Shown: one piece after another, positions 1-64,000 of the stretch
Numbering within the stretch: position 1 is the stretch's first letter
Layout of the letters: the number at the start of each line of letters is the position of its first letter
Assembly (NCBI GenBank): GCA_002269645.1
Contig: NIVC01001698.1
Span: 62,001 to 126,000, forward strand
Reading direction: 5' to 3'
DNA length: 64,000 nt
DNA from: Macrostomum lignano
Taxonomy: Eukaryota
Position numbers and translations under genes: made by a program
The notes under the pieces: model-generated
What the model was told of the DNA's origin: nothing
Database searches by the model: none
The model's input: the letters and a program-made list of their open reading frames with translations, nothing else

Positions 1-228
1 CCGAGTATTATAGTGTCCGAGTATTATAGTGTCCGAGTAATATTAAGTCCAATTAATATAGTGTCCGAGTAATATAGTGTCCGAGTATTATAGTGTCCGA
101 GTATTATAGTGTCCGAGTAATATTAAGTCCAAGTAAGATTGTGTCCAAGTAATATTGTGTCCAAGTAATACAGTGTCCGTGTAGTATAGTGTCCAAGTAA
201 TATAGTGTCCGAGAAATATAGTGTCCGA
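1..228. repeat. Minisatellite, ~16-bp unit CCGAGTATTATAGTGT
   Basis: Direct tandem copies in a GPCR intron. Confidence 0.85.
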
Positions 229-647
229 GGGTCGAGCTTGCAAACTCTGCAAGAGAAATATCCGACGAGAAGTGAATTTTTCCTAGTAAATTGTCTGAAA
301 ATGTTGTCCCAAAGAACAAAAATGTTTTCTGGATAAAAGCCTCTGCAGGCCTGGCTGGTCATCAGACAACTGACAAAATCCATTCCATGCCTTCAATTAA
401 TTCGCCTTCTTGGAAAGTTACAAAGCAAAATCGCATTAGCGCTCGGCATCAAAGAGCTGTTAGAAGAATAGCTGGCGAGTCAACCGAGCGGAAAATTGAG
501 CTCAAAAGCCTGACGGATTTCTGGCAAGCAGCTTATAATCTAATAGACTCTGCTCGACAGCTGCAACTGCTGAGCTGCAAAGTCTTTGAACTTCACGAAT
601 TACCTTGCTCCCTTCTCTGCTATTCCCCCCCCCCTGTTTCATTTTTG

Positions 648-860
648 TCCCCCTCTTCCGTTTCTTCCCCTCCTCTTCCGTTTCTTCCCCTCCTCTTCCG
701 TTTCTTCCCCTCCTCTTCCGTTTCTTCCCCTCCTCTTCCGTTTCTTCCCCTCTTCCGTTTCTTCCCCTCCTCTTCCGTTTCTTCCCCTCCTCTTCCGTTT
801 CTTCCCCTCCTCTCCCGTTTCTTCCCCTCCTCTCCTGTTTCTTACCCTCTTCTTCCGTTT
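648..860. repeat. Minisatellite, 20-bp unit TCCTCTTCCGTTTCTTCCCC
   Basis: About 10 pyrimidine-only tandem copies. Confidence 0.9.
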
Positions 861-1009
861 CTTCCCTCTTCTTTCATCGCTTCTCCTTTTTGCTCCCCTC
901 TTTTCCACATTTTCGTATCAATTTTTCATTTACTTACTCTGCCACCTGTGATGCCGTCCATAGCAGCTGCTGAACACGACTTGGCTCTTTTCTCCCGTTT
1001 CCTCCGCAG

Positions 1010-5888
<4,879 letters not shown>

Positions 5889-6116
5889 GGCGGGCCGGCA
5901 GTCCGCCAGGATGAGTGACAGCCGCTTGAGCACGCTAATTCTTTATTGTCGTCGCCTTTGTTGTAAAAAAGTAATATTTAACCATGACCTGATGTTTCCG
6001 AACGAAGCGCAGCTGGTGAGGGCCTGCGCGCAGCACGTAGCATGTCTGCGTGCTTGCGTCGCTTTCCAGGGCAGCCACCGTGAGCGAGTGGGAAATCAAG
6101 GTGAGCTGCAGTTCAC

Positions 6117-6685
6117 CTGCTGTGATTGGGTGGCAGCTCTAAGCTCCAACTCAACCCTGCTGTGATTGGGTGACAGCTCTAAGCTCCAACTCAACCCTGC
6201 TGTGATTGGGTGACAGCTCTAAGCTCCAACTCAACCCTGATGTGATTGGGTGACAGCTCTGAGCTCCAACTCAACCCTGCTGTGATTGTAATGGCCATAC
6301 AGTGACAGCTCTGAGCTCCAACTCAACCCTGCTGTGATTGGGTGGCAGCTCTAAGCTCCAACTCAACCCTGCTGTGATTGGGTGGCAGCTCTGAGCTCCA
6401 ACTCAACCCAGCTGTGATTGGGTGACAGCTCTGAGCTCCAACTCAACCCTGCTGTGATTGGGTGACAGCTCTGAGCTCCAACTCAACCCTGCTGTGATTG
6501 GGTGACAGCTCTGAGCTCCAACTCAACCCTGCTGTGATTGGGTGACAGCTCTGAGCTCCAACTCAACCCTGCTGTGATTGGGTGGCAGCTCTGAGCTCCA
6601 ACTCAACCCTGCTGTGATTGGGTGACAGCTCTAAGCTCCAACTCAACCCTGCTGTGATTGGGTGGCAGCTCTGAGCTCCAACTCA
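6117..6685. repeat. Minisatellite, 40-bp unit
   Basis: TGTGATTGGGTGACAGCTCTGAGCTCCAACTCAACCCTGC, about 14 copies downstream of the GPCR stop. Confidence 0.95.
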
Positions 6686-7597
6686 AGATTCCCGCTTGAC
6701 TTCACTTTATTAGTGTTCGCGTCCCCACATTGCCTCTGATCCGTCCAGTGCGCTGTCCCCGGATCAGCCATCCCACTTGTTGTTAAACTCTCGGTCCCCA
6801 AGTACACTCCAGTTCCTTGCTCTCTCTCTCTCTCTCTCTCTTTTTAGTCCATGCTGTGACATTGTTGTCTGGCAAACCTTTCCCTGAACAGTTTGTCCGT
6901 AAAAATTCAGCGTTGTCCCGTTGCTTTCTTGTCCGTGGTATATACTTACTCTACTCATACAAGTAGGGAGTGTAGGGCATGCTGGGCATCGAGGCGGCTC
7001 GCACTCACTGGAGGATGTAAAATTTATTTACAAAGAATTTTTTAATGTTCTGTTTACAGTAAGCAGTATCAGTATAAAAAAACTGTTTCAGTAAACAAAT
7101 TCATAAATGCACATCAAGATGTGACTGTCAGACTTCTGTGGTTATCATATGTAAATCAGCTATCAATAAATCATTTATTATTTTAATTTTAGATGTGAAT
7201 ATTTTTCCTGTTTCCATCAGGAAAATGGCGTCGCTATTTTCGTGTCGTATTTTTGTTTCTCTGCGCACAGCAAATTGCAGCTGTTCTAATCTCGTGTTTT
7301 TTTCTCGTGCAGTCTTGAATAAACAAAGCGAATGCCCTGCAATCAGCCGGGAACTTTGCGGTTTAAATTAAACTGTTGTTCCAATTGTTGCATCTAGGAA
7401 ACGCACTGGCAGAGTGGAAGAGAGTGAATGAGAATAGGGGTGAACTGTCTATTGGTAACCTCAATTATTTATTTTCTTAGAAACCGCAAGCTGCGTGATT
7501 GGCACAGTCTGGAGCCCATTAGCTTTTGCATGTCCGGAAGGTTCCATAAGGCCAGCAGCAGTTTTGAGCCTCATCTCTGTGGACACACAGAAGTCCA

Positions 7598-8533
7598 TGG
7601 CACACGAAATTCAACAACACGAGCAAACTTTTTGTTGCGTACCTTCTCAATTAAAAATCAAGTCCCAAACCCTCCAAAAACGTCGATATATTCAACGATT
7701 CTGCCAGGTCGGATTTTTCCCACAAGCGCTATTGTTTTCAGTACACCCCTGGGCGCCAATCGAGCACTGCGCCTCAATGCGGCCTTTTCATCAAATTTAA
7801 TCAACATGGTGACACCTGTTGAAACCGACCAATTTAGGGTAGCTTGAGGTATGCTTGAGAGACTAGCTTAGGATGTCCAGCAGGTGAGGTTTGCCCACTG
7901 TCGAGGCCTAATTTTTTTATTAGAGGCAGGGTGGTTGTGTGCACCCTGGCGCACTTTAAGCGACATAGGCACACAACCGGCGAGAGGTATTGCTGCCCAT
8001 TCCGCCGACTCCCCTGAGCAGGCATACAAGCTCGCGGATACGTACGCAGGCACACACTCACACAGGAGTGTACAGCGGCCCTAACTTTATTTTATCGTTA
8101 GGCATGTACACTTCACTGCGCCTTGGGGGATTGGCTCTCAAGGCCGATAATTGCACGAGCAGAGCCAAGCCGAGATTCCAACTCAGCCCCAAATTAATGT
8201 GACTGCACTTGGAATCGAGCCTGGGTCGCTGGCACACCAGAGCCTGCGCTAGACCGCTAGGCGAGGCCTAATAGGCGAAACCAGAGAAATTCGCAACAGG
8301 GTGTCCATGGTCACCTGGTGCCACCTGTTGAAGGTCTAGAAGCTCCGTCTCGGTGAAGGCTAGTGACCACCGAAGTCAGAGCTGATGCAGACACACGTGG
8401 TCGACGTGCTGATGAAACTTGGAGGCTTGGCAAGGCTGCACTGAGGCGCAGTGCTGATTGGCGCACAGGGGTGTACTGAATACACTGGCGCTTATGGGAA
8501 AAATCCGACCTTCTGACAGAGTCGTTGAATATC
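7598..8533. mobile_element. Second, more diverged and truncated copy of the foldback element, interrupted by the SINE
   Basis: 7598-7810 matches the left arm, 7850-7905 the spacer and 8273-8533 the right arm of 16211-17163. Confidence 0.8.
7913..8261 (-). mobile_element. tRNA-derived SINE, copy 1 (slightly 5'-truncated)
   Basis: Near-identical to 18052-18412. It has the B-box GGCTCGATTCC, an A-rich tail and an 11-bp TSD CGAGGCCTAAT (7902-7912 / 8262-8272). Confidence 0.85.
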
Positions 8534-9400
8534 TATTCATATCTGCTACTGTTGACAAACGCTTAAAGTACATCTAGAGCACTCTGCACTCGCTGTAAGA
8601 TATTCGCTTAAAAGAATTTTCGTGAACAATTGGGCATCGATTTTAAGTCAAATAAACAAAATTTGAGGATTAAAAATGGGAAAGCAATCTAATGAAGACA
8701 CTAACTGGTTGTATATTTTTAAGGCAATAAGTCAACACCTTATGCAGAACAGCATTGCAAAAAATGATTGACAAAAATATCCAAGTTTCCGGCTGATTGC
8801 AGTACGTGTAGAGGACATGAGCAAACAATGCTGTGTGCAGATAGTTTTTGGGCACGGCAAAAGATAAAAGTATTGATAATTGAACTTTAAAGTCTCTTCA
8901 ATAATATGCGATTAAGCTGCTCAATTGTGCGAAACACAGCAGAACTGCAGAGATTTTGTTAGCCACTCATTTCTTTCATGGGGTTGGTTAGTCATGGTCT
9001 TCTTGCAAGTCTAGCAGGACAGCCGCATCCCGAATTCACTGTGTGGGACTGCAAACTGACTACTGGCGATTAACGGGAGTAGATAGTATATATAGAATAG
9101 TACATTTAACATTTAAAAAAAATCAAATTAAAAAATTCACGGTTATCATGGATAAACAGTGATTAAAAGAGAGGTTCTGAGATTCTGACGACTGTTTTGG
9201 TGGCCGCGGAGCCCACGGAGGCACAGAGAAGCAAAGTACAAAAATGTAAATATTCAAGGTAGTGAGTGCGGAGAGTCAATAATTTAAACAAATATTATTG
9301 AAACAATTGTGTGAAAAAATTTATCGTCGATCATAAGATAGATAGATTAAAATAAAGAGTAAAATTGTTCCAACAAATCCGATTTCGCGAGCCTGTGTGC

Positions 9401-12400
9401 TCACTTGTCTCCAAGGTGTTGCAGAATTTGCAGCATTTTGCCATTGCTTTCGGTAACCTCCCGCATTTGCTCCTGAAGCTTGGTGAACTTCTCCCTGAAA
9501 TCAGTCAAGGACGGCTGCTGCTGACTCTGACTGGCTAATGGGGCTGCTGCTGCTGACTCTGACTGGCTAATGGAGCTGCTGCTGACTCTGACTGGCTAAT
9601 GGGGCTGCTGCTGACTCTGACTGGCTAAAGGGGCTGCTGCTGACTCTGACTGGCTAATGGGGCTGCTGCTGCTGACTCTGACTGGCTAATGGGGCTGCTG
9701 CTGACTCTGACTGGCTAATGGGGCTGCTGCTGACTCTGACTGGCTAATGGGGCTGCTGCTGCTGACTCTGACTGGCTAATGGGGCTGCTGCTGCTGACTC
9801 TGACTGGCTAATGGAGCTGCTGCTGACTCTGACTGGCTAATGGGGCTGCTGCTGACTCTGACTGGCTAATGGGGCTGCTGCTGACTCTGACTGGCTAATG
9901 GGGCTGCTGCTGCTGACTCTGACTGGCTAATGGGGCTGCTGCTGCTGACTCTGACTGGCTAATGGGGCTGCTGCTGACTCTGACTGGCTAATGGGGCTGC
10001 TGCTGACTCTGACTGGCTAATGGAGCTGCTGCTGACTCTGACTGGCTAATAGGGCGGCTGCTGACTCTGACTGGATAATGGGGCTGCTGCTGACTCTGAC
10101 TGGCTAATGGGGCGGCTGCTGACTCTGACTGGCTAATGGGGCGGCTGCTGACTCTGACTGGATAATGGGGCGGCTGCTGACTCTGACTGGATAATGGGGC
10201 TGCTGCTGCTGACTCTGACTGGATAATGGGGCTGCTGCTGCTGACTCTGACTGGCTAATGGGGCGGCTGCTGACTCTGACTGATAATGGGGCTGCTGCTG
10301 CTGACTCTGCTGATGAGGATGAGAAATGATGAGGATTGCAAGTATCAAAAAACGGGAGACCCCAGGACGAAAGACTCACTCCAGCTCTTGCAGCTTCTCG
10401 CTCACTGCGGCGCCGTCCTGCTCCTTGTCTCCATTGTCCCGGATGCCAGCCGAGTCGGTGGCCAAAGCGGACACCGGCTTGGAGTGTTCGTCGCTCTCCG
10501 GATAGCGGCGCAGGTAGCGGTCAGTGGCGCGCTGCTCGATGGCTGAGAGTCGCTGATGCTGATTCTGGTCCAGCTCCATGGCTGCAGGGAGAAGCGGGCG
10601 GATTGAGTGAGAAGAGGAAGGCTTGCCCCCACTTGGGTAACCGTATCAACTTTCACGAATTCGACACGAGCTCGGGTGGATCCCCATTAGTTCAAAGTAC
10701 GATGGATTCTGTATCTGGGGTCCGTATCTAGGGTCTTTATCCAGTGTCTCTATCCAGTAGTGTCTCTATCCAGTAGTGTCTCTATCCAGTAGTGTCTCTA
10801 TCCAGTAGTGTCTCTATCCAGTAGTGTCTCTATCCAGTAGTGTCTTTATCCAGTAGTGTCTCTATCCAGTAGTGTCCCTATCCAGTAGTGTCTCTATCCA
10901 GTAGTGTCTCTATCCAGTAGTGTCTCTATCCAGTAGTGTCTCTATCCAGTAGTGTCTCTATCCAGTAGTGTCTCTATCCAGTAGTGTCTCTATCCAGTAG
11001 TGTCTCTATCCAGTAGTGTCTCTTTCCAGTGGTGTCTCTATCCAGTGTCTCTATTCAGTATTGTCTCTATCCAGTAGTGTCTCTATCCAGTGTCTCTATC
11101 CAGTAGTGTCTCTATCCAGTAGTGTCTCTATCCAGTAGTGTCTCTATCCAGTAGTGTCTCTATCCAGTAGTGTCTCTATCCAGTGTCTCTATCCAGTAGT
11201 GTCTCTATCCAGTAGTGTCTCTATCCAGTAGTGTCTCTATCCAGTAGTGTCTCTATCCAGTAGTGTCTCTATCCAGTAGTGTCTCTATCCAGTAGTGTCT
11301 CTATCCAGTAGTGTCTCTATCCAGTAGTGTCTCTATCCAGTAGTGTCTCTATCCAGTAGTGTCTCTATCCAGTAGTGTCTCTATCCAGTAGTGTCTCTAT
11401 CCAGTAGTGTCTCTATCCAGTAGTGTCTCTATCCAGTAGTGTCTCTATCCAGTAGTGTCTCTATCCAGTAGTGTCTCTATCCAGTAGTGTCTCTATCCAG
11501 TAGTGTCTCTATCCAGTAGTGTCTCTATCCAGTAGTGTCTCTATCCAGTAGTGTCTCTATCCAGTAGTGTCTCTATCCAGTAGTGTCTCTATCCAGTAGT
11601 GTCTCTATCCAGTAGTGTCTCTATCCAGTAGTGTCTCTATCCAGTGTCTCTATTCAGTAGTGTCCTTATCCAGTGGTGTCTCTATTCAGTAGTGTCTCTA
11701 TCCAGTGTCTATCCAGTGGTGTCACTATCCAGTGTCACTATCCAGTGTTACTATCCAGTGTCACTATCCAGTGTCACTATCCAGTGTCACTATCCATAGT
11801 TACTATCCAGTGTCACTATCCAGTGTCACTATCCAGTGTCACTATCCAGTGTCACTATCCAGTGTCACTATCCAGTGTCACTATCCAGTGTTACTATCCA
11901 GTGTCACTATCCATAGTTACTATCCAGCACTATCCAGTGTCACTATCCAGTGTCACTATCCAGTGTCACTATCCAGTGTCACTATCCAGTGTCACTATCC
12001 AGTGTCACTATCCAGTGTCACTATCCAGTGTTACTATCCAGTGTCACTATCCATAGTTACTATCCAGTGTCACTATCCATAGTTACTATCCAGTGTCACT
12101 ATCCAGTGTCACTATCCAGTGTCACTATCCAGTGTCACTATCCAGTGTCACTATCCAGTGTCACTATCCAGTGTCACTATCCAGTGTCACTATCCAGTGT
12201 CACTATCCAGTGTCTATATCCATAGTTACTATCCAGTGTCACTATCCTTAGTTACTATCCAGTGTCACTATCCAGTGTCTATATCCATAGTTACTATCCA
12301 GTGTCACTATCCAGTGTCACTATCCATAGTTACTATCCAGTGTCACTATCCATAGTTACTATCCAGTGTCACTATCCATAGTTACTATCCATAGTTACTA

Positions 12401-15400
12401 TCCAGTGTCACTATCCAGTGTCTATATCCATAGTTACTATCCAGTGTCACTATCCAGTGTCACTATCCATAGTTACTATCCAGTGTCACTATCCATAGTT
12501 ACTATCCAGTGTCACTATCCATAGTTACTATCCAGTGTCACTATCCATAGTTACTATCCAGTGTCTCTATCCAGCATCTCTATCCAGTGTCACTATCCAT
12601 AGTTACTATCCAGTGTCACTATCCATAGTTACTATCCAGTGTCTCTATCCAGCATCTCTATCCAGTGTCACTATCCAGTGTCTATATCCATAGTTACTAT
12701 CCAGTGTCACTATCCTTAGTTACTATCCAGTGTCACTATCCAGTGTCTATATCCATAGTTACTATCCAGTGTCACTATCCAGTGTCACTATCCATAGTTA
12801 CTATCCAGTGTCACTATCCAGTGTCACTATCCAGTGTCACTATCCAGTGTCACTATCCAGTGTTACTATCCAGTGTCACTATCCATAGTTACTATCCAGC
12901 ACTATCCAGTGTCACTATCCAGTGTCACTATCCAGTGTCACTATCCAGTGTCACTATCCAGTGTCACTATCCAGTGTCACTATCCAGTGTCACTATCCAG
13001 TGTCACTATCCAGTGTCACTATCCAGTGTCACTATCCAGTGTTACTATCCAGTGTCACTATCCATAGTTACTATCCAGTGTCACTATCCATAGTTACTAT
13101 CCAGTGTCACTATCCAGTGTCACTATCCAGTGTCACTATCCAGTGTCACTATCCAGTGTCACTATCCAGTGTCTATATCCATAGTTACTATCCAGTGTCA
13201 CTATCCTTAGTTACTATCCAGTGTCACTATCCAGTGTCTATATCCATAGTTACTATCCAGTGTCACTATCCAGTGTCACTATCCATAGTTACTATCCAGT
13301 GTCACTATCCATAGTTACTATCCATAGTTACTATCCAGTGTCACTATCCATAGTTACTATCCAGTGTCACTATCCAGTGTCTATATCCATAGTTACTATC
13401 CAGTGTCACTATCCAGTGTCACTATCCATAGTTACTATCCAGTGTCACTATCCATAGTTACTATCCAGTGTCACTATCCATAGTTACTATCCAGTGTCAC
13501 TATCCATAGTTACTATCCAGTGTCTCTATCCAGCATCTCTATCCAGTGTCACTATCCATAGTTACTATCCAGTGTCACTATCCATAGTTACTATCCAGTG
13601 TCTCTATCCAGCATCTCTATCCAGCATCTCTATCCAGCATCTCTATCCAGTGTCACTATCCAGTGTCTCTATCCAGTGTCACTATCCAGTGGTTCTATGC
13701 AGACTCATCCAGAGTCTCCCTGAAGAGTCCAGCACTCACTGAAGTCATCGTATTTCGGCTTATTTTGATTGCTCCTGCAGCCTCTGGCGCAGCAGCGGCG
13801 CCGCAGGAAGCCGACCAGGCGAATTATGTGCGAAATGAAGACAAAAGGAGGCGGCAGCACCGGCCGGGTGTAGTACTCGTAGATCAGCTCGTGCCGGATG
13901 TACGCGTAGTACTTGTTGGACTCGGACTGCACCTTCTCAAAGGTATGGCTGGAGGCGGGATATGCTGATTGTTTAGCTGAATTCGGTTAAACAAATTGAC
14001 AGAATTCCGAATTCTGAAGGTCTGAGGGTCCATGCTGAACTTCCCAATTGATAGATTCAGGGGGTTTCAAATAATTTGTGAATGGGGTTTAAGGAAAGAG
14101 TTGGTGAATGAAGAAAAGAGTTGGTGAATGAAGAAAAGAGTTGGTGAATGGGGGTTAGGGAAAGAGTTGGTGAATGGGGATAGGGGAAGAGTTGGTGAAT
14201 GGGGATAGGGAAAGAGTTGGTGAATGGGGAGGGGAAGAGTTGGTGAATGGGGAGGGAAAGAGTTGGTGAATGGGGAGGGGAAGAGTTGGTGAATGGGGAT
14301 AGGGAAAGAGTTGGTGAAGATGGAGGGGAAGAGTTGGTGAATGGGGATAGGGGAAGAGTTGGTGAATGGGGATAGGGGAAGAGTTGGTGAATGGGGATAG
14401 GGGAAAAGTTGGTGAATGGGGATAGGGTTAGAGTTGGTGAATGGGGGATAGGGAAAGAGTTGGTGAATGGGGATAGGGAAAGAGTTGGTGAATGGGGATA
14501 GGGGAAGAGTTGGTGAATGGGGATAGGGGAAAAGTTGGTGAATGGGGATAGGGAAAGAGTTGGTGAATGGGGATAGGGAAAGAGTTGGTGAATGGGGATA
14601 GGGAAAGAGTTGGTGAATGGGGATAGGGAAAAAGATTGTGAATGAGGGGAAGAGTTGGTGAATGGGGGATGAGGTTTGAGTGTTGAATAAATTGGCAATA
14701 AAATCGAGTTCGCAGCATCAACGCAGCGCCACAGGCCGTTGCTCACCCGAACATGGCGATGAGCAGGTTGAGGAGAAGCACGTTGGTGCCCAGCATGTAG
14801 AAGGCCATGAGCACAATGACCAGCCAGTTGCGGGAGCCGCCCACAGCCATGCCTGCAGCGGAGTCAGATAAATCGGTGATAATTTCCAAATGACCTGAGA
14901 TGTAAAGCCTTGGTCTGCAGCTTGCCCTAGTAAGTCAGTATTATAAACGAAAAAGCAAAGTTTCATCATTAATTTTACACTCAATGCTCAGCCTGTCTAA
15001 ATTTCATAATCTATATTTGGGAAATTTCTTGGGCTGAGTCTGTCTCTAATGCCGAAGTCGCGAGTTCGAGTTCCACAAATCAGTGTGAATCAGACTGTGT
15101 GCAGTGTGAGGCTGAGCGCATGTACACCCTGTATGAGCCTCAATAAGAGACACTTCAAGACAGCGGCCCGCAACTCACCCTGGTCAACGCTCTCCAGTTC
15201 GAGCTCGCCGTACATCTGCCAGTAAGGTATGTACAGCACGCCGCGCATGATGTCGTGAAAGTCGAATTTCTTGTTCACATAGTTGTAGTTGTTGTCCGTC
15301 ATCAGCGAGAAGTAGGCGACTCCGTAGGCCAGCATGAAGACGAGCAAAATGAGCACGAAGAAGATCACGTCGTTCAACTGAAGATTTGATGCATTGCCAT

Positions 15401-18400
15401 TTGGGTGCAAGTCAATGTTACTGATCAGGCTCAGCCTGAGCTGCACAATTTACATTCCCCTCATAAAGTGACTCACCATGTTGATGATCATGACCACCTT
15501 GGGCCCCAGAGTCTGGCTCGGGTAGTAGAACTGCATGAACCGGATGAAGCACAGCGCCAGGGTCAACGCGTACGCATTGCGCACCCAGTCGAAGTTCTGA
15601 CAAGCCACAGTGAGGCGCAGCACGAGGCACAGCACGAACAGCGCAGAGATCACCATGTCGAACTTGTCCCAGTAGGACAGCTCGCCAACCTTCTTCACGA
15701 GCGGCTGCTGCTTGGAGAAGAACTGGCGGAACTCCTCCAGCACGTAGGTGAACGCCCACAGGAACATGTAGATTTCGATGCCGTGCGGCTGCGGGAAGCT
15801 GATGAAGGGCTCCACGTCACTCGGCGGGCTAATCGAGTAGGTCGAGTTTATTTTGCAACTCCGCTGAACGGGGTGCAGCTGCACCAGCACGATGTAGGAG
15901 TAGAAGATCAGGAAGGAGACGGTGCTGATCACGTTGAGGATGAATTTGCAGATCGGTGCGCTGTAGAACAACCCCAATGAGATGCAAAACGCCATCCTGC
16001 GGAGGCCGTGGCGCTGGTGGCGCATCTTTCTGAGTCGCATCTCGCGCCTGTTCTGCTTGTTGAAGTCCGAGATTACTTCCTCGACCTGGGATAGAGAGAT
16101 GAGGTAAGAGCTAAAACTAGAGTTAAGCCTACCTGTAGTTCTGATCTGATGGCACAAAGCAGTTGCACTTTGCCAAGACATTTTGTAGCTATTCGCTAGT
16201 TAAAACAGCAGAACTACCAACCAAGAGAGGAGGAAAAATCCCCCCCTGACAATTTCTTTGCTGCGCCGGAACGGAGCAACGCAGGCACACGAAATTTAAG
16301 AACACGGGCCAGCTTTTTGTTGCGCACCTTCTCAAACAACAATCAAGTCGCCAGCCCTCCGGACCGTCGAGATATTTGACGATTCTGCCAGAAGATCGGA
16401 TTTTTCCCATAAGCGCCAGTGTATTCAGTACACCCCTGTGCGCCAATCAGCACTGCGCCTCAGTGCAGCTTTTTCAAGTCTCCAAATTTCATCAGCACAT
16501 CGATCACGTGTGTCTGCATCAGCTCTAACTTTGTTGGTCACTAGCCTTCACTCAGGCGGAGCTTCTGCACCTTCAACAGGTGGCACTAGGTGCCTATGAA
16601 CACTCTGATACGAATTTCTCGAGTTTCGCTGATCAAGCCTGATCTGTTGAAGGTGCTGACGGCGTCCGGGTGATGACGGAATGCTTGAGAGAATAGCTGA
16701 GAATGTCCCACGGTTGAGCTTTGCCCATTGTCAAGGCTTGATCAGCGAAACTCGAGAAATTCGTATCAGAGTGTTCATAGTCACCTAGTGCCACCTGTTG
16801 AAGGTCCAGAAGCTCCGCCTGAGTGAAGGCTAGTGACCAACAAAGTTAGAGCTGATGCAGACACACGTGATCGATGTGCTGATGAAATTTGGAGACTTGA
16901 CAAAGCTGCACTGAGGCGCAGTGCTGATTGGCGCACAGGGGTGTACTGAATACATTTGCGCTTATGGGAAAAATCCGATCTTCTGGCAGAATCGTCGAAT
17001 ATCTCGACGGTCCGGAGGGCTGGCGACTTGATTGTTGTTTGAGAAGGTGCGCAACAAAAAGCTGGCCCGTGTTCTTAAATTTCGTGTGCCTGCGTTGCTC
17101 CGTTCCGGTGTAGCAAAGAAATTGTCTGGGGGGGGGGGAATTTTCCCCCTCTCTTGGTAGTTCGACGGGCGGAAAAATGCCTTGGTATTCCTACTGTTAA
17201 TTACCTGCAGATCCTCCATCGCTTCACGCGCATGAAAGCCGCGCATGTCCACAGCCTCCACTTCCTTCATTACAGATTTCACTTGCCGCTGCGTCTCCGG
17301 CTGGTCACCGGTGGAAATCTCCGGCTCGCCTTTGATCTGGTCGGCTGCGTGCTGGTGAAAGACGAGCACCGGAACGAGGAAGGGCAGGAAGAGGCAGAGG
17401 ATGATGCGCCAGTTGCTGGTGTCGGCCTCCATGCCTGCGGGATTGAAGAAACTTGAGTCAGTCGGCTCGGTGACACTCTCAACTTGGACACATCCTCAAC
17501 GCAGACATAATCAGCTCACTGCCAACTTACCGCCCATCCAGGTCTGTGTGAGCACAGTCTGCACAGGTGTCTGGTACAGCATGTCCATGCACTGGTTTGC
17601 CTCAGCGATAGCCATCACAGTCTGCTGGTTCCAGTAAGGCAGGCTGCGAATGAGCAGCAGTCTGCAGACAGCCCGGTTTTTGCTGCACTCTTCCAGCACG
17701 CCCACAGCCAGCTGTTCAAACCGGTGGGCATCGCGGGTCAGCTGATCTGTGGTCTCCATCTCGCCGCGCTTCGCTGCATCCATGGCCATGTTGTTGAGAA
17801 TGGAGTAGCCAATCAGAGCCGAGCCGATCTGGTCCTTGCCGTGCTTCCAGAACAGGACGGCCAGCTCCACGTTGTGAGTCAGCAGCGACCAGAGGAACAG
17901 GTCCTGCGAGGTGAAGCGGCGCTTGCCGTTCTTGGTGTAGGGCGGGAAAATCGTTTCGCGCAGCAGCGGCCGCGCCAGCGGGGAGGCGCCTTTCATCGGG
18001 TTTTCTTGCAGGTTCTCTGAGAGGAGTTTGCACGGTTTTACAGTATTGGGGTTTTTTATTAGAGGCAGGGGGCTGTGTGCACCCTGGCGCACTTTAAGCG
18101 ACATAGGCACACAACCGGCGAGAGGTATTGCTGCCCATTCCGCCGACTCCCCTGAGCAGGCATACAAGCGCGCGGATACGTACGCAGGCACACACTCACA
18201 CAGGAGTGTACAGTGGCCCTAACTTTATTTTATCGTTAGGCATGTACACTTCACTGCGCCTTGGGGGGTTGGCTCTCAAGGCCGTTAATTGCACGAGCAG
18301 AGCCAAGCCGAGATTGCAATTTAGACCCAAATTAATGTGACTGCACTTGGAATCGAGCCTGGGTCGCTGGCACACCAGAGCCTGCGCTAGACCGCTGGGC

Positions 18401-21400
18401 TACGGCCCCCCTCAGTGTTGGGGTTGGTGTGAGAGAGAGCGCCTGTCTGCCATGCTGAATGCACCTGAAGTGTCTACAGACTGAAGACACTCACCCGGAG
18501 TGTACAAATTGTCCACCGCATGCTCTGTGTACACCTTAATGAGCCAGTTGACGGCCTGCATGATGACCTGTGGGTCCGTCTCCTTGTTGAAGTTGTTCGA
18601 AGCGTCCCACACGTCCTGTGACGTCACGCTGCGAAAGGAGCAGCACTGAAAAAAGAAAGAGTATTTTTTCCCATATTTCACGAGAATTTTTTTACTTTAT
18701 AAGTTTGCTAGCTTAGACATAACCAACAAGAGCTTCGTTGCTGCAAGCTTACGGGAAGTTTGTCGAGTTTGTGCAACAGCCTGTCAGCCTGCTGGCTACC
18801 GGAGCGAAACATCTGCAATGCAAGTAAATACATGTATAGTCCTCTGTACTTCACGGCAGGGAGCTAGCCATAAAACTGGCTGTAACAGACTGGCTGTAAC
18901 ACACTGGCTGTAACACACTGGCTGTAACAATCTGGCTGTAACAAACTGACTGTAACACACTGGCTGTAACAAACTGGCTGTAACACACTGGCTGTAACAC
19001 ACTGGCTGTAACACTGGCTGTAACAAACTGGCTGTAACAATCTGGCTGTAACACACTGGCTGTAACACACTGGCTGTAACAATCTGGCTGTAACACACTG
19101 GCTGTAACACACTGGCTGTAACACACTGGCTGTAACAATTTGGCTGTAACACACTGGCTGTAACAATTTGGCTGTAACACACTGGCTGTTACACACTGGC
19201 TGTAACAATCTGGACTACTCAGCAAGCAACATCCCTGCCACAGCCTCAGTCAGCTACAAGTCAAAGCTCATAAGTTAAGCCATCATTCTTGGCCCACCTT
19301 GGCGTACAGGTCCGACAGAGTCTCCAGAGACAAAAACTTTGACAGGTCGATGCCGTGCTCGAGAAATAACTTCACAAAATCCACCTGCTGCTTGTTGAGC
19401 GCCTCCTTCATCGCGCGCTGCAGATTCATGCCAGTCCACTTGGACTTGCGAGCCTCGGCGAAAATTTCAGCTGCGGCGATGTCCGCCCGCTGCCAGGCCA
19501 TGCACAGCCGAACCTGCGGCAGTTCGAATCGGGGTTCAGGGACTGCTAGGGCGTGGGTCACGTGTGCGTGTTTCAACACCGGAACGAGCCGACTGCAATC
19601 TTAGTCAGCTTGCCGGACCATGCAGTGGATCAGAAATGCAGGCGCATGTCCGGTCCCTTTCGGCGCGAATTTGAATTTCATTTAGTTGAACAAAAGAAAC
19701 CGACATGTGCCGAAATGCCGAGACACCCAGTCCAGATCCCTCACCCTGGACTCCAAGGGGATTAATCAGAAGAAGGGGGCGATGCATGTGGCAGTCAAAC
19801 ACAGAATCTCTCAGGATTTAACCGAATCGAGTATTTTTATGATAAAATTTTGTTGCATACAGGTACTCGTAGCCATAAGCAAGGCCTTGGCTTAAGACTG
19901 ATAGCTTTCTAAAGACCAGGTCAACAACAATATGAAAAATAATGTTGGTAAACATTGTCTACATTTAATTACTTGATTACTTACCTGCTTAATCCAAGAA
20001 AGAAAAAAGCAAAATTTTCACTTCTGAGTTTTTACAATTTTGGCTTGGGCTTATGAAATAAAAGGAAAACAATATGAATATGAAACTTTCACTGCACAAC
20101 TGCATAAAAACAGAGTAACCTGTTGTGCATGCTAAATTAGAGGAATGCCAATCTTCACTGCCCCAGATCAAATGCAATCACTGGTTTTGTGATGAAAAAC
20201 TGTTTTCCTATCTCCACAGTGTATTTTTTTAGAAAACTGGCCTAAAAATTACACTATCTTTGAGTTTTATGTCCTGTAATACTACAGTGATCCTTGGTTG
20301 AGGTAGGGCGAGGGATAGGGCTAAGCTTTTCAGTATGAAGGTGACCGCTTTTTAGCATTGTGAAATTTCGGTTCTTCTTATCTCTCTATTCCTCTGCGAC
20401 CTTCTGATTGGCTCTTCATTCTTAACTCTCTCTCTCTCCTCGTACATCACCCGTGCCTTTCTGTCTGCACTTATCAGATAGTCCACACCCCCAATTTAGT
20501 GTATAAAATTTAGTGTACGTCAGTAGTTTAAATGGACTCACTGCAGGTTCCTTGTTAAATCTGGCCAGCTCTCACCTGAGTCATGGTGCTGTCTTTGTAG
20601 TCTTTGTGCTTGAAAAACGTATACAGAATGGTCTTGGCCATGTCCTCATCCAGCTCAGTATTGTACACTGACAGCATGTGGCAGTCAAACTTTGATTTCG
20701 GGTCTTCCTTGGAGAACTGCATCAGAACCTGTGTGAGGATTCGTTGAGACTCGCAAAGTCAAGCCACTGCCTGATCAGATGATAAATAACCCTCAACACT
20801 CGCACAGTCAAGCCACTGACTGATCAGATGATAAATAACCCCTCAACACTCGCACAGTCAAGCCACTGCCTGATCAGATGATAAATAACCCCTCAACACT
20901 CGCACAGTCAAGCCACTGACTGATCAGATGATAAATAACCCCTCAACACTCGCACAGTCAAGCCACTGACTGATCAGATGATAAATAACCCCTCAACACT
21001 CGCACAGTCAAGCCACTGACTGATCAGATGATAAATAACCCCTCAACACTCGCACAGTCAAGCCACTGCCTGATCAGATGATAAATAACCCCTCAACACT
21101 CGCACAGTCAAGCCACTGACTGATCAGATGATAAATAACCCCTCAACACTCGCACAGTCAAGCCACTGCCTGATCAGATGATAAATAACCCCTCAACACT
21201 CGCATAGTTAAGCCGCTGCCTGATCAGATGATAAATAACCCCTCAACACTCGCATAGTCAAGCCACTGCCTGATCAGATGATAAATAACCCCTCAACACT
21301 CGCACAGTCAGTTCAGCTCACGTGAGTGATTTCCTTTGCTTCAAGTTCGTTGCACTTCCACGTTGGCTGGTAGCGTTCAAGCATATCCTTGATTTTCTTC

Positions 21401-24400
21401 ATCACAAACTCATCGTCGGCTCGCGAGTGGAGATTGCGGATGTTGCGGAAGAAGGCGAGCTCATTAGCTGCCCGGCCGGAGCCCTGCACCGTGATCACCG
21501 GGGTGCCGGCCTCCGCGCTCTTGCCTGCGGGTTCGAGGCGGCAACTCAAATTTAGGAGACTGCGCGCAGTTGACAGCTCGCGCCATTGTGGCGCGTCTTG
21601 TCCAAAGCTCGTTTTTATTTGAGGGGCGCCATTTCATTTTAAGGATGCGCCATCTTATTTTAAGGGGGCGCCATTTCATTCTGAGGATGCGCCATTTCAT
21701 TTTGAGGGGGCGCCATTTCACTTTGAGGATGCGCCATTTCATTTTGAAGGGGCGCCATTTCACTTTGAAGATGCTCCATTTCATTTTGAGGGGGCGCCAT
21801 TTCATTTTGAGGATGCGCCATTTCATTTTGAGGATGCGCCATTTCATTTTGAGGATGCGCCATTTCATTTTGAGGATGCGCCATTTCATTTTGAGGATGC
21901 GCCATTTCAGTTTGAGGATGCGCCATTTCATTTTGAGGATGCGCCATTTCATTTTGAGGATGCGCCATTTCATTTTGAGGATGCGCCATTTCATTTTGAG
22001 GATGCGCCATTTCATTTTGAGGATGCGCAATTTCATTTTGAGGATGCGCCATTTCATTTTGAGGATGCGCAATTTCATTTTGAGGATGCGCCATTTCATT
22101 TTGAGGATGCGCCATTTCATTTTGAGGATGCGCCATTTCATTTTGAGGATGCGCCATTTCATTTTGAGGATGCGCCATTTCATTTTGAGGATGCGCCATT
22201 TCATTTTGAGGATGCGCCATTTCATTTTGAGGATGCGCCATTTCATTTTGAGGATGCGCCATTTCATTTTGAGGAAGGGCTTACCGGCCATCAGCACGGC
22301 CTTCTTTCCGCCCTCGATGACAAGCTGCACCACAGGCGGGTTGAAGGCGTTCTCCTTGTTTTTAACCAGCGACTTCAGCTTGTTGACAATGTACTGCTCA
22401 AAATCCGCCCTGAACTCCATCTCAGTGCCGAAATAGCGCACAGTGCCGTTGTCGCAGAAGATGAAGTGCGTGTGGTTCGGCTCGATAGCGGCCTGGCCGC
22501 GACCCGGATTCTCCGTGCAGTTCGCGTACTCGACAGTGTCGATTTGCTCCGCTTTGCTCTGCGGTGGGCGGGGGGATTTCCCGGGGTTGTGGAGCTATTT
22601 ATAGACTTCTTATTTAACTACTAATGGAAAATTCCGAGCGGCTGCATGCTGCTATTTTTACGAGCCAAAAAGGCTACAAAACCAAAAAGGCCGAAAAGTT
22701 GATATCGATCGCTCACTTCGAAGCCTTTAACAGTAGGGGGAATATCAAACCATTTTCCGCCCGTAGAACTAATCAAAAAGTAAAGACAGGCTGGGCCATA
22801 GACAACACGCAGATTTCCGCCCGAGACACTCGACTGAGAGCCAGCGTAACTCATGAGCAGCGACTTCAGTTCAGTCCAACAAGGATGTCCTGTCCCAGGC
22901 TGGCTTGTCTCTCAGGGGAAATCTGCGGGTTGTCTATGGCCAAACCGGTCTTCATTCTATAGGTTTGCAGTCTTGGATGTCCGTGTTCTACCATAACTGA
23001 GCATGGCAAATGCTATGATAATTTACCACAGGAATTACTCAACTGAACTTTAAAAAAAGAGTTGCAACAAACAAGCAAACATCTGAAAAAATCTGCTAAG
23101 CAGACAACAACAAAATCAAACGAATGCAAAGGTGATAAAATTAAGAGGATTCGGTGGAAGTTTCGGCATTGCGATCAAAAAAGTGCGTGACAAACTTTGC
23201 ATCCGAAGCACTATTGAACACTCGGGATAATTCCATGCTGCAACTTCTGTGCTACCGGGCAGGGAGACTGATGTCTAGAAAAGCAAATTTAATGATTGAA
23301 GAAGCACAACACATTGTGTACTGCTAGTGCCGAAATCATGCAGTGCTCATAATGGCTATTGAGGCTCTCAATTTATCATTCGTATGACTGCTTACTGTGC
23401 ATGAGTAGTATCTCGCGGTCTAAAAGCATGAGATTGTGGTCGAATGAGTCTGGCAATGGTAGATTGTGTCCATGGTGTTGGAGTTAAACCATAGACACTG
23501 CGAGCTACCTAATATTTACCATAAAAATGATTCATTCATTATCGTGACCATAATTAAGTGACCATTTTATTCATACGGCCTATTGTCTGAATAGAATTTC
23601 TTTTATGTCAATCCTATGGCACTGAATTTCATAGAACTTCATAGAAGTTCATAAAACTCAAAAGAATATCATAGGATTTCATACAATCGGACTCCTTATG
23701 TGAATACATTCGAATGTATGTTGCGATACATCCGTGTTTCTATGGCAACTATTAAATATGAGAAGAAATATGGCGTGTATGAATTTGTTTGGCCTGACTG
23801 GAAAGATGAATGCCATACTGTAGTGCTGATGGCGGCCAGAGTTTTTCCAACCTGCGCTGACGAAAGTGGATCATAAACTCTCTGAACAACTCCTATCCCT
23901 AACAAAGTGGTGCTCACATTCGTGCTGTCGATCTCCAGGCACTCCCGGTTATACACGGCACCCCAGGAGCAGAGGCCGATCACCCAGATCTGCTGTGCGC
24001 CGCCAGCAAAGTTGTACTCCTGGATGGCCTGGCCTACCAGTTGGCTGCAGCCCAGGTTGAAGCCGGGAGTCAGGATCCACGTGGCTGTGCGTGGGCGCAA
24101 GGGAACTCATGTATTCGTGAACAGAATCCACGTGGCTGTGCGTGGGCGCAAGGGAACTCATGTATTCGTGAACAGAATCCACGTGGCTGTGCGTGAGCGC
24201 AAGGGAACTCATGTATTCGTGAACAGGATCCACGTGGCTGTGCGTGGGCGCAAGGGAACTCATGTATTCGTGAACAGGATCCACGTGGCTGTGCGTGGGC
24301 GCAAGGGAACTCATGTATTCGTGAAGTCCTTGGCTTTACACCCACATGGGGTGCACAGCGGCTCTGATTTTCTCTTTGCGTATGTAAGGCCCTATGGGCG

Positions 24401-27400
24401 TGAGTTGCTACTCAGTTGACCAAAGTACTTAATATGACTTTAACTGCTCATGACGGTTGTAACTCACTCTTCACTCCGCTGGCCACATTGGTGAGTCCCT
24501 GTTTGACTTTTTTCAGCAACTTTGCCGACATTTTCTCCATCTTCTTGGCGCCCCCGTTGACGGACAGCACGAGATCGGGCAGCGGCAGGGCCCAGTACAT
24601 CGGGCTCGTCATCAGCTCCCAGAGCGCCTCGAAGTCTCGCGTTTCCGAGTCGATTCGAATGTACTGCCGATATGTATCGAAATTACTCATCAGTAAGCTG
24701 TAGGACACCACAGACACACCCACAAAGACACCACAGTCACACCCACAATGATACCACAGACACCCACAAAGACACCACAGTCACACCCACAATGATATCA
24801 CAGACACACCCACAAAGACACCACAGTCACACCCACAATGATATCACAGACACACCCACAATGATACGACAGGCACACCCACAAAGACACCACAGGCACA
24901 CTCACAAAGACACCACAGGCACACCCACAATGACACCACAGGCACACTCACAAAGACACCACAGGCACACCCACAATGACACCACAGGCACACCCACAAA
25001 GACACCACAGGCACACCCACAATGACACCACAGGCACACCCACAAAGACACCACAGGTACACCCACAATGACACCACAGGCACACCCACAAAGACACCAC
25101 AGGTACACCCACAATGACACCACAGACACACCCACAAAGACACCACAGGCACACCCACAATGACACCACAGGCACACCCACAAAGACACCACAGGCACAC
25201 CCACAAAGACACCACAGGCACATCCACAAAGACACCACAGGCACACCCACAATGACACCACAGGCACACCCACAAAGACACCACAGGCACACCCACAATG
25301 ACACCACAGGCACACCCACAAAGACACCACTTCACACACCCACCACTCGAAAGGAAACTACAGATGTAAAGAGATAATTAAGAAAAGAATAAAAGCTACG
25401 CTAATGCCGTCCCCTCACTGCTCAGCTCAACTCACAAACGGTTTGTGCGTCACTCCCAGCCTGCCGAATCCCTGCAGCTTCATCCGGCCAAAGGAGTTGG
25501 TCGGCAGCACCCGGGCGCAGGTCTCGGTGCGCCACTTCACCTTAGCCTGCTGCTCCGACTGCTGCACCGGGATGCCCTGCTCCCGGTGCCACTGGGGCGG
25601 CCGGTTGCAGTGGCAAATTGTCTCGCTGTGTTTTTGGGTTTTGAAAGGAGGAGGCAGTCTTAGCCACTCAAAATTCGATCTCGAGTTCAACTTCACTTGT
25701 TGGTGCTGGTGTTAGTCATCAATTGCAAGACTGATCACAGATTCACAGCAGCGGGCATCTGACCGCACACCTTTTCAAAATCAGATTAGCGAGCTAAGAT
25801 AACTACACAATTAAAGCCATGAACTCTTCGGTCGCTGCTATAGGCTTAAATGCTCCATTATTCTCTGTCGCTCAAAAAAGAAGCGAAACACAGGTTAAGC
25901 AGCCAGTCAGTGCACACACGAGGACCACTAGTAGGTACAACGGCAACTTCTAGTGGTCCTTGTACACACAATACTATTACGTATTTCTACATGTACGGAT
26001 AAGAGATAGCTTAATATTCTCAGGAGGGCTTTCGGGCCACCCTGACGCAACGCTTTCGAATTTGGAAAGGCAAAACCAACTGATGATGAGTAGTGACTAT
26101 AGGAATGTGTCCTGAGTTCGAATCTCACTTTTGGACGCAGACTGGACACACACGCACACACACGCACACACCTCGACCTCTGTTTCTATGACGTACCGCA
26201 ATTCTTAACTCAAGTATGTCTCTTCCCCTAGCTTTCCCAGAGTATACAGCAGCAGCTTTCTGTGTTGCTGTGCCGCCTCTCCGCTATTTAGCGGGCGGGG
26301 GTGCGGCTGAGTTCCCACGAGCACCAACTCGCAGCTCAATCTGCTGCAGATTGCTTTATTTACACAAGTCCCGTTGCAAAAAACGACCGCTCTAGCAGTA
26401 TTGTTAGCACGAAAATTTTGAGCTGGCTCCATGAAATATGACAGCAAAATCCACCCATGTTGTCCATGGGTGGACATACTGCTAGAGCCACACTAAACTG
26501 TCTCTGACCTTTCGACTCAAGCAATCGATTGATGGCGTACATGTGCGCTAGTGAAACTGATAGTAAATTTTGTACGTTTAATTGGTTATTGTAAATTGCG
26601 ACCGTTGGGCAGTTGTCACTGCAGGAAGTTGTCACTGCAGGAAATTGTCGTGGAACCAGCCATATCGCTAGCCTAAGATTCCCGAATACTCAAACGAAGG
26701 GTTAAGAAAAAAATCGTTTCGCGATTATTAAGCAACAGTTAATTTATTGGTTTTTTAAAAAGCGCCGCTCACCAGCCTGGAGGAGTCCTGAAAATCAGAG
26801 GTGCGAATCTAAAATGCGCGACTGTGTAGGCGGAGTCTGTCTACAGTGCATGAAAATCAGAGGTGTGATTCAGAACTGCGTGACTGTGCAGTCTACAGTG
26901 CAAGCAAACTCGTGCATTGTGACAAACGCTGTAAAATCACGAAGCCAGAGATGTACAGTTCAAGACAGAAGACAGAATATTCATGCCAGGATCCACGGAA
27001 TGAGAAATGAGATAAAGTTTGAAAAGCAGCGGACTCACTCAGCCGGGTTGGGTATGTACTGCTTGCAGAGCCGCATGCTGATGTTCTGCTTGGCAAAGTC
27101 GTGCAGCGTCTGTTGCGTCTGCTGGAGCTGCGGCTCGCCCTGCAGTGAAAGGTCGTCATCGTCCAGTTCGTCAATGTGCGCCAGGGACATTCACGAGAGT
27201 GAACTGGGGAGTGAACTGGGGAGTGAACTGGGTCTGTATTTCACGGGGTTCAAAATAGAAAGCAAAAAGCGAGGCGAAAAGTGGATCTTATCGACGCAAA
27301 ACCGGGGGGGGGGGTAAAGGGAAGGGCGAGGGCTTTGCAAAACTGCATTTTCCTCACTCTTCCCCTACCGTGTTCGTTCGCACCCATCCCTCTGACCCGT

Positions 27401-28748
27401 GCAGCCCGGTCAGCCAAGCTTAGCTCAGCGAGCCTTTGGGTTGAGGTGGGGATCCGCGAGCAGATCACAAGGCAAAGATCCCAGGTGCGCGCGGGGAACG
27501 GGGGCAGGAGACAGGCTTGTGTGATTAACAGCTTACTGCGTACAGAAGAAAATGAAGGTTCTCTAAGTTTCAAATGTGCCGGCTGGAATTCCGGAGGAGG
27601 AGGAGAGGTTGGTTCCCATAGTAGCACATGTCAGTCAGCAGTGCATTCGCATGCTTAAGTGAATTTCGGGACCGATTTAAATTTACTAATATCCAAAGTC
27701 TCCAACAGGCTGAATTCTACACACTCTATACAGAATGCTCTCGTTTCACCTGTGAAGTGTTAAAGGGAGGCCCATGCAGTTTTCGCATGCAAACACTAGC
27801 GGGAGGGCACCGTTTTTCCCAAGAAACACTGGCGCCTCACTCGGTTACTTCGGCTGGTCAGTTGGCTTGAGGGCTCTTTGACGGGCGCAACTGTGGCTCC
27901 GAATTGCTGATTCTGCGGATGCTGCTGGCGCCGGGGACTCGGCTGGTGCTGGGACACGTACTGACGGCCATCGGAGCTGGCAGCGCCGACCTCCTTTGCG
28001 GCCACCCCGCCGCTATACGCCGCGTTGTCGGCCGCAGCGGCGCTGAGCCGCACCGTGTCGGCTTCGCTCGCGTCCGCGCCTGCGCCGGACTCCTCTTCGA
28101 AGTCGCGGCTCCGGCGGCTCCGGTGCCGGTGCTTCCGGTGCTTGTGCTTCCGTTCCCGTTTCCGGTCTTTGTTGGCGACGCTGCCGTCTTCTTCCGTCGT
28201 TCGATCTTTCTCCAACCTGCGGTGGTAAAGATGCGACAGGAGTTTTGTGAACCCGGAATCAGTGCTGCAGCAGTTACCAGGGCTAAAGTGCATATAGCTA
28301 CGAGGCTGTGAGCCCGGAATCAGTGCTGCAGCAGTTACCAGGGCTAAAGTGCATATAGCTACGAGGCTGTGAGCCCGGAATCAGTGCTGCAGCAGTTACC
28401 AGGGCTAAAGTGCATATAGCTACGAGGCTGTGAGCCCGGAATCAGTGCTGCAGCAGTTACCAGGGCTAAAGTGCATATAGCTACGAGGCTGTGAGCCCGG
28501 AATCAGTGCTGCAGCAGTTACCAGGGCTAAAGTGCATATAGCTACGAGGCTGTGAACCCGGAATCAGTGCTGCAGCAGTTACCAGGGCTAAAGTGCATAT
28601 AGCTACGAGGCTGCCACCCCGTTGGAGTACCAAAGCCACCCATTTTGCGTCACCTGTCGGGGCCGGGTTGATCGACGTAGTCGGGTCCCACCGGCTGCAC
28701 CCGGATGTGCTGCCGATAGCCAGATAGGTCAATATTCTCCCCATCCAT
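9401..28748 (-). CDS. TRPM: TRPM (melastatin) cation channel, about 1430 aa, 19 coding exons, no NUDT9-H or kinase domain
   Basis: Minus-strand exons 28748-28654, 28216-27841, 27139-27039, 25625-25436, 24663-24468, 24084-23918, 22558-22285, 21524-21322, 20728-20576, 19513-19298, 18645-18495, 18016-17531, 17434-17205, 16085-15477, 15377-15179, 14852-14747, 13948-13740, 10581-10380 and 9530-9401 are all GT-AG and phase-consistent (sum 4293 nt). Motifs: LSVNGGAK, WILTPG, IEPNHTHFIFCDNG, VIEGG, QGSGRAA, AWQRADIA, DLFLWSLL, FYSAPICKF, LEEFRQ, LGPKVVMI, PYWQMYGE, LNLLIAMFG, TRP domain, C-terminal coiled coil. The last acceptor is uncertain (see findings). Confidence 0.92.
9512..10309. repeat. CAG-rich minisatellite, 29/32-bp units
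   Basis: GGGCTGCTGCTGACTCTGACTGGCTAATG tandem copies at the TRPM terminal exon. Confidence 0.95.
10735..13690. repeat. Compound 3-kb satellite: 16-bp unit, then 13-bp units
   Basis: CCAGTAGTGTCTCTAT (10741-11700) changing to CCAGTGTCACTAT/CCATAGTTACTAT. Confidence 0.97.
14095..14665. repeat. Purine-rich minisatellite, ~24-25-bp unit
   Basis: GAGTTGGTGAATGGGGATAGGGAAA tandem copies. Confidence 0.93.
16211..17163. mobile_element. Foldback/MITE-like element with 430-bp inverted arms and a 93-bp spacer (TRPM intron 13)
   Basis: 16211-16640 is the near-perfect reverse complement of 16734-17163. No coding capacity and no clear TSD. Confidence 0.85.
18052..18412 (-). mobile_element. tRNA-derived SINE, copy 2 (full length, in TRPM intron 11)
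   Basis: The head GGGCCGTAGCCCAGCGGTCTAGCGC has an A-box (18392-18402) and a B-box (18349-18359). The tail is TAATAAAAAA. The TSD is CAGT(A/G)TTGGGG at 18041-18051 and 18413-18423 (1 mismatch). Confidence 0.85.
18876..19213. repeat. Minisatellite, 14-bp unit CTGGCTGTAACACA
   Basis: Tandem copies in TRPM intron 10. Confidence 0.93.
20757..21310. repeat. Minisatellite, 50-bp unit
   Basis: About 11 copies filling TRPM intron 8. Confidence 0.95.
21620..22275. repeat. Minisatellite, 21-bp unit TTGAGGATGCGCCATTTCATT
   Basis: About 31 copies filling TRPM intron 7. Confidence 0.97.
24071..24322. repeat. 51-bp x5 tandem repeat spanning the TRPM exon 6 acceptor
   Basis: Each unit is 37 nt of intron plus 14 nt of exon. 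Confidence 0.95.
24705..25335. repeat. Minisatellite, 23-bp unit GACACCACAGGCACACCCACAA(A/T)
   Basis: Tandem copies in TRPM intron 4. Confidence 0.95.
28247..28612. repeat. 61-bp x6 tandem repeat
   Basis: Near-identical copies in TRPM intron 1. Confidence 0.95.
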
Positions 28749-29045
28749 TTAGCTGACTGGTGCCGCTGAATGCGTCTGGAAAGAGGCGTGCGATGCCCAC
28801 TGCAGAGTCTTCTGAGACGTACGAGATAAATCATTGAAAAACAACTGATGACAAATCTTTTTATAGCAGTATTATTTCTTAAGCCAACGCTTAATTTATA
28901 AGCTTGCACCAATCAGGTGTGTTAACATTTTAAGAAACAAGAGACAATTTAAAACAAAATCTAACGAAACTGCATCGTGTCAATCAAGAGAAAGTACTAA
29001 TTTTTGGAATTTTTAGGAGGCAGTTTTTACCAACGAAGACATTAC

Positions 29046-29564
29046 AGGGGCCTATTTCATAAAACACTTGTCGGACAAATTACAAGTGACAAGTGACAAG
29101 TGAAGTACGAGAAAGAGATTTGACAAATTACAAGCGCTCCTTCGGGGGTTTCGTCCATAGACATGCGCTAAGCTGGATGCTTCTGTTGTGAAAATACTTC
29201 CTCTTGTCTTGTGTTTTTGACAAGTCGCTGTGACACTTGTAGCTTTATTAAAGCTGTGTATTCAAGTCCGAGAAGAACGCAGAGGCCGTCTTTAAAGCAA
29301 GTCTGTCCAAAACCAAGGAGTTCTATGATTAGCAAGGATGCTAATTATAGAACTCCTTGTCTAAAACACAGATCCTAAAATTGTGGTCTGTGGTCTAAAG
29401 GCTGGATCGATTTCATAAGGTGGTTCAACCATAGACACAAAAATGAGTTACTTTTAACCCTAGCAACGCGCGATGTTTATGAAACCAAAATCGTTGACGC
29501 TTGACACTTGTCACTTGTCGTTTGTCGACTTGTCACTTGTAGCTTTTTTATAAAATCGACCCCA
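29046..29564. mobile_element. Probable MITE upstream of TRPM
   Basis: Imperfect TIRs AGGGGCCTATTTCATAAAA / TTTTATAAAATCGACCCCA plus inverted ACAAGTGACAAG subterminal repeats; no TSD recognised. Confidence 0.45.
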
Positions 29565-29830
29565 GGTATTCATTTTTTCAGCACATATTTTCAGACCCAA
29601 TATTCATCTTTTGATAAGCTCGTATTACTTGTCTTTCTTAAAGCCCCATTGATCTTTTGTCTAGAAAATTAAGATTCTACGTTAATTTTATATCCTACGT
29701 ACACGTCCTGTGCCTAAAAATCATAAAAGTGGCACAGCCCGACTCAGGGGCGTCGCCATGGAATTTATGGTGGAACAAAGCCAAGAATTCTACATATAAA
29801 TTATTTTCAGAATCGGCATTTTTAGCGATC

Positions 29831-30570
29831 ATTTTGGCGCCGCAGGCACTCATTTTGGCGCCGCAGGCACTCATTTTGGCTCCGCAGGCACTCACTTATA
29901 GGCGCCGCAGGCACTCATTTTGGCGCCGCAGGCACTCACTTATAGGTGCCGCAGGCACTCATTTTGGCGCCGCAGGCACTCACTTATAGGTGCCGCAGGC
30001 ACTCATTTTGGCGCCGCAGGCACTCACTTATAGGTGCCGCAGGCACTCATTTTGGCTCCGCAGGCACTCACTTATAGGCGCCGCAGGCACTCATTTTGGC
30101 GCCGCAGGCACTCACTTATAGGTGCCGCAAGCACTCATTTTGGCGCCGCAGGCACTCACTTATAGGTGCCGCAGGCACTCATTTTGGCGCCGAAGCACTC
30201 ATTTTGGCGCCGCAGGCACTCATTTATAGGTGCCGCAGGCACTCATTTTGGCTCCGCAGGCACTCACTTATAAGTGCCGCAGGCACTCATTTTGGCGCCG
30301 CAGGCACTCACTTATAGGTGCCGCAGGCACTCATTTTGGCGCCGCAGGCACTCACTTATAGGTGCCGCAGGCACTCATTTTGGCGCCGCAGGCACTCATT
30401 TTGGCGCCGCAGGCACTCATTTATAGGTGCCGCAGGCACTCATTTTGGCGCCACAGGCACTCATTTTGGCGCCGCAGCTGCTCATTTATAGGTGCCGCAG
30501 GCGCTCATTTTGGCGCCACAGGCACTCATTTTGGCGCCGCAGCTGCTCATTTATAGGTGCCGCAGGCGCT
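29831..30570. repeat. Minisatellite with alternating 21/23-bp units (TTTTGGCGCCGCAGGCACTCA / CTTATAGGTGCCGCAGGCACTCA)
   Basis: Tandem copies upstream of TRPM. Confidence 0.93.
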
Positions 30571-33466
30571 ATGTTTTGTCGCCCTGAAGCAAAATTATTG
30601 ATTTCCATAACAGGGTCACAAAGGTGGGGTGGGGTTATAAAGCATTGACGTCCTCCATAACTTTTACTGGGGGGGACGCTTCCCCACTGTTTCCCCCTCC
30701 CGGTGGCAACGCCCTGGCTAATAATAAGTAATGATTTTATAGTCTTTACAATCAGTAGCGAGTCTTCATTAAAGTATAATAAAAGGCTTTAATTATATTA
30801 GTAGGTTAATTAGGTCGTATTTACGAAACAAGCCTAGCCTAAGTCAATATTGTTCATTTGTCTGATTGCTCGCAATATTGTAGTTAAAATCAGTTTTGTT
30901 ACACAGTCAATAAGCTAAGCACTCTAATAGTGATAAAAAGATTAATAAAACCAATGAGTCGAGTTCTGCCACTTATATGATTTTTAGGCTCAGGACTTGT
31001 ACCTGGGATATAAAATAGCATTCACTATACTAAAGATGAGCTGTCGGTATCCATCTAGGCAGGTATCATGTCCTTGATTTCAGAAAAGTAGAATCCTAAT
31101 TTTCTGAACGAAAAGCTCTACAAAAATCAACTGAGCTATAAGAAAGGCACAGCATATCAAAAGATAAACATTGGGTCTGCCTGCTATCAAAAGCAATTAC
31201 AATTTTTGTGCTGAAAAATGAAAAAAACGATTCTCCATAATAGATATTTTGGTAAACATACCACCTAAAAATTTTCAAGAAACAGTTTCCTATTCTTCTG
31301 CTTGAGTAGTCCTTGGTAAAAAACGTATACTTTCTCAAGGCATTTCCTAGCACGTTTTCTAAAGAAATAAAGATTAGATTAATAAAATATTACTAAAATA
31401 TCTAGTCATTTAAAATCGATGGTGGGTACAGTATTTTCATTTTTCAAAGACTTAAATAAATATGAATTGTTCGCATGATATGATTGTTAATCGATACACT
31501 TATGCCAATTGGATTGGCTGACTAAAACTGATCGTTTTGTCTAATTTGATATATAACATCTTACATATAAAATGGGTTGACAAACAATATCATTTGAATC
31601 TTGATTCTGCCGCATTTCCTCTAGTACTTTGAGTTTCAGAGCGTCAGTGTGTAGTGTAGCATATCATTGAACGTTTTTATATACGATTTAAAATTAATTT
31701 ATAGAAGCTTAGAATTATACGAATGAATATTCACGTAAAGTATGTCCCTGTTAAAGATGACACCGATGTAAATCAGAAGAATTTTTAAACAATTTGCATG
31801 GGTAGGAACTGTGTTTACAACTGTAACTTACGAGCGCTCGTATCATTTTGGGGCCGTTGTCAGATTCAAAATGATAGCTAAATTGTGCCTTGAAAGTAAC
31901 CGAGTAACCTACAATGCAAACACAGTTAGAATCATAAATATCGCTCTTTAAATAACCAAAAGAGACAAAACAGTGTTATCAAAGTAACATTTGCTGAAAG
32001 TTTTTCAACGGTGTGCGCACAATGTAAAAATCGTACTTTATTTTGTTAAAACTGAAAAATTTTAATTAAACCGTCAAATTTCGCTTCACCGGTTAGTATA
32101 AAGTTTGCGTCTTAATATTGCAGTATGACTTAGACTCCATTTTCATAGAGCTGATTTTGCTGGTTGCTTAGATGATTGAGTAAACAAATTAAGATATATT
32201 TTAGTATACATTGGTTAAAAATTCAAGTAACTGCCCTATTTATTCAGTTTGTTTAATATTTTAATGCTCCTTGGTAACTTTAATATTCATGCAAGTTCGG
32301 TTTGACTGTTAAAAAGTATATAGTGTTCATTTGCTTGTTTATAAACATTTAAAAACTCAGGCCTAGTGTATTTTTCCCAAATAAAACCTTTTTATCACAT
32401 GAATAGACAAAATTTGCATTTGAAACTTTAATGCACTTACTTCATTGCCAATTACTTGGTCACACTGCGATACTCAACTTATTGTCAAGTTGAGTAGCAC
32501 AACCCAACTATTCAACTCAACTCAACTGCTACTCAACTTATTGCCATTTGAATTTTTGTACTTCGTATGCTTACTTTAATATTTAATATTTCATATTAAT
32601 TGATATTTACAGTGGACCAAGTTTTGATCGATTCCCACTGATTCCCACACTGCTAAGTAAGTTATAAAGCAGTAAAAACAAAAAAAAATATACCAAAAAT
32701 TTTTGGTATGAACTGGGAACCGTTGGAAGTTAGCTGCGTTTCCGTCTCATCATCTGCTTCAGTGGCAAATCAGCAGAAAAACGCCTCCTTCCAGCGCCTT
32801 CTCGCTCTATAGTATAGTTCAAGCTCCGCGCCTCCGACCTGGACAAACTAGAGAGAATTTCACCGACGCCCTCCGTCGCATGCAATGCCTGTGTAGCATG
32901 AGACAGACTAGGCCTACGAGCTTAGGTCTGCGATCCTACACACCTGCACCCCCTCTATTCTGGTGCAGGAATGGCAGGAGAACTCTCTCCAAGCTGACTC
33001 GCAAGCCGACCCAGGGGTTCGCGCCCCGCATGTGTTCAAGGCAGCCCTAGGGCTGCTGGACTGACTGGGCTCCGGCGGCGGCAACCCATCCGTGGCCTTT
33101 GGCCAAGTTGGGTACGGGCTCCGCCCGGAAGTGAACCTGTGCGTATCAGGTACCTCTGGCCACGGCTCTGAGGAACAGGTACCACCCTCTGACTTTAACA
33201 GGGTATGCGGCCAGTCCGCAGGCTCCGGAGGCAGTCCTCCTGCTTCCCTCAAGGGCCCAGTGTAGTACCGTGCTGATGGTCATTTGGTTCGGCCTCTGGT
33301 TTCTCCAAGCCGGGCTCTTAGCTGGGGAGTTTCTCGGTTGCTAGCGGTCGGGCCGGTACGGGCTTAAGCCACCCCCCCGGTCGCTACCTCTTGGCCTGGC
33401 TGTTGGGTTTGGGGTTACGGCCCAGCGGCTTCTCACCTCTAGTCCCCACTCGCCTTTCAGCGACTC

Positions 33467-34936
33467 ATGGAGTATTCATTTACACCTAACACGTCCGAGG
33501 CTGCTGGAGCACCAACCGAGGTTGGCACCGCGGCCCAGCCGGACATTCGCAACACAGGAACCCCCGGTGCCTCTCAATCTGCCGCTGCCGCCGCTCAGGA
33601 TAATACCGGAGTGGCTGGACAAGACAGCGGACCTCAGATTTCGAAAAAGAAGGCCCGTAGCATTGCTCGCTTCAAAGCCTTTCTCCAGCGCAAAGCGGAG
33701 GAAAGGAGGAATGCGAAAGCCGCCCCTCCGGCCACCTCTGAGGAGGGTGCCGGTAACTCTGCGAACCCCGCGGAGGAGCCGACATCCGACAAGGGGGTGG
33801 ACCCCGCGCGCCGGTCTGATGCGTCAGGTGCCGCCGAAGCTCCTGGTGCGGCTGGCCCCTCCCGTGACCGGACCTCTGCCCGTGTGGAAGCTCCCACGGC
33901 CGTGGAGGGATCCAAAGCGGGGGGCGCTGGCCAAACCACAAAGCCGAAGCAAACCTACGCCGCTATGGCCAAGAGGCAGCCGGCCCTGGTTATCCAAGGC
34001 CAGGAGACGCCTCTTACGGCCGAACAGCTCGACCTTATCTGGCGCAGGTTGGACTCCCACCTGGTCAAGATGGCCTTGAGCGGCACTATCATTCGAGTCC
34101 AAAAGACGAAAGTCGAGGACCAAGCCCTCTATATCCAGCCCGCCGACAGCCAGTCAGGACAGCAGCTCCTCGAGCTGCTGAAAACCTTCGACTTGGGTAC
34201 GGAGCTGGAGAACCTGTTCATCTACAGGGAGGACGAGCGACCCCGGACACACCGGCACCGTGCCTGGATCCCGGCTCGCAGCTGCATCACCAAGGCCGAC
34301 GAGCTGCGTCACCTGCTAGTGGCTTCCAACCCGGAGCTACCGGCCAACGGTGTCGTAGTTCACGAGACCATCTCCAAGCCGGGCGGAGACGGTTTCACGG
34401 CTATTCTTGGACTGTCGGATAGCTGGATGCTCCGCCACCCGGACATATCCATCATCTCTGTCGGGCTGTTGCAGATTCAGCTCTTTAGCTTTGAGTCTGA
34501 CGCCACCCGCCCACCGCCCCCGGAGAAGCGTAAGCGGGCAGTCGGGGGCTCTGCCGGGCGGAAACGCCCAGGAAAAGAAGCTCCCGGCCGTCACGACCCC
34601 TCCGAGGACGTGGACCCTGTCAGAGGGAAAGCCGCGAAAGCTGCAGCAACAGGCGGACGTGGAAAGGGCCGGAAACCCGCCCGGAACACTATCCGCTCTG
34701 GTCTAACTCAGAGCGCGAAGCAGCTGCTGGACACCACCAAGGCCCCCAACCGCAGCCACCCCCAGCCCAGTGTCACCACTGCGGCTCCCCCGGAAAACCG
34801 GGCCGAGAGCGAGAATGCCGCCCAGGTAGCGACATCGCCCTCGACCATGGAATCCATCCGGGAGGAGCCCATGGAGCTGGAGCCTGAAGCTATCGGCGAG
34901 GCAGAAGAGGCAGCTCTCCTGCACAACTCGCCTTGA
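33467..34936 (+). CDS. LINE ORF1 (gag-like, 489 aa; central region resembles the DUF4780-type ORF1 of LOA elements)
   Basis: Intact ATG-TGA ORF directly upstream of the endonuclease. It has low-complexity termini and a folded core (AMAKRQPALVIQG...LLVASNPELP); no CCHC knuckle is seen. The domain assignment is from recall, not a search. Confidence 0.75.
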   Translation: MEYSFTPNTSEAAGAPTEVGTAAQPDIRNTGTPGASQSAAAAAQDNTGVAGQDSGPQISKKKARSIARFKAFLQRKAEERRNAKAAPPATSEEGAGNSANPAEEPTSDKGVDPARRSDASGAAEAPGAAGPSRDRTSARVEAPTAVEGSKAGGAGQTTKPKQTYAAMAKRQPALVIQGQETPLTAEQLDLIWRRLDSHLVKMALSGTIIRVQKTKVEDQALYIQPADSQSGQQLLELLKTFDLGTELENLFIYREDERPRTHRHRAWIPARSCITKADELRHLLVASNPELPANGVVVHETISKPGGDGFTAILGLSDSWMLRHPDISIISVGLLQIQLFSFESDATRPPPPEKRKRAVGGSAGRKRPGKEAPGRHDPSEDVDPVRGKAAKAAATGGRGKGRKPARNTIRSGLTQSAKQLLDTTKAPNRSHPQPSVTTAAPPENRAESENAAQVATSPSTMESIREEPMELEPEAIGEAEEAALLHNSP

Positions 34937-37900
34937 GCCGGCAGGAAGCTGAGCGGACCACTCGTGGAATCCCTGGAGTGGACATCCTGCAGCTAAACCT
35001 GCACCACTGCATCGCGGCCTCGACCAACCTGATGCGGGTGGCAAACTTTGCGAAACCGGGCATCATCCTACTCCAGGAGCCCTGGACAAATAAAGGTAAG
35101 ATTCCGAATATTCCTGCTGGTTTTGACTGTTTTCAGGACCCTCAAAACCCCAGAGCAGCCATGTTCGTGTCTACCCATCTCAAAGCTTGGCACAGACCGG
35201 ACCTCTCTGACAGAGACCTCTGTGTCATTCAGTCCAACCACATTATCACTAACCGCACGGTCATCATCGCCTCGATTTATATCCCTGGCGATGGCCCCGC
35301 GGTTCCACCCAACCTCACCTCCCTCGTGGACTACTGCTCTAACCGTAGGTTCGAGCTGCTGGTGGCGGGCGACATCAACGCTCACCACACCCACTGGGGC
35401 AGTAATATTTCCAATAGCAGAGGCGAGGAACTCCTTGCTTACATCTGCACCACCAACACTGAGTTTTGCAACATTGGTGGAACCCCCACCTTTGACAACG
35501 GGCGATGGACGGAGGCCCTCGACGTTACCCTCGTCTCCCATGGCTTGGCTCCTTTAGTCAAGGACTGGGAGGTGTGGGACGAAGAGGAGTCTCTGTCTGA
35601 CCATCGCTTCGTTCGTTTTCGTTTGCAATCCTCTTGCCCCAAGCCTCACATTCTGTGGAAAAGGAACGTCCGGAACACTGACTGGACGGCTTTCACGGAA
35701 ACCCTGAAATGCCAGACAGATCAGCTGACTACCGTCGCTCCAACCACCTGTCAGGAAGTGGATGACCTTGCAGACTTGCTCAGCAAGACCGTCCTGACAG
35801 CCCATGAGGCTTCCTGTCCTCTTAAAGCCTACAAAGGCAAAAATCCGCCCATTGGTGGCACCCGGCGCTCGGATCCCTCCGGCGCAAGGCAAAGTGCCTC
35901 CAACGGAAAGCTCGCAAGAGCAAGGACCCAGCTGACCTGGCCGCCTATCAAGAAGCGATCCGCGACTTTAAGCGTGAAACCAGGAAAGCCAAGTCCGACA
36001 AATGGCGTCAATACTGCGCGGAGTTAGAAGGCACCCGCCCTACTTCGCGCGTAGTTAAGGCTCTCACCCTCGACAAAATGTCAAAGCTCTCAGTCATTAA
36101 AATACCGGACGGCCGGCTCGCTGAGAACCCTGGGGAATCGCTGGACATTATGCTCACCAGCTCTTTCCCACGTGCCGCACCGCAGCTAGGCCCACCGGAC
36201 CACTCTCCGGGCGGACAGATTCTGGCTTCGACCATCATTACTAGAGAGAGGGCGGCTCGCGCCGCAAAATCCTTCTCTCCTTTCAAGTCCCCGGGTCCTG
36301 ACAACATTGATCCTGCCTTCCTTCATGAGGCAGTTAAAAATGACAGGTTTCTCGGCCTCCTCTGCAACCTCTTCAAGGCCAGCATTACCCTCGGGTATGT
36401 GCCAAAAGCCTGGCAAGAGGCTACGGTAGTCTTCATACCCAAGCCAGGAAAGGGAGACTATCACTCCGCCAAAGCTTACCGCCCTATCAGTCTGACGTCC
36501 TTCTTCCTCAAACTGATGGAACGGCTGGTGCTCTGGCGCCTTCTCCTCGTTGAGCTGAGGAACTCCCCGCTCTCCCCTAATCAGCACGTCTTCGTCCTGG
36601 ACGTTCCATCGAAAGTGCGCTGCACGCCATTGTCGACAAGCTGGAGCGCGCCGTGCTTGGCAGTGGATACGCGCTGTCGCTTTTCCTCGACATTGATGGT
36701 GATTTCAACAATGTGCTCTTTGAAGCCTTTAAGCGAGCCCTGGAATCCCGGGGCACGCACGAGCACCTCACCCGCTGGATCATGTACATGGTCTCCCATC
36801 GTACTGCCACCTCGCACCTCGTGGGACACTCACGCTCCGTGGAAGTCCAGAAGGGCGGACCGCAAGGTGGAGTCCTCAGCCCGATCCTCTGGAACTTAGT
36901 CATGGACGAACTGCTTTGCAGCCCGCATCCGACCCTGTTCAGAAGGTCGGCTACGCGGACGATGTTACCGCCACTGTGGCTGGACCATCGCCCGCGGTCC
37001 TCAGGGACCTCCTTCAATCCTTCATCCACCGTGCCGAGCGCTGGGCACATAGCTGCGGCCTCAGGTTCTCTGAGTCTAAAACTGTGGCTATCATGTTCAC
37101 CAGCCGCCGAAACTGGAGGATCGAACCGCTCTCCCTCTACGGCAAACCTGTTGCCATGGAGAAACAAACTAGATGTCTGGGCGTCACCCTCGACCACAGG
37201 TTGAGCTGGACCCCGCACGTCCAAACGAAAGCCCGCAAAGCTCTCGCGACTCTCGCGCAGATCCGCAGAGCTTTCGGTGCTACCTGGGGCCTCACCCCCC
37301 GCCGCCTCTGGTGGATTTACACTGCCATTGTTAGACCGGCCATCTCCTTCGCCGGCTTCATTTGGAACAGTGCCCTAGAGGTGAAAGGGGTTCTTGAGGT
37401 TTTAAATAGGGTGCAAGGCCGCGCTTGTCGAGCTATCATGAGCGCGGCTCCCTCTACGCCCTTCGCTGGCATGAACTCCTTCTTGGACATTCCCCCCTCA
37501 ACCTCTTTGTTAGAGGGGAGGCAATGAAAACCACCCGTCGTCTGCTTGACGCGGGTGTCCAAATCCAGAAGCAGTTTGCCTTCAGAAAGCGGAACCTCCG
37601 GCAGCATGGCGACCTCAGCCTGCGAGACCTGGAAGCAGCGAGAGGCCTGCTGACCCTCTCGGACGGAATCCCTTCCACGCTCTGCCCCCCGCTCAAATTC
37701 AAAACCAGCATTCCACCACGCCGTGAAGCGAGAGATAACTGGAAACCCCATGAAATCCACTGCTTCACTGACGGGTCCCAAATCAACTCCGCCTCTGGAT
37801 ACGGCTACTGCATCGTGTCTGGAGGGAGAACTGTGGCGACCTTCTCCCAACACACCGGCACCTGCTCCACCGTCTTCCAGAACGAAGTTCTCGCCATCAG

Positions 37901-38677
37901 CTCCTGCGCCATGGAGCTGTACAATCAGCGCGTCTGGGGGAAGGAAATTACCCTCCACTCGGACAGTCAAGCGGCGATTCACGCCCTTAAGCGCACCACC
38001 ACCAGCTCGCGTACAGTCCTCGACTGCATCGGGCAGCTCAACCGCTTAGGCGCCTCCAACAAGGTGTCCCTAAGGTGGATCCCCGGGCATTCGGGCCACC
38101 CCGGCAACGAGCTGGCCGATCGCCTGGCTAAGGTTGGCTCGACCGGTTCTTTTACTGGTCCCCTGCCCGTGGCCCCCACCCCCATCGCTGTTGTCACCAC
38201 TCGGATCAACCAGTGGGTGGCTTCTAAGCACAGGGAGAGGTGGGCTAACGCCCCGACTGCCGGCAATCCCGCGCGGCTGTCCCCTGTCCCTCCCCCGCCC
38301 TTCGCAGGGCCCTGCTTGGACTCAACCGCAGGGACATCAGGGCGGTTACCATGGCCCTCTCGGGTCATGGCTGCTTTGCCAGGCATCGTTACCTCCAGGA
38401 GAAAATCCGCAGTGAGGAATGCCCTTTCTGCCTCTCCGGTGTCGAGAATGCGGAGCACTTCGTCTGTGAATGCCCCGCCTTTACTCAGGACAGGCTCACC
38501 TACCTCGGCCCAAACCTGGACCTCTCCGACGTTTTCAGGCCCGAGAATCTCTGCCAGCTCGTCCGCTACCTAAGGGCTACCGGGCGAGCGACAATCCACC
38601 TCCTGGACTCTCCGGAGGGGGACCGCGCTGCGGACGCCGGCGCCACCGGAACTCCCTGCGCGACACCGCAGCACTAG
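34933..38677 (+). pseudogene. LINE ORF2 (APE endonuclease, reverse transcriptase, RNase H, C-terminal zinc finger), split by five -1 frameshifts
   Basis: APE: LQLNLHH, LLQEPW, AGDINAHH, LSDH. RT: KSPGPDNI, YRPISLTS, FLDIDGDF, PQGGVLSPILW, GYADD. RNase H: [34 protein letters not shown]. Zinc finger: CPFC...EHFVCEC. Frameshifts near 35850, 36593, 36929, 37495 and 38252. Confidence 0.9.
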
Positions 38678-38787
38678 CTGCCCGTGGTCGCCAGGGGTTA
38701 GCGAAATGGGCGGCAACGCCTCCTCGCTGTTTCCGGACGCGCGGAGCCCCCTGCAGCTAAGTCAAGTAAGTCAAGACGCCCTCCGTC

Positions 38788-39726
38788 TCGCCACCGGCCA
38801 GCTGCTCCGCCTCGGTGAGCTCGTCTGCACCCTCGACAGCCACGTCTACGCACTCAGCACGTCAGTCAGCAGCGACGTGAATCAGCTTCTTATCTGCCCA
38901 AAAGTACCCGCCCTAGCGCTTCCACCGACCCTCACAGCCTACCTGACAACCTTCGGGGCCATCCTCAACGGCTCCCTCGACACCATACACAGCCTTTCGT
39001 CTCAAGGGCTTCCTTGGCTCCTCGCAAGGGGTAATTTCCAAAGCTTTCCTCGATTTCCAGGGCTCCACCTCGACCGACCGACTCGACCGACCTCCAAGTT
39101 CTCAGCGTAGAAAAGGATGCTGGAAGGCCTGACCTCAAGAACGATCGACAGATTCACTGAGCGCCTGCTCGACTCCATCATGCACGATACTGACAGTCGA
39201 ATCTCGGTCGACCTGCCATTTAAAACCGGCGCTGAACCGTCAAACTTCTGACAAGCCTTTGGACAGGCGCGGGCAACGCACCGGTGCCTAAGCCTCCCGG
39301 AGCGAGAGGCCTACAAGAGTTCGAAAAGCGAAAAGTCGAAGGAGTCTAATTAGAGCGAGTCGACCTCAGGTGAGAGAACGGGCAGACCCCTCACGTCCTA
39401 CCGCACTTCCCTGTCATCAAGGAAAGCTCGAACACCACAAAAATTCGACCCGTTGTCGACGCGTTCGCAAAGACCTCTCTTGCCGGCGCTACGCTCAATG
39501 ATTTTCTAGAGCCTGGACCAAACCTGCTGACCTCTCTACTCCAATTCCTTTTAGTCCATCGAGCCCACCGCTTCGCCATCTCGTCCGACATCCAGGCTAT
39601 GTTCGGGGTCAATGAACGCCATCGAGACGCACTCCGTATCATTGTTCCAAGAGACATCTCTCAACCGCTCATCGACGGCAACTTTGAGATGTGGCACTTC
39701 ACCCGCATCGTCATGGCACCAGACTA
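38788..39726 (+). mobile_element. Degraded BEL/Pao LTR-retrotransposon pol fragment (target of the LINE insertion)
   Basis: 39388-39726 translates to PHVLPHFPVIKESSNTTKIRPVVDA...TLNDFLEPGPNLL...AISSDIQAMF...RDALR, which is the BEL/Pao RT signature. Upstream is ISVDLPFK with in-frame stops. The frame continues across the LINE TSD into the left flank. Confidence 0.8.
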
Positions 39727-40363
39727 GACATTTAACCGGTATCCACGAACTGAACTCAGTATCCGGATACTCGCAAGTTACTACTTCTACTGTTTTACCG
39801 TTCAAAGAGCCCCTCTATCCATCGTTGTCTGCTGCCCCCCCCCTGCCCGAGCCATGAGAATACGCGCTCATGCATGCCAACTCCTCCCAAAGGAAAAGGA
39901 ACAATAGCAAATATTGCCGTGCACTCATGCAATGACCCCCTAATTCTACCTGGCCCGTATGCATCCCCTTCAGAGAGCGGCGGGGAGCAGGGTGCCAGAG
40001 AAGAAAATTATAGACAAAAATTGGGCCAGAAGCCAGAGAGGCTGCGGCGGGGGGGGGCGGTGGGGAGCTGAGGGGCGCCGCTCTTTGACAGAGGCTCGTG
40101 AAACAATAGAACAAATCTACTAGGGGAGAAAATTGATGCATTTCAGGGCTACCGCTATCGGCAGGCGAATCAACGATGGCTCCGGGCTGGAGGGCGCCGA
40201 CGCGGTTCCCCAGGCAGCGCCTGCTTCCCCCGCCATCGCCCCGGAGACCATAGCAACCGGCCGCGGGGAGGGCGAGGGAAAGGGGATAAAAATCTTCTCC
40301 CGGGAGCGGCGGCGGCTCATCTGCGAGCCAAGCCAACAGCAACCTCCAGCCAGAGAAGCAGCA

Positions 40364-40851
40364 ATGGCCGAAATCGATCTCGTCAACCGCGACCCCAATG
40401 GCATCAATGGCTCCATTCAGGTGAGCCAGCACCCCGATATCCTTGACAGCTTGACTCAAAATGTTTCCCCAATCAGCCAGTTAGTTTCATTTTTGCTCAA
40501 CCCAATCGACAGGTGAAATTCGAGGACGTTCTGGCCGAGCCCGATGGCGCCCACTCCATGGACTGCGTGTGGAGCAACAGCTACAAGTGCTACACCTGCG
40601 GCCTGTCGCTGTCCTACAAGATCGCCACCCTGCTGTGCGGCATCTTCATCGCCCTGCACTGGGGCTGCACCTTCGGCTGCTTGGCCTTCAACCAGATCTG
40701 GTACGTGACGCCGAACTGCAAGCTGTTCGAGATCCAGATGTCCTGCTTCAAGAGGTTCTTCACTACCATGATGGAGTGCTGCCTCGGACCCTGCTGCGCC
40801 ACCTGCGGCATGTTCTTCAGCAACGTCACCGTCACCAACAAGTCGGGCTGA
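40364..40851 (+). CDS. CAV: Caveolin (paralog 1), 131 aa
   Basis: Exons 40364-40420 (MAEIDLVNRDPNGINGSIQ) and 40513-40851. It has the signature FEDVLAEP, a hydrophobic hairpin and a Cys-rich C-terminus. The intron lies two codons before FED, as in vertebrate caveolins. Confidence 0.95.
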
Positions 40852-42300
40852 CACCACCAGCCTGAAAGAGTCTGAACTGTTGACTCACTGACTTATTAGT
40901 TGAACTAGGATGCTTTTCTGTACTTTTGTGCCCAATATCAACCATCGAACTCTCTTAAGGCTTTTAGCAGCCTTCTGCCCTGCCTCTTGCCTCAAACTAA
41001 TGCCCTTAGCCTGCCCCAGAGTAAAAATAAAGAAAAATTATGCGATAATTCGCTCACGGGGATGTGAGTAATCTGCTTGGGATTTTTCGTTCTCAGTTGC
41101 TCGAGTGATCCCTATTGACTGCCGCTGTGCTGTCACCGCCAGCTTCGAAGGGCTACAACTTTAGTCGCATTCCCCGAGCAAATTACTCGCCTCAAGCAAT
41201 GCTAAAAGAAGCAGCAATAAATCTACGAGCTATTTCACAGTAACTTTAACCGATTAATATCCAATGGTTCCTGCTCAACCGCAGGATTCCCGCCAGACAG
41301 AGTGATTAAAAAATTAAGTAAATATATAATTGGATACTTCTTGTAACTCATCTGCCACCGAACTATCTTTGACAGACTCGTCGCTTTGATTGATCCTTTT
41401 GATTGGGTCAGGAAATTCTGCTGTATTTTAAGGAAAGAATCGAAGAAATGCAAAACTCATGCTGATTTCTGTGCCAGGCCATCGCCCAGAGACAGGAGTA
41501 CCCCAGGTTAGCATTTTTCTACGACTCGCCCAGTGCTGCAAAGCTTCTGTGCCCTACTCTGTCTTCGTGCAGGGAGGGGGAGAGGCGGATAGAAGGCAGC
41601 GCGTGGCCCCTCCAAACTGGTTGCCATAGAAACGGTCCCAGCTTTTCAAGAGAGGGTCGCTTAGAATCTCTATGCTACTCCCTGCCCCCAGCTCCGCCAG
41701 TCTTCTCCCCTTTGTTAGGAAGGGAAGGCGATTGAAACAATGGCGCTGCTCAGTGTTGCACAAGGCAATCTTTTATTCACAAGCTCTACGTCGTAACAGT
41801 GGCTCAGCGCATCTCTCATTCGCTAGGGTGGAGGCCGGCAGCGGGCTTGCGGCCATGGAGGTTAGAGGGGCTGCTGAAGTGAAGAGGGGTAGCCCTGTCC
41901 CGCAATTTAATAATGCAACAGGACTGGCGATGCCCCAAGTCCGAGATGGTTGGCATTGGCAACATCCGCATGTAGGGGCTGGAGGCTGCGTACGGAGATG
42001 AGGACTGCAATTCCTTCCCCGACTGATAATGCCTACCAAAGCGCTGTTCCCCTAAGCTCGCCCACACAGTCAATCCATCAATTTTAATTGAGATAAAACT
42101 CTGTTTACCGGGATAAACCCACAACAATCTTCTATTCAATAAAGAGCCGTTTGAACTAATGATATCATTCTCGATTCGGCATGTTGTTCACGAATTTGAT
42201 CGGTTTTAAACAAAACGCTTTGAGCAGCTTGAGAATGCTTGAGCAGTCGTTGAACCTAAATTCGCAAAGAGTTGGTCTTTGCTGAATACACAGTTAAAAA

Positions 42301-42390
42301 TGAATAAGGAAAATGGAACACATGAATAAGGAAAATGGAACACATGAATAAGGAAAATGGAACACATGAATAAGGAAAATGGAACACATG
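42301..42390. repeat. 22-bp x4 repeat TGAATAAGGAAAATGGAACACA
   Basis: Direct copies between the caveolin genes. Confidence 0.85.
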
Positions 42391-42797
42391 CGCTTGTATA
42401 AAGTTTGGCTAAAACTTAGCCGGAAAAAAATTTAGTAAAAGCTACGAGCTGTGTTGATTTTTTTGCAAGCTGCTACATTGCCATGCAGCAGTGCACAGCG
42501 GCAGACAGTGGCTGATGTTTGGGAATTCTCAGACTGCAATAGACTAGTGACCTGTCCCATTAAATCTCTGTTGCCATTGACAACGAGAGCTGAGACGCAC
42601 ACACGAGCGTGCATAGCGCTCTGAGATTTTCACATTACCGGGTGAATTGTTTCAGAATGGGCCAGTGGGCCGTGCGGAGCAGCTGAGCTCCCCTCCTCGC
42701 TCAGGCATTGCAGTTTCCAATGGCAACGCTGACCCTGGGCAGCGCAACAACAGGGCTCAGGGCGTCAGCGCGTCTCTATGGCCACCGCAGCTGTCTG

Positions 42798-42804
42798 TAT
42801 AAAT
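42798..42804 (+). promoter_or_regulatory. Candidate TATA box of caveolin paralog 2
   Basis: TATAAAT in a GC-rich context about 130 bp upstream of the ATG. Confidence 0.4.
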
Positions 42805-42930
42805 GCCGGAGCGCCTCCCTCCTTGTGGATGCCCGCAGCCGCGCCGCCAACTCGCTCAGTTCGCTCTAGAAAGAGGCATCGGTTCCGAGTCCGTGGTTCC
42901 ATTCTGGCACAGGAAGACACACAGAAGGCA

Positions 42931-43479
42931 ATGGCCGCCGAGCTGGACATGGTCAACCGGGATCCCAACGGGATCAACCAGGGTCTGCAGGTGAGAAGGC
43001 GCTAGAAAGTACCGATCAAGGACCAGTAGAGAGTAACGGTGTTATACAGTGGTAACTTCTAGTGGTCCTTGATATCCATGTACTCAGTCAGTCGCTATCC
43101 AAATACTTTATCTCGAACCCATCCGCAAATTCTCTTCCAGGTGAAATTCGAGGACGTCCTGGCCGAGCCCGATGGCGCCCACTCCATGGACTGCGTGTGG
43201 AGCAACAGCTACAAGTGCTACACCTGCGGCCTGTCGCTGTCCTACAAGATCGCCACCCTGTTCTGCGGCATCTTCATCGCCCTGCACTGGGGCTGCACCT
43301 TCGGCTGCGTGGCCTTCAACGAGATCTGGTACATGACGCCGAACTGCAAGCTGTTCGAGCTGCAGATGCGCTGCATCAAGCGATTCGTCACCGTCATGCT
43401 AGAGTGCTGCTTCGGGCCCTGCTGCGCAGCCTGCGGCATGTTCTTCAGCAACATCACCGTCACCAACAAGTCGGGCTGA
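42931..43479 (+). CDS. CAV: Caveolin (paralog 2), 132 aa
   Basis: Exons 42931-42990 (MAAELDMVNRDPNGINQGLQ) and 43141-43479; FEDVLAEP signature; same intron position as paralog 1. Confidence 0.95.
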
Positions 43480-44561
43480 CAGACTCCCTCCCAGACTGCG
43501 CTCTGCGGATGGTCCGCCTGACTTAATGATTCAAACTGATCTCTTGTTTATTTTATATAACATAAATTTCATTTTTCCTCCTGCACGATTCGAAATACCT
43601 AAACACTCACCGGAGGTAGAGGCAGGTGTATAGGAAATTACAGAGCTGACCCTCAGCCACCCGACCAGAGAACCAATAAATCGAGATGCATACACCTTTC
43701 TGTGAAATAAAATTCTGCGAAATCACTGGAGAATTCATTGGTTTCAATTATATATGCGCTCGTACCTTTTCTGTGCAAAGGGTCTGATTCTTACCGGCCC
43801 CAATTTCATGTTATTTATTGGTTCTAATACGGGCTATGCCGCCATATGAAGCATCTGCACTCAGCTGAAGGTCTCAGAAGTAAGTCGCGAGAATTGTCTC
43901 TGAGGAGCATTAACGTAACTAAAAAAGTTATTATAGGACTATTTATTATAATTTACTATCCAATATCAAGTAAAACCAAACTGAATGATGGTATGATAAT
44001 TGCCTAATATGAATAAGTCAGACTTAATGTCTGTTTTTATTTGAAAATGTACTTTTCAGCACTTTTTAAAGGAGTAAATAGCTTGGCGGCATGTTTGCCT
44101 GACCCGACTGCGAGCATGCAGCTGACTCTCCGGCTCCGGCAGTTTGGGCAAAAGCAGAAGCCGCGCAACACAATTCAAACGGTACTCAAAGAAAAAGTAA
44201 AGACAGACAGAAGTTGGCCAATGCTTGGACTAAAGTGTGTTCGAAGCCAACTGAGAGCATCTCTTGCATTCATGTGTGCGCCAGACAACAGACTCAAAGG
44301 CGAGAGCTCGGGCTCTGCACCGGGGTGGGTGGGCTCGAAGCCATTGTTGCAGAGACGCTGCACACCGCACACAGATCTTGAGAGAGAACGTACATCACCC
44401 CGGTTTCCCCTGACAACGGATGGCAAGAGAGGCTGAGAATGAAGAGCTCACTCCGCCTCGAGCCGCTCAGTGCTCAACTACTCAAAAGCCTGCTTGCTGA
44501 GATTATAGCGAGAGGAAAATCAGTTTGAGACTCACACATCCGAACTACATACTGCAGCCCC

Positions 44562-46850
44562 ATGTCGGAGCAGGTAAGCCTGCGCGATGAGCTCCAGGCC
44601 CGCATCGGCCTCCTGCCGAAGGTGCACACGAGGCGGCTGGGCTCCCAGCAGGTACTCTACTCTCAGGTGAGCGTTCGTGCTGTGATGTGCGGGCGAAAAA
44701 GAATTCGATCTGGAGGGTTCGTGGGGATGACAAACGTTTTTGCCCTCGAATCTGCACCCTCTGTCCCCTGACTCTCCTCAACCTCAGGTGTCTTCGCTCA
44801 GCGAGATCACCCGCCTTGTGCGCGCCGCCCGCACCCTCGGTCTTCGAGTTCGCTCGGGCAACGCGCCGGCCTGCCTGGCGACCGACGATTTCGACGTGAT
44901 CGTCGACACCGACTTCATCGCCGACGAGGAGCGAATCGTCCTGCTGCCGGGAAGCGGCGACAGCGGCGCCCGGCTGGTGACGGTCAAGCCGGGCGTCACG
45001 GTGCGCGAATTCAACGAGTTCTGTCTGTCCAGGGACCTCTGCCTGCCCAGCCTGCCGGATTCGCCTCAGGCTACCATGGTAACGCTTGTTTTCAACCAAC
45101 AAATTTAGAGCTTGATGGCGTCTGCTTCAGTTACCACTGAATTATGAACTTCAGCGAGACTATCGGTTCTCCCTGACTGAGCTGTCAAAAGCAATTAGTT
45201 TTATAATCCCGCTAGTTGATTAAAACGAGTTTAACAAGAGCAACCTAGTAGCTCGTAAACTCCAAAAGTCTAAGCCAGCTTGGAACACATTCCTTTATGG
45301 CTTCGGTGGCTCACACAATTTTTCCTGTATTCTAGCAAGCATTATTCACAAGCCGCATCAGCTTCGTATACAGCTGCCTCGAATCCTTCGCAACAGGTGG
45401 AGCTGGCCATGACAGGAGCTGCCGGCGACGCGCCAGCCCACTCCGCCATCAGCGACTTCATCACCGACATTCGCATTGTGGACGCTGACGGCCGCCTGAA
45501 GCACTACCGCTGCATGGTGGACGACAGCGAGGCAGTCGACGCCAGCGACGCCCGGCGCCGCGAGAAGCGGGACCTGTTCTCTGGCGCGCAGTGCCACCTT
45601 GGAATGTTCGGCGTGGTGTACGATGCCACATTCCAGGTGCAGAAGAACTTCACTGTGAGTGTCACCACCGAGTTCAAGCCGCTGGAGGAGGTGCTGCTCA
45701 ACCCAGAGGCGATCGAAGAAATGCTTGCGCGCAACCAGAACGTCAGCGTCTACTGGTTCCCGTTCAACAGCGTGCGGGGAGCCGAGGACCCGATGCCGGG
45801 GGCGGAGCAGGACGCTGAAGCTGGTGAAGCGAAAAAGGAAGACGGTGAAGAGGAACGAGACGAAGGTGCGACTGAAAAAGAGGAGGAAAAAGAGGACGAA
45901 CAACAAGACGAAGACCAGCAAGAGGTTGAGCAGACAGCGGACGAGGTAAATAGCGAGGCGGAGCTACAGGAGTCGGCCGCCAGCCGCCAGCGGACTCCGC
46001 CGCCGAGCTGTACAGCCTGGACGATTGGACGCCGAATCGCGACGAGGTGTTTTGCCGCTACCTGAACACCTGCCAGCTGCCTTCGCAGGCAAAGCGGGAG
46101 TTCGACCTGATCGACCCGGTGCTGCTGGATCCTGAGACCGGCTGCCTGCTGGGCGACCCCGTGGACTCGCTGCGCCGCACGCACCGGCGGCATCGCCGGC
46201 AGCAACCGGCGCACTCAGAGTACCAGCAGCACGTGAGCTGGGGCATCAACTGGATGCGGCCGGATACGTACCCGGCCGGACTGAAAAACGTCGAGTACGT
46301 GTTTGATGCCGGCAAGGAATTCAACAACACCGTGCGCTGCGTCGGCCTGGTAGCGGAGCGCGTGCAGGAGTACAAGAAGCGCGGCCAGTTCCCGCTGAAC
46401 TGCTGCCTCTGCGTCTCCTTCGCCCGGGCCAGCGACGCGCTGATGGCGCCGGGGCACTGCGCCCATCCGACCAAGGGCGGCACGGGGCGCACTTGCGCGA
46501 TTAACGTGCTGATGCTGCCGCAGGCGGACTCTGACGCTGAGACCGACCTCATTGGTGACTTTGTGCTCGACCTGGAGATGGACCTGCGCGGAGTCGAGGG
46601 CGCCCGGCCACACTGGAGCTCCAATTGGGCCTTCGTCGAGGGCAGCCACGCCATGTTGAAGAAGGTGTACACCGAAGACCTGGCCCAATTCAAGAATATG
46701 ATCAGAAGGAAACTCATCGATCTGGACGGGGTTTTCCTCAACCGTCACCTGGCCAGGGTGGTGGAGTCTGACGAGTTCGCCTGCCAGCAGGTGTACTCGC
46801 TGAAGAATCGGCGCACTAAGGACACCTACCTGTTGCAGGCCGAGAATTAG
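44562..46850 (+). CDS. FAD-linked oxidase of the L-gulonolactone/D-arabinonolactone oxidase (VAO/PCMH + ALO domain) family, divergent
   Basis: Exons 44562-44666, 44788-45078, 45397-45945 and 45984-46850 (or a 1-nt frameshift instead of the last 38-nt intron). Motifs: SLSEITRLVRAA, VTVKPGVTV, ISDFITDIRIVDADG, LGMFGVVYDATF, YWFPFN, RASDALMAP, GARPHW. Confidence 0.75.
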
Positions 46851-47485
46851 CGTGCGAGACGCCACCTGTACATTGGGTGCCCCTGAACTGAAGATTACTG
46901 ATAAATATTCAACTATTGTTTTGTGCTGATTTTAAACTATCTACACAATGGACTGACCAGTATACTGTAGTTAAAAACTTCTCAAAAAGTTTTCTTGTAC
47001 CACTTTTAGCGACTGCAGTACCACGCGATTGCAGAGAAATTTATGGCGAAAAATATTGCTAAATAGAAGCATAAAAATGTTATAATATGCTGCCCAAAGT
47101 AACTTTTAATTGCACTTGCTCCTGGTTCAAATAAACTCATTGAAATATTCGTAAACAATATTTTTTCATGCGAGTTCAATTGAAATAGTTAATTTAAGGC
47201 TTTGCAACACGTATGAGTCGGATCACAAGACTTTTCTTAGTTTGTAAGTCTTAGCCCAGCTTAAAGAACGAATTACAAGTAACAAGTGGCAATTTGCTTA
47301 CTGCAAGTGACAAAAATGGATGGGCCGAATGGATGGACTACGAGAGACCATAACAGATCCAACAGAAGTTTCAAGAGACTTCTATGGCCAAGCCTCATTC
47401 TGTCTTAGTAGCCTTGGGACTTTTTTGCTCTCTGTAATCTCTAGTTGCTTAGGCTTGTCGTGATTTATCTAGTGCTCAGCTTGCG

Positions 47486-48650
47486 ATGGCAACGGGCGGA
47501 GGCATCAGCGGGGCGGATGCGCTGCACCTCATCTCGGTGCAGCCGGTGAACAAGTGCGCCTCCATCGCATTCGACGCCAAGTTCAACCTGTTGGTGGAGG
47601 CAGCCGGCGATGATGGTCTCCGGTTCCGTCAGAGCAATCTGCCGCCTCCGGGCTCCGTAGAGGCCAGCCAGGCTACCCGGGTCATCTTTAGCGAGGTGTT
47701 TCGCTACTTGAACGTACAGACGTCGCATATTGCGCTCACGCCGTACAACATTATGCTGTGTTGTCATGGGAACAGTCTAAGCATGGTGCGGCACTGCACC
47801 GGCCAGGTGGTCTACCGGTGCGAACTCCCTTGCAAAGTTGGCGGAGCCGCCTTCGACGCCGCCAGTGACAGCTTCTTTGTATGCGACGCCGCCACCAAGT
47901 CCGTGCTGTGCATGCCCTACATGGAGTTTGAGCGCAGCCGGAGGCTGGATGTGACCCAGCAGATTGTTCCCAGCGGGCTCTGCGTCTTTTCCAGCACCCT
48001 CTTCGTGGCCAACAGCGAAGTTAGAGACGGTCTGCAGCCCTGCGGCATCTGCTACCGATTGGAAGACGGTCGCGTGTTCAAAATTTCTAGGGTGGCCGTA
48101 AGCAAGAAGGTTGTGGCGGGCACTCAGCAGACTTTAAGCGATGCGGTGAGGCCCCATTTGATCTAAGTAGCTCGTAGATTATCTGATAATCTCTCGCTCA
48201 TAGAGGATGTAGTTTTACTAGAATTCGTCAAGCCAAGCACTTAACCTCTCTTTCCGAGTGCAGATGCAGAAACATTACAGACCATCGGCGCTTGACGGAG
48301 TTGTCGTACTGCCGCAGGCCGGCAGTCAGCAGTCAAAGGCGACACTCATAGGCATAAGCTCTGCGGACAAAGCGATGTACACCTATCGGGTTCGCTTTCG
48401 CCGCAGTAAGGATGCCTCTAGTAGCTCTGGTGTTATTGTGAAGTTCCGCGGTCGAGACGAGGCCAGCTTCATCGACGTCAATAATGGCGCAGTGCGAGTT
48501 CCGCGCTTCATCACGGCCTTGTCCAATGAGTGCATTGTAGTCTACTTTGAAGTGCAAGCTCTGGGCAGCAGGCCTGAGAGCCACGGCGTCATGGTTTTCA
48601 GATTTAAATCCGCCGTAACCCAAGGTATAAACACCAACCCTTTGAATTAG
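47486..48650 (+). CDS. Uncharacterised protein of about 350 aa, beta-propeller (NHL-like) pattern
   Basis: Exons 47486-48145 and 48264-48650 (phase 0, gtgagg...gtgcag). Repeating strand motifs: GAAFD..SFFVCD, PSGLCVF..LFVAN, PRFIT. Confidence 0.6.
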
Positions 48651-50157
48651 CACTGACAATCAGAGATTTCAGACGTAGTTAAGGCCGTTCAGCCGGTATT
48701 TTGTATTTTTCAAAAGCCAGTAAACGTACTTTTACGAGCTTTAGTGCGAAAAATGATGTGCTATAATTTAAATTTACACACTGTGTAAAGAGTTCTTCAA
48801 TTAGAAGCCAAAAAGTTAACAAGATTGAAAAACATTGGATAACGAAGCGCAACAACTGTGAATGGATGGAGTCCAATGACCATGCAATCGACATTATGAT
48901 TGACTAAGTTGAAGAAGCACCACTCTGTAACAAGCAAGCGGAATCTCTTCCACTATCGCATTCAAGTGCTAGCGAGATGTAATTTCATACATACTATTAC
49001 ACGTAGGTATACATTAGCAACTGCAAAAGGTGGCTTTGGCAACTATATAAATACCATATGTAGTTCATATGGACGATATGGTTCAATTGAGTCTGTTGTC
49101 TCTGACCGAAACCATAAGCTAAGAATCAATAAAATTACTGTTTGCGACGCATTAAATAATTGTACAACAAATGCAAGCGCCTATCAATTCGTCCCCTAGA
49201 CTATGTACATGTACATCTGTAGATACAGTGAAGTGTACCACAGTTCAGTTACATTTTTTCTAACATTGAAACTGCTTTCTCGCTGTTTTCTATCGTTTTA
49301 TCGAATAAAGTTTTTCGAATAAAGCAAAAATGTTTTTCAGATTCGACGAATTCGATTCGAGAAGGGAAATAAATCAAATAATTTAACCACGGACTTATCG
49401 GTGAAGTCAATGGTAAGTTATTCCAGATGTCTGTGTGTCTGTAAATTGCTTTAATTGTAAATAAGTTGTAGAAAATCAGGTAAAACATTTTGCAAACTAC
49501 ATTTCCAGCTCATATAGATTCAAATTATTTAAGATTTGTTAACATTTTTGTCATCTTGTTTTTTAAAGATTTTAAACAGAACTTTTTCTTAGATAATGAT
49601 CGTACAAATGTTTTAAAGAACCAAATATTTAATAGTTAGCGTGTTGTTTGCTTGCAATTAATTATCTGATGAGTTAATTAGTATTTGTAGCTGTAAGTTT
49701 TTGTGTTTGTGTATTAGATATATCTAAAATAACGAATCCATTGATTGTTTGAACGGCGATTAGACCTAATTGTAGTAGCAAGCAACTCTAGCTGGTTATT
49801 GCGAGTGTTAGTTAGCCACTCAAAAAGGTTGAGAAATAGAAGGTGGCTGTGCCTGTATATTTATTGTCTGGCTCTGGCAGAGCTCAGATTTCCGGTTCAT
49901 TGAGTGCGCGTTGGGATGTGCTCGAGCAAGGGGAAGCGGATAGGCTGAGTGTGGTCACGAAGTGAAAACTGTGTGTCCGTGTCCTGAACTGCCTGCCTGC
50001 ACATGCTATACTAATATAATCCTGTTCAGATTATAGCCTATATAGGTAAAGTAAAATATAACCTGCTAGCTAGAAGTTTAGAACTAACCTGTTTGAACAA
50101 AGTAGACATCCTTTCTGCAAATTTGTGTTAAATAGTTATAAGGTAGCCAAGTTGAAA

Positions 50158-50605
50158 GGCAGTTGTTATTTGTCCAGTGACCGGACGAATAGCGATGTGG
50201 TTATTTGTCCGGTTACTGGATCCTGACCATTCTTTCCTATTCATCCGGTTAATACTGGACAAATAGACATTTTGTTATTTGTCCGGTTAAATTGATGATG
50301 CTAAAATATCTAGTTTATAAAAACCACAAAGGTAAATATTCCTAGACTTCAAAGACTTCTTACTCATGTCTTGATTATTATATTGTTATACTAGTGTGTG
50401 TCTTATACACCAAATTATGCCAAATTGAATACACTGCTTTGCTTACACTCAAGTAATACAAGAAAATATTAATCAGTATACGAGAAAAGGTCTTAAAAGT
50501 CTAGAATATTCATCACAAAACAAATAAGATAATTTGTGTTAGCAATTTAACTGGACAAATAGCAAAAAGGCTATTCGTCCAGTCACCAGACAAATAACAA
50601 CTGCC
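50158..50605. mobile_element. Mutator-like (MULE) MITE, 448 bp
   Basis: TIR GGCAGTTGTTATTTGTCCAGTGACCGGACGAATAG matches the other end (about 32/35). Perfect 9-bp TSD AAGTTGAAA (50149-50157 / 50606-50614). Confidence 0.85.
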
Positions 50606-50926
50606 AAGTTGAAACAAAAATTGACTATGGTATAGAAGATTTTTATTTGCAAACTTGCTAAGTCTATTTCATTTTTTGTTAATAAAAGCTTTGTTAATAA
50701 CTTTGTTAATAACATTCTTATTGCTAAACATACTAAAAGTTACTACATTGTTAAGATTTATCCCTACAATCTTTAGGCTTATGCACTTCAAAAAATCTTC
50801 ACATTGCCAGTTGCTTCCCATAGACATTTTGTAGCATAAGCATCTTTCTAGTAACTCTAAAACACTTTGAGATTTGAGTTAAAATGCTGTTAGGTTTAGG
50901 CAACTCATTTTTAGCATAATGTTTAT

Positions 50927-51310
50927 TAGAGGTCGGACAAGTCGAAAATTTTGGTTGGGCATGAAATTTTATGAAATTTTCAAAGTCAGGCATGATTGTA
51001 ATCATAAACATGAATTTATATTTAATGTGCATATATGCATTACAAGATTGTAAGTTATAAGTGTAGAAAATAAATAATAAAACAAGAACAGAAAATATTA
51101 TATATTAGATAATAGATATTCAGTAACATTGTCAAGTCAACAAATATAAAATTTATTATTGCTTTACACATTTGTGTTCATGTTTTTATTTTAGTAAATC
51201 AAAATTCATAACCTCATGAATGGGTTTCAAGGTAGGCCTAATCATAATCATGAAAAATGGTCATGAATTCACAAAATTGTGATCACAATTATGATCACAT
51301 CCAACCTCTA
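50927..51310. mobile_element. hAT-type MITE, 384 bp
   Basis: TIR TAGAGGT(C/T)GGA; perfect 8-bp TSD ATGTTTAT (50919-50926 / 51311-51318). Confidence 0.8.
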
Positions 51311-52864
51311 ATGTTTATTATCCATTATAAAATTATAAGTGATTAGAGTTACAAAAAAGAAATAATATTTAAAAATAAATTTGAAGATAAAAGAAGGTTA
51401 AAATATTAGTTTTATTTCTTTATCATTTTAAGTTTTATATTCTCTATAGGTAGACTCATAAGATCATCTATCTATAAAGACATGTATAAAATTTTAGAAG
51501 ACAATGGTATATAGTATATGTTTTATACATGCGCAACCCCCCTTGATTTACACTGGCCATGCAACTTACTTTTTAACCAAAAATATGACTTAACTATAAA
51601 AGAAACCTAAAAGCAAAAATTATTATAATTTTTGGATAAATGGCAAGAGTAACTAAAATTGTCTTACACTTGTATGAGGAATAAATAACTTGTCATCTAA
51701 TTAGTACTACATCTTTTTTTGGGTGGGAATTTTTGTGACTTACCTTGGCTAGTCCCCTTGCCAACCATGTCAACCAGGTGTTGCACATGTATGACATGGT
51801 TTTTTGGTAAGTACCATATCAAAAAAGTATTGTTAAACATTTTGTATTAGGCCTAAGTCATTATTGTTATCAATATATTCAATTACTCTGTGACCTATTA
51901 TTAGTTTGTCCTACTATTTCCCTGTGTCTTACCATTTGTCTTTAGTCTGTTTGTCCTACTATTGTGTTGTATCCCACTTCATAGTCTATTGATCTTGCTA
52001 TTGCCTTGTATTCTATGCTCATAGTCCATTTGTCCTACTATGCATTACCCTATGTCCTACCATCATAGACTGGTTATCCTACTATTTCCTTATGTCATAC
52101 TATCAATCTGTTTTATGAATATAAAAAAGTTATTTTAAATCCTTGCATAGAACATAAGTTTAAAGTATATTTTATATATTAGTATATCATCGATTCATAT
52201 TTAAAGGTTCTATACTAATTTGAGATGATTTTTTGAAAAGACAATTCATTTGTAAATAGTTTCGATTCTACTAAAATATATAGAAGGCTTTCATAAGTCA
52301 CTTCAAATGCATAATACATGCTGTTAATCAGTTTGAGCTTAATTCTGATGTTTTAGTTTCAAATAATTTTCTGCCTACTAATCCTACACGCGTGTAACTA
52401 AAAGGCTTTGTTAACGAAAGAGCTTTGTCTGCTCTGCTTTGCTAGTTTTTTGGCATTGCGTCACGCCAGCTCCTTTATCATAGTGCGATTCGAAACTCCA
52501 AGCTCGTTGACCCCGGGGCATTGCGGCAAGCCTGCCTCACTGTTGAAAGCCAAGCCTGGCGGGCTCGCGTCACTCGGTCCAGGAATGTCTGTCCAGGCCG
52601 CTTCATTCTGCCTGTCAAATTGTTTTTTAGGTTTTTTCTCTTCTTTAGCTCTTGCTGCTTTTTGTGGTTCGCTTATCTGAGAGCCAGTGGCAGCAGCAGC
52701 AAGGGGGGACCTTTGATCTCCGTCCGCCTCAACCCCGGCCGATTCCTGATGACACCAATCACTGACCAGCGGCTCGCCATTGAACAGAGCTTAAATATAA
52801 AGCGATAAACTCGCCAGCGAAGCGTTCTGTGACCAATTTCCTTTCTGAGACTGTCGCACTGAGA

Positions 52865-52930
52865 ATGTCGGACTCGGAGAGCAGCAAGCAGAGGAAGGGG
52901 GTGACTTTCACGGACGAGCCGCAGTCTCTG

Positions 52931-52962
<32 letters not shown>

Positions 52963-55900
52963 ACAGCAGCAGAATGGCGGAGTTGAAGCAGCTGTGCCCA
53001 ACGCCAAAGCGTCCACAACCAACGGTAACAGCAGCAGCGGCAGCGGCGGCGGCCACTTCCCCCTGTACAAGCAGGCCTCCGAGCCCAGCATCGGCCGGTG
53101 AGGCTTGACTGTTTTTCATTTCTTGCCAACCGGCACTCCTTCAATGTTGCCGTTTCGTAATTCAAAAGGGGGGGCCAACTCAAGCTAGAAATCCTGTGAG
53201 CACAGGAAGGGGATCAAGATGGGATGCCTCGTCGTGTTAAGTCAGGCTGCTATCCTGATAGAGATTAGCAGTCTTGTATGCGATTGATTACACCTGCTCC
53301 AATTGGGCCAAATGTGCAACCGACAGCTCAGCCGCAGCTACTGATCTGAAGGCTGCGTGCGGCTGTTCAGTCCAAGGACTGGGGGTCGCCACACACCCTC
53401 AATTACCCCAGCTAATGCTGGCAACCATTTTACAGCCGGGTGAACTGAAGCAATGCAGAGCTAAGTGCCTTGCCCAAGGACACAAATTGTTCCATTGGGA
53501 TCGGGAATCGAACCTCCGACCTTCAAGTCGTGAGTCCGACGCTCTAACCACTATAGGCTTCAATTGGTCTTTATCACGTGATCATCTATTGTGACTTCTG
53601 TAGTGACCTTTTGCAGCTTTTCCTCTGCTGTTCTCTCGGCTTTATATTCAAACTCAAATTTTCGTGTTGCCATTGCACTTTTTTCGCACCTGGCTTGCAC
53701 TTGTACCTGTTTTAATGAAGTTTATTTTTGAAATACTGCCGAGAGGCGTGTGTTCAGGTGCGCATCGGCCCACCTGGCACCTGATTGCACCGAAATCAGC
53801 GGCTGCGGGGGGGGGGTTGCTGTTTGGCCTTATCTCTCTGTTAGATTGGCAGCCACTGGCTTGCATCGGCTAAATGGAGAGGTGAAGAGGCAGAGGTGGG
53901 CTGTAGGAGAGACAGGGATCGGCTGTAGGAGAGGCAGGGATCGGCCGTAATGGAGGCGGTGATCGGCTGTAGGAGAGGCGGGGATCGGCTGTAGGAGATG
54001 CAGGGATCGGCTGTAGGAGAGGCGGGGATCGGCTGTAGGAGAGGCGAGGATCGGCTGTAGGAGAGGCGAGGATCGGCTGTAGGAGAGGCGGGGATCGGCT
54101 GTAGGAGAGGCGAGGATCGGCTGTAGGAGAGGCGGGGATCGGCTGTAGGAGAGGCGGGGATCGGCTGTAGGAGAGGCAGGGATCGGCTGTAGGAGAGGCA
54201 GGGATCGGCTGTAGGAGAGGCAGGGATCGGCTGTAGGAGAGGCAGGGATCGGCTGTAGGAGAGGCGGGGATCGGCTGTAGGAGAGGCAGGGATCGGCTGT
54301 AGGAGAGGCGGGGATCGGCTCAGACGGTGAACACAATGAGGCGCAGGCAGCTGCAGAGAGCAGTGAGGGTTGCGAAATGCGACCGCTGGCCCAACTGATC
54401 CCATTTCGGCAATTTTCCCTCCTCCAGGCGCGGCTCACGCAACCAGGCCAGCCAAAGCTCGTCCGCCTCCAGCCTGGTCGTGGCCTCCCCGGCCGAGTTC
54501 GTGCTCCGCAACGGCGGCAGTCACGTGATCGAGCGGGTGCTGATCGCCAACAACGGCATCGCCGCCGTGAAGTGCATGCGCTCCATCCGGCGCTGGTGCT
54601 ACGAAGTGTTTCGCAACGAGCGCGCCATCAAGTTTGTCTGCATGGTGACGCCCGAGGACTTGCAGGCCAACGCCGAGTACGTCCGGCTGGCCGACAGCTA
54701 CGTGCCCGTCACCGGCGGCTCCAACAACAACAACTACGCCAACGTGGAGCTCATTGTGGACATCGCCAGGCGGAACAATGTCCAGGCGGTTTGGGCCGGC
54801 TGGGGCCACGCCTCCGAGAATCCCAAGCTGCCGGATTTGCTGCGCAAGCACGAAATCATCTTCCTGGGCCCGCCGGCCGAGGCAATGTGGGCTCTGGGCG
54901 ACAAGATCGCCTCCAGCATCGTGGCCCAGAGCGCCGGCGTCCCCTGCCTGCCTTGGAGCGGCTCGGACCTCCGCCTGGACGACCAGTCGATGGCCGCCAG
55001 CCTCGACCCCGATAGTTCCGGCCGGCGGCCTCCCCTGACTGTGCCGCAGGATCTCTACAGGCTGGCCTGCGTTGAAACCGCCGACGAGGCCCTGGCCGCC
55101 GCACAGAAAGTCGGCTTCCCGCTAATGATCAAAGCTAGCGAGGGCGGCGGCGGCAAGGGCATCAGGAAGGCCGAGACTGCGGCCGATGTGCCCAACCTGT
55201 TCTTGCAGGTCAGTCTGGCATTGAACATGTCCTTGACTCCCTTAGTGACTGACATACACTTTTTTACATCCGCAACGGATGCTAAAATCGTGTCTGGCAT
55301 CCCTTATCTTACAGCCCCGATACAGTGTCTGACAGCCCTGATTCAGTGTCTGACAGCCCTAATAAAGTGTCTGACAGCCCTGATACAGTGTCTGACAGCC
55401 CTGATACAGTGTCTTACAGCTCTGATAGTGTCTTACAGTATCAAAGCTAGCGAGGGCGGCGGCGGCAAGGGCATCAGGAAGGCCGAGACTGCGGCCGATG
55501 TGCCCAACCTGTTCTTGCAGGTCAGTCTGGCATTGAACATGTCCTTGACTCCCTTAGTGACTGACATACACTTTTTTACATCCGCAACGGATGCTAAAAT
55601 CGTGTCTGGCATCCCTTATCTTACAGCCCCGATACAGTGTCTGACAGCCCTGATTCAGTGTCTGACAGCCCTAATAAAGTGTCTGACAGCCCTGATACAG
55701 TGTCTGACAGCCCTGATACAGTGTCTTACAGCTCTGATAGTGTCTTACAGTCGCGATACAGTGTCTGACAGCCCTGATTCAGTGTCTTACAGCCCTAATA
55801 CAGTGTCTAACTGCCCTGATACAGTGTCTTACAGTCGCGATACAGTGTCTGACACCCCTAATACAGTGTCTGACAGCTCTGATACAGTGTCTGACACCCC

Positions 55901-58150
55901 TAATACAGTGTCTGACAGCCCTGATAGTGTCTGATAGCCCTGATAATGTCTTATAGCCCTGATACAGTGTCTTACAGCCCAGATACAGTGTCTGACAGCC
56001 CTGATACATCCCTGGCATCTCTAGTGTCTCGCATCTAATTTAGTGTCGGACATTCCTAACGCCTGACGCCGCCAGGTGCAAGCGGAGGTCCCCGGCAGCC
56101 CGATATTCGTGATGGCCTTCGCGCCCAACGCCCGTCACCTGGAGGTGCAGCTGCTGGCTGACAACTGTGGCCAGGCCATCTCGCTGTTCGGCCGCGACTG
56201 CAGCATCCAGCGGCGGCATCAGAAAATCATCGAGGAGGCGCCGATCACCGTGGCGCCGCCGGAGCTGCTGGCGGACATGGAGCGGGCGGCCGTCAGGCTG
56301 GCCGGGCTGGTTGGCTACGTCAGCACGGGCACGGTGGAGTACCTGTACAACCCGGAGACCAACTCCTACTGCTTCCTGGAGCTTAATCCTCGGCTACAGG
56401 TTGAGCATCCGTGCACTGAGATGGTCACCAATGTTAACCTGCCCGCCTGCCAGCTGCAGGTGAGAATTTCCTGTTTTTAAGAAATATTTTCATCATGGCA
56501 GGGCGAAATCGCATCATTGATATTTGGGCGGATATAAAGGCCAGTTTTGGGCGCCCCAGTTAGTTAGCGTTATATAATAGTTTTTCCTGAGCTATTGCTG
56601 TTGCTGGCAGGGCAGTATTGTAGCACATGGAGGTGGCGCGGTCAAAGCTCCGTTCTCTCAGACCACCCCCCCCCACTGGGCCGAGGCCGTACCCAAGTTT
56701 GCGTGTACCAGCCTAGCCTAGCCTAGTTGCTGGTCTGCCGCCTGTACGCGCGTGTTCTAAAAATAGATTCAGCCCCATTCCCCCAGTTTAGTGTCTGTCA
56801 GCCCCCCCCCCCCACCCGTACGGCGGATCGGAGCGAACGGCACTGGAGTGGCGTGATTATACTGTAACGCGTAGGGTCAGGCGGCAGGCCCCGAGAACTG
56901 CCAGGGTGCATTTGTATGGTACTTGTTTGTATTCAATGGCCAAAGCTCAGTTAGCTGCAAAACAAAAACTGTCAATTAATCAGCGGCAAAGTTGCTCGCA
57001 ACTGACTGACCGCCAGAAGTAGACTGGCGGGACAATTCTTGAAAACTTTTGAAGAGTAATAATAACATTTTCCAAAAATGCATTACCGAGCGGAGGAAAA
57101 TTTTTAACATAGAGTTTTCTAGCAAAAGTCCCAGATTCTATACACCTATATATGTCAAAAATACCATTTTCACCAAGGGGGGACAGCCGACCTCTTTGAC
57201 CTCCCTTGGATGGATGGATCCTCCATTTTAAAGTTAAGCAATGCATGCATGTAATCGCCAGTGTCAACATCAATGCCCTCTGCCCCTGTTCCGCGGTCCT
57301 TGTTTTCCTAACAAACGGCACTGGCATTTGGGATAGAAATGTTGGGGAGTTTTCTTATATGCAAATAAGTCTTCCAGCTCCAACATTTTTTGGATCCTTC
57401 GATCGATTTTTTCCGCCTAAGCTGCTGCGTCCGTCAGGAATTGGTTTTATTTTCTGCGAAATCCGACACCGCCTTCAGATCGGCATGGGGCTGCCGCTGC
57501 ACCGCATCAAGGAGATCCGGGTGTTGTACAGGCAGGACCCGCTGGGCTCCAGCGAGATCGACTTCGACTCGCCGGACACGCAGCCGGAGCCTAGCGGTCA
57601 CGTGATCGCCGCCCGCATCACCTCTGAGAATCCGGACGAGGGCTTCAAGCCGAGCACCGGGGCGGTGCAGGATCTGATCTTCCGCGGCTCCAAGAACGTC
57701 TGGGGCTACTTCAGCGTGGTCAGCACCGGCGGCCTGCACGAGTTCGCCGACTCGCAGTTCGGCCACTGCTTCTCCTTCGGCGACCACCGGGAGGCCGCCC
57801 GGGAGAACCTCATCATCGCACTCAAGGAGCTGTCAATCCGCAGCGACTTCCGCACCACTGTGGAGTACCTCATCCGCCTGCTGGAGGACGAGAGCTTCGC
57901 GGAGAACCGCATCAACACGGGCTGGCTGGACCGCCTCATTGCCGAGCGGGTCCGCACTGAGAAGCCCAACGCCTTCCTCGCAGTGATTTCTGCCAGCCTT
58001 CACCTGGCCTATCAGGAGCTGCGCACCGTGCTGCATCAGGTCGTGTCCGAGCTGGACCGCGGCCAGTCCTGCAATATGGGCCACTTGAAGAACTCCGTGA
58101 CATTGGAACTCGTTCACCAGGTGTGCTAGGGGCTCTGCTCTGTCTCTGTG

Positions 58151-58207
<57 letters not shown>

Positions 58208-58226
58208 GCCTGTCTGTCTGTCTGCC

Positions 58227-58289
<63 letters not shown>

Positions 58290-61200
58290 GTCTGTCTGTC
58301 TGTGTGTCTGTCTGTCTGTCTGTCTGCCTGTCTGCCTGTCTGCCTGCCTGTCTGTCTGTCTGTCTGTCTGTCTGCCTGTCTGTCTGTCTGTCTGTACTGT
58401 GACCCCACTCCCCGCCTCTCCTTCCCGCAGAACGTGAAGTACCGCCTGGAGGTGGTGCAGTCGGGCGAGAGCTCCTACTTCCTTCTGCTTAACGGCTCTT
58501 GTCTGGAGGCGGAGGCTCACCGCCTTGGCGACGGTGGCCTGCTGCTGTCGCTGAACGGGTCCTCCTACAGCACGTACTCCTGCATCGAGGCCACTGGCTA
58601 CCGGGTGATCATCGACAACCAGACCTGCACGTTGGAGAAGGAGCACGACCCCACCGTGCTCATGAGCCCGTCGCCGGGCAAGCTGCTGCGCTTCACAGTG
58701 CCAGACGGTGGTCACGTGACTCAGGACAGCGTCTACGCCGAGATCGAAGTGAGCGCGCTCGGGTTGCAGACGTGGGATCAGGGCGGGCCCAAGTAATGCC
58801 ATTCTAGGCCGCTCAGTGTGTGTGGGCCAGGACTATCTTGATGCTTTAGGCCTCAGGCTGATCCTGCACTGATTGGAATGGCAGCACTGCTAATTCCATC
58901 ATTGCCTGCCTTCGAAGCTTTTGTTTGTGAAGTCCTTGGGTGGGGGAGGCAGAGAGAGAGACTGATCGGTCCCGCCCAGATACCAATTCGCGGAATCTTG
59001 CCTTCAAATTCTTCAATTCCTCTTCTTTCATCTCTTCTCTCCCCCCAAGTTCCTTCACGCTTTTGCTGATATGGTGTAAAGTCAATATGGATTTTGTCTG
59101 GCGCAGCCGAAGCCTATGCATAAAAACGTTTAATGGCACCAAAATCTGTCTCTGTCTTTTAGACAGGCTCGAGCGCATAGCCATGCCTTTTATAGTCTCT
59201 TCTGGAGCTCTGGAAATATTCATTGTAATTAAAGATTATGAGCTAATGGCACTCAGACACACTCAGGCTTGTCTTTGGCTTGCATGGCCAGTTTGAGAAT
59301 TAAGAAGACAGCAGACCGCTGCACATTAGTGCATCACAGCAGACCGCTGCTAGACTGGGTGGGGGTAGCAGATACCCGTGAAACTGGTAGTAATGGGTTA
59401 CCGATCACTAAGAGACCGGAAGCAGTGGTGGCAGATCACTAAGAGACCGGAAGCAGTGGTGGCAGATCACTAAGAGACCGGAAGCAGTGGTGGCAGATCA
59501 CTAAGGGACCAGAAGCAGTGGTGGCAGATCACTAAGGGACCGGAAGCAGTGGTGGCAGATCACTAAGGGACCGGAAGCAGTGGTGGCAGATAACTAAGGG
59601 ACCGGAAGCAGTGGTGGCAGATCACTAAGAGACCGGAAGCAGTGGTGGCAGATAACTAAGGGACCGGAAGCAGTGGTGGCAGATCACTAAGAGACCGGAA
59701 GCAGTGGTGGCAGATCACTAAGAGACCGGAAGCAGTGGTGGCAGATCACTAAGAGACCGGAAGCAGTGGTGGCAGATCACTAAGGGACCGGAAGCAGTGG
59801 TGGCTGATTACTAAGGGGCGGAAGCAGTGGTGGCAAATCACTGAGGGGGCGGAAGCAGTGGTGGCAAATCACTGAGGGGGCGGAAGCAGTGGTGGCAGAT
59901 CACTAATAGACCGGAAGCAGTGGTGGCAAATCACTGAGGGGGCGGAAGCAGTGGTGGCAAATCACTGAGGGGGCGGAAGCAGTGGTGGCAGATCACTAAG
60001 AGACCGGAAGCAGTGGTGGCAGATCACTAAGAGACCGGAAGCAGTGGTGGCAGATCACTAATAGACCGGAAGCAGTGGTGGCAGATCACTAATGGAACGG
60101 AAGCAGTGGTGGCAGATCACTAATGGAACGGAAGCAGTGGTGGCAGATCACTAATGGAACGGAAGCAGTGGTGGCAGATCACTAAGAAACTGATTTCAGT
60201 TCTCAGTATCACTGATTACTTCGAACATGCTCAGTCGCAGCCAGTCATTCCAGCCAGCTTCCACAATCCCCGCCCCGCCAGGTGATGAAGATGGTGATGG
60301 AGCTGCGCGCCTCCGAGTCCGGCTGCGTCCGACACCAGAAGCGGCCGGGCGCGCAGGTGGCGGCCGGTGAGCAGCTGGCCAGCCTGGAGCTGGACGACCC
60401 GTCGCGGGTGCGGCAGGCGGAGCTGTACACCGGGGGATTCCCGGCCAGCCTGGCCGGCACGCAGCCGCACACCGGCCTGCGGCTCAACCAGATTGTGGAG
60501 CGAATTGTGCAGCAGCTCAAGTCCGCTCTGCAGGGCTACGTCATTCCCGAGCCGAACTTTAGCGAGTGGATGGTGCAGCAGGTAACCACTTAATACCCGA
60601 TACAACCGCTTAATACCCGATAGAGCCGCTTAATACCCGATAGAGCCGCTAATACCCGATAGAGCCGCTTAATACCCGATACAACCGCTTAATACCCGAT
60701 AGAGCCGCTTAATACCCGATAGAGCCGCTTAATACCCGATATAACCGCTTAATACCCGATAGAGCCGCTTAATACTTGATAGAGCCGCTTAATACCCGAT
60801 CCCGATAGAGCCGCTTACTGCACGATAGAGCCCGATAGATCGATTGATTTGCTTTAGGACCTTTCCATTTTGCTGCATTAAAAATGTGCTAAGAAATTTT
60901 TTTCTATTCAAATGTCTTGTCCTTAATACTACTCACTATGCTTGTTTAGTAGTGCATTAGGGAAATAACAATGATAAACTGGAACGCACTCAGGTGGAGA
61001 CGCTGCTGGTATCGCTGAAGGACCCGGCGCTGCCGCTAGTCGAGCTCAAGGAGATGATGTCGCAGGTGTCCGGCCGCATCCCCACCCTGCTGGAGCAGCG
61101 AATTCGAGAGCAGATGGCCAAATACGCCAGCAACATCACCAGCGTGCTCTCCAGATTCCCGGCCGCAGAGATTGAGCACATCATTGACGCATTCGGCGGC

Positions 61201-63352
61201 TGCATGCCTGGGGACAAGCAGGCCTTCTACCTGAACATCCAGCCGATCAGCGGCCTGCTCAAGCGCTACCGGCGCGGCTCCCGGGGCAACCTGGCGAGCA
61301 CGCTGATGGAGCTGCTGGACGCTTACTACGAGATCGAGCGCCACTTCCAAAGCGGCCACATCGACAAGTGCATCGCCGAGCTGCTGGAGCAGTTCAAGAA
61401 GAGCCGCGCCACCGTGGCCAACTACGTGTTCTCGCACAGCCGGGTGGCCTTCAAGAACCGCCTGATCGTCTGCCTGCTGGAGAAATTCGTGCAGTCCGAC
61501 AAGACTCTGCTGGACGATCTCAGGGAGGCGCTGATCCGCCTGACCACCCTGCGCCGCGCCGACAACGCCAGCGTGGTGCTCAAAGCCCGCCAGCTGCTCA
61601 TCTACTCGCAGACGCCCGCCTACGAGCTGCGGCACAATCAGGTGGAGAGCTTCTTCCTGTCCTACATCTCCTCCGGCAACTCCAGCTACCTGGAGCAGCT
61701 CATCCAGGCCGAGACGTCGATCTTCGACCTCATCCCGGACTTCTTCTTTCATCACGACCCGCTGGTCCGCATCGCCGCCTGCGAGGTGTACATCCGGCGG
61801 GCCTACATTGCCTACGACCTGACCTGCGTGCAGCACTCCGTGCTGAGGTCCTGCAACAAGTTCGTGCTGGACTTTCGCTTCCTGCTGCCCTCGTCGCATC
61901 CCAATAGGTGAGCCTATGCTACTGGAGCAGTCTGGAAGCAAGCTATATTTACATGCTTTGCTACTTATACTAGGCATTAGTAGTGCTTAAGGAGTATAAA
62001 CAAAGTGGGTAAAAACTATTATTTTTCAGATTGAGTTGCCTGTCCGCTCAAGTGTACGTAAAATTGTTCTGTTGGTAACTCTTATTCATAGGAGTATTTG
62101 AGGTTGCCGTTTGGAAATAATAAGCGGTTGCTGCTCAACCCACTATGTAGTTCATGCCGCAGTAATGTGTTATTCGGTAATCTTTTCATCTGGCTAACAG
62201 TTTGCTTCTAAAGGCAGGCCAAAGAACTTGTTATTCCATTCTTGTCACACTACTTATTAATTAAGTAGTTCTGCGTATTTTAAGCTTGCATCCGATACTT
62301 GACTTATAATAAAATAGTTTTGATAGAAAAGGAATCTGAGATAGTAGGGCGGGGAGTGAAATGAGAGGAGCAGAGGATGAGAGATAAGATTATTAATAAA
62401 GGGCGAGATGTTCGCGAGGGAAGGGTGAGACGGGACACGTGAGGGAAGGGTGAGACGGGACACGTGAGGGAAGGGTGAGACGGACACGTGAGGGAATGGT
62501 GAGACGGACACGTGAGGGAATGGTGAGACGGACACGTGAGGGAATGGTGAGACGGACACGTGAGGGAAGGGTGAGACGGACACGCGAGGGAAGGGTGAGA
62601 CGGACACGTGAGGGAATGGTGAGACGGACACGTGAGGGAAGGGTGAGACGGACACGTGAGGGAAGGGTGAGACGGACACGCGAGGGAAGGGTGAGACGGG
62701 ACACGCAAGGGAAGGGTGAGACGCAGGAGAGGGTGAGACAGAAAGAAAATGAGGATAAAGGAGTGACCGGAATGCTGTCTAAATCTATAACTCAACTAAT
62801 GCCTTTGAACTTTAATACTTGTTGCTAAAATGCTAGTGAGCTACTGTAAGTAGAGCAATCAGCACACAAACCTTTCCCGCCATTCCCGCCAGGCACAAGA
62901 CGCCAACCAAGCGGTTCTCCATCGCTTCCATCGAGCAGCCCGTCAACGACAGCTACGAGTCGCTCACCGACTCTCAGGAGGTGCCGAATGGCGCCGAGTC
63001 CGCCTTCGTCCAGGCCGGAACTGCAGTGGCCACCGGCCACAAGCGCTCGCCGTCCACGGGCTCCCGGCACCAGGCCGATGGCGGCCACATGAAACGAATC
63101 GGCTCGGCCACTAGCCTGCAGGCCTACTCAACCACCAGCTCCTACGGGGAGAACCTGGCCCTGTTGGATGTGTGCCTGTTCCCGCCGCCCTGCCAGCGGA
63201 TGGGCGCGATGACCGCCTTCGCCTCGCTGCAGGAGTTCGAGAGCAGCTTTGACGAAGTGCTGGACAGGTTCAAGATCAGCCCGCCGCAGAGTCCGTATCC
63301 GGGAGCGCAGGAGAGCGCCCCTATTGCTTTCCAGGGCCCGCCCTACGAGACT
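52865..63352 (+). CDS. ACC: Acetyl-CoA carboxylase, 3'-partial (BC, BT/BCCP and central domains; CT domain beyond the window)
   Basis: Exons 52865-53097, 54428-55208, 56076-56459, 57479-58120, 58431-58748, 60282-60581, 60994-61907 and 62893-63352 are phase-consistent. Motifs: [67 protein letters not shown], biotinyl EIEVMKM, QRMGAM. Confidence 0.97.
53285..53560 (-). mobile_element. tRNA-derived CORE-like SINE in ACC intron 1
   Basis: The sense head GCCTATAGTGGTTAGAGCGTCGG...GGTTCGATTCCC is followed by GTGTCCTTGGGCAAGGCACTTAGCTC...CTGTAAAATGG, resembling the MIR CORE. The 3' boundary is uncertain. Confidence 0.65.
53893..54320. repeat. Minisatellite, 22-bp unit GATCGGCTGTAGGAGAGGCAGG
   Basis: Tandem copies in ACC intron 1. 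Confidence 0.93.
55128..55751. repeat. 312-bp x2 tandem duplication spanning the ACC exon 2 donor, merging into a 21-bp minisatellite that extends to ~56010
   Basis: 55128-55439 equals 55440-55751. Confidence 0.95.
58140..58395. repeat. (TCTG)n microsatellite
   Basis: Fills ACC intron 4. Confidence 0.97.
59403..60188. repeat. Minisatellite, 31-bp unit GATCACTAAGAGACCGGAAGCAGTGGTGGCA
   Basis: About 25 copies in ACC intron 5. Confidence 0.95.
60589..60815. repeat. Minisatellite, 20-bp unit TTAATACCCGATAGAGCCGC
   Basis: Starts directly at the ACC exon 6 donor. Confidence 0.92.
62410..62725. repeat. Minisatellite, 24-bp unit GAGGGAAGGGTGAGACGGACACGT
   Basis: Tandem copies in ACC intron 7. Confidence 0.92.
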
Positions 63353-63368
63353 GTGAGTGCAGCTTGCC

Positions 63369-64000
63369 AGGGGAATTATCCGGGACAGGAACTTTGCACT
63401 TTGCTGGGTTGGGAATTATCAGGGACAGGGAACTTTGCACTTTGCTGGGTGGGGAATTATCCGGGACAGGAACTTTGCACTTTGCTGGATGGGGAATTAT
63501 CAGGGACAGGAACTTTGCACTTTGCTGGGTGGGGAATTATCCGGGACAGGAACTTTGCACTTTGCTGGGTGGGGAATTATCAGGGACAGGAACTTTGATA
63601 GATGGGGAATTATCCGGGACAGGGAACTTTGATAGATGGGGAATTATCCGGGACAGGGAACTTTGATAGATGGGGAATTATCCGGGACAGGGAATTCTCT
63701 GCTGGTGGGGAATTATCAGGGACAGGAAACTTTACTTAGTGGGGAATTATCCGGGACAGGGAATTCTCTGCTGGGTAGGGAGTTATCAGGGACAGGAGAC
63801 TCTCTGCTAGGTGGGGAATTATCCGGGACAGTGAATTCTCTGCTGGGTGGGGAATTATCAGGGACAGGGAATTTTGCTAGGTGGAGAATTATCCGGGACA
63901 GGGAATTCTCTGTTGGGTGGAGAATTATCTGGGACAGGGAACTTTGCTAGGTGGGGAATTATCCAGGACAGGGAATTCTCTGCTGGGTAGGGAATTATCA
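63369..64000. repeat. Minisatellite, ~42-bp unit GGGGAATTATCCGGGACAGGAACTTTG...
   Basis: Tandem, progressively diverging copies running off the window in ACC intron 8. Confidence 0.9.

What the first reader, a model, noticed from the sequence alone, without database searches (positions are those of the whole stretch)
18052..38774. Candidate LINE-SINE partnership: the tRNA-SINE 3' end matches the 3' UTR of the LOA/R1-like LINE, with a covarying stem-loop
Seen: the SINE sense 3' end (minus strand, about 18156 to 18052; same in the 7913 copy) reads CAGGGG..GCGGAATGGGCAGCAATACCTC-TCGCC...AGCCCCCTGCCTCTAA. The LINE 3' UTR (38692-38760) reads CAGGGG..GCGAAATGGGCGGCAACGCCTCCTCGCT...AGCCCCCTGCAGCTAA. 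The blocks are 18/22 and 14/16 identical, colinear, and both directly precede the tail. Both can fold a hairpin capped by GCAA, with outer stem AGCGA/TCGCT in the LINE and GGCGG/TCGCC in the SINE (compensatory A-U to G-C, plus a G-U pair). TSD lengths are similar (11-13 bp). Established: stringent LINEs recognise a 3' stem-loop and partner SINEs borrow it; well-known partners are L2, CR1 and RTE. Inference: this may be an undescribed SINE family mobilised by an RNase H-bearing LOA/R1-type LINE. The divergence suggests a relative of this copy is the true partner.
Basis: partly seen in the sequence, partly recalled or inferred. Interest (0 to 1): 0.75.

Follow-up and report, generated by a model that had tools for sequence, protein, structure and literature searches.

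The report
Flatworm SINE borrows its LINE's tail
A short non-coding mobile element in this flatworm-like genome ends in the same folded RNA signal as a nearby full-length LINE retrotransposon, so it most likely hijacks that LINE clade's copying enzyme; this is a real example of a relationship already known in other animals.

Summary
Two 97%-identical SINE copies lie on the minus strand (18412-18052 and 8261-7912). One full-length LINE (32878-38774) encodes ORF1 and an endonuclease, reverse transcriptase and RNase H.

The quoted blocks are exactly 18/22 and 14/16 identical and sit just before each tail. A covariance model built only from LINE 3' UTRs of other contigs found three hits in the whole window:
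- the LINE 3' UTR (60.5 bits)
- the two SINE tails (21.5 bits each, E 0.007)
- the next hit scored 10.7 bits

The shared element is larger than one hairpin. It is a Y-shaped module: closing helix CAGGGG/CCCCUG, hairpin A with an AAU/UC(C) internal loop, then a variable hairpin B. Covariation in eight LINE relatives supports it, and three more distant relatives fold to a similar junction. The SINE keeps 28 of the 29 LINE-conserved columns.

The partner-LINE reading is supported, but three points are not:
- The LOA/R1 label is untested, and ORF1 has no zinc knuckles.
- The terminal repeats differ, which fits a related family as the true partner.
- The tRNA origin of the head is unverified.

SINE partnerships with I-superfamily LINEs are already published, so this is a new member of a known kind.

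The parts
18052..18412 (-). SINE copy A, full length (361 nt): head with A-box-like and B-box-like motifs, body, 3' module, tail CTAATAAAAAA
   Evidence: It is flanked by an 11-bp TSD, CCCCAA(C/T)ACTG, at 18423-18413 and 18051-18041.
18392..18402 (-). A-box-like motif TAGCCCAGCGG (consensus TRGCNNAGTGG, one mismatch)
   Evidence: Read. The consensus is from established knowledge. ARAGORN and Rfam do not recognise a tRNA here.
18349..18359 (-). B-box-like motif GGCTCGATTCC (consensus GGTTCGANNCC, one mismatch), 32 nt after the A box
   Evidence: Read.
18066..18154 (-). SINE 3' module. P1 is CAGGGG (18154-18149) with CCCCTG (18071-18066). Hairpin A is GGCGG-AAT-G-GGCA-GCAA-TACC-TC-TCGCC (18144-18117). 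Hairpin B is TGTGTGC...GCACACA.
   Evidence: R1 scored it 23.3 bits and R2 21.5 bits. The minimum-energy fold equals the centroid and gives the Y shape. It forms 14 of 15 standard pairs in alignment A6.
7912..8261 (-). SINE copy B, 5'-truncated by about 14 nt, 96.9% identical to copy A. Its 3' module includes the model hit at 8022-7976.
   Evidence: The TSD TTAGGCCTCG lies at 8271-8262 and 7911-7902.
32878..38774 (+). Full-length LINE (about 5.9 kb) with a perfect 13-bp TSD GACGCCCTCCGTC at 32865-32877 and 38775-38787
33467..34936 (+). LINE ORF1, 489 aa, intact, with no Pfam hit and no CCHC knuckle
34933..38677 (+). LINE ORF2 with endonuclease, reverse transcriptase, RNase H and a C-terminal CCHC motif. 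Five frameshifts interrupt it, but no in-frame stop codon does.
   Evidence: It is 74% identical to the intact protein P0001.
38692..38753 (+). LINE 3' UTR module. P1 is CAGGGG (38692-38697) with CCCCTG (38748-38753). Hairpin A (38700-38728) is AGCGA-AAT-G-GGCG-GCAA-CGCC-TCC-TCGCT. Hairpin B is 38729-38747.
   Evidence: R2 was built without this sequence and scored it 60.5 bits.
38758..38775 (+). LINE tail, two units of TAAGTCAAG. The last G is shared with the TSD.
   Evidence: The same tail is present in L085 and L096, and variants occur in L001, L084, L086 and L002.

Best explanation
The SINE is a non-autonomous retroposon. Its last 100 nt or so copy the 3' UTR recognition module of an RNase H-bearing I-superfamily LINE clade, which is represented in this window by the element at 32878-38774.

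The module is a Y-shaped RNA placed just before the tail. It has three parts:
- a closing helix with conserved sequence, CAGGGG/CCCCUG;
- hairpin A, whose stems covary while its internal loop (AAU-G on one side, UC(C) on the other) is conserved;
- a hairpin B that varies in sequence.

Inferred mechanism: the LINE ORF2 protein binds this module on its own RNA and starts target-primed reverse transcription at the tail. A SINE transcript carrying the same module is accepted in trans. This would produce the 10-13 bp target-site duplications and the 5' truncation seen here.

The actual driver is most likely a close relative of the window copy that ends in a TAA/A-rich tail, rather than this exact family.

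Shown: the homology, the structure and the covariation. Inferred: binding and mobilisation.
For: **The match is real**
- Models built from LINEs only find the SINE tails as the only other significant hits in 128 kb of both strands.
- The untrained LINE relatives L084, L085, L086, L096 and L005 are also found, each directly after or at the ORF2 end.

**The structure is supported**
- In eight LINEs, 94.2% of cells pair, against 44-66% when partners are slid.
- Six pairs change on both sides, and no shuffle out of 500 reached the observed values.
- With the SINEs added, pairing is 93.3%.

**The SINE keeps what the LINEs keep**
- It keeps 28 of 29 LINE-conserved columns but only 13 of 27 variable ones.
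- It has its own double changes that preserve pairing: A-U to G-C in P2, and G-C to A-U in P3.

**Folding agrees**
- Independent minimum-energy folds give the same Y shape for both SINE copies and for L001, L084, L002, L003 and L005.
- The distant relatives L010 and L022, and L011 in its centroid fold, also give three-way junctions.

**Divergence and age fit a partnership**
- SINE against window LINE is 78% identical in the module core. LINE against LINE ranges from 43% to 86%.
- Published SINE-LINE tail pairs span 72-95% identity (PMC11481361).
- Both families look young: the SINE copies are 97% alike, and the LINE has a perfect 13-bp TSD.
- Copy B is 5'-truncated.
- No other LINE was detected in the window.
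Against: - The terminal repeats differ: (TAAGTCAAG)2 in the LINE and CTAATAAAAAA in the SINE. Well-characterised pairs usually share them.
- One SINE pair in P3 is a C-A mismatch.
- Only two SINE copies were available, so there is no family consensus.
- The genome could not be scanned for a LINE that matches better.
- Alignments A6 and A8 were made by hand to fit the structure, with hairpin B cut out, so the pair counts lean towards that structure.
- Folding energies are not significant against shuffles (z from +0.2 to -1.9).
- This LINE copy has five frameshifts.
- No experiment shows mobilisation.
Confidence: 0.78

Rival explanations
1. The tail is a relic. The SINE tail came from this LINE clade by template switching, but the SINE is now mobilised by a different LINE with relaxed recognition, which reads its A-rich end.
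For: - The SINE ends in TAATAAAAAA, not in the LINE repeat.
- P3 carries one mismatch.
Against: - The SINE keeps 28 of 29 LINE-invariant columns and has compensatory changes that preserve pairing. This would not be expected without continued constraint.
- The related LINE L003 itself ends in poly(A) after the same module, so an A-rich end is compatible with this clade.
- No other LINE was found in the window.
Confidence: 0.12
2. The similarity is chance between two GC-rich sequences.
For: - Single blastn segments are weak (E 0.79 and 2.7).
- Folding z-scores are not significant.
Against: - Models built without either the SINE or the window LINE pick out both SINE tails (E 0.007). The gap to the next hit is 11 bits.
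- The second block, CCCCTGC..CTAA, is colinear and sits at the very 3' end.
- Only 2 of 2000 shuffles reached the local alignment score.
- 28 of 29 conserved columns are kept.
Confidence: 0.03
3. The short element is an internally deleted derivative of the LINE, not a SINE driven by RNA polymerase III.
For: The head is not recognised as a tRNA by ARAGORN or Rfam.
Against: - Only the last 100 nt or so resemble the LINE. The rest of the SINE has no match to the LINE 5' UTR or ORFs.
- The head carries A-box-like and B-box-like motifs, each with one mismatch, at +10 and +53 with 32-nt spacing.
Confidence: 0.05

Closest known systems
Stringent-type LINE/SINE pairs that share a 3' stem-loop, such as UnaL2/UnaSINE1 in eel and the zebrafish L2 LINEs (PMC4176376; review PMC3747384)
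   Same: - The SINE 3' end is homologous to the partner LINE's 3' UTR.
- A conserved stem-loop with compensatory changes lies just before the tail.
- TSDs and 5' truncation are present.
   Different: - The LINE here is not L2, CR1 or RTE. It carries RNase H and belongs to the I superfamily.
- The shared element is a three-helix junction rather than a single hairpin.
- The terminal repeats are not identical.
Gecko SINE of Aedes aegypti with I-clade MosquI / I-74_AAe tails (listed in PMC3747384, Table 1)
   Same: A SINE listed as tRNA-promoted is paired with an I-clade LINE. By its title, the original paper (reference 132 of the review) is about changing tails, that is tandem repeats against poly(dA).
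   Different: - The host phylum differs, and no sequence comparison was possible.
- The Gecko paper could not be opened here.
Bivalve V and Meta SINEs with tails from Nimb LINEs (PMC11481361)
   Same: - The hosts are lophotrochozoans.
- An I-superfamily LINE acts as RT donor.
- Tail homology covers 35-61 bp at 72-95% identity, which matches the values here.
   Different: - Whether this LINE is Nimb is untested.
- No conserved central SINE domain could be checked.
- That paper does not describe the Y-shaped structure seen here.
SART1 and R1Bm, R1-clade LINEs whose 3' UTR is needed for retrotransposition (PMC3747384, text)
   Same: - The 3' UTR is recognised in a stringent way.
- The endonuclease here is most similar to that of TRAS1, another R1-clade element.
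   Different: - R1-clade elements are typically site-specific and have CCHC knuckles in ORF1 (from my own knowledge).
- This LINE inserts at unrelated sites and has no ORF1 knuckles.

Membership tests
SINE (tRNA-type, RNA polymerase III promoter) | Internal A and B boxes at the 5' end with tRNA-like spacing | tested here: met
   TAGCCCAGCGG lies at +10 and GGCTCGATTCC at +53. Each has one mismatch to the consensus, and they are 32 nt apart. The consensus comes from established knowledge.
SINE (tRNA-type, RNA polymerase III promoter) | Recognisable homology of the head to a tRNA | tested here: not met
   ARAGORN found no tRNA. Rfam gave no tRNA hit even at E up to 10 on 121 nt. The head may be too diverged, and a family consensus is needed.
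SINE (tRNA-type, RNA polymerase III promoter) | Short, non-coding, multi-copy, flanked by TSDs | tested here: met
   There are two copies of 350-361 nt, 96.9% identical, each with a 10-11 bp TSD.
Stringent LINE/SINE partnership | Colinear sequence homology between the extreme 3' ends of SINE and LINE | tested here: met
   (18/22 and 14/16 identical; R2 gives 21.5 bits, E 0.007).
Stringent LINE/SINE partnership | A conserved 3' stem-loop kept by compensatory changes | tested here: met
   93-94% of cells pair, six pairs change on both sides, and no shuffle out of 500 reaches this. The alignment was hand-made, so this is a caveat.
Stringent LINE/SINE partnership | The same terminal repeat at the 3' end | tested here: not met
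   The LINE ends in (TAAGTCAAG)2 and the SINE in CTAATAAAAAA. Only CTAA is shared. The related LINE L003 ends in poly(A).
Stringent LINE/SINE partnership | The LINE protein mobilises the SINE in trans | not testable with these tools
   This needs a retrotransposition assay.
LOA/R1-clade LINE | The RT domain groups with LOA or R1 reference sequences in a phylogeny | not testable with these tools
   No Repbase or RTclass1 references were available, and the database hits are unnamed.
LOA/R1-clade LINE | AP endonuclease, RT and (for LOA) RNase H domains | tested here: met
   Pfam finds Exo_endo_phos_2, RVT_1 and RNase_H. The best PDB match to the endonuclease is TRAS1 (1wdu, E 1.5e-13). These domains are also shared by the I, Nimb, Ingi and Tad1 clades.
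LOA/R1-clade LINE | ORF1 with CCHC zinc knuckles (the typical I/LOA/R1/Jockey type, from my own knowledge) | tested here: not met
   No CCHC motif occurs in ORF1 of the window LINE, L001, L002 or L003. The window ORF1 has a single cysteine.
LOA/R1-clade LINE | Site-specific insertion (many R1-clade elements) | tested here: not met
   The 3' flanks of the window LINE, L001, L084, L085, L086 and L096 are unrelated.

The most novel reading that the evidence does not exclude
The Y-shaped 3' module is an old RNA element found across the whole clade, and the reverse transcriptase recognises it. It consists of the closing helix CAGGGG/CCCCUG, a hairpin with a conserved AAU/UC internal loop, and a variable second hairpin. 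It persists in LINE relatives that are only 27-45% identical in protein and come from unrelated samples. This flatworm SINE is a natural mimic of it. If true, it would be a clear structural definition of what an RNase H-bearing I-superfamily LINE reads on its template. No Rfam family matches it.
Probability: 0.4. Interest if true: 0.55.

Novelty: new member of a known kind. Interest (0 to 1): 0.4.

Why it matters
- It gives a concrete SINE-LINE pair for a macrostomid flatworm. I found no description of one in the searchable literature.
- It defines, with covariation, which parts of the LINE 3' UTR are constrained: the closing helix, the internal loop and the G-GGC stem start. These are testable contact points for the reverse transcriptase.
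- Macrostomum lignano is, to my knowledge, a transgenesis-capable model, so template recognition by a stringent LINE could be studied in it.
- Beyond that, the result is an expected instance of a well-known relationship.

Tried and rejected
- **Window ORF1 look-up:** an exact-protein look-up found nothing.
- **P0003, the 55% relative:** no DNA was available.
- **MAFFT on the raw 3' UTRs:** it misaligned the stems, so I used N-padded hand alignments.
- **IMG/VR scans:** a module pattern gave 8 hits, none of which passed model R2. An exact SINE 20-mer gave no hit.
- **Third protein search:** I used it on the TRPM-like exon to confirm the species, with too strict a threshold. It returned nothing, so the host is known only from LINE fragments 87-97% identical to pieces of Macrostomum lignano gene models.
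- **ORF inside the SINE:** a look-up meant to fish out more SINE copies found nothing.
- **Sequence strings in papers:** the search returned only unrelated primers.
- **Supplement of PMC11481361:** it is not held.
- **Gecko SINE paper:** it is not held.
- **The hit at 58112-58150:** rejected as a chance match inside an acetyl-CoA carboxylase exon.
- **Clade placement of the RT:** this could not be done with the tools on hand.


Full report
**1. What is in the window**

Two copies of a 350-361 nt element lie on the minus strand.
- Copy A spans 18412-18052. It is flanked by an 11-bp TSD, CCCCAA(C/T)ACTG.
- Copy B spans 8261-7912. It is flanked by TTAGGCCTCG and lacks about 14 nt at its 5' end.
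- The copies are 96.9% identical.

The head carries an A-box-like motif (TAGCCCAGCGG) and a B-box-like motif (GGCTCGATTCC), 32 nt apart. Neither ARAGORN nor the Rfam tRNA model recognises a tRNA. 'tRNA-derived' is therefore plausible but unverified.

On the plus strand, 32878-38774 is a full-length LINE with a perfect 13-bp TSD. Its parts are:
- a 589-nt 5' UTR;
- an intact ORF1 of 489 aa;
- an ORF2 with AP endonuclease, reverse transcriptase, RNase H and a C-terminal CCHC motif.

Five frameshifts interrupt ORF2, but no in-frame stop does. The 3' UTR is 38678-38774 and ends in two units of TAAGTCAAG.

No other LINE was detected in the window. The host genes seen are acetyl-CoA carboxylase, a TRPM-like channel, an ALO-domain protein and a GPCR.

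**2. Source organism**

Fragments of this LINE are 87-97% identical to pieces embedded in Macrostomum lignano gene models. The window therefore comes from that flatworm or a very close relative. A host-gene check failed because I set too strict a threshold.

**3. Is the similarity real?**

The quoted blocks are exact, 18/22 and 14/16 identical. Three tests show the match is not chance.
- The local alignment scored 28, against 15.8 +/- 2.3 for dinucleotide shuffles. Only 2 of 2000 shuffles reached it.
- In a whole-window blastn of the SINE tail, the best non-self hit and a colinear joint third-best hit both lie in the LINE 3' UTR.
- The cleanest test uses covariance models that never saw the SINE.
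  - R1 was built from four LINE 3' UTRs. It scored both SINE tails at 23.3 bits (E 5e-4). The next hit scored 12.9 bits, in a carboxylase exon.
  - R2 was built only from six LINE UTRs of other contigs and was run with filters off. It gave the window LINE 60.5 bits, the SINE tails 21.5 bits (E 0.007) and the next hit 10.7 bits.
  - The E-values are rough because calibration was shortened.

**4. What the shared element is**

I fetched LINE relatives through protein searches.

| Locus | Protein identity to the window LINE |
|---|---|
| L001 | 74% |
| L084, L085, L086, L096 | 58-66% |
| L002 | 45% |
| L003 | 42% |
| L005, L010, L011, L022 | 27-35% |

All close relatives share one layout just before the tail:
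- CAGGGG;
- hairpin A, made of a 5-bp outer stem, an AAU bulge, a G, a 4-bp inner stem, a loop, a UC(C) bulge, and the return strand of the outer stem;
- hairpin B, which varies in sequence;
- CCCCUGC;
- about two bases, then the tail, which starts TAAG in most relatives. L003 ends in poly(A) instead.

CAGGGG and CCCCUG are complementary and close the whole module into a three-way junction.

Independent minimum-energy folds return this Y shape for both SINE copies and for L001, L084, L002, L003 and L005. Three-way junctions also come out for the distant relatives L010 and L022, and for L011 in its centroid fold. Folding energies alone are not significant (z from +0.2 to -1.9).

**5. Covariation**

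I used a hand-made, N-padded alignment with hairpin B removed. Each row was checked against the real sequence.

| Alignment | Cells paired | Paired when partners are slid | Pairs changed on both sides | Shuffles reaching the observed values |
|---|---|---|---|---|
| Eight LINEs | 94.2% | 44-66% | 6 (4 of 5 in the outer stem, 2 of 4 in the inner stem) | 0 of 500 |
| LINEs plus both SINEs | 93.3% | 44-65% | 6 | 0 of 500 |

- The closing helix is conserved in sequence and shows only G-U changes.
- The SINE forms 14 of 15 pairs. It has its own double changes, A-U to G-C in the outer stem and G-C to A-U in the inner stem. It also has one G-U pair and one C-A mismatch.
- The alignment was fitted to the structure and the sample is small, so these counts lean towards the structure.

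**6. The conservation pattern**

The SINE matches 28 of the 29 columns that are conserved in at least seven of the eight LINEs. It matches the majority in only 13 of the 27 variable columns.

Its module core is 78% identical to the window LINE, which is the closest sampled, and 72% identical to L003. LINE-to-LINE values range from 43% to 86%. By this measure the SINE tail is an ordinary member of this family of 3' modules. The GCAA loop is shared only with the window LINE, which points to a source near that family.

**7. Mechanism**

The most likely reading is the standard stringent model. The LINE reverse transcriptase recognises the module on its own RNA and primes on the tail. The SINE transcript presents the same module and is copied in trans. 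This fits the 10-13 bp TSDs, the 5' truncation of copy B and the young age of both families.

Binding and mobilisation are inferred, not shown.

The tails differ: (TAAGTCAAG)2 in the LINE and CTAATAAAAAA in the SINE. The true driver is therefore probably a sister family. The relative L003 shows that the clade includes members ending in poly(A).

**8. Comparison with what is known**

SINEs that share 3' ends with partner LINEs are well established (PMC3747384, PMC4176376). Partners from the I superfamily are already listed:
- Gecko with MosquI in Aedes, Mg-SINE with Tad1, and an Anolis SINE with Vingi (PMC3747384, Table 1);
- Nimb LINEs with bivalve V and Meta SINEs (PMC11481361).

The kind is therefore known.

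'LOA/R1' membership could not be tested.
- The endonuclease is closest to the R1-clade TRAS1 endonuclease among solved structures.
- ORF1 lacks CCHC knuckles, and insertions are not site-specific.
- I call the element only an RNase H-bearing I-superfamily LINE.

Rfam has no family for the module. I found no paper on Macrostomum SINEs. Repbase and Dfam could not be consulted.

**9. Verdict**

The partnership reading is supported, with these corrections:
- the clade is unverified;
- the tRNA origin of the head is unverified;
- the shared element is a three-helix junction;
- a relative of this LINE copy is the likely driver.

This is a new member of a known kind and of moderate interest. The most novel part is the clade-wide structured 3' module.

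Noticed in passing
window 34933-38677: The LINE ORF2 has five frameshifts but no in-frame stop codon, while ORF1 is intact and the 13-bp TSD is perfect. This could mean indel errors in the assembly rather than decay.
   Followed up: partly
window 17511-18051 (-): SINE copy A ends about 35 nt upstream of an exon-like ORF with a TRPM2-like domain, in the same orientation and just before a possible splice acceptor (ctctcag). It may affect splicing of that gene.
   Followed up: no
window 3660-4100, 21840-22265, 24870-25315, 28265-28600, 54040-54300: Several long minisatellite arrays, with periods of about 39, 21, 23, 61 and 22 bp, appeared as periodic hits in the blastn output.
   Followed up: no
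window 33467-34936; L001 548-2125: ORF1 of this LINE clade has no zinc knuckle and no Pfam domain. It does share a conserved central block (RVWVPA...GFTAILGLSDSWM...) with relatives, which could be an undescribed RNA-binding fold.
   Followed up: partly
L005 6003-6100; L010, L011, L022 3' UTRs: Distant LINE relatives from unrelated metagenomes end in different microsatellite tails: (AAGAG)n, (ATTCT)n, (GAA)n and (AACTGG)n. A three-way junction still comes out of their folds just before the tail, in the centroid fold for L011.
   Followed up: partly
window 8255-8275 (-): At the 5' junction of the truncated SINE copy B, the target sequence (GGCCTCG) resembles the missing SINE 5' end (GGGCCGTAG). 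This suggests joining by microhomology.
   Followed up: no
L001 843-890 (-): A weak hit of model R1 (16.1 bits, E 0.17) lies antisense within ORF1 of the L001 LINE. It is probably chance in GC-rich sequence.
   Followed up: no
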